NCBI GenBank assembly: GCA_964354805.1 | Contig: CAYHBD010000010.1 | Coordinates: forward strand, 8,420-72,419 | Direction: 5' to 3' | DNA: 64,000 nt | Source of the DNA: an uncultured archaeon | Lineage (GTDB): Archaea > Iainarchaeota > Iainarchaeia > Iainarchaeales > GCA-2688035 | In this document: piece after piece, positions 1 to 64,000 of the stretch | How the letters are laid out: every line of letters begins with the position of its first letter | How positions within the stretch are numbered: position 1 is the first letter of the stretch | Made by a program: the position numbers and the translations under genes | The notes under the pieces: generated by a model | Database searches by the model: none | Told to the model about the DNA's origin: nothing | What the model saw: the letters and a program-made list of their open reading frames with translations, nothing else

Positions 1-1071
1 TCGCGTTACCTGCATTTCCTCAATCTGCTGCAGTAGCTGCGCAGGCTTGCCCTTGCTGAAATATTTCCTCACAGGCAGCAGCAATTCATTCAGGTAAAAG
101 GCTGTTGCCTTCTTCAAATCAAGCGGATGCAGCTCGCCTCTTGCAAACGCATCCTGCAATTGCTGGAAAGAAGCGAATTCAACATCTCCGCCGAATTTGC
201 TTTCCCTCTCAATTTTCATTTTCTTGTTTCGTTCAAAAACAATATATTTGCAGTACTCAAGCACTGGGTTTTGCTCAACCTGCTTTTCAGGGCAATACGC
301 CTTGTTTATTTTCCTCTGCACTTCCTGCTCTGAATCAGTCATAAAGATTGCCGAATCGGGAATGCTCTTGCTCATCTTCATTGCAATCTCATGCTCAACA
401 CCTGCACCCTCGCCTGCGCTTGGCATCTGCAATCCCATTAGCATGTGGTGGTGAACAGCAACAGGCTTCCAAAATCCTATCTTTTCTCCAATTTCGCGAG
501 CAAGCATGTTCACCTTTCTCTGGTCCATTCCAAGCTGGGCAATGTCAACCTGCAAATGGAAAATGTCAGCTGCCTGCATGCAGGGATAGAGAATCTGCGC
601 AGCGCTCAATGCATCTGATTCCTTCCTTCCCATTATCTGGCTGCATCTCACAATGCGATTCACAGTGCTGTTTGTTGCAACAGCCATTACCTTCTTCCAG
701 TATTCAGTGTCCTTCACTGCCTCTGAAGCCCAGACAAATTCGACTTTTTTAACGCTCAAGCCGCACGCCTTCCACACCTCAATCAGGTATTTTCCCGCTG
801 TCTGGATATTGCCCAAGTCAGCGCCAAGCTTTTTGTTCGCCCAGGCATGCCAGTCAGCAACCCACATCTTGAATCTGCAGCCAGCAGCAAGCATTTTCTC
901 AATATTGATTGCCCGCAGCAAGCCCTGCGCAATGTGCACCTGCCCGCTTGGCTCAAAGCCATCGTATGCAATCGGGTGCTTTTTTTGCTCGAGCAGCAGC
1001 TGCAAATCTGCAAGCGTAATTATTTCCTCGCCGACCTCGCTTATCAAAGCAAGCCTTTTTTGCGCATCCAT
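1..1071 (-). CDS. tyrS: Tyrosine--tRNA ligase, archaeal type (stop codon outside window)
   Basis: Manual translation (not in ORF track): MDAQKRLALISEVGEEII..AYDGFEPSGQVHIAQG (HIGH-like)..ILYPCMQAADIF..GMDQRKVNMLARE..KMSKS..LHPLDLK; frame open to position 1. Confidence 0.95.
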   Translation of the reverse strand, partial: MDAQKRLALISEVGEEIITLADLQLLLEQKKHPIAYDGFEPSGQVHIAQGLLRAINIEKMLAAGCRFKMWVADWHAWANKKLGADLGNIQTAGKYLIEVWKACGLSVKKVEFVWASEAVKDTEYWKKVMAVATNSTVNRIVRCSQIMGRKESDALSAAQILYPCMQAADIFHLQVDIAQLGMDQRKVNMLAREIGEKIGFWKPVAVHHHMLMGLQMPSAGEGAGVEHEIAMKMSKSIPDSAIFMTDSEQEVQRKINKAYCPEKQVEQNPVLEYCKYIVFERNKKMKIERESKFGGDVEFASFQQLQDAFARGELHPLDLKKATAFYLNELLLPVRKYFSKGKPAQLLQQIEEMQVTR

Positions 1072-1131
1072 GCCAAAAACCATTAAATATTAAATGAAAT
1101 GTTTATTTAAATTTGTGGCGACTGCAATATT

Positions 1132-2049
1132 TTATTTAAAACCGGTTTTCCGCTTAATTGCTGCCCTGATTTTGGCAATTGCTTTTTTTTCATAGTAAGA
1201 TACAGTTGTTGTTGAGGATGCCCCGAATTTCATTACAATTTCTTGGAGCATTTTGCCTTCGAGACGCCATTTTACAACCTGTTTTTCCTTTTCACTTAAG
1301 CCAGCTTTATCTGCAATCTTGAGTATCTGCTTTTTAATGTCTTCAAATCCAAGCTCTGCGGTTCTTTTAATAATTCCTTTTTCACCAAGCCTTCTTAAAA
1401 AATGCCTTGCAGATTCCGGAATTGTATCAACTGTAAAATAAGCGTCACTCTCTAATGGCTTTGTCATCCTTACGCCAGCACCCTCATAAATAATAGGCAT
1501 TTCTTTGCTTCTTGCCATTGCCACCCTAATTGCGTTTCGGCAAAATAAGTCGGCTCCATTTGTCATCCAGCTGAACACAGTCATTCCCCTGCCCTTAGCC
1601 CCTTTTCTGTTTGGGTCATAATAATCAAGGTTTTCCAAAACATTTGCAATCACGCTGTTTCGAAAGTCGCCAAATGTGCCAAGTTCTCTTTTTGTTGTAT
1701 CTGAGGCTTTCCTCCACCACTTGCCGACTACCATTGAAAGACCTTTTTTATGTTCTTCAAGAAGGCTTGCTTTCTGCTTTGCTTTAAACAAATTCAAGCG
1801 CTGCCTTCTTCTGCGCTGCATTGCTGAAATCTGCTCTTTTCTGATCCGCATCACTTCACTCGGGGGTCTGACGCCATAGCGCTGGTTAATCCGATTTATG
1901 GTCGTTTGACTGCGATTGAATCGCCTTCCAATTTCGCTTATTGACAAAGCTGGATCCAGCAATGCTTTCAGAATCGCAGGCAATTGTCGCCTTGTTTCTT
2001 TTGCTCGCACTGCCCAAGACTTATTTTGCCTAAGCGGTTTTTTTGCCAA
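1132..2049 (-). CDS. Sigma70-like protein (N-terminal HTH + region 2 + region 4)
   Basis: TTG start after AGGAGG; LENLDYYDPNRKG..TVFSWM resembles region 2.3 (FDPERG..FSTYA); LSEKEKQVVKWRLEGKMLQEIV..YEKKAIAKIR resembles region 4 HTH. Confidence 0.7.
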   Translation of the reverse strand: MAKKPLRQNKSWAVRAKETRRQLPAILKALLDPALSISEIGRRFNRSQTTINRINQRYGVRPPSEVMRIRKEQISAMQRRRRQRLNLFKAKQKASLLEEHKKGLSMVVGKWWRKASDTTKRELGTFGDFRNSVIANVLENLDYYDPNRKGAKGRGMTVFSWMTNGADLFCRNAIRVAMARSKEMPIIYEGAGVRMTKPLESDAYFTVDTIPESARHFLRRLGEKGIIKRTAELGFEDIKKQILKIADKAGLSEKEKQVVKWRLEGKMLQEIVMKFGASSTTTVSYYEKKAIAKIRAAIKRKTGFK

Positions 2050-2102
2050 AATAAATCCTCCTGTAAGTATTATAAAACTTGAACTATTTATTAATTCTGC
2101 AT

Positions 2103-2516
2103 ATGCGCACCGTAATGGCTTTTGGGACTTTTGATTTGCTGCACAAAGGGCATCGGCATTACCTGCTGGAGGCGAAAGCGCTTGGTGACGAGCTTGTTGT
2201 GGTTGTTGCAAGGGACGAAAACGTGCTGAAAATAAAGGGCAAAAAGCCGCTCAACAGCGAGCAGCAGAGGCTGAAAGCTGTTGAGGGAACAGGGATTGCT
2301 GACCAAGTTGTTTTGGGAGACAGGGAAATGAGAAGCTGGGAAATTGTGCAGCGCTTTCACCCAACAATTATTGCATTGGGCTATGACCAGTGGCCTGCAA
2401 TAGAATCGCTTAGAAAGGAACTGAATGCAATTGGATTAAGCCCGCTGATTGAAAGAATAAGCGCTTTTGAGCCGCACCGCTACAAGAGCAGCAAGATGCG
2501 GAACTCAAAGAACTGA
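2103..2516 (+). CDS. ribL: FAD synthase / cytidylyltransferase family
   Basis: FGTFDLLHKGH (HxGH), LVVVVARD, IALGYDQ, YKSSK. Confidence 0.85.
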   Translation: MRTVMAFGTFDLLHKGHRHYLLEAKALGDELVVVVARDENVLKIKGKKPLNSEQQRLKAVEGTGIADQVVLGDREMRSWEIVQRFHPTIIALGYDQWPAIESLRKELNAIGLSPLIERISAFEPHRYKSSKMRNSKN

Positions 2517-2558
2517 ATTTAATGCAAAGCCAGGCGGCAAAATGCGCAAAGTAAGGTG

Positions 2559-2789
2559 CTATTTCTTTTTCTTTAAAAAAAGCCTGCCCAAAATGCCGAT
2601 TGCAACGAAGTAAATTGAAACCCCGATAACGCACCAGAAGAGCGTGTAATACATTTTGTTCCAGACAAGGAGCTTGGAAGAATTGAAAGTGAGCAAAGCC
2701 ATTACAATAGCCAGGGCAAAGCATATTCCAAGCATCAGGCTGCCAAGCATGACAAATCTGCGCAGTGTTTTTTCCCTAAGCGGTTTCAT
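2559..2789 (-). CDS. Small two-TM membrane protein
   Basis: Two hydrophobic segments and a basic C-terminus; fills the gap between genes. Confidence 0.6.
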   Translation of the reverse strand: MKPLREKTLRRFVMLGSLMLGICFALAIVMALLTFNSSKLLVWNKMYYTLFWCVIGVSIYFVAIGILGRLFLKKKK

Positions 2790-2933
2790 CGCTATTAGTA
2801 AGGAAAACGTGCTATAAAAACTTTTTTGTTGCCCTCAAAAAAGCCATAAGCGGTTAGCAGTTACTACCACCCCCCTTGTAACTCATTTTTGTTAAGCAAA
2901 ACATTTTTAAGTAATGCACGGCATAATTTTGGT

Positions 2934-3473
2934 ATGAACAGGACAAGGCTGCTTGTTTTTTCCGGTATGCTGGCTGCTTTGAGCCTTTTGCTGCAGTTCT
3001 ACCACCTTTTCTACAAGTTTGTTTTCATTGACATTGACATTGTTGGCCTGCCATGGATGATTGCGTCAATGCTGTTCGGCTTGGAGGCAGGCTTGATTGT
3101 TTCAGGCATTTCTGCAATAGGGATTGCTTTCATTGCCGAAACGCAGTGGGTCGGGGCTGCAATGAAGTTTTTTGCGACAATTGTGGCTGTTGTTATCATC
3201 GGCGCAGTAAGGTCAAGGTTTGGGTTCAACAAAAAACTTTTGTTCGCAGGTTTCCTGGCATCAATGGTTTTGAGGCCTGTTCTGATGGTTTTTTTCAACT
3301 ACTATTTTGCCATACCTGTTTTTTTCAAAGTGCCGACAGAGGCTGCATTGAAGCAATTTCCTGTTGAAATAGTTCTGGTTGCAAACGCTATTCTCATGGC
3401 AATAGAGTTTGCGTTAGCCTACTTTATTGTTTTCAAAACAAGGCTTAGGGCGCAGTTGAATGTTCAGGGCTGA
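2934..3473 (+). CDS. ECF transporter S component
   Basis: Multi-TM protein with GMLAALSLLL-type N-terminal helix; coupled to ATPase and T-component genes. Confidence 0.8.
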   Translation: MNRTRLLVFSGMLAALSLLLQFYHLFYKFVFIDIDIVGLPWMIASMLFGLEAGLIVSGISAIGIAFIAETQWVGAAMKFFATIVAVVIIGAVRSRFGFNKKLLFAGFLASMVLRPVLMVFFNYYFAIPVFFKVPTEAALKQFPVEIVLVANAILMAIEFALAYFIVFKTRLRAQLNVQG

Positions 3474-4635
3474 AAATATTGGGATTTCTTTCGGCAAAAA
3501 GCAGGTAATCGGCGGCTTCAATATTCGCTTTGCTGAAGGGCAAAGATTGGCAGTAATAGGCAGGAATGGCAGCGGCAAAACAACGCTTGCCTTGTACTTA
3601 AGCAGCGTGATACCAGAATTCATTGAGGCAAATGTTTGGGGAAAGTGCAATTTCAGGGAAAAAACAGGCCTGCTGATGCAGAACCCTTCAGCGCAGTTCT
3701 TTTCGCTTTCGGTAAAAGAGGAACTGGCTGGCTTGAACATTGATTGTAAACGCTTTGGCATTTCGCACTTGGTTGAAAAAACTGTTTTTGAATTAAGCGA
3801 GGGTGAAAAGCAAAAAGTGAACCTTGCAGTCAACCTTTCGGCCGGCTTTCCAATCCTTGCATTGGATGAACCGCTTGAATTGCTTGATCCCCTTGAATGC
3901 AACAGGTTCATGAAAATAATAGAAAAAGAAAAAGATGCTGCCCTGCTTTGGTTTGACAAGGATGAAAGATTTGCAAATAAATTTCAAAAGGTTTTTTTGC
4001 AGCAGCCGGTTAAGCCTGGTTTGCCTGAAAAGAAGGAAAACAAAACAGGCAAAATTGCATTGAGGGCTGATTTTTCCTTTGAAAGGAACGGCTTTTCTCT
4101 TAATGTAAAAGATTTCAGGCTAATGCAGGGTGAAAAGATTGCGTTAATCGGATTGAATGGCTCTGGAAAAACAACATTGCTCAAGCTGCTTGCTGGGATT
4201 GAAAAAGGAAAAGGTGCTGTTGAAACGCATGAGCCAATCAGCTTTGTTCCGCAGGTGCCTAGCCATGTTTTCTTCAATGAAACATTGCAAAGCGAGCTAT
4301 TGAACAGGCAAAACGCAGAATCCCTTGGCATAACAGGCCTGCTGCAGCAGGCGCCCAACACTTTGAGCAAGGGGCAGCAGAAGCTGGCGAGCATTGCAAC
4401 AATTAGGAAAAGCGGGATTGCTTTCCTCGATGAGCCCACAACATGGCTTGATTGTTTCAGCAAAGCAAGGGTCTACAATTTTATTAACGAAAGCAGGCAG
4501 CCGATGGTAATTGCAACGCACGACAGGGAATTGCTGCGCTACTGTGACAGGGTTTTTTTGGTTGAAAAGGGGGTGTTGAGGCAATGTTCCAATACAGCGG
4601 TAAATCGCTTTTTTCAAAGCAGCCTGAGTGGCTGA
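3460..4635 (+). CDS. ECF transporter ATPase with two fused ABC domains
   Basis: Two Walker A (GRNGSGKT, GLNGSGKT), LSEGEKQ/LSKGQQK signatures, LDEP twice. Confidence 0.88.
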   Translation: MFRAENIGISFGKKQVIGGFNIRFAEGQRLAVIGRNGSGKTTLALYLSSVIPEFIEANVWGKCNFREKTGLLMQNPSAQFFSLSVKEELAGLNIDCKRFGISHLVEKTVFELSEGEKQKVNLAVNLSAGFPILALDEPLELLDPLECNRFMKIIEKEKDAALLWFDKDERFANKFQKVFLQQPVKPGLPEKKENKTGKIALRADFSFERNGFSLNVKDFRLMQGEKIALIGLNGSGKTTLLKLLAGIEKGKGAVETHEPISFVPQVPSHVFFNETLQSELLNRQNAESLGITGLLQQAPNTLSKGQQKLASIATIRKSGIAFLDEPTTWLDCFSKARVYNFINESRQPMVIATHDRELLRYCDRVFLVEKGVLRQCSNTAVNRFFQSSLSG

Positions 4636-5186
4636 AGCTCGGGATTTTTGCAGCAATTACTGTTCTCGCATTTTTGTTCACTGAGATTTGGCAGCAGGCT
4701 TTTCTTTTCCTTTTCAGCCTAATGGTGCTGCTGCTCAGCAGATACAAAGAGGTGCACAAATTATTCTTTGGCATGCTTCCGTTCCTGCTGCTTGTTGATT
4801 TTTCGTTTTACTTCTTCTTTTGGAACACAACTCTTGACCTGAACAAATTGGTAATAGCCTCAAACCTGAGGATTCTGTCGATTTTGTTTGCGGCAACATT
4901 CTTTGTTTTCTCTACAGACTTGTACAAGGCAGCCAAGTTTATGGAAAAAAAGCATTTTCCGGAAAGCATTTATTTGCCGTTCTATGTAATGTTGCGTTTT
5001 CTGCCTGAACTGGAAAGAGACCTGGTTGAAATAAGAAGCATCCAGAAAACAAGGGGCATTACTGCAAAAAAACCATTCAAATACCTGAAATCAATTCTTC
5101 TGCCCCTGCTTTTCACAATGTTCGAAAAAGCAGAAGACATCTCAATCGCCTACTACCTGCGGAAAAAAAGGGAAAAAGCTATTTAG
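4584..5186 (+). CDS. ecfT: ECF transporter T component
   Basis: TM helices plus LRFLPEL..IQKTRG motif. Confidence 0.85.
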   Translation: MFQYSGKSLFSKQPEWLKLGIFAAITVLAFLFTEIWQQAFLFLFSLMVLLLSRYKEVHKLFFGMLPFLLLVDFSFYFFFWNTTLDLNKLVIASNLRILSILFAATFFVFSTDLYKAAKFMEKKHFPESIYLPFYVMLRFLPELERDLVEIRSIQKTRGITAKKPFKYLKSILLPLLFTMFEKAEDISIAYYLRKKREKAI

Positions 5187-5226
5187 CTGACCATTGCCTG
5201 TTCAATGCCGGAAGGAAAAAATCCGT

Positions 5227-6489
5227 TTAGCGCATTATTGTCTCTGTTCTGCCAGGCCCGATTGAAACAATCTTTATTGGAACGCCGATTTCCTTTTCAA
5301 TGAACTGAACATACTGCCTTGCTGCAGGAGGCAGTTGCTGGAACTTCTTTTCTGTTCCCTTAATATTGAATCCCTTGAATTTTTTGAAAATAGGCTTGCA
5401 CTGCCCGATCTGCTGCAAATCAGTCGGGCACTGCTGCATGCTTTTCTCTTCACACTTGTATGCAACGCAAACATTTATTTCCTGCAATCCGCTGAGCACA
5501 TCCAGCTTTGTTAAAGCAATCTCCGTAAAGCCGTTCAACCTTTGGGCTGTTTTCAGCAAAACCAAATCAAGCCAGCCAACCCTCCTCGGCCTTCCTGTTG
5601 TTGTCCCAAATTCAGCGCCAACCTCCCTGATTTTGTCGCCAAGCTCGTCCAGCAACTCTGTTACAAAAGGGCCACTGCCAACTCTTGTGGTATAAGCCTT
5701 TGCAACTCCAATCACGCGCTGGATTGACTGCAATCCCAGCCCAACTCCAGTGAAAATGGCTCCGGCAGTCGGGTGGCTGCTTGTGACAAAAGGATAAGTT
5801 CCAAAATCAATATCCAAAAAAGTGCCTTGTGCGCCCTCAAACAAAACGGTTTTCTTTTGCTTTAATGCTTCGGTTACTGCAACTGAAACATCAGCCAAAT
5901 GCTCTTTCAATTTTTGCCCGAATGCATTATATTCTGAAAAAATCTGTTCTTTTGACAATTGCATTTCGCTGTTGTAAACAGCGTGCAGCATTTTTTCCTT
6001 CACTGGAAAAACAGAATCCAATCGCTCTTTTAATCTTCCTTCATCAACCAGTTCGCAGAACCGAATCCCTGTTCTGTCTGCCCTGTCAGCATAGCATGGG
6101 CCAATGCCCCTGCCTGTTGTGCCGATTTTCTCTTTTCCTTTTGCCTGCTCTGCTGTTGCATCAAACATTTTGTGCCAGGGCATCACAATCTGGGTTCTCG
6201 GGTCAATAAAAAGTGTGTACTTGCATTTTCCCTCTAATTCCTGCATTTCCTCCAGCAGCACAGCTGGGTCAAGGGCAACCCCTGCTGCAATGCAGCATTT
6301 CTTTCCCTGGATTGCGCCGCTCGGCATCAGGTGGAATTTGAATTTCTCGCCTTTCACAACAACAGTGTGCCCTGCATTGTTTCCGCCGTTAAAGCGGACA
6401 ACAAAATCCGCTTTGCCAGCAAGCAAATCAACTATTTTGCCCTTTCCTTCATCACCAAACTGCGCACCAATAACAACGCTAGCAGGCAT
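5227..6489 (-). CDS. purA: Adenylosuccinate synthetase
   Basis: GAQFGDEGKGK, GGNNAGHT, IGTTGRGIGP, EGAQG, EFGTTTGRPRRVGWLD. Confidence 0.97.
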   Translation of the reverse strand: MPASVVIGAQFGDEGKGKIVDLLAGKADFVVRFNGGNNAGHTVVVKGEKFKFHLMPSGAIQGKKCCIAAGVALDPAVLLEEMQELEGKCKYTLFIDPRTQIVMPWHKMFDATAEQAKGKEKIGTTGRGIGPCYADRADRTGIRFCELVDEGRLKERLDSVFPVKEKMLHAVYNSEMQLSKEQIFSEYNAFGQKLKEHLADVSVAVTEALKQKKTVLFEGAQGTFLDIDFGTYPFVTSSHPTAGAIFTGVGLGLQSIQRVIGVAKAYTTRVGSGPFVTELLDELGDKIREVGAEFGTTTGRPRRVGWLDLVLLKTAQRLNGFTEIALTKLDVLSGLQEINVCVAYKCEEKSMQQCPTDLQQIGQCKPIFKKFKGFNIKGTEKKFQQLPPAARQYVQFIEKEIGVPIKIVSIGPGRTETIMR

Positions 6490-6554
6490 TTGAAAACTCA
6501 CCAATAGAAAGCGAACACAGAAAGGGTTTTTAAATAAATGCAGCGAAAACGAAA

Positions 6555-7982
6555 TTAGGCCTGTTTCTCTTTTTGTTTTCCTTCTTTCAGTCTTTCTTTG
6601 GATTTTGTTATTTGGCTTGTAATGCCTTCCAGCCATTTTTGTTTGCTTTGCTCAAACTCTTTTTTTGCCTTGTCCACATCTTCTTTGGTTTGCGCGCTGA
6701 GCAGCTTTGTGGCAGCTTGTTTTTGTTTTTCTTCCAGTTCTTTCAGGTCAATCTTTTCAAACATTTCATCGGTTTTCTCAACAGCAGGCTTTTTTGCTAC
6801 AAAAACGCCAACCGTTGTGCCGATGTTTGAGAATAAAATTATTAGGAAAACTATCTGGACAAGAGCTGTCTGCTCTGCTATTGCCGCGCCCATTATTGCA
6901 GGATATGTTGCAAGGATTGCTGCTGCAAGGCCCCTGGCCATCAAATTCTGCAGAATGGCCTTGTCTTCGCGCAGCTCTTTTTTTATTTTCACAAAAAGCC
7001 ATGCTGCAACAGCCCTTGCAACTATGATGAGAAACATTAATGCAAGGGCGATTGCAACCAGTTCAATTGTTACGCTGCTTAATTCAAAGATTATTCCAAT
7101 GTAAATGAAGAAGAATGTCCTGATGAAGAAGCTTATTTCTTTTTGGAAAAGGGTTATGTCAGTGTCAAGCTGGCATTGCCGCATTTTCAGGAAGGAAGTG
7201 ATTTCTTTTGCGTTTCCAAGTACCAGCCCAAAAACAAGGGCTGCAATTGCCCCGTTTGCATGGGCGTATTCCGTTAAAAAATACAGGAAAAAGAGCACTG
7301 CGATTGTGAGAATGTACTGGTGCTCTTTTACTGCCCTTAAATCGCGAAGCAGCACAAGCCAGTATATTGCAAAAACAAAGCCAAGGACAGCCGCAATCGA
7401 GAATGCCCCGAGCAGGCTTTCAACCACCTGCCTTAATTCAAGTGTTTGCATCAAAAATATTTCAATCAATGCGATTGTTGCAATAATGCACAATGCGTCA
7501 GTTAAGGCGCTTTCAAGCGCTAGAACAATCCTTGTTTCCTCTTTCACCTGCAGGCTGTTCACCAAAGGAATTATTATTGCGCTGCATGTTCCGGAAATTA
7601 TTACCCCAAGCATTAGGGCGACAAGCATGTTCCACCCAAGCAAAAACATCATTGAGGCAGTGAACAAAACAGTCAGGGCAAAGCAAAATATTGCAAATCC
7701 AAAGGCAGGGCTAACCTCTTTTATTACCTTGTAAAAATTCAGCTTCAGGCCGCCCTCAAACAACAGCATTATCAAAGTCAGGGCAGCAAAAAACGGGACA
7801 ATTGTCTTAAAGAAACCTATTGTCGGAACATCGATAAAATTAAACAAGGGCCCTATTGCCAGGCCAACCAGCATTAGCAAAACAGTGTCTGAAATTTTTG
7901 TTTTCTTGAACAAAATCTGGCCAAAAAAGCCAATGACAATCACGCTTGCAACCAGCAGGAAGCCGCTCAATACATCAACCAT
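6555..7982 (-). CDS. Cation:proton antiporter (CPA family)
   Basis: Many TM helices, LALESALTD, ARGLAAAILA; charged C-terminal tail. Confidence 0.88.
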   Translation of the reverse strand: MVDVLSGFLLVASVIVIGFFGQILFKKTKISDTVLLMLVGLAIGPLFNFIDVPTIGFFKTIVPFFAALTLIMLLFEGGLKLNFYKVIKEVSPAFGFAIFCFALTVLFTASMMFLLGWNMLVALMLGVIISGTCSAIIIPLVNSLQVKEETRIVLALESALTDALCIIATIALIEIFLMQTLELRQVVESLLGAFSIAAVLGFVFAIYWLVLLRDLRAVKEHQYILTIAVLFFLYFLTEYAHANGAIAALVFGLVLGNAKEITSFLKMRQCQLDTDITLFQKEISFFIRTFFFIYIGIIFELSSVTIELVAIALALMFLIIVARAVAAWLFVKIKKELREDKAILQNLMARGLAAAILATYPAIMGAAIAEQTALVQIVFLIILFSNIGTTVGVFVAKKPAVEKTDEMFEKIDLKELEEKQKQAATKLLSAQTKEDVDKAKKEFEQSKQKWLEGITSQITKSKERLKEGKQKEKQA

Positions 7983-8098
7983 AAACAGTAAATTAAAACA
8001 GCAAGGTAGTATTAAAAGCTTGGGGATGGACTCAGAACAGGGCAATGTTTTTTGGCTGCAAAAACAACTTTTTTAAACTGTTTGAAAGCAAATATTGT

Positions 8099-9556
8099 AT
8101 GGTTGGCAAAAATAATAGCCCTGAACTGGCTCTGACTTTTGATGATGTTCTTCTTCTTCCAGGAGCAAGCGATGTTCTGCCCAAGGATGCAAGCCTGCAG
8201 ACAAGGCTGAGCAAAAAAATCAAATTAAATATTCCATTGCTGAGCGCTGCAATGGACACTGTTACTGAAAGCGAGACTGCCATTGCAATAGCAAGGCAGG
8301 GCGGCCTTGGAGTAGTGCACAGAAACATGGGCATTGAGGAACAGGCAACCGAGGTTGAAAAGGTAAAGAGAAGCGAATTCCTGATTATAAACAACCCCAT
8401 ATGCGTCCAGCCAAATGATTCGCTTGAAAAAATCATGCAATTGGTTAAGGCAACAAAGGTGAAAAGCTTTCCGGTAACCGAGGCAGGAAAGGTTGTTGGA
8501 ATAATTACAAGCAGGGACATGCTGTTTGAAACTGATTTAAGGAAAAAAGCAGCAGACATAATGACAAAAGAAGTGATAACAATTGACCATGAGCCGAGCG
8601 TTGACGAGGCAAAGGCATTGCTGCACAAGCACAGGGTTGAAAAGCTGCCAATAGTTGACAAGGAAAAGCGCTTGGTTGGAATGCTTACTGCAACAGACAT
8701 AAGAAAGCAGGAAAAATTCCCTGAAGCATCAAAAGACAAGGCAGGCAGGTTAATGGTTGCAGCAGCTGTTGGCCCAAGCGATGACGAAAGGGTTTCCAAA
8801 TTGCTGGCAGTGGATGTGGACGCAATATTCATTGACACAGCGCACGGGCACAGCAAAATGGTAATAGATGCAGTGAAAAGATTCAAGCGGCTGTTTAAGG
8901 CAGAGGTTATTGCCGGAAATGTTGCAACAGCAGCAGCTGTTCATGACCTTGCTGCTGCCGGAGCAGATGCGATAAAGGTCGGTGTTGGCCCTGGAAGCAT
9001 TTGCACCACTCGCGTTATAACCGGGGTTGGAGTGCCGCAATTCAGCGCAATAATGCACTGCGCTGAGGCAGCGGAAAAATATGATATTCCAATTATTGCT
9101 GACGGCGGAGTGAAATACAGCGGAGACATTACCAAAGCGATTGCTGCTGGGGCAAGCAGTGTAATGATTGGCAGCATCTTTGCAGGCTGCGATGAAACTC
9201 CAGGGAGAACAATTTTCCTGAACAACAGGAAATTCAAGCAATACAGGGGAATGGGTTCGGTTGCAGCAATGCAGAAAGGCAGCAACGAGCGCTATTTGCA
9301 GGGGCATGTGGATGAGAAAAGCAAGCTTGTTCCTGAGGGAGTTGAAGGGATTGTTCCATTCAAGGGAAGCATTGCCGAAACAGTTTTCCAATTGCTTGGC
9401 GGCCTTAGGAGCGGAATGGGAATGGTTGGCGCAAAAAACATTGCCATGCTGAGAACAAAAACAAATTTCATCAGAATAACAGAAGCAAGCCTGCGGGAAT
9501 CGCATCCGCATGATGTCATAATAACAGAGCAGAGCCCGAATTATCCCGGGATGTAA
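8099..9556 (+). CDS. guaB: IMP dehydrogenase
   Basis: [21 protein letters not shown] pair, [21 protein letters not shown]. Confidence 0.97.
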
Positions 9557-9566
9557 TTCAAATTTT

Positions 9567-10154
9567 CTATTCCAAGCCAATTCTGTCTTTTATTTTTTTA
9601 ATTGCCTCTATAGATAAAGTAAAAAAATCGTCCATAGGCAGTCCAGCCGGTTCTATTTCTTTGACTAGCTCTCTGTTGCAATTTGCCGCAAATTTTTTGT
9701 CATTGAATTTTTTCTTTAATCCTTTTGCGTCCATTTCTGAGATTCTTTTTCCCCTCATTAAGGCATATGCATAAATGATTCCGGTCAATGTTTCGGCAGC
9801 GGTAAGACAATGCTGTATTTTTGAGTTTCTTTTTTTGTCTTTTAACAGGGGAATTTCATCATAACCAATCCCATGAGATTGTACGTTTTCTATGAATGTA
9901 TCATCAAAACCTTTTGCTTTCAGTATTTCTACTGCTTTAATGCAGTGTTCTCTCCAATCATTTCTTGTTAATGCCCAATCAACGTCGTGTAATAAGCCGA
10001 GCATCCCCCAATACTCAATGTTTTCGCCAAATTTTTCAGCTAACGCCCTCATAATCGCTTCTGTTTCTAAATAATGGTTCATATCAGAATTAGCTTGGGG
10101 CATACTTTTCAGTAAAACAATTGCTTCTTCTCTTGTTATCGGCAAACTATTCAT
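9567..10154 (-). CDS. HD-domain hydrolase
   Basis: H..GLLHDVDW..H..SH pattern and LKKKFNDKKFAANCNRE tail; AT-richer than neighbours. Confidence 0.85.
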   Translation of the reverse strand: MNSLPITREEAIVLLKSMPQANSDMNHYLETEAIMRALAEKFGENIEYWGMLGLLHDVDWALTRNDWREHCIKAVEILKAKGFDDTFIENVQSHGIGYDEIPLLKDKKRNSKIQHCLTAAETLTGIIYAYALMRGKRISEMDAKGLKKKFNDKKFAANCNRELVKEIEPAGLPMDDFFTLSIEAIKKIKDRIGLE

Positions 10155-10191
10155 TTTCTCACATTGGTTTATTGACCTATTTAACAGCCAG

Positions 10192-10284
10192 TGCACGGGG
10201 GCGGTTTCAACACGCCACTACGTAGGCGTGGTTGTGCCCGTTCGACCCAACAGGGCTTCTTCGAAGCCCTATGCACGGGGGCGG
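10192..10284. repeat. 13-bp exact direct repeat of the tRNA-Leu 3' end (10192-10204 / 10272-10284) enclosing two hairpins
   Basis: tgcacgggggcgg occurs twice, 80 bp apart; degenerate match continues (tttcaa vs gttcga). Confidence 0.75.
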
Positions 10285-10452
10285 GTTCGAACCGCCGAAC
10301 GCACTAAGCGACAGGATTTCGCAAGCCCTCTCTTTGTTTTCTTTTTCCCAGGGCTTTTCTTGGCGAAGCCCTTTTTCTTTCCCAAGGCTTTCTTTTTTCA
10401 AAAAAGAAAGGCTTCTTGAGTCCTGCGGGTTTGACCGCTTCCCTACCCGTGC
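10272..10452 (-). tRNA. tRNA-Leu(CAA) with 97-nt intron at 37/38 (10318-10414)
   Basis: Acceptor GCACGGG/CCCGTGC+A; CAGGA-CTCAAG|A-TCCTG anticodon arm; long variable arm; GGTTCGAAC T loop; relaxed BHB. Confidence 0.92.
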
Positions 10453-10500
10453 ATTAAGATAATTTTAATAAGAAAAAGGAATATTAAAAGCTTGCCCTTC

Positions 10501-10905
10501 TCAAAATTCGAGCAAATCCCCGACTTTTATCATCGGGAACCTGCCTTCCGCCCTGACAAAGATTGCACCGTGCTCTCCTTTCACCATGGCATTGGGGCTC
10601 TTGCTTCCTAACTGCAAATCAATGATGCGCAATTGCGTAGCCTGCACTTTTGTTTTCGCCTTTTTGCTTATTACACCGCTTGCAACAATGCCCTGCAGCA
10701 TTAGGCTGTCCTGCACATGGAAAACCCCGGTAACCTGAAAGGCATTGCCCATCATTGGCGTTTCAGCAATTGTAACTATTTCGTCCTTTACCTTTTTCTT
10801 TTCTTTAAGCTCAACTTCCATTGCCTTGCGCTTGCTTGCCTCAGGAATGCACACTCCAAGGCTGCGCTTTTTATCCTTTTCAAAAAGGCGCTGCAGAATC
10901 TCCAT
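10501..10905 (-). CDS. Small protein with EF-Tu domain-2-like beta barrel
   Basis: FQVTGVFHV..LQGIVASGVI..IIDLQ..GEHGAIFV..IKVGDLLEF. Confidence 0.6.
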   Translation of the reverse strand: MEILQRLFEKDKKRSLGVCIPEASKRKAMEVELKEKKKVKDEIVTIAETPMMGNAFQVTGVFHVQDSLMLQGIVASGVISKKAKTKVQATQLRIIDLQLGSKSPNAMVKGEHGAIFVRAEGRFPMIKVGDLLEF

Positions 10906-10923
10906 AACCAACCCTCTGCTCCC

Positions 10924-11007
10924 TTATATTATAGGTTATACTTAATCTCGCCCACATGAGGCTAAACAACTTCTCCTCTTCCCCAACCTTTATATTATAG
11001 GTTATAC
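10924..11007. repeat. 18-bp direct repeat ttatattataggttatac (10924-10941, 10990-11007) in a divergent intergenic region
   Basis: Exact repeat seen in sequence; contains a TATA-like core. Confidence 0.75.
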
Positions 11008-11044
11008 CTAAATGATTAAAAAATTGCCCATTCTTACTATTATC

Positions 11045-11530
11045 ATGAAACCGGCTGTTTACTGGAGAAGTGCCCTTGGCCTTTTCTGGGCATTCATGTT
11101 CTTCATTCTATTGTCACTTGTAATAGGCTTAACCTACTTGGAGAAGCTTGTCTTCTACCCTTATGCGATTTTTTTAAGCGCAATCCTTATTGTTTTCCTT
11201 GCTGCATTCGCATTATTCAAAAAAAGGTCAAAGGCAGGGCTTTACCTTTGCTTAATCCTCTCAGCACTTTTTGCATTAAACCAGATTGCGACACTTTTCA
11301 TTCTGTTAACCCAGCCATCTGAAATCCTGCCAACAGAGGTATTCAGCGCAGTTGCCAGCCTGCAGTCAACGCCCTTCCCGTTGATTGTTTCAGCCCTGCT
11401 TTTAATCTGGGCTCTGCTGCTCTGCATTGTCACCTGGAAGAGCAGGCCGTTGTTTGCGCCTGACATGCAAAAGGAACAAATTGCATGGTTTGAACAGGTG
11501 CAAAAAACAGAGGCTTATTCCTTCAAATAA
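11045..11530 (+). CDS. Membrane protein, 4 TM
   Basis: Hydrophobic segments. Confidence 0.7.
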   Translation: MKPAVYWRSALGLFWAFMFFILLSLVIGLTYLEKLVFYPYAIFLSAILIVFLAAFALFKKRSKAGLYLCLILSALFALNQIATLFILLTQPSEILPTEVFSAVASLQSTPFPLIVSALLLIWALLLCIVTWKSRPLFAPDMQKEQIAWFEQVQKTEAYSFK

Positions 11531-11631
11531 CGGCTTTGCCGAAGCAAGTTTTATGCTCAATTTATTCTTTCTTTCCCCACAATGTCAAGCATCAAAATAT
11601 TTCTTTTTTGTTTCATTGCTTGGCATTGTGC

Positions 11632-11716
11632 CAAGGCTTTCTTTTCTAAAGAAAGGCTTGCCGAAGGCATTTTTTCCCAAGCCTTTTGCACCGTAGTGCA
11701 AAAGGCTTGCCGAAAG
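11632..11716. repeat. Two intergenic palindromic modules of the family found in tRNA introns
   Basis: Minus strand reads AAGCCTTTTGCACTACGGTGCAAAAGGCTTGGGAAAA and AAGCCTTTCTTTAGAAAAGAAAGCCTTGG. Confidence 0.75.
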
Positions 11717-11749
11717 AATAAAATACAAGTTTAAACATAAAGTAAAGCA

Positions 11750-12196
11750 ATGAAAAAGGAAATTTTCTTAATTGTTTTTCTTTTTGGTGCTGTTGCTTTA
11801 AGCGGCTGCACTCAACCAGGGTCTGTTACTGTTTTCAAATACGTTTGCTTTGATGGCACGGTTGTGGAAAATCAATCTGATTGCCCTGCATTGCCTGATG
11901 TGAATTGCGAGCTAAGCTGCCCTTGCTCATGCCCCACGCCTGTTTTGCCTGAGACAAGCCAGGAGGAATTCATTCAGGGCCAGATAGATAAAGCAAACTA
12001 CTGCTCTGTAAAAGAGGACTGTGTTCTGGCTGAAAGCAAGTGCCCCTTCGGCTGCACTATTTTCGTCAACAAGAGCGAACTTGCCAGAATAAACAAAATA
12101 ATCAGCGAATACAGGCAAGTATGCAATCTTTCCTGCACGCCCCTGAAATACTATAACTGCGATGAAAACAAGTGCGTTGAAACAGACTGGGGTTAA
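11750..12196 (+). CDS. Cys-rich lipoprotein
   Basis: Signal peptide with LSGC lipobox; YVCFDGTVVENQSDCP and ANYCSVKEDC..CPFGC motifs. Confidence 0.8.
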   Translation: MKKEIFLIVFLFGAVALSGCTQPGSVTVFKYVCFDGTVVENQSDCPALPDVNCELSCPCSCPTPVLPETSQEEFIQGQIDKANYCSVKEDCVLAESKCPFGCTIFVNKSELARINKIISEYRQVCNLSCTPLKYYNCDENKCVETDWG

Positions 12197-12252
12197 AGGG
12201 CTGGCAACTCGGGCGAAAGAATAAAATAGGGGTTTGGCGTATAATTAATTAG

Positions 12253-12441
12253 GTGAATGCTTTGTTTAGATTTTTCAGGAGAAGAAAACTAATTCCTGTC
12301 CCTGCTTCCGGCAACACTCCGGGTGACAGAAGAGTTAGACCACCGATAATGACCGGCGTTCATCCATCTGTGGGAAGGGTTTACTTTGACCGATTTCTTG
12401 AGTTGTGGAAGCCAAACAAAAGAAAATCAAAAGAGCAATAG
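12253..12441 (+). CDS. Small Arg-rich orphan
   Basis: GTG start; MNALFRFFRRRK; own promoter-like sequence. Confidence 0.45.
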   Translation: MNALFRFFRRRKLIPVPASGNTPGDRRVRPPIMTGVHPSVGRVYFDRFLELWKPNKRKSKEQ

Positions 12442-12517
12442 CTGGAATTTTGCCCGAATTATTCTTCCCCTTAATTTTTCGCAGGGGCTGTAAGGAAATG
12501 CTTACAGTTTAGTGCAG

Positions 12518-12580
12518 TTACCTTAGTGTAATATAATAACCATTCTTATTTAAATATATTCGCTTATTACCTTAATGTAA
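12518..12580. promoter_or_regulatory. Two TTAC-N6-GTAA palindromic operators flanking a TATA box
   Basis: ttaccttagtgtaa 12518-12531 and ttaccttaatgtaa 12567-12580, with tttaaata between them. Confidence 0.6.
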
Positions 12581-12595
12581 CATTGAGGTGTTTTT

Positions 12596-12751
12596 GTGCC
12601 AAATCTACAGTTTTCAAAGGGCAGATGGAGCTTAACCATTCCTTTTGAAATGGTTGAATCAAAAGGCTGGCAGAAAGGCCAGCGCCTGCTATGCAATTTC
12701 AACGCCCAGGGCAACATTGAATTAAGCGAATTAAAGCCAAAAACAAAATAG
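12596..12751 (+). CDS. AbrB/MazE/SpoVT-type DNA-binding protein (51 aa)
   Basis: Not in ORF track; GAGGTG RBS; MPNLQFSKGRWSLTIPFEMVESKGWQKGQRLLCNFNAQGNIEL. Confidence 0.75.
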   Translation: MPNLQFSKGRWSLTIPFEMVESKGWQKGQRLLCNFNAQGNIELSELKPKTK

Positions 12752-12867
12752 GCCTGCTGCTCGTTTTCTGCCGTTGTAAAGCGCAGGTTTTTAAAGCTTT
12801 TTTTGAGGAAAAAGGTTTTTATAGTAGAAAAGCCTTTTTGTTACAAAACAAAGAAGGGAAAAAAAAG

Positions 12868-13314
12868 ATGCCTAAAGCACTGTTTTATATTGAGGGCAAA
12901 AACGTGCAGCATATTGGTTGCAGGCTAATTGTTACAAAACAATTAATCCACACTGGGCTCACTAAAGGCGGGGCATTCAATTTGCCTGACGGCAGGGTTG
13001 AAATTGTTTTGGAAGGGAGCGAAGACCAATTAAAAAACGCCCACAACTATATTAAAGACAATTTGATTGAATGGATAAAGCAATCAGCAAACGAAAGGGA
13101 AGAACTAAAGCGATTGATTGGAAACCCAAAGCCTGATGTCAAAATCAGTGAATTAGAGTTTAACGATTCACTGCTTGTGCTTGACATTGGGTTATTCAGC
13201 CATTCATTAACCTTTGACCAAATATACAAGGGAATAGACGTTTACAAAGATTTAACAAAATCAATCCTGCTTCTTAATCAAACACTAAAAAACAAAAACT
13301 CAGCCGGGAACTAA
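12868..13314 (+). CDS. Acylphosphatase-like protein with C-terminal extension
   Basis: GKNVQHIGCR..FNLPDGRVEIVLEG retains the catalytic R and N. Confidence 0.8.
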   Translation: MPKALFYIEGKNVQHIGCRLIVTKQLIHTGLTKGGAFNLPDGRVEIVLEGSEDQLKNAHNYIKDNLIEWIKQSANEREELKRLIGNPKPDVKISELEFNDSLLVLDIGLFSHSLTFDQIYKGIDVYKDLTKSILLLNQTLKNKNSAGN

Positions 13315-13646
13315 AAGAAGGCACTATTATAGTGAAAAAAGAAAGAGTAGCCTTCCGCTGCTGGCACTGCTTTGAATAGCTGATTGTTTTTCCTTGCTTT
13401 GAAAGGAACTTGGCAATATCCCGAACAGAACCATTTTGGGGAGCAGAACCTTCTTTGCCCTTAACATGTTTGCCTGATTTATAAGCACTGTAAAACTGTT
13501 TTACAGTGCCTGCTTTTGATTGCAGCCATGCTCTCGCTAAAACAATCGAGCCCTCTACATCGTGAAAGTCTGTGTCCCGCTGCTCCGGCAACAAATGCCT
13601 GCTGCTTGAATTTTATATAAAACTCTAAAAAAAGCAAAAGGAGGCG

Positions 13647-13725
13647 GGGCGGGAAAAAAAGAGAAAAAAACCCGCCCTGTTTTTTTTTCAAATAGCAGGC
13701 GTTGAAACGCCTGCTGCTTTTTCTT
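13647..13725. terminator. GC-rich hairpins with T tracts
   Basis: gggcggg..cccgccc followed by a T run; agcaggcgtt-ga-aacgcctgct 13694-13715. Confidence 0.5.
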
Positions 13726-13831
13726 TTTTTTCAAGCAATTGCTTTGTCTTTTCTATTTCTTCCATTTAAATGCACTGCTTGAAATAAGCCGGGAAAAAAT
13801 TGAAACCCGTGTGGCGCATAACAAAACCCTT

Positions 13832-14197
13832 TCAGGCAATTTGTGTTTCAACCAGCTGCCTTGACCACATGAACAAAACCAAGACAACAACAAGGATTAA
13901 AATAATCCAGCCGAAAGAAAAAAAGAAGCCTACAACATCAAAGCTGGTGGCGAAGCTTTCCTGACTGGCTTGAACAACATCCTGCAGCTGTGCCTTTATG
14001 CCCGCATCCTCAATTGTTGAAAAGCTTTGCTCTGCATCAGCAATCAGCGACTGCCCTTGTGCCATGAATGAAATATTTATCAATTGGGTGAATGGCAAAA
14101 GCAGGGCAAACAAAAACAGCAGGAAAATGGAGAGCGAAACGAAAGCCATGAACAAGGAAACACTGCCCCTGCCGCCTAATTTTTTTATCTCAAACAT
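13832..14197 (-). CDS. Element membrane protein with N- and C-terminal TM; candidate virion protein
   Basis: KKLGGRG followed by a hydrophobic helix (class III-like processing site); second TM at C-terminus; GGTGTG RBS. Confidence 0.7.
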   Translation of the reverse strand: MFEIKKLGGRGSVSLFMAFVSLSIFLLFLFALLLPFTQLINISFMAQGQSLIADAEQSFSTIEDAGIKAQLQDVVQASQESFATSFDVVGFFFSFGWIILILVVVLVLFMWSRQLVETQIA

Positions 14198-14245
14198 TTG
14201 CCATCACACCAACACACATATTATGTGCCTTCCAATTAAAATTTT

Positions 14246-14497
14246 TTACGCTCCGATTTTTTTTTCAATTGCCACAATTTTTTCCAATGTAGTTTTTTTC
14301 ATTTCACTCTCTGGCCATCGCTCAACTTGCGCTTTCAGCAAGCCCACTTCAATTTTCTGAAAGCCTGATATTGTTTTGCGCTCCTCGCTGCCCAGGTTCT
14401 TCTTCGCAGCTCGCTTTTGCAAGCGAACAAACTGATTAAGACAACTAAAAACGCTTTCAAAGTCCAAATACATCAAACCACCTCCTTTTTCGTTCAC
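14246..14497 (-). CDS. Hypothetical protein (element)
   Basis: Co-directional ORF; GGAGGTGG RBS before MYLDF. Confidence 0.55.
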   Translation of the reverse strand: MNEKGGGLMYLDFESVFSCLNQFVRLQKRAAKKNLGSEERKTISGFQKIEVGLLKAQVERWPESEMKKTTLEKIVAIEKKIGA

Positions 14498-14543
14498 TTT
14501 CCCGAGATAAACAATCTAAATTAAACACAACCCAACATATTCA

Positions 14544-15455
14544 TTACACTTTTAGCCGCCCTGTTGAAATCAGGGCATTTAATGCTCGCTGCAAGTTCCT
14601 TGAAACAACTTCACCACAGGAGAAATGCGCTCTAATCAAACCCACGTCAGCATAAGGCTTTCCCCTTTTATCAATGCCCGTTAAGTCTTTAATCTGCCGA
14701 ACGGCTTCCTCAAGCAATGGCTTGAAATCAATCTTTTCAATCGCCTTACCTTTCTCCCGCAGCAACTGCTCGTGCCACCTGGCAAGATTAACATCAATGT
14801 AATCAGCTTTCTTTTTCTCATAAGCGTCAACCAGCTCTTTTCTCGGCAGCGGAATAGATATTTTATCAATCCTTGAAACCTCGCCTTTCACATCCCTAAC
14901 CCTGGGCTTTGGCATATACTGTTTCCCGCTCATAGCCGAAACAGTGCTCCAGTAAAACTGTGCAAAACTGCGCTTGCTGCGAAAATCAATGCTCTCAAAC
15001 TTTGCAATGCCCGTTATGCCAACCTTGCGCACAACACTGTCAATTTGTGAAATCATGGGTGCACACATGAAAACAATAAACCCTTTTGCCCTGTAGGTTG
15101 TAACTGTGAAATTCATCCGCTTGTTTTCCTTTGTCATCGCATTCCGGGCGCTCGCTGCCTTTTCGCTGCCAGCAATTTCATCAAAAAGAATAACGCTGCC
15201 CCGCTTTAATTTTCCCTTTGAATCCCCGTTTCGCATAAGCCCAATAAAGTCTTCAACACTGAAAACAATGCGGTCGCTATTAAAGCCCGAATCCAAGTCT
15301 TGCCCAAAACGAATAGCTGCCGTGCTTTTGCCCGTGCCAGGCTTCCCAATAAACAAGAACGTGCAGTTTTGTTTTTGGCGATAAATATCCCGCCAGACCT
15401 GGCGATAAATGAAATTTCTTTTGATTTTCAACGGCATTACCTGCGTCATACTCAT
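14544..15455 (-). CDS. P-loop ATPase (Zot/B251-like; putative packaging or extrusion ATPase)
   Basis: Walker A GKPGTGKS, RIVFSVEDF, Walker B VILFDE, YRAKG..IDSVVR. Confidence 0.75.
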   Translation of the reverse strand: MSMTQVMPLKIKRNFIYRQVWRDIYRQKQNCTFLFIGKPGTGKSTAAIRFGQDLDSGFNSDRIVFSVEDFIGLMRNGDSKGKLKRGSVILFDEIAGSEKAASARNAMTKENKRMNFTVTTYRAKGFIVFMCAPMISQIDSVVRKVGITGIAKFESIDFRSKRSFAQFYWSTVSAMSGKQYMPKPRVRDVKGEVSRIDKISIPLPRKELVDAYEKKKADYIDVNLARWHEQLLREKGKAIEKIDFKPLLEEAVRQIKDLTGIDKRGKPYADVGLIRAHFSCGEVVSRNLQRALNALISTGRLKV

Positions 15456-15925
15456 TCCTCAAAATCAAAGTTTTTGCTTTTCACCGGCATCAAATTTGCT
15501 GCTCCAAACTGGGAAATGAGCAAGTCTTGAAGCTCACTCAACAAATCAAGGTATTGGTCAACCCCGTCATTAAAAAAAAACGTTTGCCCGTTTACCTGAA
15601 CCTGTTCAAGCAGCCGCAGCCGTATTTTTGCCCCGTTTATTTCCAATACATATTTTTGGTGCATTTTTGTTTTCAGTTTTGCGGACTTTGTTTTGTAGTC
15701 TTCCGTTAAAAAAGAGTTCAGCATGCTCTCAATCGTTCTGATTGCAGAATAAGCTCCTCTTGCAACCGCAACCCGCCCGTCAAACGTTTTGCGCCTCGCT
15801 TGCGAAACAGAAACCAAAAAATTATAACGGTCAAGTTCCTGCAAAACCAAGTATTGCAGGTTTGTTCGTTCATTGCGAATGTCCTCCACATTCATGCTCG
15901 CCAGAAAGCCCGTTTCCTCACTCAT
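15452..15925 (-). CDS. Hypothetical protein (element)
   Basis: ATGA-coupled to both neighbours. Confidence 0.7.
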   Translation of the reverse strand: MSEETGFLASMNVEDIRNERTNLQYLVLQELDRYNFLVSVSQARRKTFDGRVAVARGAYSAIRTIESMLNSFLTEDYKTKSAKLKTKMHQKYVLEINGAKIRLRLLEQVQVNGQTFFFNDGVDQYLDLLSELQDLLISQFGAANLMPVKSKNFDFEE

Positions 15926-16308
15926 TTAGTTTTCGCCTCCGCTTTTTCAATCAAGTCCGAAAAATCGCAGCCTTTTGGCTCGGACTTAAAAACCACTGCA
16001 AGCAACAGTTTGAGTTTAAAGTTTGCTGCCCGAACATTCCTAAATTTTTCCTCGCAATCTTGGTTTTGGCGAAAATCCAAAACGGCCTGCTCAAAACCTT
16101 TTTCGTCAGGAATCAGGCCTCGGGCGAAAACAATAGCTTCAAGGTTGTCCACTGCTACGCTAAAATAAATCATGCCATCCTCAAACTTTCCGAGTTCTGC
16201 GCTTTTTGGCAAAATGTTCAACGCAGCCCACAAAGCCGCATCGGTGCATCGTTCCGCCAAATTCTTCCTGCTAAAACCTGACCATTCGTTATCTTCCTGT
16301 TTTTTCAC
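15922..16308 (-). CDS. Hypothetical protein (element)
   Basis: GAGGTG RBS; coupled to the next ORF. Confidence 0.65.
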   Translation of the reverse strand: MKKQEDNEWSGFSRKNLAERCTDAALWAALNILPKSAELGKFEDGMIYFSVAVDNLEAIVFARGLIPDEKGFEQAVLDFRQNQDCEEKFRNVRAANFKLKLLLAVVFKSEPKGCDFSDLIEKAEAKTK

Positions 16309-16313
16309 CTAAA

Positions 16314-16574
16314 TCACCTCATTGATTTTTTTTTATAAAAAAAAATTGGGCGCTTCATTACAACTCTCTGGCTTTCAAAAAAGTCACTACGCCAGCATTC
16401 AATCTTTGAAACAAAAAAACCCTGCGCCTGCAATTCCCGCAGCTCACTCTCGGTTTTAGGCACGGCCATCTCAAAGGCTGACGGGTAAACCATCTGCGGC
16501 AGGCGGCGGGATGGAGTGAGCCGCCTGCCTTTTAACTTGGAGGTTTTTTTTCCACGAATTAAAATATGTTTCAT
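16314..16574 (-). CDS. Basic hypothetical protein (element)
   Basis: MKHILIRGKK..; ATGA overlap with the upstream 59-aa ORF. Confidence 0.55.
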   Translation of the reverse strand: MKHILIRGKKTSKLKGRRLTPSRRLPQMVYPSAFEMAVPKTESELRELQAQGFFVSKIECWRSDFFESQRVVMKRPIFFYKKKSMR

Positions 16575-16750
16575 TTTGCAACCCGCCCAGCAAATTTTCC
16601 ATGTAAATAAAAAACATAAACCCCAAAAAGGAAAACAATTGCAAGCACAGCGAAAGCCAGCAGAATATTCAAAATGGAAAAAAGCAGGCCAATGCCACAG
16701 GCCGCAACAGCAAGCAGCAAGCAGGCAACAGCGAGCAAAAGTTTTTTCAT
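16571..16750 (-). CDS. 59-aa two-helix hydrophobic protein (element)
   Basis: Not in ORF track: MKKLLLAVACLLLAVAACGIGLLFSILNILLAFAVLAIVFLFGVYVFYLHGKFAGRVAK; ATGA coupling at both ends. Confidence 0.7.
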   Translation of the reverse strand: MKKLLLAVACLLLAVAACGIGLLFSILNILLAFAVLAIVFLFGVYVFYLHGKFAGRVAK

Positions 16751-16998
16751 TCAACCATCACCCACCACACGGTTGTAGAATTTGAAACTTCAATTTTAAC
16801 AAGTCCAGCGATACGCAATTCTTGCAAAGCAATTATTGTTTCGGTTTCCGAAAAACCGTTGTTTGGATTTCCATAAATCTCCCAAGCCAAAAAATGCTTA
16901 TCGCTTGGTCGCGTTTCCGCTCTATTCCAATTCGGCATTTTCACGTTTTTGGCTTTTGGCAATTCAAGAATCTTTTTCAACAAGAGTTGCTGTTGCAT
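16747..16998 (-). CDS. Small winged-helix-like protein (element)
   Basis: ETIIALQELRIAGLVKIE..TTVWW wing pattern; AGGTG RBS. Confidence 0.5.
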   Translation of the reverse strand: MQQQLLLKKILELPKAKNVKMPNWNRAETRPSDKHFLAWEIYGNPNNGFSETETIIALQELRIAGLVKIEVSNSTTVWWVMVE

Positions 16999-17317
16999 AG
17001 TGTTCACCTTCCAAAAAACTTTGTTTTGACTCTAATTTTTGGCGTTTGGCTTCAAGCCAATTTTTTAGCTCGCTTTCCAAACCCTGTAAGTATTCAGGGA
17101 CTGCGGTCATGCGCCAAATTTCTTTTGCTGCCTCAAGGTCTTGTTCAAAAATTGTTTGGCGTTTTTGTTGCCTGGTGAGAAAAGCCGCGCACTTCAAAAA
17201 CTGTTTCGTTTCCTTTTGCATTGCGCGGTCTAAAGCCAAGCGGGATTTGCCTGATATCCGAATGCCTAACTCTTTTATTAACTCACTAACCGCTGCGCTT
17301 CGCAATAACTTGCTCAT
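16964..17317 (-). CDS. Archaeal histone-fold protein with C-terminal coiled-coil extension
   Basis: Aligns by eye to HMf: AAVSELIKELG-IRISGKSRLAL..AAFLTRQQKRQTIFEQDLEAA (L1 RIS, L2 RxTIxxxD); GGAGG RBS. Confidence 0.85.
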   Translation of the reverse strand: MSKLLRSAAVSELIKELGIRISGKSRLALDRAMQKETKQFLKCAAFLTRQQKRQTIFEQDLEAAKEIWRMTAVPEYLQGLESELKNWLEAKRQKLESKQSFLEGEHYATATLVEKDS

Positions 17318-17523
17318 AAAAAAACCTCCTGAGATTCTATTACAATAGGCGCAATATCAGCCCTTTTTTTAAGCAAACCAATGGATTGGAGCGCAAAATC
17401 AGCGCGCAATGTTGAAAAGAGGCAAAACCAAGCGCGCTGCCCTATAGCAAATGGCTTTTGAACACGTTCGAAAATGCGAACCGGTTTTTTCTCATTGATT
17501 TTTGACTGCAAATCACTTTCCAT
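17314..17523 (-). CDS. Hypothetical protein (element)
   Basis: Coupled small ORF. Confidence 0.5.
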   Translation of the reverse strand: MESDLQSKINEKKPVRIFERVQKPFAIGQRAWFCLFSTLRADFALQSIGLLKKRADIAPIVIESQEVFL

Positions 17524-17818
17524 TCAAAACACCAACCTGCTGCGTTTTTTTCAAAATATATCCTGTCGCATCAAAAGGGCTATTTGGAATAAAGCAATGA
17601 GCGCACCGGTGCCCAAGCCCCCGGCCATGTTTGTGCAAACAATGGCAGAAATCGCACCAAAACTGCCAGCCGCCCAAAAAATCCTGCCTGGGTTCAACCA
17701 AAACGATTGGAATGCCGTCTTTGTGGCCTAAAATAACAGTTTTTTCAGGCATTTGCAACCACTCCCTCTCCGTTTTGTGTGGGCGGTCTGCCACTCTGGG
17801 CATTCTTACCCACGACAT
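17513..17818 (-). CDS. Small Zn-binding protein (element)
   Basis: FWCDFCHCLHKHG..HRCAHC motif. Confidence 0.6.
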   Translation of the reverse strand: MSWVRMPRVADRPHKTEREWLQMPEKTVILGHKDGIPIVLVEPRQDFLGGWQFWCDFCHCLHKHGRGLGHRCAHCFIPNSPFDATGYILKKTQQVGVLNGK

Positions 17819-19337
17819 ATTGCTCTGCCCTCTTTTTCTTCCGTTTTTTAGCCAAAACAGCCTGTTTTTCGATTGTTCCAAAATTTGTTACTCCCGATAT
17901 GCGGTGCAATTCATGCAATTCATTTTCATTTGCATGATTTGCATTAATTGCATTATTTGTATCAACTGCATGAATTGCATTAATTTCTATTTCTTCCCAT
18001 TTTGGTATTGAAAAAGTAAGAACATCTGGAAGGGGTATATAAATTGCGACATCTTTTTTGGATTCCTCAACATGGGTTTTGGTTTTTTCCAAAAAGCCAA
18101 GCTGAACCAATCGGTCAAGTGTATTTCGTAACCAGCGTTCTTCCCATCGAGAAAATCGTATATTTATGTTTTGTAGGGTTCCCCCATCTGGGAAGTATTT
18201 TATCAAAATTTCAATCAGTTCCTTTTCTTCTCTCGCAAGTGGAATCATCAAAGAATTGCTTGTTGTTTGCAATAAAGCAATTCTTGCATTTCCATAATCT
18301 TCCGGAGTAGCAAGTATTTTTCCCTGCAAATCTTTTTGTCTTTGGTGTTGGTGCAAACAGGCGCTTCCTTTAATATAATCAAGGAAGCGGGAGAAAATTG
18401 TTCGTTGAATAACCTGGCAATTCCTTGATTTTTTTATCCAGTATTCAGCTAATGCGTGGGTTATTTTTTCTGCATATGGAATAATCACTTCAATGAAATC
18501 AAGGCCGTAATAAAATCTTTTTGCCAATTCATTTTTTTCTTCTTGTTCTTGTCCTGCATCCTCACTCGCCTGTTTTAAATTTATTTGTAATGTTTGTTGT
18601 GAACTTTCATCCATGTACAAGAAAGGCAATCGCCTCAGTGCTTCATCTCCAGCTTTTACCTTTGCTGCGGTTGTGAGAAATGTTGGTTTGCCTTTAATAC
18701 TCAAATCTTTTGCTGCTCCCTCATGCACGATTGTAACTGTATTTATTTTGTTTGGGTTTGCGCTCATCAGAGTTTTGACTGATTCGGAATTTAAAATTTT
18801 GCTGTTCACATCTTCGAGATAAACAAAATAGTTATTCCAATCTCGGTTCTGATGGCGAGCCAACGCATAATCCAACGCTTTTTCGCTTACTCTTCGCCTT
18901 GCAAAAATGTTTTCCTCAGGAAAAATATTAAGCGTTTCACTTACTACAAAATCTTTTCCTGTTCCTGGGGCAGCATTAGCACAGAGGTTGCTACTTGTGC
19001 TTCTTTTATTTTTTACTTTTGCAAGACAACAAATAAGAATAATTGTTTTAATGGAATTTGTTTCGCCGACAACACTTTTTTGCACTTCGATTGTGAGGTT
19101 ATTTAAAAGTTGTGGCTGGGATAAATATGCTATTAGTTCTGGGTTGGAGTCAATTTGTATTGCCTCTTCTTTTTTTCCTTGCATTTCACGTTCCAACTCA
19201 GCGAGTTCAACAACCTCTTTTTTTACTAAAACCATTGCAATTTTGTAATCAAGCTTTACAATACTACCTTTCGGTTGTTCTCCAGTGAGTTTAGTGTAAT
19301 CTTCAAATTTCAAAATTTTGCACAGCACTTTGCTCAT
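17745..19337 (-). CDS. Replicative helicase-like AAA+ ATPase with C-terminal wHTH
   Basis: VVGE, Walker A APGTGKD, Walker B VYLED, EALRR arginine finger, ATPEDY, LDRLVQLGFL wHTH; coupled to the primase. Confidence 0.75.
   Translation of the reverse strand: MSKVLCKILKFEDYTKLTGEQPKGSIVKLDYKIAMVLVKKEVVELAELEREMQGKKEEAIQIDSNPELIAYLSQPQLLNNLTIEVQKSVVGETNSIKTIILICCLAKVKNKRSTSSNLCANAAPGTGKDFVVSETLNIFPEENIFARRRVSEKALDYALARHQNRDWNNYFVYLEDVNSKILNSESVKTLMSANPNKINTVTIVHEGAAKDLSIKGKPTFLTTAAKVKAGDEALRRLPFLYMDESSQQTLQINLKQASEDAGQEQEEKNELAKRFYYGLDFIEVIIPYAEKITHALAEYWIKKSRNCQVIQRTIFSRFLDYIKGSACLHQHQRQKDLQGKILATPEDYGNARIALLQTTSNSLMIPLAREEKELIEILIKYFPDGGTLQNINIRFSRWEERWLRNTLDRLVQLGFLEKTKTHVEESKKDVAIYIPLPDVLTFSIPKWEEIEINAIHAVDTNNAINANHANENELHELHRISGVTNFGTIEKQAVLAKKRKKKRAEQYVVGKNAQSGRPPTQNGEGVVANA
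17907..17987. repeat. Degenerate 9-bp tandem repeats inside the helicase 3' end
   Basis: tgcaattca tgcaattca .. tgcatgatt tgcattaat tgcattatt tgtatcaac tgcatgaat tgcattaat. Confidence 0.7.
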
Positions 19338-20185
19338 TTTCTCGCCTCCAGCAAACACAAATCACAAATAGAGCGCTTTCCAATCGAGCCAGCAAATTTC
19401 TGAATCTGCTTGCAATTAAATTCCGGCTTATACTGGCCCCAACACTTCAACCGAGCAACTGTTAAGTTTTCTTGTTGCTGGGTTTCAACAAGCTTTTGCA
19501 GCAAAGTTTCATTGCCTCTAAAATATGCAAAGGCGTTGGGAGAAAAGCGGCTATTCTGTTGTTTGTTGTTTAAATCAATTTTGTTGTTTAAGCCGTATTC
19601 AAAAAAAGGGCAGTGTTTTTGATTATCTATTCTCCCTGAGGGAGTCTTATACATAAATTTTTTTTCGTTCTCTTTTTTTACCGCTTCAACAATTTCCTGC
19701 GGCAAAACATTCGTTCCCTTTGCTTCTCGAATCAGTATTTTTAACCTGCCTGTTTTGCGATGTGGTGTTCCTGCAATATGCCACATCCGTTTGTTTCCAA
19801 AGTTTGCCTCATCGAAACTTTTGGAAAGTTCTTCATTCGTCAGCCATAGTGTCAGTGCTTTTTTTACCATTGGGCGAATCTCTGGCTCAATTAATTCAAG
19901 CCCCTGCCATTCCATTTCAAGATGGAAGCTTTTATTTCCGCCATCATAATATTGGTATGCAATACCTTTCATATCGAGCAGCGAGCAAACAAAATTCATG
20001 ACCTGTTTGTTTGTTTCTTTTTGTTCAAAATCTGTTTCAAGGCAAAGTTGTTCTGGCCTGATTAATTCGTAATTTGGTTCACTTTTCATTTCTTTTTTCC
20101 ATTGTTCAGGCGTTCTCCACTTGCTCCACCCATCTTTGTATTTTTTTAGGTTGCCTTCAGCAACAAGGTAAAGAAATTCACTCAT
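19334..20185 (-). CDS. AEP primase(-polymerase) with Cys-rich C-terminal domain
   Basis: LETDFE (motif I), GNKSFH (motif II), GTPHRKTG; C-terminal HCPFF..FNCKQIQ..ICDLC. Confidence 0.75.
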   Translation of the reverse strand: MSEFLYLVAEGNLKKYKDGWSKWRTPEQWKKEMKSEPNYELIRPEQLCLETDFEQKETNKQVMNFVCSLLDMKGIAYQYYDGGNKSFHLEMEWQGLELIEPEIRPMVKKALTLWLTNEELSKSFDEANFGNKRMWHIAGTPHRKTGRLKILIREAKGTNVLPQEIVEAVKKENEKKFMYKTPSGRIDNQKHCPFFEYGLNNKIDLNNKQQNSRFSPNAFAYFRGNETLLQKLVETQQQENLTVARLKCWGQYKPEFNCKQIQKFAGSIGKRSICDLCLLEARK

Positions 20186-20282
20186 CAAAATTCCCCCGGC
20201 AAACTTCGCATTCCCCGCATAATTCGGGCATAAAAAGGCAAAAGCGAGGACACCAAATAGCACGAAAAATTTTAAGGCTCAT
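20178..20282 (-). CDS. 34-aa Cys-rich peptide (element)
   Basis: MSLKIFRAIWCPRFCLFMPELCGECEVCRGNFDE; overlaps both neighbours; GGAGG RBS. Confidence 0.45.
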   Translation of the reverse strand: MSLKIFRAIWCPRFCLFMPELCGECEVCRGNFDE

Positions 20283-20454
20283 GTCTGCTTCCTCCATTTT
20301 TGTTTTCAATCGCAGACAGCCTGCTGGCTACATCCATTAACCTTTCTTCAGCCTGTCGCAGCCTGGAGTTTAAGGCTTCAATTTCTTCCTGCTGTCGTTC
20401 AAAAGAGCGGGCAGGGTGGCTGGTGCAAAAGCCTGTGTTGAGGCTGCTACGCAT
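20272..20454 (-). CDS. Small coiled-coil protein (element)
   Basis: Heptad pattern IEALNSRLRQAEERLMDVASRL. Confidence 0.5.
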   Translation of the reverse strand: MRSSLNTGFCTSHPARSFERQQEEIEALNSRLRQAEERLMDVASRLSAIENKNGGSRHEP

Positions 20455-20635
20455 GAGGCAACACCTCAACTTTTTGAATCAGGGAAAAAGCAAAAACTTG
20501 GGGCAATCCAAACTTATCAATCATGCCGAGCTTATCATCCGTAACAGAAATTATTTTGCCTGAATACACCCTCTGTTGTCCGCAATCAAAAACAACAACC
20601 TTGCAAAATTTTCCAAGAAAAAGTTTCCAATCCAT
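20447..20635 (-). CDS. Small Sm/SH3-like beta-barrel protein (element)
   Basis: GAGGA RBS; LFLGKFCKVV..RVYSGKIISV..DKFG..FSLIQKVEV. Confidence 0.6.
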   Translation of the reverse strand: MDWKLFLGKFCKVVVFDCGQQRVYSGKIISVTDDKLGMIDKFGLPQVFAFSLIQKVEVLPHA

Positions 20636-20697
20636 TTCCTCACCTTTTTTATTTTTTTTCTCGCCTTCGCAGCTCGGCGCAAACCGCTTGAAAAAAT

Positions 20698-20835
20698 TCA
20701 TTCGGCATTTTTTTCAGCCTCCAGCGCAGAATGGAGCAGATGCAGCAGCAAGGCCGTGCGTGTGTTGAATTGTTGTTTTTTTGCGTCAATGCGCCCAAGT
20801 AATTCAGCTGGGCAGTTGAATTGAACCAAAGGCAT
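20698..20835 (-). CDS. Ribbon-helix-helix protein (45 aa)
   Basis: Not in ORF track; AGGTGA RBS; MPLVQFNCPAELLGRIDAKKQQFNTRTALLLHLL. Confidence 0.65.
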   Translation of the reverse strand: MPLVQFNCPAELLGRIDAKKQQFNTRTALLLHLLHSALEAEKNAE

Positions 20836-20995
20836 TATTTTGTCACCTGAATGTAATGGTGCGGTTGGAATTTATAAATGTTTTTCTTTTTTTTACTACT
20901 TTTTTTTGTGGTAGGTATTGCTTTTTCTACTACTAAAATAAGGTTTTAATGGGAAAGCCATAGTTTTATAAAGAGAAACCCCTATTATTTGTAGT

Positions 20996-21982
20996 ATGCC
21001 TACTACTGAAAGAAAAGAGCTGGAAGACCTTGCAAATTGCTTGGGAACACCAAAAACAAGCAGGGTTTTGCAGTTAATTGAGCTTTCAAACAATGGGCTG
21101 CTGATGCAAGACCTCTTTTCCCTGCTTAACGCACCAAAAGACAAGGGCACCCAGGATGCTTTAAAATTGCTGCAAGAAAGTGGTCTTATTGAAAAGCGAA
21201 AAGGCACAAACGTAAAAACAATCAGGGCAACATGGCAGCAAGAGCGCAACAAACTGCCTGCGCTGATCGAAATAAATATTGATGCAGGCCTGCGTTTTGG
21301 CTCGAGGTTTTTTTGCAAGCAAAACCCGGTTGCGCTTTTCTTTGAAAAAATAATAAACAAAAATGGGTTGAGCAAAGAACAGCAAGCGCTTTCTCCTTGC
21401 CTTGATGCAATTGGAAAAGAGATTGCGGCGAGATGGGAATGGCAAAAGCTGGCTGTTGATTTTAACACAGAACTACTGCCTGCTTTTGCTCAAAACTTTG
21501 AAAGCATTGGCAAAGAATTGGGAAATGCGTCTTTAAACAAAATATTAATAGCTAAAAAGGGCGCTGCAGAAGGTTTGGAAATGCTTAATCAAAAAACGAT
21601 TGAGGTAATGGAAGAAATGAAGAAGGAAAAAAAAGCAGGCCGTTTGGCTTTTGTTGCAAGCCTGAAAGAAGAAAAAACGCTTTCCACACATTTGGATTAT
21701 GTTTCACATATGCTGCAGCGCTTGCTTGTTGAAGAATTTATTCAGCACTACACCCGCTTTTATGAGTATGTTGCAAAAGAGCAAGCGCCGGCAATTGATT
21801 TGGATAAAATAAATTTTATTGTTTCCCTGCTGCAAGAGGTTGAATCACGCCTTTCAAAAAACGCCCTTGTTTTTGAGATTGTTTCCCGCTTGCAAAACTT
21901 CAACAACCTTTTAAGCGTTGCAATGGAGCAAAGGAAAACAATGGTGCTTTTGGAAAATAAGAAAGTGGCAGAAGGCAATTAG
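20996..21982 (+). CDS. Winged-helix regulator with long helical C-terminus
   Basis: LANCLGTPKTSRVLQLI..TQDALKLLQESGLIEKR; divergent from the main element operon. Confidence 0.65.
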   Translation: MPTTERKELEDLANCLGTPKTSRVLQLIELSNNGLLMQDLFSLLNAPKDKGTQDALKLLQESGLIEKRKGTNVKTIRATWQQERNKLPALIEINIDAGLRFGSRFFCKQNPVALFFEKIINKNGLSKEQQALSPCLDAIGKEIAARWEWQKLAVDFNTELLPAFAQNFESIGKELGNASLNKILIAKKGAAEGLEMLNQKTIEVMEEMKKEKKAGRLAFVASLKEEKTLSTHLDYVSHMLQRLLVEEFIQHYTRFYEYVAKEQAPAIDLDKINFIVSLLQEVESRLSKNALVFEIVSRLQNFNNLLSVAMEQRKTMVLLENKKVAEGN

Positions 21983-23280
21983 CCGTTTTCTGCCAGTATT
22001 TTTTTATTCATCCCCGTTTTCTGCGCCATTTTTACCATGAATCCCAAAACTTCTTTTTGCATTGCCGGGTTTTTGAATGCCAATTGCATTGTTTCAATCA
22101 GCAGGTTGTTTTCTTTGCTTTCTTTTGCCAGCACGTTGTCCAATCCGAGTGTTGCTCCGCATTGCTCGCAAAATCCATTGCTTTCTGTGCTGCTGCAAAT
22201 CGGGCATTCTTTTGGCATCATGCAATTGCCTGCGTTCAGTTCAAAGTATGGCTTCTCAAAGTCCACCGGCTTTATATGCGTATAATTCAGGCTAATCCTT
22301 TTGCTTTTGCTCCACCCAAACCAAGCATACTTTATATCCTCGCCCCAGCCGCTGCATCTGCTGGCCATCATGTGCCTGAAAACGCTGGTTGCCTTTCTTT
22401 CAGGCAATTCAACGCCGCCTGCTGCAAAGGCTCGCAGAACCAGCTGTCGTGCAGCAACATAGCTTAGCCTGTTGCCAAAGCGGTCAGGGAACAATGGTGC
22501 TTCTTGGTTATCGTGTTGGTAATTCTGCAGCCATTTTGTAATGTATGGCTTGCAGAGATAGCCGATAACCGTTCTCGGTTTGGTTTTTGAAACAGGAAAG
22601 TGCAGCAGCAGATAGTTTTTTCCCTCTGCCTGCTTTATGTCGCTTACGTTCATGCCAACTGCTTCGGTTATTCGGCATCCAGCATCATTCATAATTGAAA
22701 GCAGTGCCTGGTTGCGGAAATAGAGCGGGCTGTTTGCCCTGACCAGCTTTGATGCCCTTATTGTTTGCCCTTCTCTTTGTGCCTTGCTTACCAATGCGTG
22801 TTTTTCTATTATGCCCTTAATCTGTTCCTGTGTGGGCAGTTCAATTAAATCTTCTACATCAGGCCGCTTGGGCATCTCAATGTTGTCAATTGCCTCAGGG
22901 TATTTGCCCTTTTTCATGTTGAAATGGTATCGCAAAAACTTTTTTGTCAGCCAAAAGTATTTCTCTACGCTGCCCCAGCTTAATGAACCTTTATCCATTC
23001 TGTCAAGCATGGAATTGAACCAAGCTTCGTTATCTGCTGCTGTTATGGCTTCAACGTTTTGCTTGTTGTGCCACAGCAGGTAATGATAGCTCACATCCAA
23101 GTCTTTGCATTGGGTGTTAATTCTTGCACCCTTGTCTTTTGCGTTGTATCTCACAAGAGCTTGCTTGCATTCTTCGCTCAATTCGCTGTCCTGAATTTTT
23201 TGCAGCAGGCCTGCTGTTTCTTTTCGCCTATTATGAATATCAATCTCTTCTTTACCATTTGAATTAGGCTTCGCAGCCAT
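21979..23280 (-). CDS. Tyrosine recombinase/integrase with C-terminal Zn ribbon
   Basis: AGCRITE (R), SKT (K), FRH, FGWS..NY (Y); CPIC..FCEQCG; adjacent to the tRNA. Confidence 0.92.
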   Translation of the reverse strand: MAAKPNSNGKEEIDIHNRRKETAGLLQKIQDSELSEECKQALVRYNAKDKGARINTQCKDLDVSYHYLLWHNKQNVEAITAADNEAWFNSMLDRMDKGSLSWGSVEKYFWLTKKFLRYHFNMKKGKYPEAIDNIEMPKRPDVEDLIELPTQEQIKGIIEKHALVSKAQREGQTIRASKLVRANSPLYFRNQALLSIMNDAGCRITEAVGMNVSDIKQAEGKNYLLLHFPVSKTKPRTVIGYLCKPYITKWLQNYQHDNQEAPLFPDRFGNRLSYVAARQLVLRAFAAGGVELPERKATSVFRHMMASRCSGWGEDIKYAWFGWSKSKRISLNYTHIKPVDFEKPYFELNAGNCMMPKECPICSSTESNGFCEQCGATLGLDNVLAKESKENNLLIETMQLAFKNPAMQKEVLGFMVKMAQKTGMNKKILAENG

Positions 23281-23361
23281 TCGCAATCACCTCACTTTAG
23301 GGCTGCATTACTACACCGCAACCCTTAAAAAAGGCAACTGCGAATGAACTGCGAACACTGA

Positions 23362-23577
23362 CGCAGGGGCTGGGATTTGAACCCAGGCTCCCTTTCGAGA
23401 ACGAGCTCGCCGCAATTTTCGCTTGAAAAAGAAACCAATTTTCTTTTACTGAATCTTTTCTTTTTCAAAAAGAAAAGGCTTGTTTTGCAAAGCAAAACCC
23501 CTTTTCCCCAGGCTTTTTTGCGGAAGCAAAAAAGGCTGTTAGCAGGCTCGCGCGTTAAACCACTCCGCCACCCCTGC
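23362..23577 (-). tRNA. tRNA-Ser(GCT) with 132-nt intron at 37/38 (23408-23539)
   Basis: Acceptor GCAGGGG/CCCCTGC+G; CGAGC-CTGCTA|A-GCTCG; long variable arm; GGTTCAAATCC. Confidence 0.92.
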
Positions 23578-23634
23578 AGCTAGAAAATATTAACGGTGAA
23601 AACAATTAAAATTCATCGGTTGCAAAGTTTCTTT

Positions 23635-24027
23635 ATGCCTAGAGTGCTAAGGGGAAAGAAAGCACGGGCGCCCAGAGTGCCTGCTAAAAAAATGGCAGCC
23701 AGGCGTTCAAGGTTTAAGGATGCAGTCAGCGGGATTTGCAATTCTCTGGAATATTCTGTTCCCTGGATTGGTTATGCAAGCCAGGTTGGAAAGCGCCCTG
23801 AAACGCTGGGGAAGGCCCTTGCGCTTGTTGGCAAAAACCGAGGGCAGGCATTTAAAATATTTTACAGGCTTGCTTTAAGAGGCGGAAACAGCAAGGCTTT
23901 TGCGAGAAGGCTTGCAAATTATTTTGTGAAGAAAGAATTTGACCCATACTCAAACCAGGCAAAAGAGTTAAATCTTTGGTTTCGCAGGGAAGCAAAAAAT
24001 ATAAAAAGGCGAAAGGGTTATATTTAA
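23635..24027 (+). CDS. Basic orphan protein
   Basis: MPRVLRGKKARAPRVPAKK leader. Confidence 0.6.
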   Translation: MPRVLRGKKARAPRVPAKKMAARRSRFKDAVSGICNSLEYSVPWIGYASQVGKRPETLGKALALVGKNRGQAFKIFYRLALRGGNSKAFARRLANYFVKKEFDPYSNQAKELNLWFRREAKNIKRRKGYI

Positions 24028-24031
24028 GTGA

Positions 24032-24316
24032 ATGAGCGAATTTTTGTTTCTGGATGTTGTTGCAGTCATAGCCGGTGTGGCGGCGATTCACTTTGTTTTG
24101 AAAGCACAGAAGCACTTTGGATTGCTAGTCCAGCCTGCTTTCCAGCTGCTTACAACAGTAATCGGCCTGCTGATGGCGACAATTGTTGCGAAATACTTCG
24201 TTGAAAAAGAGGGCGCGCTGAGCGCGTTGAACAACGCTGTAATAATCGGAATGCTGCTGGCGATCTGCATGGCAATGTGGATATTTAACCAAAAAATGCC
24301 GAGAATAAAAAAGTGA
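24032..24316 (+). CDS. Small 3-TM membrane protein
   Basis: Hydrophobic segments. Confidence 0.65.
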   Translation: MSEFLFLDVVAVIAGVAAIHFVLKAQKHFGLLVQPAFQLLTTVIGLLMATIVAKYFVEKEGALSALNNAVIIGMLLAICMAMWIFNQKMPRIKK

Positions 24317-24387
24317 AAAACGGCTTTTTCTCCATCTGCTTTTTTTGTTTTTAAAAGGTTTAGGGAAAGTTTAACTGAACGCCATTA

Positions 24388-24546
24388 CGCCCGAGGAAGG
24401 ACTTGAACCTTCGACCATCCGATTTCCGCATGGCCTTCCAAGGAAGGTATCCACCGTTAAAACACGATTTAACAGTCGGATGCTCTACCTGTTGCCCCAG
24501 AAGAAACTGTTTTTTCACAGCTTGCTTCTGTCTGAGCTACTCGGGC
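24388..24546 (-). tRNA. tRNA-Asn(GTT) with two introns: 40 nt at 15/16 (24492-24531) and 46 nt at 37/38 (24424-24469)
   Basis: GCCCGAG/CTCGGGC+G; removing both inserts gives D arm GCTC-AGCAGGTA-GAGC and TCCGA-CTGTTAA-TCGGA; BHB-like motifs at both. Confidence 0.9.
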
Positions 24547-25117
24547 ATGGATTAATAATATGATAAAGAGAACTGGATTTAAATAAAAAGCTTGCTGAAT
24601 TGGCGTTTTGCAAAAAAATTGGATTATTGCACACTGCTTTTGATTGCAGGCGATGCAATAAAAACAGCGAGAAAAAAAGCGCTTTAACCCGCTTATACGT
24701 GCAAAGAAGCGAAATTAACACTTTTTTCAGAAAATAGGGCTTTGTTAATTGCTTAATGCAATGCAGGCCCTGTTTTGTTATGGCTGTTTTTAAATACCAA
24801 TGCAAAATGCATTATACATAATTCGGGGGGCGTTATTCTTGCTTTGTTTCAGAAAAAGAAGAAAATCCTGCTTTTATACATAAAAGGGAACCTATATTAA
24901 GCACTTTGGGTATAATATTAGCGCAGTTTTTCAAAGTGTTGCATTAGGGAATAAAAAAATTTCATTTGCAATATTTTGATCAAAGTGCTGCAGAGGGGTG
25001 TAATTTTATTATCTTTCGCAGCGCTTTGTCACAATGCCAAGCAGCGAAAACAAAAAACAAATGTTCTTTAGCTTGACATTGTGTTGCTGTTAAAATTTTT
25101 TTGAAAGGGGTGGTAAG

Positions 25118-26197
25118 TTGAAGAGTCTGATTGAAAATGCAATGGACAAGTCCACTGGAAAAGTGGATGAGGATAAAATCGAGGAATTTGGAACTCCAAA
25201 GATAATGGTTGTTGGAGTCGGCGGAGCAGGCTGCAACGCGGTTAACAGGCTTGCAAACATGGGAATTTCAGGCGCACAGCTGGTCGGAGTGAACACTGAC
25301 AAGCAGCACCTTGCATTGATCAACGACGAGTTGACAAAAATCCTGATCGGAAAAAGCGTTACAAGGGGCCTGGGTGCAGGTGGCTATCCGGAGATTGGGG
25401 CAAAGGCAGCAGAGGTCAGCAGGAATTCATTGGAGGAAGTGCTGAGCGATGTTGACATGCTTTTTATTTCAGCCGGAATGGGCGGAGGCACTGGAACAGG
25501 AGCAGCTCCAATAATTGCGGAGATTGCAAAAGAGCAGGGCGCAATCGTTATTGGAATTGTGACATACCCGTTCGCTCTGGAAAAAGCAAGATTGATCAAA
25601 GCAGAAGATGGAATCGAGGCACTGAGGCAGGTTACTGACACAGTGGTTGTAATAGACAACAACAGGCTGGTTGAACTGGTTCCAAATCTGCCAATCCAGG
25701 ACGCATTCAAGGTTGCGGATGAAGTCACAGCAAGAACAGTCAGGGGAATAACTGAAACAATCACGCAGCCAAGCCTGATTAACCTGGACTTTGCTGATGT
25801 AAGGGCAGTAATGTGCAACAAGGGCCTGAGCGTTATCGCTGTCGGGGAAAGCAAGAGCGTTGACAGGGTGAACGAGGTAGTTGAAGACACTTTGAAGAAC
25901 GCTTTGCTTGATGTCGACATTGGCGGTGCAACAGGCGCAATGATCCACATTACAGGCGGACCAGACCTGACTCTTGGAGAAGCAAACGCTGTAGGGGAAA
26001 TGCTGACCGACAGGATTGACCCGAAAGCACAGGTAATCTGGGGCGCAAGGGTTGACCCAACATTCGAGAACAAGATAGAGGTAATAACAATCTTCACAGG
26101 AGTCACCTCCCCATACATTAAAGGGCCAAATCCAATCCCGAGCTCGAGCTATACACCGGCATCAAAAAGCGATTTGGGAATAGATTATTTAAGATAA
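25118..26197 (+). CDS. ftsZ: Cell division protein FtsZ
   Basis: GVGGAGCNA, GMGGGTGTGAAP, INLDFADV. Confidence 0.97.
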   Translation: MKSLIENAMDKSTGKVDEDKIEEFGTPKIMVVGVGGAGCNAVNRLANMGISGAQLVGVNTDKQHLALINDELTKILIGKSVTRGLGAGGYPEIGAKAAEVSRNSLEEVLSDVDMLFISAGMGGGTGTGAAPIIAEIAKEQGAIVIGIVTYPFALEKARLIKAEDGIEALRQVTDTVVVIDNNRLVELVPNLPIQDAFKVADEVTARTVRGITETITQPSLINLDFADVRAVMCNKGLSVIAVGESKSVDRVNEVVEDTLKNALLDVDIGGATGAMIHITGGPDLTLGEANAVGEMLTDRIDPKAQVIWGARVDPTFENKIEVITIFTGVTSPYIKGPNPIPSSSYTPASKSDLGIDYLR

Positions 26198-26256
26198 GCC
26201 TTTTTTGCTTCCGCAAAAAAGCCTTGGGAAAAAGGCCTTTGGGAAAACAAAAAAGC
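26196..26256 (+). repeat. Palindromic module matching the tRNA-Ser intron
   Basis: agccttttttgcttccgcaaaaaagcct is identical to the 5' part of the Ser intron (sense strand). Confidence 0.85.
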
Positions 26257-26348
26257 AGGGGGCAGAAAAATTACCCCTTTCTTTTTTCTTTTTTTTATTT
26301 AAATTTTAATTTCTGTTTCTTTAATTTTTGCAAGTTCAGTTCATTAAT

Positions 26349-27887
26349 TCACAGCAGCAGGGGCAGCGCGTTCAGCAGCAGCAGCCCTGCAACAATCCAG
26401 AGAAAAAGCCTGCCAATGAATTTTTCTGTTTCTTTTTTGCTCATCCCAAGAAAGCCGAAGTATGGCAGGAGTATGATTTTTGCTATTTTTCCGCCGTCGA
26501 ACGGAACAACAGGCAGGAAGTTCACTGTAGCAATCAGGAAGTTCAGCAGGATAAGCCAGAAGAAGAAATCAATCAATACATTGCTTACTGTGGAAAACAG
26601 CTTGAATGATTCAGGGATTGCATAATTTGGATTCATTTTTTCCTCTATTTCAAAACGCGCCAAGCCCAATTCGTTTGGGGTAATTGTTTCCCGCAGCAAG
26701 GCACCGTTCACATCAAGCAGCATTGTAAAAGGCTTTTTCCTGTTATTGCTCAATTCGTTGGAAACATCCTCCTGGAAGGAAATGTTTTTGTCGTTCACCT
26801 GCAATATCTGCATTCCTGCCTTCAGCTTCCCGAAAGCGGGATTTGCATATTTCTCCCCACAGATGTCAATGTTCTGGTCAACGCTGGTTATTACAACGCC
26901 TGTAACGCTGTTCTGCCTTATTTCATTCGCCCAGCCGCCAAAGAATGGGATAGTGACAGCCAGATAAAAAACAGTTATCAGCAATGTAATTGCCATGCTT
27001 GCATACAAATTCGCTGCCGGCCCAGCAGCGTAAACACGAGCCTGCTCTCTTTCATTTTCTTTCTGCAGCTGTTTCTCATCAGGCTCAACAAACGCCCCAA
27101 CTGGGAATATGCCAATTAAAAGCAGGCCAGTGCTCTTGATTGCAAGCTTTATTTTTCTCGCAAGCACTCCGTGCATCCCTTCGTGCAATACAAGAATTAT
27201 TACAAAGCTAATCCATGCATGAATTGGCACTGTTATTGGAACATTTGGGATCTGCACGCCTGGAATTATTGGAGCAACTCCAGGGCAGGCCTGCTTTCCG
27301 GCAAGCATGCTCTGCACTATGAACAGGCCGTATGCAAGCAGGATAATTGTCATTGTGCCAGCCAGGCCAAATACGCCGAAAGCAATTTTTGCAACAGCAT
27401 CCCAGTTTTCAGTGAAAGGGTTTTGGAACAGCATCTGGAAAAAATAAAAACGCGCTGAAAGCGCTTCAATCAAAACATACAGGGCTGCGCTTGATGCAAA
27501 AAAAATCGCAATCCTTTCAATGCGCTGCTTTTTCCTGCAGAACAGGAAATCAATTGCAACAGCGCCAAAGCCCATTATCAAGCCAATGTCAGCGAACCAG
27601 TTCAGGGCGCGCTTGTGCCTGGTGAATTTGTCAAACAAGGGAACAAAGCGCTTTGTCCTGAAAAGTGAAACAAAATAGTATGTTTCAGCCTTTCCGCTTT
27701 TTTTCAGCAAATAGGTTGAAGCAAAAATGAATGCAATTATGCCAATTGCCCACAACACTATTTCATTTAGCAGAAGCGAACCAATATCAGTGAATGCGTT
27801 CAAAAAAAACAGCTGCATCAGCAAAATTAGCATGTTCCAGTTTTTAATTTTATGCCAAGCTGGCATCGCAAAGGCAAACAGGGTCAT
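26349..27887 (-). CDS. Site-2 (M50) membrane metalloprotease with PDZ-like insert
   Basis: LHEGMHG, GAFVEP, AAGPAAN, NFLPVVPFDGG; start uncertain. Confidence 0.9.
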   Translation of the reverse strand: MTLFAFAMPAWHKIKNWNMLILLMQLFFLNAFTDIGSLLLNEIVLWAIGIIAFIFASTYLLKKSGKAETYYFVSLFRTKRFVPLFDKFTRHKRALNWFADIGLIMGFGAVAIDFLFCRKKQRIERIAIFFASSAALYVLIEALSARFYFFQMLFQNPFTENWDAVAKIAFGVFGLAGTMTIILLAYGLFIVQSMLAGKQACPGVAPIIPGVQIPNVPITVPIHAWISFVIILVLHEGMHGVLARKIKLAIKSTGLLLIGIFPVGAFVEPDEKQLQKENEREQARVYAAGPAANLYASMAITLLITVFYLAVTIPFFGGWANEIRQNSVTGVVITSVDQNIDICGEKYANPAFGKLKAGMQILQVNDKNISFQEDVSNELSNNRKKPFTMLLDVNGALLRETITPNELGLARFEIEEKMNPNYAIPESFKLFSTVSNVLIDFFFWLILLNFLIATVNFLPVVPFDGGKIAKIILLPYFGFLGMSKKETEKFIGRLFLWIVAGLLLLNALPLLL

Positions 27888-28303
27888 TCGCTTTTCAATT
27901 TTATGCCAAGCGCTTTTTCCAGCTTTGCAATCAATGCATCGTTTGGCTTTATCGCCTGGGCCTCTATCCTGTGCAGTAATGATTCCTTTTCAAAAACCCT
28001 TGCAGCCAATTCCTGCACAGTGAGCTGTTTTTGCTCTCTTGCCTTTCTAATCCTTGCACCGAAATCAGGCACAATGTCCAGGCCCAAATTAAATTCTTCC
28101 CTTTCATAAAATGGCTGACCAATTGTTTGGGCCGGCTTTGCGGCAGATTGCCAAGGCACATTAGCAGGAGCAGCTGTTGGCCCAGCCAAAGGCTTTTTCT
28201 CCGTTCCAAAGGCAACGCATTCAGAGCAGACAATCAGCATGCTGCCATCCAACTCAATTGTTCTGCCTTTTCCTGCCTCAGCACCGCAAATCTCGCACTG
28301 CAT
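27884..28303 (-). CDS. mbf1: Archaeal multiprotein bridging factor 1 (aMBF1)
   Basis: MQCEICG..CSEC Zn ribbon plus IRKAREQKQLT..ESLLHRIE..LEKALGIKL HTH. Confidence 0.9.
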   Translation of the reverse strand: MQCEICGAEAGKGRTIELDGSMLIVCSECVAFGTEKKPLAGPTAAPANVPWQSAAKPAQTIGQPFYEREEFNLGLDIVPDFGARIRKAREQKQLTVQELAARVFEKESLLHRIEAQAIKPNDALIAKLEKALGIKLKSE

Positions 28304-28759
28304 GTGATTGAATAAGGGAAAGAAATTTTATTAAAACAAAGAGTAAAATGAAATGGGCAATCAATTTCAAGTGAGCCTTTTAAGCAGCTTTTCTTTTCTT
28401 TGAAGGATTCTCTTAGTTTTGTCTTCTTTTGCTTGAGCTTCTTGCAGCGATTTTAGAGTCCCTTCTGAGCTTCCAAATCTAAGGTCAGTCCATATCCCTT
28501 GCACTCTTTCATGCATTTGTCTATGTACAGCTGTACTCTGTTGAGCCATTGCAAGAGCCTGCTTCAAACCAGGCATTCGGTTCTCAAGGCGCCGCCTTAT
28601 TTTTCTTTTCACACAAGAGCGCCTTACAGCAGCGCTGGCTCTTCTTACAATGCCCATTTCAAACACAACAACACAGGTTCTTGTATTAATTTTTGTTTAA
28701 CCATATTAATAAATTTTCCCTCAAGCACTGCATGAGATTGAATAAAGGAAAGAAATTTT
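28295..28759. repeat. 35-bp direct repeat (33/35) of the mbf1 promoter and start codon, 28295-28329 and 28725-28759
   Basis: gcactgcatg(t/a)gattgaataa(g/a)ggaaagaaatttt. Confidence 0.85.
28367..28657 (-). CDS. Basic orphan protein
   Basis: MGIVRRASAAVRRSCVKRKIRRR leader. Confidence 0.55.
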   Translation of the reverse strand: MGIVRRASAAVRRSCVKRKIRRRLENRMPGLKQALAMAQQSTAVHRQMHERVQGIWTDLRFGSSEGTLKSLQEAQAKEDKTKRILQRKEKLLKRLT

Positions 28760-28777
28760 TTAAACAGAATGCAGGAA

Positions 28778-29227
28778 TCAGCTGATTGTTATTTCCCCGC
28801 TGCAGCTGATTGTGGCACTTTTGTTGAATCCAAAGGCATCAGTGTAATTTATTTCAATTGAACTATAACTATGGCTGCCTATGGTGCCTGCAATTGGCGT
28901 CAAATCAATGTCAATGCCTGGCGCAACACTGCTTGGGCAGCCTGGCACATTTTCAGCAAAGGCATTGCTGCCAGTGCAACTAATGCCTGTAAGAGCGCCG
29001 CCTGTTAAGTTTGTCAGCTTTATTGTTCCAAGCGGCATGGAGTTGACCAATGTTCCGCTCTTGCTTAAATTGTGGGCTTTGAACATTATTTTTGTTGGCT
29101 CACTGCTGCTGCAAACTATCTCGGCTTGCAGGGCCGAACCAATGGCAGCAGAGGGCGGAGGCTGCGCAGTGCAGCCGAAAAGCAAAAAGAGCGCAAAAGC
29201 GCTTGCAAGCAATAAAATAAGCTTCAT
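28778..29227 (-). CDS. Lipoprotein with beta-rich domain (paralog of 42769-43353)
   Basis: LFGC lipobox; VCSSSEPTKI..TISCSG. Confidence 0.75.
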   Translation of the reverse strand: MKLILLLASAFALFLLFGCTAQPPPSAAIGSALQAEIVCSSSEPTKIMFKAHNLSKSGTLVNSMPLGTIKLTNLTGGALTGISCTGSNAFAENVPGCPSSVAPGIDIDLTPIAGTIGSHSYSSIEINYTDAFGFNKSATISCSGEITIS

Positions 29228-29282
29228 TAGAAACAGCAAAATAACGCTTTTCATGTTTTTAATTATTTCTGCGATGGCTTTG

Positions 29283-29837
29283 TCAATTACCCCTGCTGAT
29301 AGCAGCCAATACTTTCTGTGCAGCATCTCTTACTTCCATTTTTTGGTCATTTTTCATCTCTTCAAGAAATTTTATTACCTTCAAATCTGCTGAAAGTGGT
29401 AAATACAATATTGCATATTTTCTTTCAAGTGGGTTATCAAGTTTTTTTATCAGTTCAATCAATTCAGGTAAATGTTGCTTTTCTCCCAATTGTGCAAGTG
29501 CGCCTAAAAGCGATGCTCTTTTCTCTGGCTTTGTCTCTTTTTCCAACAGCTTTATTAGAAAGGGTTTAATTTTTACACCGCCAGTATCCCTAATTTTGCA
29601 AACCCAACCCAGACCATGCGCCCTAATGCCCAAATCATTCCTGCTAAGCTGAAAAACTGTGTTAACTAATGTTTTATGCATTCCTCGCATTCCAATTTCT
29701 TTTGCAAAGTTTGCCCTTTCTTTCCGAGCAGCTGTTATGTTTGCCCTTTCTTTCCGAGCAGCTATTCTTAGAGATTGAATAATTGCACTTCGAGCTGTTT
29801 GCCCTAACCGACCAGAGGACTTTCGCGCCCTAACCAT
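29283..29837 (-). CDS. Basic-leader HEAT-repeat-like protein
   Basis: RASLLGALAQLG, EVRDAAQKVL; AARKERAN tandem duplication. Confidence 0.65.
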   Translation of the reverse strand: MVRARKSSGRLGQTARSAIIQSLRIAARKERANITAARKERANFAKEIGMRGMHKTLVNTVFQLSRNDLGIRAHGLGWVCKIRDTGGVKIKPFLIKLLEKETKPEKRASLLGALAQLGEKQHLPELIELIKKLDNPLERKYAILYLPLSADLKVIKFLEEMKNDQKMEVRDAAQKVLAAISRGN

Positions 29838-30055
29838 ATTCCACCATAGGAAATAAGATTACCAATTATTTTAAAAGCAAAAAGGAATTAGGGAAGGAAA
29901 GGGTTTGGAAACCGTTTCCTTCACAACTAATAGAATTGGTTTGAACTTATGGCAAATGACTTTAATTTTTGAACATTTTACTGCCATTTGCTATTTGTAA
30001 AAGACATTTTTTGTCCAATTATTTATGTCTTTTACTATAAGTATCTGCTCAACAT

Positions 30056-30676
30056 TTATTGCCGAAAAAACTTTTTTTTATAGTATTCTTCATTTTTAGC
30101 CCGGCTATTTTTTATTCCTGCTTCTTTTAGCCGTGCACAAAGTTTTTCCATGGGCAATCCTACAATGTTGGTGTAGCTTCCTTCGATTTTTTCTATTAAA
30201 AATTTTCCTTTTCCTTGTATTGCGTATGCTCCCGCCATATCCCTGGGTTCGCGTGTTGCAATGTAATCAGTTATTTCTTTTTCACTCAGTTTTTTGAATT
30301 TTACTTTTGTTTTTTCAAAATCAACAATTTGTTTTTTTGTATTTGTTTCGACAAGTGCGATTCCAGTGTAAACCGAGTGCCATTTTCCACTAAAGCCTTT
30401 TAACATTTTTTTTGCGTCTTCAGCATTTTTTGGTTTTCCAATTAACTTGTTTTCAAAGAAAACAATTGTGTCAGCGCCAATAATCAAAGAATTTGTAAAC
30501 TTGTTTGCTAGTGCCATTGCTTTCATCAAAGCATTTTTTTGCGCTATTTGTTCTATAGACAAGTCATTCAATTCATTGATTTCTTTGACATTTGCAGGAA
30601 CAATAATAAAGTCCAAGCGAATCTTTCTTAACAAATCAGCCCTTCTAGGAGAACCAGAAGCCAAAATAACTCTCAT
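30056..30676 (-). CDS. maf: Maf nucleotide pyrophosphatase
   Basis: ILASGSPRR, IIGADTIV, GKP, AGAYAIQG, NIVGLP. Confidence 0.93.
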   Translation of the reverse strand: MRVILASGSPRRADLLRKIRLDFIIVPANVKEINELNDLSIEQIAQKNALMKAMALANKFTNSLIIGADTIVFFENKLIGKPKNAEDAKKMLKGFSGKWHSVYTGIALVETNTKKQIVDFEKTKVKFKKLSEKEITDYIATREPRDMAGAYAIQGKGKFLIEKIEGSYTNIVGLPMEKLCARLKEAGIKNSRAKNEEYYKKKFFRQ

Positions 30677-30731
30677 TGGAATAATTCCCCAAATTCAACT
30701 TCTTATGCCGACTAACAATAACCTCCAACAT

Positions 30732-31550
30732 TTACTTCACTCCCTGCCTCAAATGCTGTTTAAGCAATTTTATTGCTTCTTCCACTGTTTTGTTCTTGTG
30801 GACAACAGCGCAAACCGCTTTGACAAAAGCCGTTGGATTCTCATGCTGGAAACTGTTCCTTCCCATCGCAACCCCTGCGCCGCCTGCTTTAATGCTTTCC
30901 TCAATCATTTTGAGAGTCTGTATTTCATCTGCCTTGCTTCCGCCTGCGATAATTACTGGCACTGGGCAGCCTTCAACCACTTCCTTAAAAGATTCAACAC
31001 TGCCAGTATAATTGGTTTTCACTATATCTGCTCCCAGCTCTGCTGCAGTTCTTACTATGTGTTTTATAATTTCCACATTTTTATCATCTTTTGCATACAT
31101 GCCCTTTGGGTAAGCCATTACAAGCAATGGGATACCCCACTCTCTGCATTGCAGTGAAACCATTGCAACATCATGCAGCATCTCTGGCTCGGTTTTTGAA
31201 CCAATGTTCAACTGCATTGAAACTGCATCTGCTCCAAGCTTCAAGGCATGCTGCACTGTATTTACCATGACACGCCTTTCCGTGTCAATAGCAAGGTTTG
31301 TTCCAGCATTCAAGTGCAAAATTAATCCAATATCTTTGCCGTAGCCTCTTAGCCCGCTCAGCGCAGAGCCTACATGCAAAACAACTGCGTTTGCCCCCCC
31401 TTTTGCCACTGCATCAACGATTTTTGGTATGTCCACAAGCCCTTTTATTGGGCCATATGCAACAGGATGATCCAATGGAATTATGACTGTTCTCTTTGTT
31501 TCCCTGTCTGTTATCCGCTCTAATCTTATTTCTTTTCCCATTCCGGACAT
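30732..31550 (-). CDS. DhnA-type class I aldolase (ADH synthase / FBP aldolase family)
   Basis: GKEIRLERI, PLDH, ELGADIVKTNYTG, AGG, GRN. Confidence 0.88.
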   Translation of the reverse strand: MSGMGKEIRLERITDRETKRTVIIPLDHPVAYGPIKGLVDIPKIVDAVAKGGANAVVLHVGSALSGLRGYGKDIGLILHLNAGTNLAIDTERRVMVNTVQHALKLGADAVSMQLNIGSKTEPEMLHDVAMVSLQCREWGIPLLVMAYPKGMYAKDDKNVEIIKHIVRTAAELGADIVKTNYTGSVESFKEVVEGCPVPVIIAGGSKADEIQTLKMIEESIKAGGAGVAMGRNSFQHENPTAFVKAVCAVVHKNKTVEEAIKLLKQHLRQGVK

Positions 31551-31604
31551 TCAGTAACCCCCTTTCTTGCTTTTTAATCAATGCATAAATACATTTTTAT
31601 TTGC

Positions 31605-32219
31605 TTAGGCTTTTTCTATCCTTCTTATCACGCAAACCATATCATCAGATTTGTGCCTCACTTGGTAGTATTCGACCACATTGAATGACTCTAGGATATC
31701 GTTCACCCATTTGTCAATGCTCCACAAATTTCTATAAATGCCATCTCCTTCAAATTGCTTAATGTTTGATTCTGAAAGTATGGGTAGACCAAATATGATG
31801 TAGTCTGCCAGCTTTAACTGCTTTTCCAGCAGTTCAACAATCTGCTTTTTTTCAAAGTGCTCTATGACGCCGTGGTGAGTGCAGGCATCAAAGCTGTTTG
31901 GCTTGAAATTTTCGTCGATTTTGAAAGCGTCTGCTTGCATGAAGCAAATGTCCTTTCCAAAGTTTCTGCCATTCATGCGTGCTATCTCCAATACCTTTGC
32001 ATCCAGTTCAGCGGCAGTTACTTTGAAACCAAATGTTGAAAGGCATATTGCAAGTCTCGCTCCACCACATCCAACTTCAAGCAGTTTTGCGGGTGGCTTC
32101 GCATATTTCAGCACGGTATTATAATAGGGCTTGTAGATGGCCATGTATTCCTTGAACCGTTCTTCGTTTAGAATTCTTTTTTTGTAGTATTCAAGCCACT
32201 CGTTTTTATTCCATCCCAT
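31605..32219 (-). CDS. Class I SAM methyltransferase
   Basis: LLEVGCGGA, ADAF, FD..HHGVIEHF. Confidence 0.88.
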   Translation of the reverse strand: MGWNKNEWLEYYKKRILNEERFKEYMAIYKPYYNTVLKYAKPPAKLLEVGCGGARLAICLSTFGFKVTAAELDAKVLEIARMNGRNFGKDICFMQADAFKIDENFKPNSFDACTHHGVIEHFEKKQIVELLEKQLKLADYIIFGLPILSESNIKQFEGDGIYRNLWSIDKWVNDILESFNVVEYYQVRHKSDDMVCVIRRIEKA

Positions 32220-33021
32220 TTTTTACGCCCCTGATTTCTCTTCTAAAATTTTGCACAAGTTCTGATGCTGTTCTTGATAAAATTACAGCATCTGCTCCAA
32301 GGCTTACAAAGCAGTACCCTTTGTCATAATACGATTTTGCTTCTTTCCAAGAAGAAGCCGCTCTTCCAAGAGCAACATTTGCAACCTTTGCGGCTTCTTC
32401 GACTTTGCTTATGGCAGACTGCACTTCTTTGTGGTCTTTGTCTCCAATGTGACCCATTTCAGCTGAAAGATCTGTTGGCCCAATAAAAATAGCATCGATG
32501 CTTTCAACCGTTAGGATGCTGGCAATGTTGTCAACTGCCTCAATTGTTTCAATTTGCAAAATAACTGCAATATCTTCATTGGCTGTTTTAACATACTTGC
32601 CCGCATCTAAGCCATAGGATACTGCCCTTGTAATAGTTGAAGCCACCCCCCGGCAGCCAAGCGGCGGATACTTGCATGCAGCGACGGCTTCTAGTGCCTC
32701 TTTTCTGTTGCTAATTGACGGAATTACGATGCCGTTTACCCCTATGTCAAGCACTCGCTTAATTGCGGTTTTGCTGTTTTCAGGGACTCTCGCCAAGCAA
32801 GCGCAATCTGCAGCGTTTATTGCCTGAGCTTGCGACAACAAGGTCTGAAAATCATTTGGAGCGTGCTCGCAGTCTATTAAGAGCCAGTCAAAACCAGCAA
32901 GTGCCATTGTTTCTGCAACTGCATTGCTTCCTGTAACCAGCCAAGCTCCACATGTTTTTTCCATAGCTTGCAATGATTGCTTTATACCACTGCCTTTGGA
33001 GAAAGCCATCTTTTCACCCAT
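32206..33021 (-). CDS. HpcH/HpaI (GarL-like) class II pyruvate aldolase
   Basis: GFDWLLIDCEH, KYPPLGCRG, QIET, FIGPTDLS. Confidence 0.9.
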   Translation of the reverse strand: MGEKMAFSKGSGIKQSLQAMEKTCGAWLVTGSNAVAETMALAGFDWLLIDCEHAPNDFQTLLSQAQAINAADCACLARVPENSKTAIKRVLDIGVNGIVIPSISNRKEALEAVAACKYPPLGCRGVASTITRAVSYGLDAGKYVKTANEDIAVILQIETIEAVDNIASILTVESIDAIFIGPTDLSAEMGHIGDKDHKEVQSAISKVEEAAKVANVALGRAASSWKEAKSYYDKGYCFVSLGADAVILSRTASELVQNFRREIRGVKNGME

Positions 33022-33724
33022 TGCCCCTGGATGCCAAATAGGCCTCCTTTTCCCTTAGAATTGCGATATCTGCAAACTTCAAATGGTTTTTAATAAAACC
33101 CTGTTTCCTGTAGAAAATGGTTCTTACAATAACATGACAGATTATCTGCATAACATCTTCAATTATTTGCTGGTCATAGCTTGGCACAACCCACGACAGG
33201 TTAGCCACTTTTGCGATTTTGCCTCCATCGTTTCCAGACAAGGAAACCGTGAAATTTCGCTCTTTTGCATATTTTAAGGCGTTGAATACATTGTCTGCAT
33301 TGCCGCTTGCAGAGATTCCTATAACTATGTCGTTTCTCTGCAAAAAATTTCTCAACTGTTCGACAAAGATTTGGTCGTAGTGCCTGTCATTTGCCAAGCC
33401 TGTTAAATGACAAAGGTTTTCATGCAAAGCCAATGCCTTTAACCTTTTTCTGTCTTCAAGCTTGGCGCTTGCATCCCAATTCAGGTTATGGGCAAAATGT
33501 GCTGCAATACTAGCGCTGCCGCCGTTTCCCATGATGTAAACTGTCCCATTTGAATCTCTTGCTTTAAGAATAAGTTCCGCCAGTACTGCAAACTTTTCAG
33601 CCTCCAGAAAGCTAACGGCAGAAATCAGACCCTTTTTGTAATAGTCTACAAACTCCGCATTTTTTGGATAATCCACAAGATTTGCTTTTTTCCAATTTTG
33701 CATCTTCACCACTTCAACAACCAA
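33014..33724 (-). CDS. SIS-domain sugar-phosphate isomerase (GmhA-like)
   Basis: GNGGSASIAAHF, ANDRHYDQIF, ISASGN, IEDVMQIICH. Confidence 0.88.
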   Translation of the reverse strand: MVVEVVKMQNWKKANLVDYPKNAEFVDYYKKGLISAVSFLEAEKFAVLAELILKARDSNGTVYIMGNGGSASIAAHFAHNLNWDASAKLEDRKRLKALALHENLCHLTGLANDRHYDQIFVEQLRNFLQRNDIVIGISASGNADNVFNALKYAKERNFTVSLSGNDGGKIAKVANLSWVVPSYDQQIIEDVMQIICHVIVRTIFYRKQGFIKNHLKFADIAILREKEAYLASRGNG

Positions 33725-33959
33725 AAATGCCTTTTATAAGGTCTCTTTGAACGCAGGCACAAATTGTTTCTTTGATGCTTTAGTTTCCATTTTCTCAATC
33801 CCTTTTTTTAATTTTTTGGTTGTGTCCGCTAATTGGTTAACATTTTGTGGTCAGCAATAAATATTATGACCGCCCCCTATGTTATAAAAGACCAACACGG
33901 AGATGGTCAATAATGCTAACCCTTAAAGGAAATATAATGGTATATGATAACTTAAATCT

Positions 33960-34160
33960 GTACGTGTTTAGCTCTTGAGGTGGACCAGTAGCTGGTTGTA
34001 GGGGTTGAGTCCGCGTTGTTCCCACGTGATTATGAGGCTTGTCAATATATCGTGGTTTTTGGTCCCTTTTTTTGTTTCGAAGACAACCATAGATTTTTCG
34101 TTGTACCACCGTTTCTCGCAATGCTCGTTCTGCTTTGTTGTTGGTTGTTTCTGTGTCTAT
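33960..34160 (-). pseudogene. IS66-family transposase 3' remnant with frameshift and terminal sequence
   Basis: TTNNKAERALRETVVQRK motif; continuation KGTKNHDILTSLIITWEQRGLNP in another frame; ends CTAAACACGTAC. Confidence 0.7.
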
Positions 34161-34198
34161 AGCGAAACTATTATACATTTGAACTTTCTTATTATTGC

Positions 34199-34684
34199 AT
34201 GACTTGGAATTTGACTCGTGGTAAAGAGTTTCTGCCGGATTTTTCTCTTAACGAGTTGAAACAATACGCTACGGCAGAGAAGAAAGCGCAACCGCGTTTG
34301 CGGTTGTTGGTTGCATTAAACCGAAAAGAAGGAAAAAGCATTGACCAGATTGCAGACACAGCTGGGTTGCACAGGCGTGCAGTGCATGATATTTTGCATC
34401 GTTTTGAGGAGCATGGCATCCAAGCTGCCGAGTCTTTGCCAAAATCTGGGCGGCACAATCGCTTGGCTGTTAGCCAGTTAAAAGACTTGAAGAAACGATT
34501 GTTGAAGTCGCCGAAAGCCAGTGGCTTTGATGAAGGTTTTTGGAACAGGTGCATGGTTCGACAACTCATTCGCCGACAGTACAGCGTACGCTTTTGTAAA
34601 AGCTGGATACTACAACTATTGACTCGGCTCGGTTTTTCATACAAAAAAACCTGTGCAGGCAATTTGGCTGAAAATTTTCCGTAA
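34199..34684 (+). pseudogene. IS630-family transposase N-terminal HTH fragment (no DDE domain)
   Basis: RLRLL..IADTAG..KSGRHNRL..GFWN..LGFSYKK, then runs into the fen promoter. Confidence 0.75.
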
Positions 34685-34723
34685 AAAACCCTTTTTAATT
34701 TGTTTTGCGCTCCATTTCTGCTT

Positions 34724-35749
34724 ATGGGAACTGCAATTGGCGAACTGCTGCAGAAAGAGGAAATCGACCTGAATTTTTTGAGCGGGAGAAAGGTTGGAAT
34801 TGACAGCTTCAATATCCTGTACCAGTTTCTTTCAAGCATAAGAAGCCATGACGGCACTCCATTAATGGACAGCAAGGGAAGGATAACCTCGCACCTTACC
34901 GGGCTATTATATAGAACAATAAACCTGCTTGAGGCAGGGGCAAAGCCTGTTTTTGTTTTTGACGGAAAGCCCCACGAACTGAAAGGCGAAACCATAAGGG
35001 AAAGGCACAAGATAAGGACAGAGGCAAAAAAGAAGTTTGAGAAAGCGAAAAAAGAGGGCAAAATGGAAGAGGCAAGAAAGTATGCCCAGCAGGCTGTTCA
35101 GCTTAAGGGCGAAATGATTGATGATGCAAAAAAGCTGGTTGAATTAATGGGTCTGCCTGTTGTCCAGGCTCCGAGCGAGGGCGAGGCCCAGATTGCAGCA
35201 ATGGTTGAAAAAGGAGATTTGTATGGGTGCATTTCACAGGACTTTGATGCGCTTTTGTTCGGCACACCAAAGCTACTGCGAAACATTACAGTAAGCGGGA
35301 AAAGGAAAGCGCCGGGAAAAGATTTCTATTATGAGATAAAACCAGAGATGATTGAGCTGGAAAAAAATTTGAAAGCGCTTGGCATTGACAGGAAAAAGCT
35401 GATTTGGATTGGCATTCTGATTGGAACAGATTTCAATGAAAAGTTTCCGAAGATCGGCCCCAAAACAGCGCTGCAGCTTGTTCAAAAGCACAAAAGCTTT
35501 GAGGAAATAATAAAGGAAACAAAGCACCGCCCTGAATTTGATTACAAAGAGATTGAGGAAATTTTTTTGCACCCAAATGCAACTGACAAATACGAAATAA
35601 AATTTTCTCTGCCCCAAAAAGAAAAAATCCTGAGCTTTTTGTGCGAAGAGCACGATTTCTCGGAAGAGAGGGTTAAAAGCGCATTAAGCAAGCTGGAGGA
35701 AAAGGCCCTGGAAAAAGGAGCGCAGAGCAGATTGAGCCAATGGGGCTAA
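34724..35749 (+). CDS. fen: Flap endonuclease 1
   Basis: YQFLSSIR..DGTPLMDSKGRITSHL, VFDG, APSEGEAQ, GTDFN, C-terminal PIP-like QSRLSQW. Confidence 0.97.
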   Translation: MGTAIGELLQKEEIDLNFLSGRKVGIDSFNILYQFLSSIRSHDGTPLMDSKGRITSHLTGLLYRTINLLEAGAKPVFVFDGKPHELKGETIRERHKIRTEAKKKFEKAKKEGKMEEARKYAQQAVQLKGEMIDDAKKLVELMGLPVVQAPSEGEAQIAAMVEKGDLYGCISQDFDALLFGTPKLLRNITVSGKRKAPGKDFYYEIKPEMIELEKNLKALGIDRKKLIWIGILIGTDFNEKFPKIGPKTALQLVQKHKSFEEIIKETKHRPEFDYKEIEEIFLHPNATDKYEIKFSLPQKEKILSFLCEEHDFSEERVKSALSKLEEKALEKGAQSRLSQWG

Positions 35750-35910
35750 TGCTATCTGTCTCAATCACCCCCCTGCAAAGCAGATTGGACCAGGGGGGCT
35801 AATGCCATATAAATAGCTCAACCATTCGGTTGATTTTTTTCAACCAAACTAATATTAATCGGGTTCAGCACTCTCTTCTTTAAAGAAGCTGTTAGTGGAG
35901 TTGACCTGAA

Positions 35911-36726
35911 CTGAAAGCCAAGAGCGCAATTGCTTTTCTTGCAATCCTGCTGTTATTCAGCGAGTGCTTTGCGCTGCAGGCAAGCGCTTTTTCTTTCAGC
36001 GACCTTTTCTCGATTTTTTTTAAGCCGGGCGCAATTCAAAGCAGCGGAGTTTTTTCCCTTCCGACAGCAAAATCCACGGCTGAAAAGGATTTGAGCAGCA
36101 GCTGCGTTAAATTGCTTAATGCAACCTCGCTTGGAAAAAAATATCTCTCAGCATGGGGCAACGATGAATTGCAGGGCTATTGCAAATTCCTGAAAGAGTT
36201 CCCATCAGGTTTTGGAAATGCCGTGATTAATGTAATGAAAAAAGAGTGGTACACGGACAGCTTGGTAAAACAAGCAGTTGAATTAGACAGCGCTGGCGAT
36301 TTCAAGAATTTTTTCAAGAAAGGCCACCCAATGACAATCATCAAGGACAGGTACAATCCAAGCAAAAGCAAAAAAGTGGATGGCCTTTTTGATGTTGGGA
36401 GCAGGGAGAATTACATTAAAGCAAGGGCAGTGAGCACTGAACTGCGCAAATGGGAAGATTTGAAAAACGCAATCCTTTCAGAAGCCGAATACTTCAAATA
36501 CAGCCCTTTGGGCGGGCGCTATGACAACACCATTGTAATAGAGCTTAGGAAGGGAACAAAGCTTGACACCAAAGCACTGCAGCAGGCAATATGGTTTGCG
36601 TACGAGGAAGACAGATTGAAGATGATCAACATCTCAAGAGTTGGAGTATACGATGCCAAAAAAGACAGCGTGCTCCTCTATGACAAAGAAGACTGGGAAT
36701 GGAACGCAAGAACAGTGAAAGACTGA
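35911..36726 (+). CDS. Putative secreted protein, possible nuclease-fold C-terminus (start CTG 35911 or TTG 36091)
   Basis: Frame open from 35905; upstream part encodes signal-like KAKSAIAFLAILLLFSECFA. Confidence 0.5.
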   Translation: MKAKSAIAFLAILLLFSECFALQASAFSFSDLFSIFFKPGAIQSSGVFSLPTAKSTAEKDLSSSCVKLLNATSLGKKYLSAWGNDELQGYCKFLKEFPSGFGNAVINVMKKEWYTDSLVKQAVELDSAGDFKNFFKKGHPMTIIKDRYNPSKSKKVDGLFDVGSRENYIKARAVSTELRKWEDLKNAILSEAEYFKYSPLGGRYDNTIVIELRKGTKLDTKALQQAIWFAYEEDRLKMINISRVGVYDAKKDSVLLYDKEDWEWNARTVKD

Positions 36727-36843
36727 TACAGCAACCGAATGAAGATGAAAAAATAACCAACTTTTTTAAGAGTAACAACCGCTGCTGAAACAAAGTCTTT
36801 TATTCATTTTCTTGAGGGAATTAGTTTAGGTGTTGGGGGTTGA

Positions 36844-39800
36844 ATGAATAAAATAAATTTGAATGGATTTGAAGCAAACAGGGTCTTCATCTATTTTTTA
36901 TTAATAACTGCCATTGTTTTAATCAGCGGTGTTGCTTTAAGCTATGACCAAAACAGTGAACAACTTCTTCCCACAATGGGCGTTGAAAATATTGACCTAA
37001 ATGAACAAGCTTTGAGAGAAACTCATTTCAAGCAATTACCTGAAGTAAGCGGAACCGGAACATACTTCAAAATCGAAAACAGCGATTTAAATGCCGGACT
37101 TTTGAGTTCGGTTTCTATCTCAGTAAGATTGTTTTCCGCAGGAAACATGATTGAATATAGTATTGGGCCAATTAGTAGAACATTGACGCTCCCACTTAGC
37201 ATAGATGCAAGCGATGCAGAACCAACAACTGAACAAAAAACAACAATTACGCTTGATGGCTTAGCGCTAAACACAACCTATTACATGTACGAAGACAGTT
37301 ATATGAATGAAAAACCGTTTACAACAGATTCAAAAGGGACTTATTCCTACGAACAAGATCTGTCCACCCAGCATAGTGTTTGGATTCAAACTTTAGAATC
37401 GAATACTTATTTTATTAGAGATGACGCAACTGGCGGAGACTGCGAAGGAAAGTCAATTGGAATTTGGAATCTAAGTACAAAAACATGTACTTTAACGACT
37501 GATTTAACAGAAACCGTACAAATCGATTCAAATAATATTACATTGAGCTGTAACCAACACAGCATCAATGGCAGTGTTTTTGTCCGCCAAAAAAATTGGA
37601 TAGTTATAGAGGATTGTAACGTCTATGGATCTAACTATGGCATTAGATTGGAGCTTTCAAATTATAATAAAGTTAATAACAACACCTCTTCGAATGTTTA
37701 TAGCGGAATATTGGTGGCTAATGGTGCCAATAATACTTTCACGAATAATAACATCCAGCGTAGTAGGTATTGTGGGATTTGGTTAGATCTGACGGGGTCC
37801 TATTCAGAACCTACTGGAAACAATCTTATTAATGACAACAATATTTTAAATGGTTACTACAATGGAATTTGTCTGGCCGACGCTAATCATAACTATATTA
37901 GCAATAATAAAATATCAAACATTAGTCGCGTTGGATGGACCACGGATGGAATTTGGTTCTCAAATTCTCATTTTAATACAGTCTCTAACAACACCATTAG
38001 TTCTATTGGCAGTGGGGGCGTGAGTATCGCAGATTCTTCTCATAACAATATTGTTGATAACAATATATCCAATACATCGGCAGGAATTTTTGTGTGGGGT
38101 GCCAATAACATTATTGCCCACAATGCTATCTCAAACAGTGAAGATGGAATCTATCTTAGGGGTTCTATGGATACTATTGTTACGGGCAATTGGATTTTAA
38201 ATAACGCATATGGGGTACATTTAAGAGAATACACAATAGGCCCCCTCTTAACTTTAACTAACAACATTATCACAGATAATAATTATGGGGTCTTTTTTGA
38301 GCTTTATACGGCAACTCCACCTATTGTAAATAAAATAGCTTATAACGACATTTTTAACAATATTAGATACAATTTTGTCAATACCCTGCCATATAATGTA
38401 AAAGCAGAGTACAATTGGTGGGGGGCAACAGACGAAAACAAAATAGCCAGGAATATATATGATTATTTTGATTATAATCGTTACGGCATTGTTGATTACA
38501 CCCCTTGGCTGATGGCTCCATTTGAAGAAAGTCTTGCCTGCTTTAACGGCGTAAAAGACTACAACGAAACAGACATCGACTGCGGTGGCAGTTGCTTGGC
38601 ATGCGAAGAAGGAAGGCGCTGCCTGCAAAATAGTGACTGCATAAGCCAATACTGCAATATCTTGTACAACATCTGTGATGTGCCAGGCGATTTGTACATT
38701 GAGTGGGTTAAGCCGATTCAAGTAATTGAGGATGTTAACCTAGTTGCAGGCAAGGCAACTGTTGTAAGAGTGAAGGTAGTGAACAATGGGCCTGAAGTGG
38801 AGACAGGGATTGCATTAGACTATGGTAATAGTGGCAGCAGGGAAACTCAGACTGTTCTTATAAGGGCTTTTTCGTCCGAAATAGTTGATTTTTATTCAAC
38901 ACCGTATGACATAGCCGGAGCATATCAAATAACCGCAGAGGTGGATTCACTAAAAAATATTTCAGAAATAAACGAAAGCAATAACACAAAAGAAGTGGAC
39001 GTGAATGTGGTTGATGTCTTGGATTTTGATGTATTGTTTGTTCCAGCTTATTATTTTGAGTATGGGGCTTCTTTTGACGATTATGTGAAAGACTGGTTCA
39101 TAAATTATGAGTTTCTCTTAGGCACTTATCCTATACCAAACAACAAACTACATATCTGGCCACAATCTCAACAATTTACCAGTTGGTTGATTGCTGAAAG
39201 GTCTGGCTCGCATACTAGTACAGATGTCAGAAAGTTAGAATCTGCGTTGTGGGGTTATAAGATGAAAAATTATCCCCAATTTGATAGAGTTGTGGGGATT
39301 GTTCATGAAAACTGGATGTCTGAATCTTCTGGTGACGCATGGATGCCGGTAATGCCTTCTGTGGTGGTGATACAGCCTCAAAAGTACTATATGGCATTGG
39401 CTGCGCATGAATTAGGGCATACATATAGCTTGTGTGATGAATCCCAAAAATCGTTGTATGATACTCAGAATTTTTGGTATTGGTGGGGTTGTGCAAATAA
39501 GTATCCATCCTATTGTTCACAAAACCCACAGTGTTCGGGCAGTTTTGATATTAATGGCTTTTGGGTTGAGAAAAAAGAAGAAAGGAAAACGCTGGTTGAT
39601 GAAGGAGAGTACTATTACAGCATGATGGGTGCTTGGGGCAATAATGATAGGGCTTGGATTTCGGATTCGGATTACTTGCATCTTCTAAAGGAATTTCAGA
39701 CTCCTCACACTGACTTAAACCAAGTAATTATAGTCAGCGGCACAATTGACAAGGCAGGGGACATAAACTTTTTCACTTTTTATTTAGCTGAAAGCGTGGT

Positions 39801-42735
39801 TACCGGCACTTTGGATGGAAACTATGTATTGGAGTTGCAGGATGGCAGCGGGCAAGTGATTCAGGATTACAATTTCTCAGACCCCTTTTTTGGATGTGAT
39901 TCTGATTTAAATACAACAGGCTTTGCGTTCACTATTCCATTTGATTCTAGGGCACATAAAATTGTTGGAAAATATTTTAATGAAGTAAAAGACGAGCGAA
40001 TCATTACCTCAAACGCTCCAACTGTTGAAATCTATTCGCCTAAGGATGAAGATATTTGGAGTGGAATGCAAACAATAAACTGGAACGCAAGCGATGCGGA
40101 CGGTGACACAGATTTAAGCTACACATTGGAATACAGTGATGACAACGGAGAAAAATGGTATCTGATAACAACTGAATACAAAGAAAAAAGTTTTGCTTGG
40201 AATACTGATGGCGTCCAACCAGGAAACGCATACAAAATAAAAGTAACTGCAAGCGATGGAGTGAAAACTGGGGAAAGCAGCTCCAGCGCATTTACTATTC
40301 AAAACCCAGGCATTGAAATCCAGCCATTCATTTGGAGCTTTGGAAGCGCTGCACAAGGAAGCGTTATCTCAAAACAATTTAGCATAACAAACTCTGGAAA
40401 CGCTGACTTGGAATTGTATAACTTCAATGCGCCGGCAAATGTAGTCATTTCAGGGCTGCAGCTTCCGCTGACGTTGTCGCCTAGGCAAAACATTCAATTC
40501 AATGTTGAATTAAACACTGCTTTGTTGGATGGAACAATTGATGAAAATGCAGTGTTTTATTCAAATGACCCAAATGAATCGGAAAAACACTTTTTTATTG
40601 AGGGCACTATTTTTGCACCCAAAACAATGGATGGAAACCTGCATTTAGCAGACATGAATTCATACCTAAAAGAACAAGTGCATTATAGCGGGGCTACCTC
40701 AGCTCAAATGATTCTGAATTACATGAGAGAAGCTGCCGGATACCCACAGCTTCCACAGGAAACAATCTACTACTATGGACACAAGTACAATTTATCAGAT
40801 AATAATGAGTTACTGGAATTGGATGCTAATGCAATGAATGCTGTTTTAGGGCATTTTGACCCATACGATTTTATTATAAGCGAACCTTATGACCTCTATG
40901 ACTCGCTCGCAGACGGCAACCCATATCAGGGTTATAGCTTTACTATTGACACTTTTGATGCAAACACCGACCCGGAAGCTGCAAGCAATTATATGAGTGG
41001 CATTGCCCATTGGATGGCTTATCCTGTGAAAAGAAAAGCGTGGTGGTTTGACAGTGAATTGGTTGCAAAACCAAACACGCCAGCAGCAATCCCATTATAT
41101 GGCAACTATGCTCACTGGGCAGTTGTAAACGGCTTTGCAGCAAGCGGAAACCCAGTGCCAAACCCAAGCGTAAACCCCTGGCAGTCAGACCCAGTTACAA
41201 TTTATGGTTTCTGGTTGACTGACCCGGCAGAAGAAGGCATAGGACAGCATGTTTTTGTTACAGCAGCTGACGCAAATGCTGTCTACTTCAAGCCAATGGA
41301 TTCAAACGATTCTTTCAAAGGAAAGTATTTGCAGATTGCAGAGCCGCCAGTGCTTCCACCAGAGGAAAGCGGATTAGAAATTGAAGCAGGCAACAAGTTT
41401 AAAGCAGAAATTCCAGCGCCTGTTTCACAACAAGCTAACTTGCGCTTTGTTGGAGTTGAAAGTGAAGTAGAGCCAGAAATGAGGACAATGTCCATAAAGA
41501 ATGCTGGAGCTGGGGCTGCTGCAGGGGAAGAAGAGCCCATGCAAGAGAAAAAGAGCTGGAGAGATTTGGTTGATTCCCACTTGTTGTTAGACCAAAGCGC
41601 GGTTGCTGCATTTGAGGGCGCTGAAATGGCTGAACCATTGCAGGTGCATGAATTAGTGGAAAACAGGGACTATTATCTAGTGCCATTCAACAAAGAAGGC
41701 TTGACATCAGGCGTAATAATGTTGGATGCAGAAGAAGGGTACTTTAAGCAAGCGAGCTGGACAACAGAGCCAGAACAGTATCCTGCAGTTGAAGAACAAA
41801 ATGCTGTCTCACTCGTAAAAAAAGAAATCAATCCAAAGCCAACAGAAAGCTTGGCAGTTGAATTCAATTCATTTGCTGAAGCAAGCGCACAGCTTGCATG
41901 GCAACCGAATAATTACAGCAAAAGCCCGTTCAAACCATACTGGGTAATAGAAATGGGGGGTGGCAGATGGATTGCAACACAAGAAGGAAAATTGTACGAA
42001 ATTCTGCCACCTACATCTACTAAAGCAGACACACAAGTCATTGAAATTGCTACTGTGCCACCAGAATCAAACGGCTTTACAAACTTGGGCAAATACTTTG
42101 AAATAATCAACCCAAACATAGATGACGGTTCATTCTCAGCAACCCTGGCATTCTTCTACAACGATGCAGACAACGATGGAATAGTAGACGGAACAAACAT
42201 AGAAGAACAAAATTTGAACGTATACTATTACAAAGAAGAAAAAGGCTGGACAGAAATAACAGAGCCCGAAAGAAACACAGAAGCAAACACAATCAGCACA
42301 ACAACCAATCATTTCACGCTGTTTGCGTTAATGAAAGAAAACCCGGAACCCGAGCTAGAGCATACTCAGCCATCGACGCCAGCAGACAGAGGCAGCACTG
42401 GTGGTGGCGTAAGCGGCGGGTCTGGAATTATTGCTAACAAGCAAACAAATGGCGTTGAAAACATTGAAAGCGAATTGGGTGACTCTGCAAAAGGCATTAT
42501 AGAGAAGGAAGAACCAAGTGAGAAACAAATTGAAGAAATGGGGGTCATTGCTGAAGCTGGGGAAGAAAAAGGGGTTATAGAAGAAACCAGCGAAATGAAA
42601 CCGCAAACAATAACAGGATTGATAGTATTCGGTAGCGATAAAACAATTGTCATGCTTTTAGGTTGCCTGCTAATCGCCCTTATTATAATAGTGAAAACTT
42701 ATTTAAGCAAAAAAAGTGCGGGCAACACATTTTGA
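36844..42735 (+). CDS. 1963-aa membrane-anchored surface protein (beta-helix, Cys-rich, CARDB/Ig, HExxH, C39-like domains)
   Basis: Signal peptide; NosD-like NN-I repeats; CFNGVKD..DCGGSC; EINESNN; HELGH; YSGATSAQMILNY; C-terminal TM. Confidence 0.85.
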   Translation: MNKINLNGFEANRVFIYFLLITAIVLISGVALSYDQNSEQLLPTMGVENIDLNEQALRETHFKQLPEVSGTGTYFKIENSDLNAGLLSSVSISVRLFSAGNMIEYSIGPISRTLTLPLSIDASDAEPTTEQKTTITLDGLALNTTYYMYEDSYMNEKPFTTDSKGTYSYEQDLSTQHSVWIQTLESNTYFIRDDATGGDCEGKSIGIWNLSTKTCTLTTDLTETVQIDSNNITLSCNQHSINGSVFVRQKNWIVIEDCNVYGSNYGIRLELSNYNKVNNNTSSNVYSGILVANGANNTFTNNNIQRSRYCGIWLDLTGSYSEPTGNNLINDNNILNGYYNGICLADANHNYISNNKISNISRVGWTTDGIWFSNSHFNTVSNNTISSIGSGGVSIADSSHNNIVDNNISNTSAGIFVWGANNIIAHNAISNSEDGIYLRGSMDTIVTGNWILNNAYGVHLREYTIGPLLTLTNNIITDNNYGVFFELYTATPPIVNKIAYNDIFNNIRYNFVNTLPYNVKAEYNWWGATDENKIARNIYDYFDYNRYGIVDYTPWLMAPFEESLACFNGVKDYNETDIDCGGSCLACEEGRRCLQNSDCISQYCNILYNICDVPGDLYIEWVKPIQVIEDVNLVAGKATVVRVKVVNNGPEVETGIALDYGNSGSRETQTVLIRAFSSEIVDFYSTPYDIAGAYQITAEVDSLKNISEINESNNTKEVDVNVVDVLDFDVLFVPAYYFEYGASFDDYVKDWFINYEFLLGTYPIPNNKLHIWPQSQQFTSWLIAERSGSHTSTDVRKLESALWGYKMKNYPQFDRVVGIVHENWMSESSGDAWMPVMPSVVVIQPQKYYMALAAHELGHTYSLCDESQKSLYDTQNFWYWWGCANKYPSYCSQNPQCSGSFDINGFWVEKKEERKTLVDEGEYYYSMMGAWGNNDRAWISDSDYLHLLKEFQTPHTDLNQVIIVSGTIDKAGDINFFTFYLAESVVTGTLDGNYVLELQDGSGQVIQDYNFSDPFFGCDSDLNTTGFAFTIPFDSRAHKIVGKYFNEVKDERIITSNAPTVEIYSPKDEDIWSGMQTINWNASDADGDTDLSYTLEYSDDNGEKWYLITTEYKEKSFAWNTDGVQPGNAYKIKVTASDGVKTGESSSSAFTIQNPGIEIQPFIWSFGSAAQGSVISKQFSITNSGNADLELYNFNAPANVVISGLQLPLTLSPRQNIQFNVELNTALLDGTIDENAVFYSNDPNESEKHFFIEGTIFAPKTMDGNLHLADMNSYLKEQVHYSGATSAQMILNYMREAAGYPQLPQETIYYYGHKYNLSDNNELLELDANAMNAVLGHFDPYDFIISEPYDLYDSLADGNPYQGYSFTIDTFDANTDPEAASNYMSGIAHWMAYPVKRKAWWFDSELVAKPNTPAAIPLYGNYAHWAVVNGFAASGNPVPNPSVNPWQSDPVTIYGFWLTDPAEEGIGQHVFVTAADANAVYFKPMDSNDSFKGKYLQIAEPPVLPPEESGLEIEAGNKFKAEIPAPVSQQANLRFVGVESEVEPEMRTMSIKNAGAGAAAGEEEPMQEKKSWRDLVDSHLLLDQSAVAAFEGAEMAEPLQVHELVENRDYYLVPFNKEGLTSGVIMLDAEEGYFKQASWTTEPEQYPAVEEQNAVSLVKKEINPKPTESLAVEFNSFAEASAQLAWQPNNYSKSPFKPYWVIEMGGGRWIATQEGKLYEILPPTSTKADTQVIEIATVPPESNGFTNLGKYFEIINPNIDDGSFSATLAFFYNDADNDGIVDGTNIEEQNLNVYYYKEEKGWTEITEPERNTEANTISTTTNHFTLFALMKENPEPELEHTQPSTPADRGSTGGGVSGGSGIIANKQTNGVENIESELGDSAKGIIEKEEPSEKQIEEMGVIAEAGEEKGVIEETSEMKPQTITGLIVFGSDKTIVMLLGCLLIALIIIVKTYLSKKSAGNTF

Positions 42736-42768
42736 ATGGTGTCTTTGTCTTTTTGGCGTCAAAAGCCT

Positions 42769-43353
42769 TTATGCAAGGAATAAAGCTAATGCATAGAAAA
42801 ATACGGCTAAGAGTATTATGTATGGGCCCAAAAGTTTGAGTTTGCGTTTTCTTTTAAAACGCCCAGCTATGATAAAAGCCATGCCCAAGAAAAAGATAGG
42901 AAAAGACAGCAAACGAAAGATGAACGCCATTTGCCCTCTTGTGATTGCTTCTTCTAGGGAAGTGCTCAAAGAGCCAACACAAGTAATAGTTAAGATCTCT
43001 TTCTCACCAGACTGGGGTATATAAGTCATTAAAATTTCACTGTGGTGGAAAGTAACTCCAGGAAGTAAATTCCCTTCGATTTGAAATTCTTCCCCAGAGC
43101 CTATCACTCCCTCAAGCGGTTTTTCAATTACGAATACATCGCTTTTAGATTCAATCGAAGTTATGGTAATATTTCCTTCCGTTTTATTAATTAACTTTAC
43201 AAAAGAAGCCCCCTCCTCCGGCCTTATAAAACGGGAGTCTTTTAGCAATATTTTAGTTGGATTAGAAGTACTGCAAACTGTTCCCACTGATATCGCAACA
43301 GCAATATTGGATAATAAAACCAAGCAAATCAACATAGCGAAATATTTTTTCAT
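42769..43353 (-). CDS. Secreted domain with two C-terminal TM (paralog of 28778-29227)
   Basis: Signal peptide; VCSTSNPTKI..TITCVG. Confidence 0.75.
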   Translation of the reverse strand: MKKYFAMLICLVLLSNIAVAISVGTVCSTSNPTKILLKDSRFIRPEEGASFVKLINKTEGNITITSIESKSDVFVIEKPLEGVIGSGEEFQIEGNLLPGVTFHHSEILMTYIPQSGEKEILTITCVGSLSTSLEEAITRGQMAFIFRLLSFPIFFLGMAFIIAGRFKRKRKLKLLGPYIILLAVFFYALALFLA

Positions 43354-43459
43354 TTCAATTCTAATTAACGCTAAACTTGTATTTAAAGTTTGATTCGTGA
43401 CATTTTTGGGTACATTAATGAACTAATTAATAAAAAAACAACAACTTGGAGTTTTCCAA

Positions 43460-44110
43460 TCAGCTGTGCTTTCCCTTCAGCGGAACGAAGACAAAGCAGC
43501 ACTTGCTTTCTTTTTCAACAGCTTTCCCTTTTTGCTTTTCAATTAAAACCATTTCCTGCGAAAACCTGCCTCCAAGCGGTGCAACCAATTTTCCTTTTTC
43601 ACGCAGCTGTTCAATCAATGGCTCTGGGATCTGCCTGCACGCAGCGCTGATTAAGATTCTGTCAAAGGGCGCTTCCTCTTTCCATCCAAGGGTTCCATCG
43701 CTGCAGCGCAAAAAAACGTTTTCGCAGCCAAGCAGAGCAAGGGCTTTCACTGCCTGCTGGTGCAGGGCATGCAATAGCTCAATACCAAACACAGCCCCTT
43801 TTTTCCCAACAAGCTCTGAAAGCAGTGCTGCAACGTAACCGCTTCCTGCCCCCACTTCCAGAACCTTGTTTCCTTTCTGCGCTGAAAGCATTTCAAGCAT
43901 TATTGCAATAGTGCTAGGCTGCGATATTGTCTGCCCTGAACCAATTGGGAAAGCGCTGTCAGCGTAAGCGTAATCAATCAGCGCTGCTGGAAAAAATTTT
44001 TCCCTTGCAACAGCGAGAAAAGCGTTGCGCACTGCTTCGCTTTGAATGCTGCAGGCTGCCTGCATTTCCCCTACCAATCGCTTTCTTTTCTGTTCAAAGC
44101 TTTCGCTCAA
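43460..44110 (-). CDS. pcm: Protein-L-isoaspartate O-methyltransferase
   Basis: GQTISQP, LEVGAGSGY, APFDRI, FVPL. Confidence 0.95.
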   Translation of the reverse strand: MSESFEQKRKRLVGEMQAACSIQSEAVRNAFLAVAREKFFPAALIDYAYADSAFPIGSGQTISQPSTIAIMLEMLSAQKGNKVLEVGAGSGYVAALLSELVGKKGAVFGIELLHALHQQAVKALALLGCENVFLRCSDGTLGWKEEAPFDRILISAACRQIPEPLIEQLREKGKLVAPLGGRFSQEMVLIEKQKGKAVEKESKCCFVFVPLKGKHS

Positions 44111-45036
44111 CTAGATCGCTCTCTTTCCCTAATCAATTGCATTAAATCCCGGAATTTGCTTAATGTGCTCAGCTCTTCTTCCGCAATTATCGGGATTTGC
44201 TCAAAGCGCTTCACTTTTTTGTCCTTTGCAATAATGAAGGGCTCTGCCTTGAATACTTTTTTTGTTTTTTCCAGGTCAATTGCCTTTCTTTTAATTTCCA
44301 TTCCATGGCTTACTTTTCCGATTAACAGGCTTTCAGCCGGGCTGCTATATGCCTTGAACGGAGCGTGCTTGAATAAAGCTATTTTAATGCCAAGCTCATG
44401 CACCTGCTCCAAAGCCCTGTCGTCAATGTGCTCGCTGTAAAAGCCCTTAATCTCTTTTTCGCTCGGCTGAGCAGCTGCAAACAAATCGATTTTTTTAATC
44501 AAAGCAGTTGCAAGCGCGTCCTCAAGCTTTTCAGCCATTGAAAGCGAAGCTGTTGCGCCCTTCTCATACCTGTGGATTGATTCAACAGTGCTTTCAACCT
44601 GTTCTGCAAGTTGTTGCAGCGTCAAGCCAAGCTGCTTTCTCCTCTGCCTGAGCTTCTCCTTGTCCAATTCAACAATGCTCTTTCCCTTGAAGTAGCGCAC
44701 TGAGGGAAACCTCTCGGCCAGCAGCCCCTTAAAGCTATCAATGTTCAAAGCAGCCAGGCCATACCTCTCATACAGAACGCCGTTGCTCAAAGCAAAAGCC
44801 TTGCTTTTTTCGCCCAAAATCAAAACAGTTGCATTGAACAGGGAAGCAATCTTCCGCAGCTCTGCAGCGTGCTCTTCCCTCATTGCATCAATGTTGTTGA
44901 AAACCTTCACAACAAGAGTCAAATCAGGCCTTTTTGCAACCAAATCAAAGCAGGCATTGCTGTGCAGAAAGCCCTCAACATCAAAACCGTTCTCCTTGAG
45001 CAAAGCAATTGCCCTCAACAAAATCGTTTCCCGCAT
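44107..45036 (-). CDS. Conserved archaeal HTH regulator with nuclease-like N-terminal domain
   Basis: CFDLVAKR..KVFNNID, GVLYERYG, Xre-type HTH. Confidence 0.82.
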   Translation of the reverse strand: MRETILLRAIALLKENGFDVEGFLHSNACFDLVAKRPDLTLVVKVFNNIDAMREEHAAELRKIASLFNATVLILGEKSKAFALSNGVLYERYGLAALNIDSFKGLLAERFPSVRYFKGKSIVELDKEKLRQRRKQLGLTLQQLAEQVESTVESIHRYEKGATASLSMAEKLEDALATALIKKIDLFAAAQPSEKEIKGFYSEHIDDRALEQVHELGIKIALFKHAPFKAYSSPAESLLIGKVSHGMEIKRKAIDLEKTKKVFKAEPFIIAKDKKVKRFEQIPIIAEEELSTLSKFRDLMQLIRERERSS

Positions 45037-45095
45037 TTCGCATCGCCAAAGCAAATATTTAAATTAAGTTAAAAACCCTTTTTTAATGGTATTCA

Positions 45096-45386
45096 ATGCC
45101 TCTGTTCAGAAGAAAGAAAATGCCATTGCTGCCTGGGAAAACATTTAAACCAAGGAAGCATATTGACAGAAGGGAAGAAAACTGGGCTTTGAATGTTCTG
45201 CCAAGCGGCATCAGTAAAGAGCCGACCTTTGTTGTTTACAAAGCCGATTACCCAAAAATGGCTGAACCAACGCCCGCTGTAGTTAGAGGCGGCGCGTTTA
45301 CAGTGGAATTGCTTGAAAGAAGAGGGCAGGCTGCAAAGAAAAAAGGCTTTTTACAACGGATTATAGAACGGTTTTGGAAAAAATGA
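45096..45386 (+). CDS. Basic orphan protein
   Basis: MPLFRRKK leader; TATA upstream. Confidence 0.55.
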   Translation: MPLFRRKKMPLLPGKTFKPRKHIDRREENWALNVLPSGISKEPTFVVYKADYPKMAEPTPAVVRGGAFTVELLERRGQAAKKKGFLQRIIERFWKK

Positions 45387-45472
45387 ATTTCGAATTTTCA
45401 ATTTCACAGCACGCATCGTAAAATAGCAAGGTTTAAATTCTTTGAAAGCATAGGTTTTATTGGTGAAATAAC

Positions 45473-45712
45473 ATGGGAAAAAGAGTGGAAGCGTTTCGTA
45501 GAAAGATTGGTTTGCAGGGTAGAAGAGAGGGAAAGGAGAGGCCATATTACCCTGGTGTTTCCCCTGGAGTGCCAGTACGGAAGGGGGTCCAGGGTGTGAA
45601 GGGGATGTATGAAATCCAAACAGCCCCAAACAGTAAATTCGTGTCTTTTGATAGGCGTCGCAGATTGCGCGATAGACTGTTTGGAAGAAAACAGCGTCCC
45701 GAACCAAAATAA
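45473..45712 (+). CDS. Basic orphan protein
   Basis: GGTGA RBS; MGKRVEAFRRK. Confidence 0.55.
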   Translation: MGKRVEAFRRKIGLQGRREGKERPYYPGVSPGVPVRKGVQGVKGMYEIQTAPNSKFVSFDRRRRLRDRLFGRKQRPEPK

Positions 45713-45738
45713 GTTTTTCTGCTTTATAGTGTTCAGTT

Positions 45739-46563
45739 TCACAGCACTCCTGCAAGGAAGCCGAGCAATGCAACCAGCATTGCGATTTTTGAGAGCACCT
45801 GTGCCCTGCCAAATTTTCTTTGAACAGCTTTAGCAAAAGAGAGCAAAAAAAGCAGGTTCGCGATTGAAACAATGGCAAGAAAAGCAATTTTGTTAAAGCC
45901 AAGCAGGGCAAAAGGGGCATAAACAGCAATTATTGCAGCCAAATAATAAAGGAAAACAATTCCAATAACCTTTTTTTCGCTCAACAGCATTGGCAGGCTT
46001 TTCTTAAAGCCCCTGTCCTGCTTCACATCCTGCAAATCCTTTATCAGCTCTCGAGCAAGGTTCGCAAACAAAGCTGCAAGCGCAAGAAATGCAACAATCT
46101 CATATTTGCCAATCAATGATGCGCCGAAAACAAGCGTGAAGGCAGTTCCAGAAGCAACAACAAAATTGCCGATATACTTTGTCTTTGAAAGAAAAGCACT
46201 GTAAACAATTAGTAGGGCAGTGAAAACAAAAGCTATTGCAGTGCTTGCTGCTGGCAGATAATTTAATGCAAGCGCATTGCCTGCAATGAACAGCACAATT
46301 GCATAGCACAGCGCTGTTTTTGGCTTTATTTTTCCGCTTGGCAGTGGCTTGCCTGGGTGCAACTTTTTGTCCAAATTCCTGTCAAAGTAATCGTTTATCA
46401 CCATGCCGCCAGCGCAAACAAGGAAAGCGACAGCCATTGCAATGCCAATTCCTTGGTTCAATTGAATTGCGCTGCCTGCAATGCTGCTGCCAATGAATGT
46501 TCCAAAAGCAGCCATTGTGCAGTTCAACGGCCTGATGATTGAAACGAAATCCAGCAGTGACAT
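45739..46563 (-). CDS. UbiA-family prenyltransferase, DGGGP synthase-like
   Basis: IRPLNC, INDYFDRNLD..PLPSG, RELIKDLQDVKQD. Confidence 0.88.
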   Translation of the reverse strand: MSLLDFVSIIRPLNCTMAAFGTFIGSSIAGSAIQLNQGIGIAMAVAFLVCAGGMVINDYFDRNLDKKLHPGKPLPSGKIKPKTALCYAIVLFIAGNALALNYLPAASTAIAFVFTALLIVYSAFLSKTKYIGNFVVASGTAFTLVFGASLIGKYEIVAFLALAALFANLARELIKDLQDVKQDRGFKKSLPMLLSEKKVIGIVFLYYLAAIIAVYAPFALLGFNKIAFLAIVSIANLLFLLSFAKAVQRKFGRAQVLSKIAMLVALLGFLAGVL

Positions 46564-46646
46564 CTGAATCAAGTATTGCTGAAAAGGGTTATAAAATTAT
46601 TATTTTATTATTCAATGGATGAATTAAGGAAAAGCGGTGTTTTTGC

Positions 46647-47516
46647 TTGACTGTTGAGTTGAGTGTTCTTGCAGCGTTTGGCGCAATGCTTTGCTGGGGC
46701 TTTGGTGACTTTTTAATACAGAAAAGCGCGAGAAAGGTTGGTGACATTGAGGCGCTTGCTTTCATTGGCATAATCGGCTCAATAATTCTCCTGCCTTTTG
46801 TTGTTCTTGAGCTGCCGCTTCTTTTTTCTTTTGAAAATATTGCCCTGCTTTGCTTTGTTGGAATTGTAACTCTTGTTGTTGCCTTGTTTGATTTTGAGGC
46901 ATTGAAGCAGGGAAAGCTTTCCGTTGTGGAAATTGTGCTGGAAATAGAGCTGCCTGCAACAGTGCTGCTTGGGTTTTTGTTCTTTGCCGAAATTGTTTCA
47001 ACCCAGCAAATAATATTGATTCTGTTTATTCTGTTGGGTGTTGCCCTGATTTCGCTTTCAAATATTTCAAAGCAGCAGTTCTTGAAAGGGTTAGAAAAAG
47101 GAATTCTGCTGGCAATAATATCCGGCATTGGGCTGGCTTTTTTGAACTTTTTCACAGCAGTTGCCAGCAGAAAAGTTTCGCCAATAATGGCAGTTTGGGC
47201 GCCATTTGTTGTTTTCACAATCCCTTGCCTGGCAATCATCTGGCGCAGGGAAGGTTTCAAAAAGCTTGCCGGAAACGCGGCCAAGTACAAATTCACTTTG
47301 CTCGGAATGGGCATTTTTGACACAATTGCCTGGGTTTTCTTTGCAATAGCTGTTTTCGAAAAACCGCTTGCCATCACAATAGCAATAACGGAAAGCTATC
47401 CTGCTGTAGCACTGCTGCTTGCAGTCTGCATAAACAAAGAGAAAATAAGAAAACACCAGTATGCAGGCGCGGCAATTGCGCTGGCAGCCTGCATTTTGCT
47501 TGGGTTGCTTGCATAA
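46647..47516 (+). CDS. EamA/DMT transporter
   Basis: About 10 TM in two repeats; WGFGDF, KEKI. Confidence 0.85.
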   Translation: MTVELSVLAAFGAMLCWGFGDFLIQKSARKVGDIEALAFIGIIGSIILLPFVVLELPLLFSFENIALLCFVGIVTLVVALFDFEALKQGKLSVVEIVLEIELPATVLLGFLFFAEIVSTQQIILILFILLGVALISLSNISKQQFLKGLEKGILLAIISGIGLAFLNFFTAVASRKVSPIMAVWAPFVVFTIPCLAIIWRREGFKKLAGNAAKYKFTLLGMGIFDTIAWVFFAIAVFEKPLAITIAITESYPAVALLLAVCINKEKIRKHQYAGAAIALAACILLGLLA

Positions 47517-47569
47517 TTGGCTTTTTTGCCAAAAAAGTTCTTCAACAAACCATTGCCCAAAAGATTGGG

Positions 47570-49798
47570 CTATTTTTTACCGGTTTTCATTTTCGGCTTG
47601 AATCTCTTAATCAAAAGCGAGTTTGTTACAACGCTTACTGAACTGAATGCCATTGCGCTGCCTGCAATCACCGGGCTTAAAAGCCAGCCGGTGAAAGGGT
47701 AAAGCGCTCCTGCTGCAACAGGGATTCCAATAACATTGTAAACAAATGCCCAGAAAAAGTTCTGCTTTATTTTTCGCATTGCAAAAGTGCTGAGCTGGAT
47801 TGCTGCAACAACATCCCTTGGATCGTTCTTTACAAGCACAATGTCCCCTGCTTCAATCGCAATATCTGTCCCTGAGCCGATTGCTATTCCCAAATCTGAC
47901 TGGGCAAGCGCCGGGGCATCGTTTATCCCGTCGCCAACCATTGCAACTTTTTTGCCCTGCTGCTGCAGTTTCTTTATCTCTTTCTCTTTTTCAGCAGGCA
48001 GCACCTCCGCAAGCACTGTGTTAATGCCAGCCTGTTTTGCTATTGCTGCAGCAGTCCTTGCATTGTCTCCGGTAATCATTGCAACCTGCTTTCCCATTGC
48101 CTGCAATGCGGCAACAGCTTCCCTGCTATGCTCTTTCAGCGTGTCGGCAACAGCAACAACGCCTGCTGCTTTACCATCCAATGCAAGAACCATTGCTGTT
48201 TTGCCCTGTGCTTCAAGGCTTTCAAGGGTTGAATTAATTACCTTCAAATCAATTTTTCTTTCCTGCATCAGTTTCCGGTTTCCAAGCAGAATCCTTTTCC
48301 CCCTGAATTTTGCTTCCACCCCTTTTCCTGTGATTGAATCAAATGAATCAGCATCAGGCAGCTGCATGCTGCTTTCCCTGGCCTTGTTAACTATGGCTTC
48401 TGCAAGCGGGTGCTCGCTTCTTTTTTCGGCAATTGCAGCATAAAGCAAAACATCTTTTTGCTGCATTGAGCCAGATACAACCACCTCTGTAACAACAGGC
48501 TTGCCAACTGTAAGGGTTCCTGTTTTGTCAAAAACAATTGTGTCAATCTCTTTTGCTTTCTGCAGCGCGGCAGCGCTCTTGATCAGAATGCCCTGCTCTG
48601 CGCCCTTTCCAGTGCCAACCATTACAGCTGTCGGTGTTGCAAGCCCCATTGCGCAGGGGCAGGCAATTATCAGCACTGAAATGAAAACAGTTAATGCAAA
48701 CAAAAAGCCCTGCCCTGTTGCAAGCCAGAATAAGGCTGCTGCAAGCGCAATCACAATGACTGCAGGGACAAAGTATGCGGAAATTTTGTCGGCAAGCTGC
48801 TGTATTGGGGCCTTGCTTGCCTGGGCATCCTGCACTAATTTGATTATTTGCGCAAGCATTGTTTCGCTGCCGACTTTTTCTGCCCTGAATTTGAATGAGC
48901 CTGTTTTGTTGATTGTTGCCCCAATCACCTTGTCATTGGCGGATTTTTCAACTGCAATGCTTTCACCTGAAACCATGCTTTCGTCAACGCTGCTGTGCCC
49001 TGCAATAACTGTTCCGTCAACAGGCACCTTCTGGCCTGGCTTCACCACAACAATGTCTCCGATCTGCACTTCTTCGATTGGTATTTCAATTTCTTTTCCG
49101 TTCCTTTCAACAATTGCTTTTTTCGGCTGCAGGCCAATCAGCTTTTTTATTGCCTGGCTTGTCCTGCCCTTTGCAACAGCCTCCAAATACTTTCCAAGCA
49201 AAATGAAGGTTATCAGGAAAGCAGCTGTTTCATAGTACAATCCCATTTCTGAGAAAATAGCTGAACCGGAAAGAATTGAAAAAGTTGCGATTACGCTGTA
49301 AACATATGCAGAACCAACGCCCATTGCAACAAGGCTGTCCATTGAAGGGCTTTTTCGCAGCAAAGCCCTAATGCCCCTTGAAAAAAATCCCCTGCCAACA
49401 AAAATTACAGGCGTTGCCAACAGAAACTGCAGCACTGCCTCGTTGCGCATTATTATTTCTGGAAGTGGCAGACCAAGCATTGCTGCAGCCATAAAATACA
49501 TTAAGGGAAGGCTGAACAAAAGTGAAATTATGAAATTCCTTTTGAAAGAATTGGTTTCTTTTTCCCTTGCCTCTTTCTCCAAATCAGGCTTTACAACAGC
49601 ATAACCTGCTTTTTTTATCGCCTCTTCAAGCGCGCTTTCATTAGCAATGCTTGGGTCAAAGCTAATTGTCGCCTTCTCTGTTGCAAAGTTAACGTAGGCA
49701 CTGCGAACTCCTTTGGTTTTGCGCAGTGCTTTCTCTATTGTTGCAGCGCAGCTTGCGCAGTGCATTCCCTTAACCAGGATTGTTTTTTCTTCCTGCAT
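47570..49798 (-). CDS. copA: Cu(I)-translocating P1B ATPase
   Basis: GMHCASC, CPC, DKTGT, HP, GDGINDAP, YN..MAFSS. Confidence 0.95.
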   Translation of the reverse strand: MQEEKTILVKGMHCASCAATIEKALRKTKGVRSAYVNFATEKATISFDPSIANESALEEAIKKAGYAVVKPDLEKEAREKETNSFKRNFIISLLFSLPLMYFMAAAMLGLPLPEIIMRNEAVLQFLLATPVIFVGRGFFSRGIRALLRKSPSMDSLVAMGVGSAYVYSVIATFSILSGSAIFSEMGLYYETAAFLITFILLGKYLEAVAKGRTSQAIKKLIGLQPKKAIVERNGKEIEIPIEEVQIGDIVVVKPGQKVPVDGTVIAGHSSVDESMVSGESIAVEKSANDKVIGATINKTGSFKFRAEKVGSETMLAQIIKLVQDAQASKAPIQQLADKISAYFVPAVIVIALAAALFWLATGQGFLFALTVFISVLIIACPCAMGLATPTAVMVGTGKGAEQGILIKSAAALQKAKEIDTIVFDKTGTLTVGKPVVTEVVVSGSMQQKDVLLYAAIAEKRSEHPLAEAIVNKARESSMQLPDADSFDSITGKGVEAKFRGKRILLGNRKLMQERKIDLKVINSTLESLEAQGKTAMVLALDGKAAGVVAVADTLKEHSREAVAALQAMGKQVAMITGDNARTAAAIAKQAGINTVLAEVLPAEKEKEIKKLQQQGKKVAMVGDGINDAPALAQSDLGIAIGSGTDIAIEAGDIVLVKNDPRDVVAAIQLSTFAMRKIKQNFFWAFVYNVIGIPVAAGALYPFTGWLLSPVIAGSAMAFSSVSVVTNSLLIKRFKPKMKTGKK

Positions 49799-49856
49799 AA
49801 AAATCAAACAAAATCCATTATGTTAATTATTGCGATTTGCTTTAAACAATTGCCCC

Positions 49857-50615
49857 CTATTTTGCCCCGCAGCCGCAGCTTGCTGTTCCGCAGCAGCTGC
49901 CGCCCTGGGCGGCAGCAGAGCCAGCCTGCAATTGCTTTGCAGCAATGCCTTCGCTCAGCTGTACTCCGCCGCTATTAAAGCCTTCCGCATTCGATTCGCT
50001 TACAACCTTTGCACTGTAAGTTTTGAATACCTCGATTGAGAGCAGCTGCTGCTTTGTTGTTTTGGCCGAATCAAATGTTACATCAAAAAAATTCGGGAAC
50101 TGGAATGCAACGCTTGTTACCCCTGAAAGCTTGCGCAGCTCGCTTGAAATCAATGGTGCGTGGCCGCTGCAAGGGATTTCAACCTGCAGCCTCAACTGTG
50201 AAATTGTTTGGTTGGTTGCGTTTGCAGCAGGCAATGTAGCAAGGCTTCCTGTATCAAAGTTTGCTGTCATTGGAAATATTACAAGGAAAAGCAGCAGGTT
50301 AACCGCAATGGTGCTTCCGTACATTGTTGCAAGGTATTGCTTTTTTCTTGCAATTCCTGCAATTGAAAGAATGCCGTTCCTGCGCAAATAAAAAGCAGAC
50401 GCAATTGTTGCAAAACCTATTGAGATTGCTATTAGAATGTAAAAAAACCACGGGTTCAGCAGCAGGGGCTTGAATAATTCAACAGCAAATGTTGCTCCAA
50501 GCACCGAAGCAGCAATGAACCCAATGCAGCCAAGGTGCGGAATCAACCCAAACAAGATTCCCTGCCTTATGCTCGTTTTTTCTTTTGCTTTGTTTTCCGT
50601 TGAAATGTCTTGCAT
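49857..50615 (-). CDS. Membrane protein with HMA-like domain and Cys-rich tail
   Basis: PHLGC in TM, IPCSGH, SCCGTASCGCG; AGGTGA RBS. Confidence 0.75.
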   Translation of the reverse strand: MQDISTENKAKEKTSIRQGILFGLIPHLGCIGFIAASVLGATFAVELFKPLLLNPWFFYILIAISIGFATIASAFYLRRNGILSIAGIARKKQYLATMYGSTIAVNLLLFLVIFPMTANFDTGSLATLPAANATNQTISQLRLQVEIPCSGHAPLISSELRKLSGVTSVAFQFPNFFDVTFDSAKTTKQQLLSIEVFKTYSAKVVSESNAEGFNSGGVQLSEGIAAKQLQAGSAAAQGGSCCGTASCGCGAK

Positions 50616-50639
50616 AAAATCACCTGCAACAATTGCAGC

Positions 50640-50670
50640 TGAAACCATATATATGGTTTCATGAAACCAT
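50640..50670. promoter_or_regulatory. Overlapping palindromic operators (three GAAACCAT half-sites) on a TATA element
   Basis: tgaaaccatatatatggtttca and atggtttcatgaaaccat are both perfect palindromes. Confidence 0.7.
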
Positions 50671-50708
50671 TGAAAATTGTTTAAAAACAGTAGGTAGCAC
50701 AAGTTTTC

Positions 50709-51224
50709 TTGATGGAACTGAAAATAGATTTCAGCAACAGGAAGGCAATCGCAGGCCTGATTGCCCTTGCATGCGTAATAGCTCTTGCCTTGTATCTGCC
50801 AAGCGTGATTTCGGCAACCAAATCAGAGGTATGCACGGTCGATGGGGTGTGCCTGCATGAGAAACAGCTCACGTTCTTAACCCAGCTTGTGCCTGTTTTT
50901 GTGCTTGGGGGCATAGTCATTGGCGCAGTGGTTTTCTTTTTCGTGACATCAAAGCTGGAAGACAAGCAGAGGAATGTTAAGAAACTGTCAAGCGTAATGC
51001 TAAAATTCCTCAACCCTGATGAAAGAAAGCTTGTTGATTTGCTGATTGAAAACAACGGAAAGGCATTGCAGGCTGAACTGACAAGGCTGCCTGGCATGAG
51101 CAAGGTCAAAAGCCACAGGATAATCCAAAGGCTCATGGACAGGGGCGTAATAGAAAAGGAAACACTTGGAAAAACAAATATTGTGCGCTTCAGCAAAGAA
51201 ATAAAAGAGGGGCTGTTGCAGTAA
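50709..51224 (+). CDS. Membrane-anchored wHTH regulator
   Basis: 2 TM with periplasmic-side C..CLH; FLNPDERK..QAEL..SKVKSHRII..GKTN. Confidence 0.8.
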   Translation: MMELKIDFSNRKAIAGLIALACVIALALYLPSVISATKSEVCTVDGVCLHEKQLTFLTQLVPVFVLGGIVIGAVVFFFVTSKLEDKQRNVKKLSSVMLKFLNPDERKLVDLLIENNGKALQAELTRLPGMSKVKSHRIIQRLMDRGVIEKETLGKTNIVRFSKEIKEGLLQ

Positions 51225-51664
51225 TGTCGAAAAAAACATGGCAGCAATTCCATGCCGATGTCAAGAAATTGGTAGCTGGCTTTGGCAGCTATAAGCCTGA
51301 TGTCATTGTACCTTGCATGCTCGGCGGCCTAATTCCAGGCGCAATAATTGCAAAAGCTTTGGGAATAAACGATGTAAGGCCGATTGACATTGAGAGAAAA
51401 GGAATGGAGAGAAGGCTTGCATACGATGTGCAGGGCAGCATTGCAGGAAAAAAGGTTCTTATAGTAGAGGATGATTTGCCTACTGGGATAGGGCCAGCGC
51501 TTATAAAGAAACAGTTTGAGCAAAGAGGCGCAGCAGTGAAAATAGCCGCTGTTTACGTTAACAGCGAGAGCAAGCATCTTGCTGACTTTTATGCTGCCGA
51601 ACTGCAGCAATTGCCAGATTACCCTTGGAAAAAACAGCATGCAGGCGACAGGCTGAGAAAATAA
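51224..51664 (+). CDS. Type I phosphoribosyltransferase (purine PRT-like)
   Basis: GGLIPG, VLIVEDDLPTG, YPW. Confidence 0.85.
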   Translation: MSKKTWQQFHADVKKLVAGFGSYKPDVIVPCMLGGLIPGAIIAKALGINDVRPIDIERKGMERRLAYDVQGSIAGKKVLIVEDDLPTGIGPALIKKQFEQRGAAVKIAAVYVNSESKHLADFYAAELQQLPDYPWKKQHAGDRLRK

Positions 51665-51707
51665 GCTTTAAATCATTCTTCTATAAATTAATAAAAGGGG
51701 ATTCGAT

Positions 51708-52505
51708 TTGATTGACTCAGCTGCATTGCTCGAAAAAGTGCGCGCCCAGAAACCTTTGGTGCATCATATAACCAATTGGGTAACTATTTACGATTGCGCG
51801 AACATTGTGAGGGCAATCGGCGCCCTGCCTGTAATGGCTCACGCAATTGAGGAAAGCGCTGAAATGCAATCTATAGCAAATGCGCTTGTTCTGAACATTG
51901 GCACACTTACCCCCTCATTGGTTGAAAGCATGATTGCTGCTGCAAAAAAGGCGAATGAATTGCAGCTCCCTGTTGTATTGGATGCTGTCGGAGTTGGAGC
52001 AACAAGGCTGCGGACAGAAAAAGCAAAAGAGATTCTTGAAAAAGTTCGTGTTGATGTATTGAAAGGAAACAAAAGCGAAATAGCAAAATTGGCCGGTGCT
52101 GATGTTCTCACTCGGGGGGTTGAAGCAAGTGCCGTTGAAGGAAATATTATTGAGTTGGCAAAAAAACTTGCAGCAGAGAGGCAAAATACTGTTGTTGTAA
52201 CAGGTGCGCAAGACATTGTTGCATCTGCAGGGAAAAATTTTCTGGTGAAGAACGGGCATTCCCTAATGGGCAAATTCGTTGGAACAGGCTGCATGGCTGC
52301 CTCTTTGATTGGATGCTTTGCTGCTGTTGAAAAAGATTATGCAAAAGCAAGCGCTGCTGCCTTGAGCTGCTTTGGGATTGCAGGCGAGCTTGCGGCAAAA
52401 AAAGCAAAGGCACCGGCTGCATTCAAGCAGCAGCTGTTTGATGAATTGTACAATCTCAAGCCAGCGGTTGTTAAAAAAAAGCAGAAAATAGAGGAATTAA
52501 AATGA
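51708..52505 (+). CDS. thiM: Hydroxyethylthiazole kinase
   Basis: PLVHHITNWV, LNIGTL, KGNKSEI, VGTGC. Confidence 0.93.
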   Translation: MIDSAALLEKVRAQKPLVHHITNWVTIYDCANIVRAIGALPVMAHAIEESAEMQSIANALVLNIGTLTPSLVESMIAAAKKANELQLPVVLDAVGVGATRLRTEKAKEILEKVRVDVLKGNKSEIAKLAGADVLTRGVEASAVEGNIIELAKKLAAERQNTVVVTGAQDIVASAGKNFLVKNGHSLMGKFVGTGCMAASLIGCFAAVEKDYAKASAAALSCFGIAGELAAKKAKAPAAFKQQLFDELYNLKPAVVKKKQKIEELK

Positions 52506-53137
52506 GTGCAAAGGCAAAAATTGCCGGGCTGTACTTTATCACAGACGGCAGGCTTAGCAAACAGGGCATTTTTGCTGATGTGCGACAGGTTATAGCAGCA
52601 GGCTGCAGCATTGTGCAGTACAGGGAAAAAGAGAAGGAAACAGGTGAAATGGTTGCAGAGGCAAAGCAGATTGCTGCCCTGTGCAAAAAGAACAAAATTT
52701 TGTTTTTAATTAATGACAGGATTGATGTTGCTTTGGCTGTTGATGCTGATGGCGTTCATTTGGGTCAGCAGGATATGCCTGTTGTAATTGCAAGGAAACT
52801 GCTTGGGAAAAATAAAACCATTGGCTTAACAGTGCACAGTGTTGAAGAAGCAGCGCAAGCGCAAAATCAGGGTGTTGACTATGTAAGTGTTTCCCCGATT
52901 TTTTCTACAGCAACAAAGCAGGATGCAGGAAAGCCTGTCGGCATTGAATTGATTAAAGAGATTAAAAGAGCGGTGAAAGTGCCTGTTGTTGCAATAGGCG
53001 GCATTAATGAGCAGAATGTGCAGCAGGTTTTGCAGACAGGCGCTGACAGTGTTGCAATAATTTCAGCAATTGTATGCGCTGGCAATGCTGCAGAAGCAGC
53101 AAGAAGGATTATTAAAAAAATAAGTGAATTTGAATGA
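52502..53137 (+). CDS. thiE: Thiamine-phosphate synthase
   Basis: VQYREK, INDRIDVA, DGVHLGQQD, TATK, AIGGI. Confidence 0.95.
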   Translation: MSAKAKIAGLYFITDGRLSKQGIFADVRQVIAAGCSIVQYREKEKETGEMVAEAKQIAALCKKNKILFLINDRIDVALAVDADGVHLGQQDMPVVIARKLLGKNKTIGLTVHSVEEAAQAQNQGVDYVSVSPIFSTATKQDAGKPVGIELIKEIKRAVKVPVVAIGGINEQNVQQVLQTGADSVAIISAIVCAGNAAEAARRIIKKISEFE

Positions 53138-54378
53138 CAACACAATTGGAATTTGCAAAGGCAGGAAAGACGACAAGGGAAATGCAGCAAGCTGCAAAAA
53201 GCGAGCCTGTTAATGCAAGGCAGCTGCAAAAGCTGATTGCGACAGGAAAAGCTGTTCTGCCAGCAAACAGCAGGCACCGCAACCTTAAGCCTATCGCAAT
53301 CGGCAGCGCCCTGCGCACAAAAGTGAATGCGAACATTGGCACTTCGCCGCTTAAGGCAAGCTTGCGAGAGGAATTGCAGAAAATGCGGGTTGCTGTTGCT
53401 GCAGGCGCTGATGCAGTAATGGATTTGAGCATTGGCGGAAACATTGATGCAATAAGAAAAGCAATTCTGCGCAAAGCGACTGTTCCAATTGGAACAGTTC
53501 CAATTTACCAGGCGTTTGTTGGAAAGAATCTGAGTGCTGTAAGCGAAGATGATATGTTCGATGCAATTGAAAAGCACTGCAATGACGGAGTTGATTTCAT
53601 TACTGTTCACAGCGGAGTGACAAGAAAAGCGATTCCGCTCGTGCGCAAAAGGCTTACCGGAGTTGTAAGCAGGGGCGGCTCGCTGCTTTTGAGGTGGATG
53701 CAGTACAATGCCCTGGAAAACCCGCTTTACAAAAACTTTGATTATGTTCTGGAAATTGCAAAAAAGAATGATGTAACTCTCAGTCTGGGCGATGGATTGA
53801 GGCCAGGCTGCCTGCATGACGCAACCGACAGGGCGCAATTGCAGGAGCTGAGGCTGCTCGGCAGCCTTGCGAAGAGGGCAAAAGCAAAGGGAGTGCAGGC
53901 AATGATCGAAGGACCAGGGCATGTTCCATTGAATCAGATTGAACGAAATGTGAAGATGCAGCAGCGCCTGTGCAATAACGCGCCTTTTTATGTTCTCGGT
54001 CCTATTGTTACAGACATTGCGCCGGGCTATGACCATATCACAAGCGCAATTGGAGGCGCATTAGCAGCATACTATGGCGCTTCTTTCATTTGCTATGTTA
54101 CGCCAAGCGAGCACTTGAGCTTGCCAAACGCGCAAGATGTGCGAGATGGCGTCATTGCAGCAAGGATTGCAGGGCATGCTGCTGATATTGCAAAGGGCTT
54201 GAAGGGGGCACAGCATTGGGATAATGAAATGTCTTTTTACAGGAAGAAACTGGATTGGGAAAAAATGTTTCAATTGGCAATCGATAAAGAGAAAGCAATT
54301 GCTTACAGGAAGAGGTCAAAGATAAAGGGAAAGGAATGCACAATGTGCGGTGAATTTTGTGCAATGAAGGGGATGTGA
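53134..54378 (+). CDS. thiC: Phosphomethylpyrimidine synthase
   Basis: KVNANIGTS, VSRGGS, SLGDGLRPG, EGPGH, CTMCGEFC. Confidence 0.96.
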   Translation: MTTQLEFAKAGKTTREMQQAAKSEPVNARQLQKLIATGKAVLPANSRHRNLKPIAIGSALRTKVNANIGTSPLKASLREELQKMRVAVAAGADAVMDLSIGGNIDAIRKAILRKATVPIGTVPIYQAFVGKNLSAVSEDDMFDAIEKHCNDGVDFITVHSGVTRKAIPLVRKRLTGVVSRGGSLLLRWMQYNALENPLYKNFDYVLEIAKKNDVTLSLGDGLRPGCLHDATDRAQLQELRLLGSLAKRAKAKGVQAMIEGPGHVPLNQIERNVKMQQRLCNNAPFYVLGPIVTDIAPGYDHITSAIGGALAAYYGASFICYVTPSEHLSLPNAQDVRDGVIAARIAGHAADIAKGLKGAQHWDNEMSFYRKKLDWEKMFQLAIDKEKAIAYRKRSKIKGKECTMCGEFCAMKGM

Positions 54379-54393
54379 AAATTTGGGCAGAAA

Positions 54394-55353
54394 ATGCAAA
54401 AGAGGGCAATGAAAATGCAGCTGAAGGAAATCGGCGAAATGGCTTTAATCAAGAGGATTGCAAGAAAACCAAAGCACAAGGAAGTGCTGGTTGGAATTGG
54501 CGATGATGCCGCTGTTGTAAGGTTTGGCGGAAAGCGGCTGGTGCTTACTGTTGACACTTTGGTGCAAGATGACCATTTTTCCCTTAAATGGTTTTCAGCA
54601 AAGCAGGTTGGAATGAAGGCAATTGAAATAAACGTTTCGGACATCGGCGCAATGAACTCTGTCCCATTGTATGCCCTGGTTTCACTCTGCCTGCGGAAAG
54701 ATACCCCGCTTGCGTTTGTTGACGGCTTGTATGAAGGGATTTACAGCGCTGCGCGAAAATATAAAGTTGATATAATTGGCGGAAACATGGCTCATGGAAC
54801 CCAGATAGTGGTTGATATAATGCTGGTTGGGGAGGCAAAGGGAAAAATTCCCTTGCGAAGCAATGCAAAACCAGGTGATTTGATTATCGCAAGCGGAACT
54901 CTTGGGGCATCAACAGCAGGCCTGAACCTGTTTTTGAAAAAAATAAAGGGATTCAATGCTGTGAAGAAAAAGCACTTGGAACCAAAAGCCCAGCTGCGCA
55001 AAGCATATGCCATTGCAAAATACGCTAACGCGATGGAAGACTGCAGCGATGGCCTGGCAAGCGAGGTCAGAAACATATGCAATGCAAGCAAATGCGGTGC
55101 GGTAATTGAATGGGAGAAAGTGCCTGTTTCAAGGGAAACAGAAAAAGCTGCAAAAGCGCTTGGAAAAGAGGCAAAAGACTTTGCCCTCTTCGGCGGCGAA
55201 GACTTTGAATTGATTGCAACAGTGCCGCGCAGGTTTGCGAAAAAAGTTCCTGGCTTTGTTGTTGGCGAAATAATTGGAGAAAGGAAAATTTACCTGAAAA
55301 AAGGCGGAATTAAGAGAGAATTAAAAAAGGCGGGCTTTGACCACTTTGCTTAG
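54394..55353 (+). CDS. thiL: Thiamine-monophosphate kinase
   Basis: GIGDDAA, NVSDIGAM, DCSDGL, GGEDFEL, GFDHF. Confidence 0.93.
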   Translation: MQKRAMKMQLKEIGEMALIKRIARKPKHKEVLVGIGDDAAVVRFGGKRLVLTVDTLVQDDHFSLKWFSAKQVGMKAIEINVSDIGAMNSVPLYALVSLCLRKDTPLAFVDGLYEGIYSAARKYKVDIIGGNMAHGTQIVVDIMLVGEAKGKIPLRSNAKPGDLIIASGTLGASTAGLNLFLKKIKGFNAVKKKHLEPKAQLRKAYAIAKYANAMEDCSDGLASEVRNICNASKCGAVIEWEKVPVSRETEKAAKALGKEAKDFALFGGEDFELIATVPRRFAKKVPGFVVGEIIGERKIYLKKGGIKRELKKAGFDHFA

Positions 55354-55365
55354 AACAAGCCGATT

Positions 55366-55524
55366 TTACGCCTTCTTTACCTTGTGCTTCAGCCTGAGTG
55401 CTTTGCTTCCGCACTTTCTGCATTTTCTCGGCTTTCCCGTGCCGCTCCTGTTCTTTGCATTGCACCGCATGCAAACCCACTGGTTCTTGAACAGCCTTGC
55501 ATCAGCTTCCTCAACCCTTGCCAT
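55366..55524 (-). CDS. rpl40e: 50S ribosomal protein L40e
   Basis: Not in ORF track: [48 protein letters not shown]. Confidence 0.88.
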
Positions 55525-55637
55525 AAAAAACACCTAATGCCCAGAAATCGATTTAAATTCGAAACAGGCTCAATTAATCTTATAAACAAGAAACTATTTA
55601 AATATTAGAGATTAAAACAATAACAGGAGGCTACAAG

Positions 55638-55820
55638 ATGGGCAGTGCAAGAAAAAGCATGGCAAATAAGATTGGCTGCGCAGGACGAATGGGCCATCCT
55701 ACCGTTATGCATACTGGGTCAAAAAGGGGATCGCCGATAACAACTGTAAGTACTTTTCGTAAGATAAAAGCAATGGCAAAGAGAAGAAGAAATAGGGCTC
55801 GAAGAAAGGAAACTAAGTAG
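55638..55820 (+). CDS. Small basic orphan
   Basis: AGGAGG RBS and TATA upstream; K/R-rich. Confidence 0.5.
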   Translation: MGSARKSMANKIGCAGRMGHPTVMHTGSKRGSPITTVSTFRKIKAMAKRRRNRARRKETK

Positions 55821-55877
55821 CAGTAGCCAATTAAATAAGTTGCTTTTCAATATTTTTTAACAAGAAACCAATTTCTT

Positions 55878-56030
55878 GCCCCGATAGTGTAGCCCGGCTA
55901 AGCACACGGGCCTTTCAACACAGCTTTTCTTTTAGAAAAAGAAAAGCTGTATCAAAAGAAAACAGCTTCGCATGAAAAAGCTGTAGCATGAAGAAAGCCT
56001 GTAACCCGGGTTCAAATCCCGGTCGGGGCA
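55878..56030 (+). tRNA. tRNA-Glu(TTC) with 78-nt intron at 37/38 (55918-55995)
   Basis: GCCCCGA/TCGGGGC+A; CGGGC-CTTTCA|A-GCCTG; GGTTCAAATCC; CTTT/GAAG central helix. Confidence 0.92.
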
Positions 56031-56993
56031 TTATTTTTTATCTTCCGCAAAAAGGCTGCTGATGCTCTCGTTGTTGTGGATTCTTTTTATTGCTTCGGCA
56101 AGCAAATCGCTTACATCCATTACCTCGAGCTTTTTGCTCTTGTTCTTTTCCTGCGGAATGCTGTTGCTCACAATCACTTTGTCTATTTCGCTTTCCTCAA
56201 TTCTCTGCAATGCGTTTCCTGAGAAAATGCCGTGGGTGGCGCATACTGTCGCGCTTGTTGCACCCGCTTTTTTCACAGCCTCTGCTGCAGCGCAGATTGT
56301 GCCTCCTGTGTCAATCATGTCCTCAAACATAATGCAGTCCTTTCCCTCAACATCTCCGATTAAGTGCGCTGCTTCCGCAACGCCCGGCTTTGGCCTTCTC
56401 TTATTAACAATTGCCAGATCAATGCCAAGCAGCCTCGCAGCCTTTGTTGCTTTCTTCGCGCTGCCTGCATCAGGCGCGAGGATAATTGGGTTCTTGAATT
56501 TCTTTTCTTTAACAAGCTTAATGAACTTTGGCTGGGCTGTAAGGAAATCAACCGGAATGTTGAAAAAGCCCTGAATCTGCTCCGAGTGCAAATCCAGCGC
56601 AATTACCCTGTCTGCACCTGCTTTTGTAAGCAAATCGGCAACCAATTTTGCTGTAATCGGTTCCCTGCTTGCAGCCTTCCAATCCTGCCGCGCATAGGCA
56701 TAGTGTGCAATAACAGGAGTTACCCTTGCAGCTGAAGCCCTTTTCGCTGCATCAAGCATTATAAGCAATTCCATCAGGCAGTCGTTAATTTGGCCGTGCA
56801 TGCTCTGGACAAGGAAAACATCTCTGCCCCTGATGTTGTCAAGAAAGCGCGCGTAGCTTTCTCCGTTGTTGAATTTCTTTAAATCAATTGCGCCAAGCTG
56901 CATGCCAAGGTATTTTGCTATTGCGCCTGCAAGTGCAGGGTGGCTGCTTCCGCTGAAAATCATTATCTCATGGTCTTTCAAACAGGGCACCAA
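56031..56993 (-). CDS. prs: Ribose-phosphate pyrophosphokinase
   Basis: FNNGE, YARQD, DLHSEQIQGFF, PDAG, EDMIDTGGT. Confidence 0.95.
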   Translation of the reverse strand: MVPCLKDHEIMIFSGSSHPALAGAIAKYLGMQLGAIDLKKFNNGESYARFLDNIRGRDVFLVQSMHGQINDCLMELLIMLDAAKRASAARVTPVIAHYAYARQDWKAASREPITAKLVADLLTKAGADRVIALDLHSEQIQGFFNIPVDFLTAQPKFIKLVKEKKFKNPIILAPDAGSAKKATKAARLLGIDLAIVNKRRPKPGVAEAAHLIGDVEGKDCIMFEDMIDTGGTICAAAEAVKKAGATSATVCATHGIFSGNALQRIEESEIDKVIVSNSIPQEKNKSKKLEVMDVSDLLAEAIKRIHNNESISSLFAEDKK

Positions 56994-57033
56994 AAGAAAA
57001 AGAAAGGGAATTTGTTTAAAAGGATAATTGTTG

Positions 57034-57381
57034 CTAGCAGAAAAGGAAGGTGAAAGTTATTAGGAAGAAAATTAGCAGTTTTGAGCTGTGCTTTTCCAAA
57101 GCAGTTCCGGAAATGAAAACAAGCAATGGCATCTTGAACAGCATCCAAACAAACATGTTTCCCCTGGTAAAAGAGGTTTTTCCCGAGAGGGCAAAGAAAT
57201 CAAACAAAGCGTACAGCATTCCCATCAAAAAAATAAAGCCAGGGAATATCTTGGCTTTCTCGCCCTTTGTTATTACAAAGTACGCAACCATTGCAAAAAC
57301 CCAGTGCAGGTTGCCCAGAAACAGCTGTGTCCACCAGCCGATGTCAAAGGCAAACAACCTTGTCAAGCACTCAAAAAGCAT
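57034..57381 (-). CDS. Small membrane protein
   Basis: Hydrophobic; AGGTGA RBS. Confidence 0.65.
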   Translation of the reverse strand: MLFECLTRLFAFDIGWWTQLFLGNLHWVFAMVAYFVITKGEKAKIFPGFIFLMGMLYALFDFFALSGKTSFTRGNMFVWMLFKMPLLVFISGTALEKHSSKLLIFFLITFTFLFC

Positions 57382-57438
57382 ACTTTTTCACCTGTTCACT
57401 ATTAATAATTACTTTCTCCTGGGTTATTAAGCGAAAAG

Positions 57439-57457
57439 TGCAGTGGCTACTACTGCA
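57439..57457. promoter_or_regulatory. Palindromic operator candidate upstream of the TrmB-like gene
   Basis: tgcagt-ggctact-actgca. Confidence 0.4.
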
Positions 57458-57498
57458 AAAACAGCAGGTTTTTATAGTAGTTTGAATACAGTTATTTT

Positions 57499-58224
57499 AT
57501 GGGCGAAGAGGAAATACTGCAGCAGATCGGGTTCAGCCCGAACGAGGCAAAGGTTTACTTGGCGCTGCTTAACTTGGGCAAGGCCGGCGCAAGGCAGCTG
57601 ATTCAGAAAACAGGCTTGTATAGTGCGAATGTTTACGAGGCATTAGAGAAACTGCAAAGCAGGGGCTTTGCCGGCAGCATTGAAGAGGGAAAGAAGCGCT
57701 TCTTTCAGGCAAGCAGCCCGATGCAGTTGCTTTCGATTTTGAGGGAAAGGCAGGAGCAATTGCAGGGCGTTCTGCCAAAGCTGCTTGCTGTGCATGTCAG
57801 GCAGGTGGAAAACCAGGAGGCAACAGTGCTGAGGGGCAAAGAGGGATACAGGGCATTGTTGGAGGATATTCTTGCTGAGAGAAAGGATTACTATGTTTTG
57901 GGCGGTGTTGGAAAAAGCTTCCAGCTTTTGCCTGTTTTTATGCCGAAATTCATGCAGGAAAGGGCTAGGCAAAGGATTTGGAGAACCCTTCTTTTCAATG
58001 AGTTTGCAAGGGGCAGTGAGCAGGCAAAGAAAAGGCCTTACAGTAGGATTCGCTTTCTTCCGCCAGAGATGATAAGCCCTGCAACAATTTTTATTTACGG
58101 TGAAAAAACAGCGATTGGCATTATTGAAGAGGATAATAGCTTTATGCTGCTGGTGAAAAACAGGCGGGTTGCTGAAAGCTTCATGGCTTACTTCAAGGCA
58201 TTGTGGGAAATCGCGAAGGAATAG
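57499..58224 (+). CDS. TrmB-family transcriptional regulator
   Basis: GFSPNEAKVYLALL..NVYEALEKL; IYGEKT; YFKALW. Confidence 0.9.
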   Translation: MGEEEILQQIGFSPNEAKVYLALLNLGKAGARQLIQKTGLYSANVYEALEKLQSRGFAGSIEEGKKRFFQASSPMQLLSILRERQEQLQGVLPKLLAVHVRQVENQEATVLRGKEGYRALLEDILAERKDYYVLGGVGKSFQLLPVFMPKFMQERARQRIWRTLLFNEFARGSEQAKKRPYSRIRFLPPEMISPATIFIYGEKTAIGIIEEDNSFMLLVKNRRVAESFMAYFKALWEIAKE

Positions 58225-58318
58225 CTGCCAAATAGCTTTATAAAAATTTGTCTTTTCCAATTAATCATATACCTGGGTTTTTTTCTTGTTTTTTGGTTTG
58301 GGCGAGGTGAGCAAAAGT

Positions 58319-59593
58319 ATGGCAATTGAAATTAGAAAGGTTGGGGCAAGGCAGGTTTGGGATTCGAGGGGCATTCCGACAATTGAATGCGATCTGGTTA
58401 CTGAAAAAGGCTGTTTTAGAGGTATGGTGCCTAGCGGGACAAGCGCAGGCGAGCATGAGGCTTTGGAGCTGAGGGATGGCGGGAAAAAATTCAAGGGAAA
58501 AGGGGTTGATAAGGCAGTAAGGAATGTTAATCAGCCTATTGCAAAGGCAATTGCCGGAAAACGCTTCAATGATTTAAGGGAATTGGACAAGCGGTTGATT
58601 GAATTGGATGCAACCGAGAATAAAAGCAGCCTTGGTGCAAACGCTATTTTGAGCGTTTCAATTGCAGGGTGCAGGGCTTTTGCTGCCCAGCAGCAGGCTG
58701 AATTGTTTGAATACATTGCCAGCATATCCGATGGCGGGAAACTGGCGCTGCCCATTCCGCAGATTGTTGTTATTGAGGGCGGAAAGCATGCGCATAAATC
58801 AACTGATTTGCAGGAGTTCATGGTTGTTCCGCATGGATTCAAGTACTTTAGGGAAGCGCTTGAGGCAGGGGTTTCTGTTTACCATTCGATAAAGGAAGAA
58901 TTGAAAGAGCAGGGCTTCCATACAAATGTGGGGAAGGAGGGGGCTTTTGCGCCAACCTTGAGCAAAAACGAGAAGGCATTTGATTTGATGATTAAGGGGA
59001 TTGAGGAAGCTGGGTATGCGCCTAAAAAGGAAGTGTCACTTGCGCTTGATTCAGCTGCTTCCGAGTTCTACAGCAACGGCCAGTATATGCTGAAAACAGA
59101 GAACAAAAACCTTTCGGGCAGCGAAATGGTTGACTATTACGCAAGGGTGGTTGAATCATACCCGATTGCTTCAATTGAAGACGGCATGGATGAAAACGAC
59201 TGGCAGGGATGGAGCGAACTGACAAAAAGAATCGGTAAAAAAGTCATGGTAATCGGCGATGACCTTACAGTGACAAACACAAAGAGAATCCAGAAAGCGA
59301 TTGCGGAGAAGGCAATCAACTCAGTCCTTATTAAAATAAACCAGATTGGCTCGATAAGCGAAACAATTGACGCAATGAACCTTTGCAAGAAAGCAGGCTT
59401 CTCTTCGGTTGTATCGCACAGGAGCGGCGAAACAGAGGACACATTCATTGCTGATTTGGTTGTAGGGTCGGGCAATGGCTGGTGCAAATTCGGCGCGCCA
59501 GCGAGAAGCGAAAGAACATCAAAATACAACCAATTGCTGAGAATAGAGGAAGCATTAGGCGAAAAGGCTGCTTTCGCTGGAAAAAATTACTGA
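58319..59593 (+). CDS. eno: Enolase
   Basis: DSRGIPT, PSGTSAGEHEALELRD, LIKINQIG, SHRSGETED, RSERTSKYNQLLRIEE. Confidence 0.96.
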   Translation: MAIEIRKVGARQVWDSRGIPTIECDLVTEKGCFRGMVPSGTSAGEHEALELRDGGKKFKGKGVDKAVRNVNQPIAKAIAGKRFNDLRELDKRLIELDATENKSSLGANAILSVSIAGCRAFAAQQQAELFEYIASISDGGKLALPIPQIVVIEGGKHAHKSTDLQEFMVVPHGFKYFREALEAGVSVYHSIKEELKEQGFHTNVGKEGAFAPTLSKNEKAFDLMIKGIEEAGYAPKKEVSLALDSAASEFYSNGQYMLKTENKNLSGSEMVDYYARVVESYPIASIEDGMDENDWQGWSELTKRIGKKVMVIGDDLTVTNTKRIQKAIAEKAINSVLIKINQIGSISETIDAMNLCKKAGFSSVVSHRSGETEDTFIADLVVGSGNGWCKFGAPARSERTSKYNQLLRIEEALGEKAAFAGKNY

Positions 59594-60207
59594 AAATCCC
59601 TTTCCAATTGCAACCTTTTCATAGAAATAGATTCTTTTTTGCTTCGCAACCCGGCTTTTGCATATAACAGCTCTGCTGTCATGTAAAGGTTTGAAACAGT
59701 TCCCACAAAGGCATCTCTCTTTTTCCGTTTTTTTATTCTTCGAACTTTTCCATTAAATTCTATTGCCTTTGATTCAAAAAATTGAGCAACAACACCGCAC
59801 TCCTTTTTCGGTATCTTTTTAGGCAATTCTAAAAATGTATCAACAAAATCCCATTTTTTGCCACTTCGCAGCAAAGACTCGGCTCTACTAATATAGCCTT
59901 TTGTCCTTGCGCTTAATTGAATCTTTTTTGGCTTTATGGCACTTGGTTTTGGCTCAAGAATAATTTTTTGCCTTGCAGCATCAATTACCGCAAATGGTTC
60001 AGGGTTTCTTGCTTTTGCAGCCCTGTTCAAAAGAGAAGTAAGCGCATACATTCTTTGCCTCGTGCCTTTACCTTTAGTAAAATAAAGAGCAGCTGCAATA
60101 GCTTCTCTGGCTTGCCCAACTGTTTCAATCGGCGCAAGATTTGCCCCAAAGGAAGGAACAGGCCTTTTCTTCTTTCCCCTAAAAGAAGGCAAAATATTTT
60201 TGACCAT
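59587..60207 (-). CDS. Basic orphan protein
   Basis: MVKNILPSFRGKKKRP; K/R-rich. Confidence 0.6.
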   Translation of the reverse strand: MVKNILPSFRGKKKRPVPSFGANLAPIETVGQAREAIAAALYFTKGKGTRQRMYALTSLLNRAAKARNPEPFAVIDAARQKIILEPKPSAIKPKKIQLSARTKGYISRAESLLRSGKKWDFVDTFLELPKKIPKKECGVVAQFFESKAIEFNGKVRRIKKRKKRDAFVGTVSNLYMTAELLYAKAGLRSKKESISMKRLQLERDFQ

Positions 60208-60365
60208 AGCGCACCAAAATAAATTGGTTTCAGCCAGTATTTAATCATTTCCCTATCGCATTCCTGCCCCAAAAGGCAATAATGGGCAAGGCAGGAATTG
60301 CCTTAAATTAACTGTATTCAGTGAAACAGTTAGGTTTATATATAACTTCGGCAGCAATTATTATT

Positions 60366-60746
60366 ATGAAGGCAGCTTGGTTTTTTGGGCTTGCTTTAAT
60401 GTTCTTTCTAGCTTCTAATGCAAGCGCCTGCGGTTATGGATATGGCTGCACAGGCAGCTATAGCCCTTTGCATTACCCAAACAACTATTACTACAATTAT
60501 TACTTTGACTACGGCTATTATGGCAATGCATATTATACGCCGGCATACTATTCAAACCCAGCATATTATGTTCCGGCATATGATTCATATCCAGCAAATT
60601 ATTCCTATTACAGTTATTACGAAACTCCGAATTACTGGTATTATCCTAGCCCAAGCGTGTACTACTATACGCCTTATTACGGCTACTACGACTACAGCTC
60701 TTACTACTTTGAGCCAGGATTCTATTTCAGCATGGGCTGGAACTGA
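60366..60746 (+). CDS. Secreted Tyr-rich low-complexity protein
   Basis: Signal peptide ending ASA; mature part roughly one-third Tyr. Confidence 0.65.
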   Translation: MKAAWFFGLALMFFLASNASACGYGYGCTGSYSPLHYPNNYYYNYYFDYGYYGNAYYTPAYYSNPAYYVPAYDSYPANYSYYSYYETPNYWYYPSPSVYYYTPYYGYYDYSSYYFEPGFYFSMGWN

Positions 60747-61074
60747 AGGAAAGCCTTTTTAAATACTTTTTCCCTTTAATTTCTCTTGTAATTCTATTCT
60801 ATTTCGTGACTGGTTATGAGCAAGAGAAGCAGGGACAGCAGCAGGTTCAAGAAGACAAGGGCAAGGCAGCGCTGGAAATGGAAGAAGAAAAAAATGCGGA
60901 GAAAGAAGAGAAAGAAGCGCTACCTGAAGCAGAGGGCCAGAGGATAAAAGCAAAAGTAAGGCAGGGGCTGAAGGTTTTTTTCCCGAGGCAGAGGGCCGGA
61001 GAATAAAAGCAAATTGAATGACCGGACATGCCAAAATTTTTGCTGTTAAGCTTTAAGCATGGCCAAAGAAGTGC

Positions 61075-61968
61075 TTAAAAAATCGGCACAAAGTATATCA
61101 GTATAAACCCGATTATGAAGCCAAGGTAATGCAGGTATATTACCCTGTACATTTTGCGCATGTCAATTTCCTGCGGCCTCTTAAGGGCTGTTTTGTACAG
61201 GGGCGCTGGCAAAAGCATTGCAATTCCAAGCAATAGATAGCGCAATGGCAGAATGGTGAAGCAGGCCGCAATGTAGGACAAGGCGCCGACCAGCAGGAAA
61301 AAGTACGCTGTCCATTTCAGCTTTTTCTCTCCAAACAGCACAACACTGCTTCTTAAGCCAAGTAACTGCTCATGCCCTTTTGAGGACATCCTGTACAGGC
61401 CAAAGCCGCCGAACTGAACTCCCAGAATAAAGAGCAGTATAAGCAAAGGCGCATTGAATGCAGGCACAAACAAAACCCAGCCGGCATAGAACCTGAAAAC
61501 AGGGTTAACCAGCGAACCGCTTATCAAATCAACAACAGGCCTCTTTTTCAAACTGAAAGGCGGCATTGTGTACATCAGCTGGTTTATGGCCATTACTGCA
61601 ATGCAAAGCAAAAACAAAAAACCGGCATTCAGATAGAATGCAATCAAAAAACCAGATGCAATTAATGCAATTGAAAAAACAAGCCCAGCAGCAGGCGGAA
61701 TTGCACCGCTTGCAATCGGCCTGCGCTTTTTTACGGGGTGCAAAGCATCGGCCATCCTGTCTGTGTAATCATTCAAAGCATACAGGCCGCCCCACAACAA
61801 GGCAACAGCAGCAAAGCCGAACAAAAAAAGAAACAAATCCAATTTAACATCAGCTGGGAAAACAAAAGAAGCTGTTATTGCCGCAATAGCCATGTTGCCG
61901 AAGCTCTTGCTCCATTCAGCTGGCCTGGTCAGGCGCAGCAAGCCCAAAAGAAAATGTGCCAATTTCAT
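61075..61968 (-). CDS. UbiA-family prenyltransferase
   Basis: RPAEW, LNDYTDRMADALHPVKKRRPIASG, YTMPPFSLK. Confidence 0.88.
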   Translation of the reverse strand: MKLAHFLLGLLRLTRPAEWSKSFGNMAIAAITASFVFPADVKLDLFLFLFGFAAVALLWGGLYALNDYTDRMADALHPVKKRRPIASGAIPPAAGLVFSIALIASGFLIAFYLNAGFLFLLCIAVMAINQLMYTMPPFSLKKRPVVDLISGSLVNPVFRFYAGWVLFVPAFNAPLLILLFILGVQFGGFGLYRMSSKGHEQLLGLRSSVVLFGEKKLKWTAYFFLLVGALSYIAACFTILPLRYLLLGIAMLLPAPLYKTALKRPQEIDMRKMYRVIYLHYLGFIIGFILIYFVPIF

Positions 61969-62026
61969 GTAGCTAAAATAAAGTGAAAACGAGTTTAAAA
62001 GAATTGCCCTGCATTTTATTTCTTTT

Positions 62027-62728
62027 ATGCAAAAGCCGATTGTTTCAATTGTTGTTCCAACTTTGAACGAGGAAAAATTCATTGGGCAATGCCTGCAGTC
62101 ATTGCATAACCAGACAGTTGCAAGGGAAAGCTATGAGATAATTGTAAGCGACAGCAGCAGCACTGATGCAACTGTTCAAATTGCAAAAAAATACGCTGAT
62201 AAAATTGTTGTATGCAAAAGGCATTCGGCTGGCTTTGGAAGGAATTTCGGGGCAAGGCACGCAAACAGCGAACTGCTCGGCTTTGTTGACGCTGACACAA
62301 TTGTGGAAAAAAACTGGGTTGCTGCACTGATAGAGGGATTGGACAAGGGAATTGCCTGCACTGGGTCGATTTCTGCGCTTGAAAAGGACAGTTTGAAGCT
62401 CAGGCTGTTCTACAGATGGTGGGGCCTGCAGTCAAGGCTGTCAGTAATGGCACGTTACCCTATTTTTCCTGGGTTCAATTTTGGCGTGAGAAAAAAAGAA
62501 TTTGACAGAGTTGGCGGTTTCTCGACAAGGGACATTACAACAGAGGACATTGAGCTTGGGCAAAAGCTGAAAAATTCCGGAAAAGTGGCTTTCAGCAAAA
62601 AAATGGCTGTCCACACATCAACAAGAAGGCTGCGCCAAATTCCATTGCATGCATATGTTTGGAATGGGCTGGGCTTTATTTTGTTCAAAAAAAGTTGGAC
62701 CTGGCAAGACCATAGGAAAGATTTTTAG
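62027..62728 (+). CDS. Glycosyltransferase family 2
   Basis: VSIVVPTLNEE, GRNFGA, FVDADT, EDIEL, TSTRR. Confidence 0.92.
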   Translation: MQKPIVSIVVPTLNEEKFIGQCLQSLHNQTVARESYEIIVSDSSSTDATVQIAKKYADKIVVCKRHSAGFGRNFGARHANSELLGFVDADTIVEKNWVAALIEGLDKGIACTGSISALEKDSLKLRLFYRWWGLQSRLSVMARYPIFPGFNFGVRKKEFDRVGGFSTRDITTEDIELGQKLKNSGKVAFSKKMAVHTSTRRLRQIPLHAYVWNGLGFILFKKSWTWQDHRKDF

Positions 62729-62756
62729 GTGCTTAAAGAAGGGAAAAAAGCTTTTT

Positions 62757-63800
62757 CTATAAAAATTTCAGGTAATTGAAAACAGTTGATTTATCTGTGA
62801 GCAAAAGGCTCATTTCAACGTAACAATTCAGATAGCACCTTTGCCTATGCGGACAGAATTCTGCTTTCTTTCGCATTTCATCAGCCTCTCTTGAAAACCA
62901 CAATTGCCTGACAGGCTTTTCTCTAATTGAGCCAATTGTCGATTCTTCTATGCCGCCATCCGGAAGGCAGAGGCTGCCGCAAGGGAATATTATTCTGCCG
63001 CTCGGCGCCAATTCAAGCATAAACCTTGCTACCCTGCAATCCCACTGCAGCCTGTCTCTGATTATTTTCAGGAAACTCAGGCTATTAAGAATTGGGGCGC
63101 CTTTCTTCTTAAGCAAAATCAGCTCATCAATTGTTTGCCTAAACTCTGCCTCCTTTCCATTCAAACTCAGCCAAGCAGGGGTTACCTTTCCTTCAATTAC
63201 AGGCTGGCAACTAATAGTGCAATTGTTTTCCTCAGCAAACCGCACCAAAGGAACTATTTGCTTGAGATTGGCTCCGTTGATTACAGTGTTGATGTCAACC
63301 CTCAACCCCTTTTGTTTTGACGCAAGCTCAATCGCAGAGACTATTTTGCTGTGCAAACGCTTTTCATTCAAGCCCCTTATTTTCGCGTGAGTTTCATCCA
63401 AAGCATCCAACGAAATCCCGACATGGTCAAGGTAAGGCAGAATTTCAGGCAATCTTTTTTCAAAAAGCAAACCGTTTGTGGTAAGGCTGTTCAACAGCCC
63501 GATTTTTTTGCTGTACTGCATTATTTCAGGCAGATCTCTCCTAAGCAAAGGCTCACCGCCGCTGATGCCGTAAATAACCGAACCGATTTTTTTGCACTGA
63601 TCCAAAAAAGAAAAAATTTCCTCGGCTGACAGCTCAGCCTCCTTTTGCTTTTCCCTCCAAAAACTGCAATAATTGCAGCGCATATTGCATTTCAGGGTAA
63701 CAACATGGGAAATAAAAAAAGGGGCCGGAACACCAACCTGGTTCAGCAAATAGGAGCGCAAAGCCCTGTAATAAGTTGGCAAAAGCATAACAGTACCCAC
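62757..63800 (-). CDS. Radical SAM protein with C-terminal auxiliary Cys cluster
   Basis: CNMRCNYC, GGEPLLR, TNG, ISLD; C..PC..C..C..C tail. Confidence 0.9.
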   Translation of the reverse strand: MGTVMLLPTYYRALRSYLLNQVGVPAPFFISHVVTLKCNMRCNYCSFWREKQKEAELSAEEIFSFLDQCKKIGSVIYGISGGEPLLRRDLPEIMQYSKKIGLLNSLTTNGLLFEKRLPEILPYLDHVGISLDALDETHAKIRGLNEKRLHSKIVSAIELASKQKGLRVDINTVINGANLKQIVPLVRFAEENNCTISCQPVIEGKVTPAWLSLNGKEAEFRQTIDELILLKKKGAPILNSLSFLKIIRDRLQWDCRVARFMLELAPSGRIIFPCGSLCLPDGGIEESTIGSIREKPVRQLWFSREADEMRKKAEFCPHRQRCYLNCYVEMSLLLTDKSTVFNYLKFL

Positions 63801-63859
63801 AATAAAAAAGGGTGCATAAATTTATTTATGTTCTTGCTATAACAAAAAAACAAAGGAGC

Positions 63860-64000
63860 CGTGACATCCTCCCCGCCCTAAAGGGCGGGGCTTCCCTGGA
63901 TGAACTCCTGAATACTCAGCTGGTGGATATCCCATTGCCTTCGCACATATGCTCTGGCTGTTTCTGAGTCCACGCTCACCGTTCTTGAAAACTTGCCTGG
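63860..64000 (-). mobile_element. IS200/IS605-family element end (continues outside window)
   Basis: Subterminal hairpin ccccgccc-taaa-gggcgggg at 63871-63890 overlapping the tnpA stop. Confidence 0.8.
63878..64000 (-). CDS. tnpA: IS200/IS605 TnpA (Y1 HUH transposase), C-terminal part
   Basis: PGKFSRTVSVDSETARAYVRRQ (catalytic YxxxQ helix). Confidence 0.75.
   Translation of the reverse strand, partial: PGKFSRTVSVDSETARAYVRRQWDIHQLSIQEFIQGSPAL

Follow-up and report, generated by a model that had tools for sequence, protein, structure and literature searches.

A family of short hairpin repeats has been copied to new places in the lineage of an uncultured archaeon of the Iainarchaeota (DPANN), with copies in spacers, in frame within protein genes and at the 5′ end of tRNA introns. 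The family probably consists of clade-specific, non-autonomous DNA repeats that depend on their structure and survive where little harm is done, and it is apparently undescribed, as literature searches returned no publication on it. A first-pass annotation of the window (the whole stretch of DNA analysed, 64,000 nucleotides) had proposed that hairpins in three tRNA introns, a copy behind ftsZ and a pair of modules near 11.6 kb are related, and our covariance model together with the architecture of the units places them all in one repeat family. Its interpretation stood in part: a dispersed palindromic element using introns as safe havens fits the lineage-specific insertions, shared runs and intron variation described below, while the mirror tail, the in-frame gene copies and the fixed sense position at the 5′ end of introns had been missed.

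Distribution and anatomy of the repeat

The source genome (G000) is a 1.38 Mb MAG, 88.5% complete, in which genes were called by a crude ORF method. A genome-wide scan with the covariance model recovered about 110 copies, and relatives also carry the family. A strict pattern matched 62 times in G000 and at most 116 times in a relative (G016); among 151 genomes, its matches clustered in a single family of the order, with a patchy distribution inside a genus. The reversed pattern, used as a control, gave 0 matches across the 151 genomes, which, together with co-varying stems and a recurring 28-mer that is expected 0 times, rules out an artefact of composition. Nine pairs of copies at unrelated loci have exact common runs of 30–45 nt, which we read as recent copying.

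Each unit runs from a pyrimidine arm through a loop to a purine arm, and a CTTG-type linker then leads to a purine tail, the mirror image of the purine arm; a small, variable GC hairpin usually trails it. The core measures about 42 nt, or 45–60 nt with the trailing small hairpin. Conserved flanks around co-varying stem cores, as first described from the window, were borne out across the family: 98.8% of stem cells pair, compared with 41–74% in slid controls, and 162 cells are changed on both sides versus 31.8 in shuffles, although these covariation counts are inflated by subfamily inheritance, because the alignment was fitted to the model and the copies are related. The conserved AAGCC..GCCTT base has a fixed C.C mismatch, seen in 101 of 111 distinct copies.

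The segment AAAGAAAA, noted behind the first hairpin in the first-pass annotation, is not a spacer but the tail that mirrors the purine arm. A full mirror match of the tail was found in 75 of 106 G-interrupted copies, whereas 1000 permutations averaged 42.5 and never exceeded 53; where the arms are asymmetric, a mirror fits 55/77 copies and a direct copy 21/77. Tail and stem are positionally associated in register (p=4e-13 and p=3e-7) and negatively so out of register. Likewise, in orthologous tRNA-Ser(GCT) introns the stems differ, each being paired with its own matching tail. The succession of pyrimidine, purine and mirror reverse-Hoogsteen purine domains is the sequence layout of a class II intrastrand triplex motif, the purine motif of the bacterial BoxC/PIT/TM-ECO repeats (Holder et al. 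2015, PMC4666352). The unit, as a single DNA strand, would accordingly be predicted to fold as a class II purine-motif intrastrand triplex, and the complementary strand reads as a pyrimidine-motif layout. In nearest-neighbour folding, which models the hairpin only, the energy of A/T-run copies was not unusual (z −1.0 to −1.6). Cores are also depleted of stop codons, 36% being open in all six frames versus 0.2% of shuffles.

Modules in tRNA introns

Default-mode ARAGORN detected no tRNA genes and the Rfam gathering threshold only tRNA-Glu; the tRNA-Leu, -Ser and -Glu genes were found by ARAGORN in intron mode (Table 1). The intron lengths given by the first-pass annotation for Leu, Ser and Glu were confirmed by measurement against intronless orthologues. 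At tRNA-Glu, a bulge-helix-bulge is also recognisable, with a 6-bp anticodon-stem helix, a central helix CTTT/GAAG and the bulges CAA and AAA; the Leu and Ser borders rest on the intronless orthologues, A/T-run pairings having swamped the bulge-helix-bulge scan there.

Table 1. Repeat copies and the tRNA genes that host them in the window.
Feature	Positions	Strand	Basis
tRNA-Leu(CAA) gene	10271-10453	-	ARAGORN with introns
Leu intron, 97 nt, canonical 37/38 position	10318-10414	-	intronless orthologues in G013, G018, G004, G020
Leu intron, 5′-end module	10371-10415	-	covariance model 53 bits, E 6e-10
Leu intron, remainder: second, degenerate unit	10318-10370	-	read from sequence
Intergenic head-to-tail array	11620-11720	-	covariance model 55.5 and 30.5 bits
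tRNA-Ser(GCT) gene	23360-23578	-	ARAGORN
Ser intron, 132 nt	23408-23539	-	orthologue comparison
Ser intron, first module (T6-GC stem, TTCC loop)	23498-23539	-	covariance model 62.1 bits
Ser intron, second module	23440-23482	-	weak covariance-model match, E 0.11
~52-nt insertion directly after ftsZ stop	26196-26249	+	covariance model 64 bits
tRNA-Glu(TTC) gene	55877-56031	+	Rfam tRNA 46.4 bits; ARAGORN
Glu intron, 78 nt	55918-55995	+	intronless orthologues
Glu intron, variant module, AGCT base	55918-55962	+	mirror match 9/10; DNA fold
Glu intron, second hairpin CAGCTT..AAGCTG	55963-55985	+	sequence; MFE fold

The stem of the Leu module is formed by the pyrimidine arm TTTCTTTTTT and the purine arm AAAAAAGAAA; the linker GCCTTGG and the mirror tail GAAAGAAAAA (mirror match 10/11) follow. 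The degenerate unit beside this module comprises a hairpin GGGCTT..AAGCCC and the tail GGGAAAAAGAAAA. The CTTG within the 3′ segment GGCTTGCGAA of this intron could pair with the anticodon CAA plus G37. The first module of the Ser intron has a core identical to that of the copy after ftsZ, and the 28-mer reported as common to both loci is indeed exact at 23510–23537(−) and 26197–26224(+), with 0 occurrences in 100 shuffles; in the orthologous introns of other species, this spot is taken by different module variants. The stem of the second Ser module is interrupted (TTTTCTTTTT/AAAAAGAAAA) and its 3′ base degenerate, with AAAAGAAAA as the tail; this module is probably the older copy, because orthologues carry interrupted-stem modules in the first position.

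The hairpin of the Glu module lies directly after the 5′ bulge. This module reads ACAGC-TTTTCTTTT-AGA-AAAAGAAAA-GCTGT, with a linker ATC and the mirror tail AAAAGAAAA, and its DNA fold is predicted at −13.3 kcal/mol (z −5.8). Having an AGCT base where AGCC is usual, it reaches a covariance-model E of only 0.03–0.06 and would belong to the family by virtue of its shared architecture; about ten further copies of the AGCT-base variant lie elsewhere in the genome. The second Glu hairpin corresponds to hairpin 2 of the Leu intron.

Genome-wide, 17 of the 22 G000 introns of at least 30 nt begin with a sense copy, and intron copies are always sense and located 0–3 nt past the 5′ splice site. Intron length, which the first-pass annotation had proposed to compare at orthologous tRNAs, is polymorphic there: orthologous tRNA-Leu(CAA) and tRNA-Ser(GCT) genes extend from intronless (0 nt) to introns of 163 nt, the tRNA-Ser(GCT) orthologues being intronless in G014, G021, G018 and G004 and having module introns of 66–163 nt in ten other genomes. 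In these Leu and Ser comparisons, the first position of the intron is always occupied by a module. Modules would lengthen introns while leaving the anticodon-pairing 3′ segment untouched, and module copying into introns may explain their long, variable lengths. Random insertion of DNA does not predict the sense-only, fixed 5′ position, so selection or a targeting rule is needed in addition.

Insertions in spacers and genes, and the search for a mobilising enzyme

The two intergenic modules that had been placed at 11632–11716 lie head to tail at 11631–11709(−). On the minus strand, the array is made up of a module (11668–11709), a small hairpin TGCCTTCGGCA, a second module (11631–11659) and an end-cap hairpin TTGGCA..TGCCAA (11620–11634). 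The same end-cap hairpin occurs at the C16 and C30 copies. Six of seven neighbouring copy pairs are head to tail, the exception being an ambiguous perfect palindrome. Many copies lie directly 3′ of stop codons or tRNA 3′ ends. The ORFs flanking intergenic copies are full-length separate genes, judged by size alone, which argues against genes split by the repeat.

The ftsZ locus shows one such insertion. Behind the stop codon TAA (26195–26197) come a module with its mirror tail and then a short trailing segment; a conserved GC hairpin and its T-run lie further downstream. In eight relatives, the syntenic spacer lacks the insertion and keeps stop codon, GC hairpin and T-run. An exact 40-nt twin of this copy is found at C42:25874–25913. 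Within protein genes, Elp3 contains an in-frame insert of 45 nt that is lacking in 14 relatives, and IleRS and Dus contain in-frame inserts of 54 nt each; the three inserts are absent in 6–14 relatives, and the host genes are Pfam-confirmed. No bulge-helix-bulge bracketing the Elp3, IleRS or Dus inserts was found, which speaks against splicing of the gene copies. An apparent in-frame copy in a Fic gene lies inside a larger composite repeat common to four loci and was not counted as a clean insertion. At the ftsZ, Elp3, IleRS and Dus junctions, no target-site duplication was detected beyond 1–2 ambiguous A residues, and adjoining A residues are the only target feature at the junctions examined.

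The first-pass annotation had envisaged a RAYT/TnpA gene flanked by modules, and this was not borne out. A RAYT gene was not found in G000. Its two Y1 genes are ordinary IS200 transposases, scoring 108 and 103 bits on the IS200 TnpA model and 39 and 34 bits on the RAYT model (cut-off 80). Their own hairpins are unrelated to the modules, ten loci around Y1 genes contain one module in total, and Y1 gene counts across genomes do not track module counts, so that RAYT was rejected as the mover. A MITE was likewise rejected, given the lack of target-site duplication and a search of G000 that returned no TnpB zinc-ribbon domain, DDE_Tnp_1 transposase or related IS.

Explanations and comparison with known systems

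Under the explanation that we favour, copying would act on DNA and depend on the fold, as suggested by variants keeping stem and tail matched, and copies would persist only at low-harm sites. Such refuges would be spacers, often right after stop codons and in head-to-tail arrays; protein loops, the core being nearly without stop codons in six frames and the inserts 45 or 54 nt long; and tRNA introns, from which splicing would remove the copies. More tentatively, and we regard this further step as rather doubtful, the repeat could drive the gain and enlargement of tRNA introns in these archaea: a triplex-hairpin of single-stranded DNA, recognised by a putative enzyme, would insert beside the anticodon or an existing copy, and the tRNA splicing machinery would then neutralise it.

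The copies could also have arisen with no dedicated enzyme, if the triplex or hairpin stalled replication and was multiplied by template switching, slippage and gene conversion between the conserved flanks, with conversion also swapping cores at fixed sites. The head-to-tail arrays would fit this, as would the different module variants at the same orthologous intron position. Local instability has been associated with intrastrand triplex repeats in bacteria, for which no transposase is known (PMC4666352), and no transposase partner was found for the family described here. However, slippage alone would hardly yield clean single-unit insertions at unrelated sites such as Elp3, IleRS and ftsZ, and members of one array differ in their cores and are therefore not simple tandem duplications, which makes an enzyme-free origin unlikely.

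The position of many copies immediately behind a stop codon or a tRNA 3′ end, the conservation of flanks across genera and the constant first place of the module in orthologous introns would all be expected of a cis-element that serves the host and is selected at each site, whether as a terminator, an RNA 3′-end protector, a protein-binding site or a splicing helper, the latter as an intron-side helix beside the 5′ bulge; T-runs are archaeal termination signals. We nevertheless consider such a role decidedly unlikely, as it accounts neither for in-frame insertions in Elp3, IleRS and Dus nor for copy numbers from 0 to 116 within one genus, and intergenic copies show no consistent orientation relative to flanking genes (24 co-oriented, 16 anti-oriented). 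Moreover, the tRNAs and the ftsZ spacer of relatives work without the element; behind ftsZ, relatives have retained a GC hairpin and T-run of their own, and a terminator-only reading of the module was therefore dropped.

Least likely among the explanations weighed here is an RNA-mediated, intron-first origin, in which the module is a mobile bulge-helix-bulge intron core, excised (circular) introns re-insert into other RNAs and find their way back into DNA, and the spacer and gene copies arise as by-products. Such an origin would fit the intron copies, which are all sense and at the splice junction, the mostly sense orientation of verified gene copies, and the presence of related introns across many different tRNAs, as reported for Thermoproteales. 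Against it stand antisense copies in real genes (e.g. a DHH protein) and in spacers, arrays and post-stop copies without bulge-helix-bulge context, the lack of such a motif around the gene inserts, and a search of the 88.5%-complete genome in which no reverse transcriptase was found. In addition, the sense RNA would carry the purine motif, an intrastrand triplex that RNA reportedly does not adopt (PMC4666352). The alternative put forward in the first-pass annotation, that new copies are seeded by excised introns, gained no support.

For the origin, spread and growth of archaeal tRNA introns, this lineage offers a concrete candidate defined by its sequence: most long introns can be traced to a single repeat family, their presence and length vary between close relatives, and fresh insertions outside introns show recent activity of the repeat. 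Were the repeat indeed the agent of intron gain, a DNA parasite and the archaeal splicing endonuclease would form a host-parasite pair, and a working model for the origin of bulge-helix-bulge introns would be at hand. The in-frame copies in IleRS, Elp3 and Dus indicate that selfish insertions into essential genes are tolerated in streamlined DPANN genomes.

In our literature searches, this is the first archaeal dispersed repeat with triplex-type covariation; it would extend the poorly understood BoxC/TM-ECO class and supplies natural compensatory variants for biophysics. The archaeal unit matches BoxC/PIT/TM-ECO repeats in the order of its parts on one strand (pyrimidine arm, loop, purine arm, short loop, second purine segment); both kinds are dispersed, differ widely in copy number between close relatives and have no known mobilising enzyme. 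The bacterial repeats, in contrast, are G/C-rich (CCCTCNCCC..GGGNGAGGG) and have not been reported in introns or in frame in genes, whereas the archaeal family is based on A/T-runs, with an AAGCC/GCCTT base containing the C.C mismatch and usually a trailing variable hairpin.

The label 'REP-like' given in the first-pass annotation holds for anatomy, since REPs and BIMEs are also short imperfect palindromes with conserved flanks, a variable stem top and many copies, often after genes, singly or clustered. It fails on the link to RAYT, for which only IS200 TnpA was found, its genes unflanked by modules, and on the arrays, which are head to tail and not alternating as in BIMEs; archaeal copies also lie inside genes and introns.

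The Rickettsia palindromic elements (RPE), reported by Ogata et al. (2000, 2002), are reportedly about 100–150 bp long and occur in frame in protein genes as well as at non-coding sites. The archaeal family resembles them in being palindromic, in its non-coding sites and in its in-frame insertions in conserved genes, absent from orthologues and presumably translated as extra loops; RPE are not known to have a triplex-type mirror tail, and the archaeal units are 45–54 nt long with tRNA introns as their main refuge. Finally, Thermoproteales are reported (Fujishima et al. 2010) to have related introns common to different tRNA genes, gained and lost on short time scales, a family reportedly confined to tRNA genes and often at non-canonical positions. 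The repeat described here shares the related introns in different archaeal tRNA genes and their gain and loss over short times, but it is plentiful in spacers and genes too, and the introns that it occupies are canonical 37/38 introns, with the unit at their 5′ end.

Extent and fold of the repeat family

The three intron-bearing tRNA genes described in the first-pass annotation were all recovered in the window (ARAGORN, introns allowed), and the 28-mer that it had placed both behind the ftsZ stop codon and in the intron of tRNA-Ser(GCT) proved identical at the two sites, with no such match in shuffled sequences. In an unbiased hairpin scan, hairpins starting AAGCC or AAGGC formed by far the commonest class, and a common framework runs through the copies: A-AGCC, T-run, variable top and loop, A-run, GCCT-T, GGGAAAA. 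A covariance-model scan, proposed in the same annotation and carried out with a model trained on 15 copies, found about 110 copies in the genome that holds the window (1.38 Mb in 49 contigs, GC ~44%; the window lies on contig C10), where a strict pattern gave 62 matches and the same pattern read backwards gave none. Two short contigs of this assembly, C12 and C19, have a GC content of ~61% versus ~44% in the remainder of the bin and are probably mis-binned.

When the strict pattern was run on 151 genomes of the order, its matches clustered in one taxonomic family, with low copy numbers in a few others and none found in most of the order. Copy counts span 0 to 116 inside a single genus, and the highest count among relatives, 116, comes from a different genus than the genome that holds the window; counts from related genomes are not independent of each other.

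The co-variation of stem cores noted in the first-pass annotation was borne out in a structure alignment of 116 matches from the window and relatives, in which 162 cells changed on both sides versus 31.8 in shuffles, and pairing in stem cells was 98.8%, compared with only 41–74% when the partner column was slid, although these covariation figures overstate the independent evidence, because the alignment was produced by fitting to the model and its members are related copies. The predicted hairpin is nevertheless secure because of its many distinct stem variants; its conserved base carries a C.C mismatch in 101 of 111 distinct copies, and for copies with A/T runs folding energy by itself is not decisive.

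Each module consists of a pyrimidine arm, a loop, a purine arm, a CTTG-type linker and a purine run that reads as the purine arm reversed but not complemented. This mirror tail, which is unable to Watson-Crick pair with the pyrimidine arm, matches at full length in 75 of the 106 copies with a G-interrupted A-run (permutations: mean 42.5, maximum 53); where the arm is asymmetric, 55/77 agree with the mirror and 21/77 with a direct copy. Taken one column at a time, the choice of G or A in the arm is predictive of the choice at the mirrored position of the tail (p=4e-13 and 3e-7), and pairs of columns out of register show a negative association. In tRNA-Ser(GCT) intron orthologues the stems differ between species, and every stem has a tail to match. 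This arrangement corresponds to a class II purine-motif intrastrand triplex, and we infer from the sequences that such a triplex may form physically; the opposite strand of such a unit has a pyrimidine-motif triplex layout (PMC4666352).

Copies in spacers and genes

In the spacer following the ftsZ stop, the genome carries about 52 extra bases, which are the module, while eight relatives without them keep the stop, the GC hairpin and the T-run; this copy has an exact 40-nt twin on another contig. Elp3 contains 45 additional in-frame bases, absent in 14 relatives, and IleRS and Dus contain 54 each (gene calls by a simple longest-ORF method, with these host genes confirmed by Pfam). What was inserted is a module together with a small, variable GC hairpin. 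The junctions of this unit adjoin A residues, and comparison of the ftsZ spacer and in-gene inserts with relatives showed no clear duplication at them. Exact runs of 30–45 nt are common to nine copy pairs at unrelated loci. In 36% of copies versus 0.2% of shuffles, none of the six reading frames of the core is closed by a stop codon, and no bulge-helix-bulge bracketing the in-gene inserts was found; therefore, these inserts are most likely translated.

Several further elements adjoin or contain modules (see table). The GC-rich hairpin downstream of ftsZ, followed by a long T/C-rich run and common to this genome and eight relatives, lies between two convergent genes and resembles a conserved terminator that works in both directions and has no connection with the repeat. 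Downstream of tRNA-Trp and of tRNA-Lys, interrupted-stem modules in tRNA sense begin 1–2 nt past the 3′ end and might be part of the 3′ trailers. Upstream of genes, several modules of this kind continue into the extension GGGAAAGAAAGAATAAAT, which resembles a BRE/TATA-like promoter segment. A larger composite repeat comprises a common left arm (CAAGAAACTTTTGGAAAA..TTCATCAAAA), at least one module and a common right arm that includes the hairpin GTGGCAATAAATAAACTTTATATGCCAC, whose core is TATA-like; the contig C8 example passes in frame through a Fic-domain ORF.

Locations of features associated with the repeat or found in its survey (C, contigs of assembly GCA_964354805.1; L, loci in relatives)
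Feature	Location	Strand
AGGGG..CCCCT hairpin and T/C-rich run	window 26250-26300; syntenic spacers L209-L219	
Module after tRNA-Trp	C2:29864	
Module after tRNA-Lys	C18:232	
Module with GGGAAAGAAAGAATAAAT	C3:16829	
Module with GGGAAAGAAAGAATAAAT	C9:95717	
Module with GGGAAAGAAAGAATAAAT	C43:28402	
Module with GGGAAAGAAAGAATAAAT	C46:11864	
Module with GGGAAAGAAAGAATAAAT	C8:20600	
Composite repeat	C8:49770-49960	
Composite repeat	C9:34010-34180	
Composite repeat	C43:19530-19720	
Composite repeat	C35:43470-43700	
tRNA called Ile(TAT)	C42:32258-32377	-
IS200-type Y1 transposase gene, stand-alone	C35:572-1015	-
IS200-type Y1 transposase gene, stand-alone	C13:1268-1786	+

The search for a RAYT or TnpA gene flanked by modules, also proposed in the first-pass annotation, found none: the two Y1 genes of the genome score as IS200 TnpA, not RAYT, have hairpins of their own at their flanks in place of modules, lack a TnpB partner and are unrelated to the module family. 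Across genomes, Y1 counts do not follow module counts, and a search of the 88.5%-complete assembly turned up no reverse transcriptase, TnpB or DDE transposase.

Modules in tRNA introns

About 25 tRNAs of the genome bear introns (ARAGORN, introns allowed), and 17 of the 22 introns of at least 30 nt open with a module, placed 0–3 nt from the 5′ splice site and without exception in tRNA sense. The proposed test for intron-length polymorphism at orthologous tRNAs was positive: tRNA-Leu(CAA) is intronless in four species of one genus and has 55–152-nt introns, each starting with a module, in nine other genomes, and tRNA-Ser(GCT) lacks an intron in four genomes and has 66–163-nt introns in ten. Within the Ser intron of this genome, a copy with a T6 run in its stem, identical to the ftsZ copy, precedes an interrupted-stem copy, the kind that is the first module in other species' Ser introns, an order suggestive of addition of new units at the intron's 5′ edge. 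Arrays outside introns are likewise head to tail. In tRNA-Glu, the bulge-helix-bulge involves the anticodon region and the 3′ end of the intron, with the module hairpin immediately following the 5′ bulge. The tRNA called Ile(TAT) has a 48-nt intron without a module; it contains a C-box-like GTGATGA and could be an intron-encoded C/D box RNA.

Interpretation and relation to known systems

The observations are best accounted for by a non-autonomous DNA repeat that depends on its fold and is retained at harmless sites, chiefly tRNA introns. That intron copies are strictly in sense requires an extra assumption, either selection, given that an antisense copy would give the RNA two U-runs and a pyrimidine-motif triplex layout, or a rule of targeting by which, for example, units insert next to one already present. 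Alternatively, an intron core may have spread through RNA, the module may be a cis-element that serves the host, or copies may have spread without an enzyme, via template switching and gene conversion. We found no publication describing the family in the literature searched.

The earlier proposal of introns as a safe haven for a palindromic repeat agrees with this preferred reading. The general anatomy of the module is REP-like, but the defining RAYT and BIME features fail. The module layout resembles that of bacterial triplex repeats, and the in-frame copies in genes are reminiscent of Rickettsia palindromic elements.

Follow-up and report, generated by a model that had tools for sequence, protein, structure and literature searches.

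A tRNA-integrated element of an Iainarchaeales archaeon as a probable satellite of spindle-shaped viruses

To our knowledge, pSSVx and pSSVi are the only archaeal satellites shown experimentally, the SRCEs being inferred circles. pSSVx is about half the size of the element described here, and pSSVi carries an SSV-type integrase that is split on integration. In bacteria, the PICIs and cf-PICIs, of ~10 kb, have an integrase at the att site, divergent regulators, a primase-helicase, packaging-interference genes and an accessory end. pSSVx and the SRCEs are plasmid replicons joined with an ATPase and/or a major capsid protein (MCP) (10.1101/2025.02.15.638363, PMC9608457), and the satellite status of the SRCEs is, as here, inferred (10.1101/2025.02.15.638363). 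The current analysis of a window of 64,000 nucleotides (the whole stretch of DNA that was analysed) from an uncultured archaeon allows us to compare a further element with these systems. Judged from its genes, this element most likely hitch-hikes on lemon-shaped viruses.

The integration site and its boundaries

The initial annotation had described a ~10.9-kb integrated element at 12480-23372, and the element and its boundaries are confirmed. The 11-bp core CGCAGGGGCTG is present at both ends, next to the following target gene.

12480-12490, minus strand: distal att core, an 11-bp duplicate of the tRNA 3' end
23362-23372, minus strand: proximal att core, the 3' end of the intact tRNA
23360-23578, minus strand: host tRNA-Ser(GCT), the target gene, with a 132-nt intron at 23408-23539

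The distal core comprises the last 3 nt of the T-stem, the acceptor 3' strand and the discriminator. ARAGORN with introns allowed (the tRNA was missed without this option) places the core in the last 11 nt of tRNA-Ser(GCT), within the 3' exon as had been proposed; the tRNA is left whole. The same 11-nt register is found in L024, L114 and L098, elements of 9.0-10.6 kb with related integrases. Most archaeal att sites are longer than this core, of which chance alone would give about 0.001 copies in the 23 kb adjoining the tRNA. Genome-wide, two more, unrelated copies lie on contig C9, and therefore the repeat by itself is no proof of an element. An empty site was found in the genome G012, where 169 bp separate the end of the orthologous tRNA-Ser(GCT) from the homolog of window positions 11012-11530; this unoccupied site agrees with the boundary at 12480. 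The element genes are patchy in relatives and are not syntenic core genes. Composition is mildly atypical (GC 41.3% vs 44.0%; a 4-mer distance above the median, outside the top eight of 105 windows) and was left out of the support for the element. The host, suspected to be DPANN-like, belongs to the order Iainarchaeales, among whose members is a Ca. Diapherotrites (Iainarchaeota) genome; no Cas1 was found in the host's own genome. It is plausible that this copy is still excisable, since neither core and no ORF is damaged, and one sister element assembles as a circle.

The backbone and its operon

The backbone, as read from its genes, is plasmid-like, with a tyrosine integrase, divergent regulators, a primase and a pME2001-type Rep helicase, and the element is probably able to copy itself. 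Its genes other than those of viral origin are as follows.

12596-12751, plus strand: small AbrB-like regulator of 51 aa; sisters have a similar gene close to their distal end
12838-13314, plus strand: acylphosphatase-like cargo gene (PF00708, E=2e-6; phrog_20167), probable ATG start at 12868
13315-13831, no strand assigned: ~500-nt stretch without a convincing gene, with hairpins and a possible HTH remnant
14246-14473, minus strand: 75-aa ORF with RBS, no family match
16314-16574, minus strand: 86-aa coupled ORF, no Pfam match
16571-16750, minus strand: 59-aa small, hydrophobic membrane protein, no match to MCP profiles
16747-16998, minus strand: 83-aa ORF in the operon
16964-17317, minus strand: histone-fold protein, 117 aa, with C-terminal extension (PF00125, E=2e-5; HMfA alignment; Atlas 0.94)
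17314-17523, minus strand: 69-aa ORF in the operon
17513-17818, minus strand: 101-aa Cys/His-rich ORF, from its sequence a probable zinc finger, no family match
17745-19337, minus strand: Rep helicase of the pME2001/pMTBMA plasmid type (MCM-related), 530 aa (PF27228, MTBMA_p00010_2nd)
19334-20185, minus strand: single-chain archaeo-eukaryotic primase, 283 aa, with ExD motif and C-terminal Cys cluster (phrog_16345, E=5e-6)
20272-20454, minus strand: 60-aa coiled-coil ORF, homolog in L107
20447-20635, minus strand: Sm/SH3-like small protein (weak PF17384; 41% to L097)
20698-20835, minus strand: RHH-like regulator, first gene of the operon, from sequence pattern and a position common to sisters
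20996-21982, plus strand: divergent 328-aa regulator with N-terminal winged helix, putative repressor (weak Atlas leads to HTH families; same position in sisters)
21979-23286, minus strand: tyrosine integrase, type II (uninterrupted), with C-terminal zinc ribbon (PF00589, DZR_2; alignment)

The integrase (435 aa) is uninterrupted, as had been noted. Alignment shows its catalytic residues R, K, R, W and Y all in place, with Ser replacing the first His of HxxR; this position is also non-His in L101, L115 and L109. The divergent pair of regulators was likewise recovered, the RHH-like gene reading on the minus strand from 20835 to 20698 and the winged-helix gene on the plus strand; a Pfam search with the RHH-like protein gave no match. 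The single long, coupled operon of the initial annotation runs on the minus strand from 20835 to 13832 without internal stops, and most of its junctions overlap by at least 4 nt, with four gaps of 48-86 nt. The primase, helicase, histone-fold, ATPase and membrane-protein genes were all found as claimed, and the Sm-like and RHH genes are assigned on motif and homolog similarity only. Primase motifs are conserved in an alignment with L107, L108 and L109. The helicase shares 48-62% identity with those of sister elements, and a scan of the genome contig collection with it gave no match; a Hoc match was dismissed as noise. The histone is distinct from the host histone, encoded on contig C29, and was not found in 195 other genomes.

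The distal 1.35 kb, with the plus-strand AbrB-like and acylphosphatase-like genes, lies inside the element and had been left out of the earlier gene list. The AbrB-like protein gave no match in a Pfam search and weak tblastn matches in L024 and L112, the L024 counterpart lying at 12886-13035, just within the distal core of L024. The acylphosphatase-like gene is missing from the empty site of G012. In the stretch at 13315-13831 no credible Rfam match was found, and the possible HTH remnant (13274-13594, minus strand) reached HTH_38 at E=0.26 only.

Genes of spindle-shaped viruses and the search for a virion module

By similarity, four genes are assigned to spindle-shaped viruses of two clades (the clade labels A, B and C were coined in this analysis).

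13832-14197, minus strand: tm121, a two-helix hydrophobic hairpin, paralog of spindle-virus MCPs and minor virion protein of clade-A viruses
14544-15455, minus strand: B251-family AAA+ ATPase of spindle-shaped viruses, clade B
15452-15925, minus strand: o157, in viruses the gene immediately preceding clade-B/C ATPases (E=1e-10 to L027 9615-9995)
15922-16308, minus strand: o128, the gene following the clade-A ATPase in another virus lineage (E=4e-9 to L062)

The ATPase and its upstream partner o157 form the clade-B pair. In the phage collection the ATPase had a single match, the lemon-shaped virus LSV-48N (E=7e-17 over 94%); its family HMM finds SSV1 B251 (E=1.3e-10), and it is 40% identical to the virus contig L027. 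IMG/VR scans with it gave no confirmed match. Zot/inovirus, clamp-loader and DnaA labels were weak and were superseded by the full-length spindle-virus matches. o157 is a positional analogue of SSV1 A154, to which HMM comparison detected no homology (E=0.5); its predicted structure is a helical bundle (pLDDT 81), and fold searches gave no clear match.

The clade-A pair consists of o128 and tm121. o128 is not similar to o157, and its family lies downstream of clade-A ATPases in nine more loci. The cognate ATPase is missing from the element; the predicted complex of o128 with the L062 clade-A ATPase scored 0.00, which has no bearing on binding either way. The tm121 family has 248 representatives. 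tm121 itself is 61% identical to an L055 gene near a VP4-like adhesin and aligns with MCPs (HH 92%, E=5.5e-7). Its AF2 model is a hairpin (pLDDT 91), for which fold searches found one BFVD viral protein (A0A5Q2WB46, TM 0.81) and, in the PDB, generic helical hairpins only.

The suggestion that the element is a provirus is not supported. Profiles of both MCP types gave nothing below E=0.02 in the element, tm121 being a distant MCP paralog that belongs to the minor-protein family. Profile searches for C166-, B78-, A92- and B277-like genes gave no significant match, and no ORF exceeds 537 aa or has the layout of a VP4-like adhesin. Complete circular spindle viruses binned in the same host order are 21.9 and 33.0 kb long. 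On its gene content the element is apparently not a complete provirus, and it is predicted to be unable to build a virus particle, having no recognisable major capsid or adhesin.

An integrated spindle-shaped virus could have lost its structural genes. L107, with a related primase (49%) and helicase (57%), has more virion-type genes, and the gene-poor stretch beside tm121 could be a deletion scar. Such erosion is nevertheless improbable, as every ORF is intact and tightly coupled and the two ATPase clades represented among the viral genes never occur together in one of the viruses compared. Moreover, spindle viruses have short integrases of 180-240 aa adjoining the ATPase, unlike the 435-aa type found here, and the same arrangement without capsid genes is found in eight elements, one of them circular. 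We give equally little credence to a minimal self-sufficient virus or capsid-forming satellite, coated by its own tm121 and extruded with the help of the ATPase. The hairpin fold and MCP paralogy of tm121 would suit this, as would its place at the operon end with its own upstream gap, and MCP and ATPase genes occur together in some SRCEs (10.1101/2025.02.15.638363). However, in helper-type viruses the tm121 gene is distinct from the true MCP genes, of which one or two lie beside it, adhesin and tail genes are missing here, and most sisters lack tm121.

Sister elements, the satellite reading and known systems

Eight elements (L023, L024, L112, L114, L115, L116, L106 and L108) share the layout of integrase, regulator, RHH, helicase and ATPase without MCP or adhesin. 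L108 is a 9.7-kb circle with a 30-nt terminal overlap, as expected from circular k=31 assembly. L097 and L111 carry terminase genes on a related backbone. L106 and the virus contig L027 were recovered from one sample, ERZ27271168. The nearest helicase sister (62%) bears an ATPase only 26% identical. The ATPases are polyphyletic, those of satellites interleaving with viral ones; a single satellite clade is rejected (p-AU 5.7e-7), with satellite and virus labels assigned in this analysis and several contigs incomplete, a point against the satellite reading.

We propose that the element is an integrative, PICI-like satellite of spindle-shaped viruses that works like pSSVx, pSSVi and the SRCEs, packaging and current excision being presumed, and give this a probability of about 60%. 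The virus-satellite family of the initial annotation is thereby specified as one of spindle-virus satellites, with ~10 sisters in the host order and metagenomes; the class has precedents in pSSVx, pSSVi and the SRCEs. Against the satellite reading, no helper virus was found in the element's own genome (88.5% complete), the integrase has the Ser substitution, L098 and L109 carry the same backbone without a viral gene, and some sisters are damaged (a stop in the L024 ATPase, a broken L100 integrase). Sisters without viral genes and damaged copies indicate that this backbone can also occur simply as an integrative plasmid.

The element could be an integrative plasmid or island whose captured viral genes serve only for interference with viruses, protecting the host, and which is itself unpackaged. 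L098 and L109, with their non-viral cargo only, are in line with this; o128 kept without its cognate ATPase would suit a decoy, and in G003 a lone ATPase lies among host genes. Yet the backbone has a patchy distribution across many families although no conjugation or other transfer genes were seen, and the repeatedly retained genes are of packaging type (ATPase or terminase), as in known satellites, which makes this alternative unlikely.

In the satellite reading, the divergent winged-helix protein would keep the operon off during integration, and helper-virus infection or stress would induce it. The integrase would excise a 10,882-bp circle, which the primase and helicase would amplify. The B251-type ATPase and o157 may then hand the circle over to the virion assembly of the helper at the membrane, on the model of pSSVx, whose B251/A154 homologs are thought to act at virion assembly. 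A function of B251 in packaging is so far only implicated. Among the least certain roles, tm121 and o128, which derive from another helper lineage, would most likely divert or block the assembly of that lineage, and the histone may compact the circle. More tentatively, the elements might form a PICI-like family of DPANN integrative satellites with a common backbone and an interchangeable packaging module, either an ATPase from one of several spindle-virus clades or a head-tail terminase, so that each exchange would change the helper specificity. Bearing a histone and a capsid paralog as well, this copy would then be equipped against two spindle-virus lineages at once, packaging via one and hijacking or jamming the other.

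An integrative, regulated satellite family in Iainarchaeales would add a further layer of parasitism in small-genome archaea. The genes that satellites retain (the ATPase, its neighbour and the minor hairpin) may point to the spindle-virus parts that select the genome, so that the family would be a natural dissection of spindle-virus assembly. It also offers an integrase family whose 11-nt core, at the 3' end of the tRNA, is strictly conserved.

With spindle-shaped viruses (Fuselloviridae, LSV-48N and uncultured DPANN-associated contigs) the element shares a homologous ATPase, two ATPase-linked genes and the capsid-paralog hairpin; it differs in being one half to one third of their genome size, and the searches recovered neither a true MCP nor a VP4-like adhesin, nor genes of the C166/B78-like and A92/B277-like types. 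Like pSSVx, the Saccharolobus satellite of the fusellovirus SSV2, it combines a plasmid replicon, a B251-family ATPase with an adjoining small gene and an AbrB-like regulator, with no full virion module (PMC9608457; 10.1101/2025.02.15.638363). Unlike the element, pSSVx is non-integrative (PMC1635272); the element also differs in its replicon of primase and pME2001-type helicase, in the undetected o157-A154 homology and in having genes from two helper clades. Chromosomal integration is shared with pSSVi, the integrative satellite of SSV1/SSV2, which is amplified on helper infection (PMC8371274), as this element would be; unlike pSSVi, it has a type II integrase that stays whole, and a host of another phylum. 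The SRCEs of haloarchaea and nanohaloarchaea, DPANN hosts included, likewise combine plasmid-type replication genes with a spindle-virus ATPase and/or capsid hairpin; they are circles of 2.7-9.0 kb, for which the accessible text describes no integration (10.1101/2025.02.15.638363). The element, in contrast, is 10.9 kb long and tRNA-integrated, with a PICI-like regulatory switch, an Iainarchaeales host and a histone gene. Its likeness to PICIs and cf-PICIs is one of gene layout only, with no sequence homology claimed, and we do not file it as a PICI member: unlike them, it is archaeal and would be aimed at spindle-shaped instead of tailed viruses.

The integration site, its flanks and the host

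The element is real. Its 11-nt core at 12480-12490 is repeated at 23362-23372, where it forms the final 11 nt of tRNA-Ser(GCT) (minus strand, 132-nt intron), against a chance expectation of about 0.001 copies in the 23 kb adjoining the tRNA; archaeal att sites typically span 40-60 bp, yet 8-13 bp is possible (PMC8371274). In G012, a genome of the same family, tRNA-Ser(GCT), also with an intron, sits directly between the homologs of 24032-24316 and 11012-11530, and guaB and the next genes continue in matching order; this is the site in its empty state. The initial annotation had placed a core at both ends and a boundary at 12480, and had proposed looking for an empty attB; the repeat and the G012 site bear this out. 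The same 11 tRNA positions are exactly repeated in three other elements with related integrases (9.0, 9.5 and 10.6 kb; in tRNA-Cys, tRNA-Met and tRNA-Ser(CGA)). The 10.6-kb element in tRNA-Ser(CGA), with matching core register (L098 1627-12330, G009:C3), carries radical-SAM-like cargo and no viral gene.

Outside the core, the lipoprotein gene at 11750-12196 belongs to the host and varies in location among relatives; between it and the distal core, a short ORF or remnant (12253-12441) is missing from the G012 empty site. A pair of 60-nt inverted repeats, ~83% complementary (11578-11637 and 25023-25083), flanks the element outside the cores and is probably a host repeat. A 480-aa integrase subtype adjoins an scpA-like gene in two genomes (L023 3988-5424; L097 2135-3580), with no tRNA found beside it at either locus, and this neighbourhood may be a second, non-tRNA target site for the subtype.

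In G140, a genome of the host's order, one contig encodes a helicase that NCBI lists under Candidatus Diapherotrites, and we therefore infer that the host is a member of Iainarchaeales. Introns of 40-160 nt are common in the tRNAs of the host genome; those of tRNA-Ser(GCT) (23408-23539) and tRNA-Leu(CAA) (10270-10452) contain A/T-rich hairpin units, REP- or MITE-like, with ~17-20 copies genome-wide. At 33882-34684 there are fragments resembling transposases, of IS66 and IS630 type judging solely by their appearance.

Gene layout and replication backbone

From the core, the integrase is followed by a divergent regulator pair and a minus-strand operon, and two plus-strand genes, AbrB-like and acylphosphatase-like, occupy the distal end; an AbrB-like gene also lies just inside the distal core in the sister locus L024.

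21979-23286: integrase, whole, start 75 nt from the core
ending at 13832, minus strand: operon of 17 ORFs, no internal stops, junctions mostly overlapping
15922-16308, minus strand: o128
15452-15925, minus strand: o157
13832-14197, minus strand: tm121, a two-helix hydrophobic hairpin

The uninterrupted integrase, regulator pair and long coupled operon noted initially thus hold. The primase, of compact AEP type, has an ExD motif and a C-terminal Cys cluster, both kept in sister elements. One domain of the helicase, PF27228, is that of Rep proteins from Methanothermobacter plasmids, and helicase relatives (48-62% identity) lie on contigs of 2-12 kb; a 9-nt tandem repeat in the helicase gene (17926-17994) encodes a low-complexity Asn/Ala/His-rich linker near the C-terminus. 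Of the order's 196 genomes, 6 were found to have the helicase and 17 a member of the ATPase family; these are therefore not core genes, against the syntenic-core possibility that the initial annotation had raised. The element's histone is distinct from the host histone and was not found in the 195 other genomes. We consider an interfering plasmid, itself non-packaged, unlikely.

Spindle-virus genes and sister elements

The only match of the ATPase among 50,697 phage records is lemon-shaped virus LSV-48N, and its family profile reaches SSV1 B251. Its closest relatives (40-44% identity) form our clade B and include virus contigs (L027, L030) encoding a capsid hairpin, adhesins and a short integrase; an o157 homolog lies directly upstream of the ATPase in these contigs. 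By profile comparison o128 is unrelated to o157; its match is the gene following a distant clade-A ATPase (L055, L060, L061, L062 and nine further loci). In the same clade-A viruses, the product of a gene close to the VP4-like adhesin shares 61% identity with tm121. The clade-B and clade-C virus contigs examined, some of them partial, yielded no counterpart of o128 or tm121. The element therefore combines genes of two virus lineages. In L019 (3700-4569, G003:C4) a B251-type ATPase with 42% identity to the element's stands alone among host genes, with no element around it.

The predicted fold of tm121 is a helical hairpin and the protein is a distant paralog of the true major capsid proteins (MCPs) of clade-A viruses; no true MCP, adhesin, C166/B78-like or A92/B277-like gene was found in the element, and a minimal capsid-forming element seems improbable. 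Of the suggested provirus or virus-satellite family, the provirus part is not supported, and the satellite part is the favoured reading. The same arrangement, likewise capsid-less, is shared by L023, L024, L112, L114, L115, L116, L106 and L108. The last is 9,719 bp with a terminal overlap of 30 nt, consistent with a free circle. L096 has a tm121 homolog without the ATPase, and L106 and L107 hold other virion-type fragments. Two loci (L097 6611-8303, G009:C3; L111 7536-9228, G015:C76) encode both terminase subunits, small and large, on a related integrase-Sm-helicase backbone; the ORFs scanned there gave no capsid or portal match, and the two are possibly satellites of head-tailed viruses.

In the ATPase tree, capsid-less elements are interleaved with viruses; a single clade for the former is rejected (p-AU 5.7e-7), with satellite and virus labels our own and long branches present. 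The ATPase of the nearest helicase sister is just 26% identical to the element's. Repeated capture of viral genes onto one backbone fits this better than decay of a single provirus, and an eroded provirus is improbable.

Proposed mode of working and known systems

The sequence establishes that insertion was site-specific, that the set of genes for replication and integration is intact and that the virion module is partial. The best explanation, at a probability of roughly 0.6, is a satellite packaged through a helper spindle virus. Integrated, the element would be repressed; upon induction it would excise as a 10,882-bp circle, be replicated by its primase and helicase and be packaged via the ATPase and o157 through the helper. 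The probable targets of o128 and tm121 are clade-A helpers; element DNA may be compacted by the histone. Two complete circular spindle-virus-like genomes binned in the host order are candidate helper types (G010:C3, 32,954 bp, terminal repeat 114 nt, L025, L026, L144; G024:C10, 21,861 bp, terminal repeat 55 nt, L095, L145), and no complete virus of these types was found in the element's own genome.

No account of elements of this kind from Iainarchaeota turned up in the literature searched, whose coverage of the topic was partial. Two sources (10.1101/2025.02.15.638363; PMC9608457) describe the Saccharolobus satellite pSSVx as carrying B251 and A154 homologs and being packaged by SSV2; pSSVi is integrated and amplified upon helper infection (PMC8371274). 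The mode of working proposed here is that of pSSVx, pSSVi and SRCEs, the satellite-type circles of haloarchaea and nanohaloarchaea, but the element is a member of none of them: it differs in its replicon, its whole type II integrase, its host phylum, a layout like that of PICI (bacterial phage satellites) and viral content drawn from two lineages.

Follow-up and report, generated by a model that had tools for sequence, protein, structure and literature searches.

We describe a full-length histone, P0001, encoded by a small integrated element of a DPANN archaeon; by analogy with characterised tailed histones, it is probably an accessory, element-encoded DNA-bridging histone. The reading that we favour, with somewhat better than even confidence, is that P0001 assembles through its tails into a tetramer able to bind two segments of DNA, and that it acts on the element's own DNA. 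Histones on mobile elements and histones that tetramerise through their tails have both been published already. New here is the combination: a small integrative element from a DPANN host encodes a histone that has both a full-length fold and a putative tetramerising tail, and such a histone is coupled to a winged-helix gene in two cases. Bridging histones are known on archaeal chromosomes, and truncated forms are known from tailed viruses; a full-length bridging histone carried as optional cargo suggests that mobile elements organise or silence their own DNA with such histones. Bacterial plasmids, which carry H-NS homologs, offer a parallel to these element-borne histones.

The histone gene and its fold

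The 64,000-nucleotide stretch of DNA analysed here (the window) belongs to a 1.38-Mb archaeal genome from the order that also contains genomes named Ca. Iainarchaeum. The P0001 gene spans positions 16964–17317 on the minus strand (117 aa), as defined by its open reading frame and profile matches. A strong ribosome site (GGAGG) lies at 17329–17325, and the start of the gene overlaps the upstream ORF by four bases (ATGA). Judged by its sequence, P0001 is a real gene with a full-length HMf-type histone fold. It matches the Pfam Histone profile (E = 2.2e-5; 25.2 bits, slightly below the 26.4 cut-off) and the NCBIfam archaea_histone profile (E = 2.1e-4, below the curated cut-off). The CBFD_NFYB_HMF profile (PF00808), proposed as a check in a preliminary description of this DNA, returned a weak E = 0.11 only. 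In a PDB sequence search the top matches are HMfA and HMfB, aligned with one single-residue gap over residues 5–70 (17108–17305, minus strand). P0001 scores 21.4 bits on a host-histone HMM from whose building it was excluded, while the best of 5000 shuffles reaches 11.2. The best ESM Atlas matches are histone clusters of 110–132 aa, including a 119-aa archaeal histone cluster at 0.92. The histone motifs quoted in the preliminary description are all present, and these searches agree with the fold it had proposed.

Alignment to HMfB shows which parts of the nucleosomal machinery are kept. R19, S21, R52, T54, D59, K13 and L46 are retained (R20, S22, R53, T55, D60 and L47 for R19, S21, R52, T54, D59 and L46 in P0001's own numbering), and the R53–D60 pair corresponds to the R52–D59 salt bridge of HMfB. 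The L1 and L2 arginines show a spacing of 33, which all 38 of the host histones compared share. The α2 helix has full nucleosomal length and α3 is complete (residues 58–71); P0001 is therefore not an α3-truncated histone. Loop L1 is one residue short and its glycine, the G16 equivalent (G18), is flanked by bulky Leu and Ile. The stacking pairs K30–E61, E34–R65 and R48–D14 of HMfB become R31–E62, K35–E66 and R49–E16 and are still charge-complementary. Identity to host histones is 18–33%, and the net charge of the fold is +7, against +2 for the host histone. The host genome itself encodes one nucleosomal histone, at G000:C29:37116–37340, and one short face-to-face-like histone, both on other contigs.

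The surface that joins canonical dimers is altered. The replaced tetramer-interface histidine noticed earlier proves to be H49 to Q50, at a position that is His in 39 of 40 host histones. Three further changes had escaped that first reading: L62 to A63 in the same interface, and R10 to E12 and K53 to Q54 among the DNA contacts, so that of the DNA-anchoring arginines R19 is retained (R20) and R10 is gone. The dimer–dimer set L46/H49/D59/L62 thus reads L47/Q50/D60/A63, which departs from the nucleosomal set; all four residues are required, and the changes at H49 and L62 disrupt two of them (PMC6136690).

Predicted assembly through the C-terminal helix

The preliminary description had noted an amphipathic extension of about 50 residues. 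The structure model and heptad analysis assign an amphipathic helix to residues 74–104 (17006–17098, minus strand), a helical tail of about 31 aa. The remainder does not share this character: residues 105–117 have pLDDT below 50, and residues 107–117, predicted to be disordered, are encoded by a 35-nt overlap with the next gene (16964–16998, minus strand). The heptad-period hydrophobic moment of the tail is significant on a large-hydrophobic scale (p = 0.004, shuffling) and reaches p = 0.07 on the Eisenberg scale. Residues 71–117 carry a net charge of −3, i.e. there is no strongly acidic tail.

The AlphaFold2 monomer of P0001 has a kinked α2 and adopts an AAA+ lid-like bundle, similar to the lids of RuvBL and further AAA+ proteins (best Z 11.3, rmsd 2.6, 73 aligned). 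A lone chain is expected to collapse in this lid-like manner, because the histone fold is a domain-swapped form of the AAA+ lid (PMC1847821). In fold searches with this model, cellular histones were not among the top matches and viral histones appeared only at E > 0.07; as the model is collapsed, these searches are uninformative.

Modelled as four copies, P0001 (residues 1–108) scores 0.76, whereas none of three controls exceeds 0.01. In calibration, this mark was reached by 20 of the 30 proteins solved as pairs and by 1 of the 23 solved as single chains; that calibration fits only roughly, since this was a four-copy job with a custom alignment. The alignment did not extend over the tail. The four-copy runs share at least 92% of their contacts, with pLDDT of 86–87. 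An antiparallel handshake dimer is predicted, in which copies 3 and 4 are paired through contacts 29–41, 33–33/37/40 and 20/21–55/56. The dimers are predicted to meet through residues 67–104 in heptad spacing, together with residues 39, 42, 43 and 46, and a central patch (residues 80–91) touches the fourth chain; the tail contacts are those listed at an expected error under 8 Å. The inter-dimer contacts named do not include positions 47, 50 and 63, which belong to the nucleosomal interface, although this is no proof that they are free. The lowest-error contacts all fall within the dimer, and the 0.76 score therefore says little about the tail bundle. The score is probably dominated by the dimer in these models, and the dimer score may stem from the model's memory of solved histones. 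The tail bundle itself is a prediction from one sequence. With these limits, the four-copy model supports the earlier suggestion of oligomerisation through the tail and depicts handshake dimers joined via their tail helices, as in coiled-coil histones.

The integrated element and the winged-helix partner gene

The histone had been described as encoded by a mobile element, and the surrounding DNA bears this out. A tRNA-Ser(GCT) gene with a 132-nt intron (23360–23578, minus strand), recovered by ARAGORN when introns were allowed and missed by default ARAGORN and by Rfam, is the integration target. An 11-bp att core (23362–23372, plus strand) is formed by the final 11 nt of the tRNA, as far as the discriminator, and a second copy (12480–12490, plus strand) marks the element's far end. 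Between them lie 10.9 kb with 41% GC, against 44% for the genome. The att core is short and two further copies occur elsewhere in the genome; the element boundary is therefore likely, not proven. The tRNA-Ser(GCT) intron also contains a 36–45-nt palindromic repeat (23493–23537) with about 20 copies genome-wide, another of which (C7:10714–10751) lies inside the 161-nt intron of tRNA-Ser(GGA). Long tRNA introns in this genome may have grown by insertion of dispersed repeats.

An intact tyrosine integrase (21979–23286, minus strand) is followed by a divergent 328-aa protein (20996–21982, plus strand) without a family match, probably, from its sequence and position, a regulator with an N-terminal DNA-binding domain. 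A long operon then begins with a 45-aa ORF (20698–20835, minus strand), ribbon-helix-helix-like by eye only, and continues through small proteins, a primase-like protein (19334–20185, minus strand; phrog_16345, E = 4e-6; homolog in G154), an MCM-like replicative helicase (17745–19340, minus strand; weak MCM match) and two small ORFs to the histone and an 83-aa ORF. Beyond these lie small ORFs, a 157-aa protein (15452–15925, minus strand), a P-loop ATPase (14544–15455, minus strand) and a 121-aa protein with two hydrophobic segments (13832–14197, minus strand), which resembles pilins or spindle-virus coat proteins by eye and has no family match. The histone gene is thus mid-operon, between the replication and ATPase modules as first described, and nearly all operon genes overlap. 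A scan for bacterial-type promoters, in this archaeal host, stayed below shuffle level. The Asn/Ala/Ile-rich end of the helicase contains five 9-bp-spaced repeat copies (17928–17990), and the homolog in G154 finishes in similar low-complexity sequence. An acylphosphatase-like protein with a C-terminal extension (12868–13314; phrog_20167, E = 1.4e-6), which has chromosomal paralogs, is encoded at the element's far end.

The element has an integrase, direct repeats at a tRNA gene and no recognisable capsid or conjugation genes, as is the case for cryptic integrated elements. Of the major capsid and attachment proteins that define a provirus, it offers only the two-helix membrane protein without a family match; no capsid, adhesin or conjugation gene was recognised in the element. 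Similarly built elements are present in other Iainarchaeota. Small integrase/helicase/ATPase elements with exchangeable replication genes, several of them beside tRNA genes, are found across the phylum (L104, L106, L108, L034). Members of the P-loop ATPase family occur in a further 20 Iainarchaeota genomes as well as in virus-like contigs; in other elements and in one virus-like contig, the 157-aa protein is encoded next to them. Close relatives of the pair also occur in contigs that resemble virus structural modules. One metagenome contig (L035:498–11590) encodes the 157-aa/ATPase pair together with two large proteins, one of them with LamG, and a two-helix coat-like protein of 70 aa, and resembles a module of a spindle-shaped or pleomorphic virus. 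A close ATPase homolog (L105:9700–10569, in G003) stands alone among housekeeping genes, with no integrase or helicase nearby.

The 83-aa partner gene (16747–16998, minus strand), which the preliminary description did not mention, overlaps the histone 3′ end, and its ribosome site (GGTGA, 17008–17004) is located within histone codons 104–105. Its model is a winged helix (best Z about 8) at moderate confidence (pLDDT 62), consistent with a predicted winged helix-turn-helix protein. Directly after it, a 59-aa hydrophobic ORF (16571–16750, minus strand) is overlain by a longer, 146-aa ORF that is probably not the real gene.

A second locus with a tailed histone fold and a partner, G173:C81, was recognised among the weak second histone matches inspected in 215 genomes and belongs to another Iainarchaeota family. 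Its histone-like ORF (103 aa) matches PF00808 weakly (E = 0.004) and did not match the host-histone HMM. It is without the His, has the same α2 spacing as P0001 and carries a tail of about 35 residues, the heptad signal of which is not significant (p = 0.21). This ORF overlaps a homolog of the 83-aa gene (29% over 65 aa, E = 9e-8), a match that exceeds 20,000 shuffles, and the GGTGA site inside the histone's last codons is common to both genomes. Adding the G173 protein to the query changed the PDB match to HMfA from 0.015 (P0001 alone) to 0.0008, and nearly all the matches listed are histone folds. The gene directly before the G173 histone encodes a zinc finger that shares 51% identity with one from a sister element that bears an integrase; the 5-kb G173 contig itself has no integrase. 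The two histones are 23–27% identical, no closer than P0001 is to host histones, and a tree did not unite them, both element-histone branches being longer than 5 and their placement impossible. The link between the loci therefore rests on gene order and shared features. We regard G173 as a similar tailed-histone/winged-helix pair on a related element, with a weak histone match and a common origin that the tree does not support.

P0001 retrieved only itself from a search of 5.8 billion proteins and from one of 1.84 billion representatives, and likewise from viral, metagenome and genome contigs and from phage and plasmid records. A partner profile found no members beyond the two known; weaker matches were rejected, such as one in G065 that lies inside a Cdc6-like ORF on the opposite strand. 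A two-histone profile run on 215 genomes gave no further tailed member among the matches inspected, the rest matching the fold only, and no chromosomal coiled-coil histone was seen among the second histone matches inspected. Other histone genes encountered were a canonical archaeal histone on a 49-kb IMG/VR contig (L047:7992–8192) and a 123-aa doublet of two short face-to-face-like histone folds in G196 (L049:4426–4797). Both pair genes are absent from 31 sister loci with ATPase or helicase relatives (369 kb; many ended by contig ends). The pair is therefore accessory, which argues against a role in the virion.

Proposed function and comparison with known systems

In the mechanism that we propose, two P0001 chains would form an ordinary histone handshake dimer, as modelled. 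In the sequence, the His/Leu surface through which canonical dimers line up into a hypernucleosome is degraded, and two dimers are instead predicted to join via their C-terminal helices. Following the published layout of coiled-coil histones, the DNA-binding faces would sit at opposite ends of the tetramer, which could then hold two DNA duplexes or loop one, in analogy to HMfC and MJ1647. The coiled-coil histone HMfC bridges DNA in vitro (PMC11390915), as does MJ1647, a tetramer formed via its tail (PMC10516927). Gene overlap suggests that the histone is produced from the replication operon together with the winged-helix protein. The most likely target would be the element's own excised, replicating DNA, which might be organised, repressed or shielded from host histones. 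The bridging function raised in the preliminary description fits the tetramer model and these precedents; the loss of R10 and K53 fits it less well. Counting against bridging are the Glu and Gln at these positions, the intact stacking pairs and G16, the lid-like monomer model and the weak G173 histone match.

A rather unlikely alternative is that the histone tetramer and the winged-helix protein are one unit, in which the partner provides sequence specificity, so that defined element sites would be looped or repressed. The gene overlap in both genomes with GGTGA in the histone's last codons, the winged-helix fold of the partner and the weakened DNA contacts of the histone all favour such a complex, but there are only two examples, and because nearly all operon genes overlap, the coupling alone is weak evidence. 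NF-YA supplies sequence specificity to the NF-YB/C histone-fold dimer in this manner. Equally doubtful is the wider idea that DPANN integrative elements pass the two genes around as a cassette encoding a prokaryotic equivalent of the targeted histone-fold factors of NF-Y type.

Less probable again, P0001 could pair with the host nucleosomal histone, the mixed dimers stopping hypernucleosome growth on host or element DNA. The full-length α2 and α3, the 18–33% identity to host histones, the loss of H49 and L62 and the single nucleosomal histone gene of the host are compatible with this capping, but the homo-oligomer model is confident and MJ1647, the nearest analogue, forms no mixed oligomers with the canonical A3 (PMC10516927). 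Quite improbable, and poorly supported, is the virion role suggested at first, in which P0001 would compact the DNA packaged by a small virus or a satellite particle. Viral histones package DNA in other viruses (PMC11390915), contigs that also encode a two-helix coat-like protein and large LamG proteins carry close relatives of the ATPase/157-aa pair, and the element terminates in a two-helix membrane protein; against this, no capsid or adhesin gene was recognised, the 31 sister loci lack the histone (many being cut by contig ends), and the histone gene's neighbours are accessory genes on the replication side, while in G173 the zinc-finger gene immediately precedes the histone. Still more doubtful is that P0001 continues to wrap DNA, in a loose hypernucleosome to which the tail is simply appended: the equivalents of L46, D59 and G16 and three complementary stacking pairs would allow it, but H49 to Q, L62 to A, the bulky Leu/Ile at the loop glycine and the shortened L1 oppose it, and the model joins dimers by their tails. 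Scarcely credible is a non-histone, closed monomeric AAA+ lid-like domain, which might regulate the ATPase or the helicase of the element; the kinked α2 and RuvBL/AAA+ lid matches of the monomer speak for it, but every sequence and profile search returns histones, the multimer model gives the swapped handshake, and lone-chain collapse is expected of a domain-swapped lid (PMC1847821).

P0001 and its winged-helix partner are both small and expressible in E. coli, which makes bridging, the oligomeric state, any mixing with the host's histone and binding of the partner directly accessible to experiment.

Among known systems, the element resembles the cryptic integrated elements of Krupovic et al. 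(2019, PMC6563490), which combine integrase, primase and MCM-type genes in under 20 kb without recognisable virion or conjugation genes. It differs in its DPANN host and in an ATPase pair common to virus-like contigs; the word "histone" is absent from the main text of that paper. P0001 itself lies outside the nucleosomal, α3/phage, Methanococcales and RdgC histones. MJECL29 of an M. jannaschii extrachromosomal element (PMC10516927) and HMf-like viral histones (PMC13681535) are likewise encoded by archaeal mobile elements, but are canonical and tail-less; viral histones also include tail-to-tail and coiled-coil forms. Phage histones (Schwab et al. 2024) and VTTHFPs (PMC13681535) share with P0001 a mobile-element histone fold and a C-terminal tetramerising helix. 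They come from tailed viruses and are α3-truncated, whereas α2 and α3 of P0001 have full length; in α3 histones (phage, VTTHFP and face-to-face) α3 is cut to 3–4 residues and α2 is shorter by 4–5. Phage histones also lack the RxTxxxxD motif that P0001 retains. RdgC histones (Schwab et al. 2024) resemble P0001 in their coiled-coil tetramer and fixed operon partners, but are the first gene, are followed by RdgC-like and membrane proteins and occur in Bacillus and Halobacteria, whereas P0001 is mid-operon with a stand-alone 83-aa winged helix next to it. MJ1647 (Ofer et al. 2023, PMC10516927; PDB 8BDK) has a divergent fold and a tail that forms the tetramer, but this 27-aa tail comprises two short helices where P0001 has one long helix, the family is restricted to Methanococcales, and the P0001 match to MJ1647 covers the fold only.

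The coiled-coil histones, exemplified by HMfC of Methanothermus fervidus (Schwab et al. 2024, PMC11390915), have the same plan as P0001: a fold with one long C-terminal helix and a predicted tetramer of two dimers joined by these helices. They have been reported from Iainarchaeota among other phyla, and strongly acidic disordered tails are common but not universal among them, being absent in HMfC (PMC11390915). P0001 is distinguished by its location on an integrated element, its coupling to a winged-helix gene, the lack of any close relative in 5.8 billion proteins, the lack of a strongly acidic tail and the Glu at the R10-equivalent position. Likened by its modelled layout and not by sequence clustering, P0001 would work like a coiled-coil histone.
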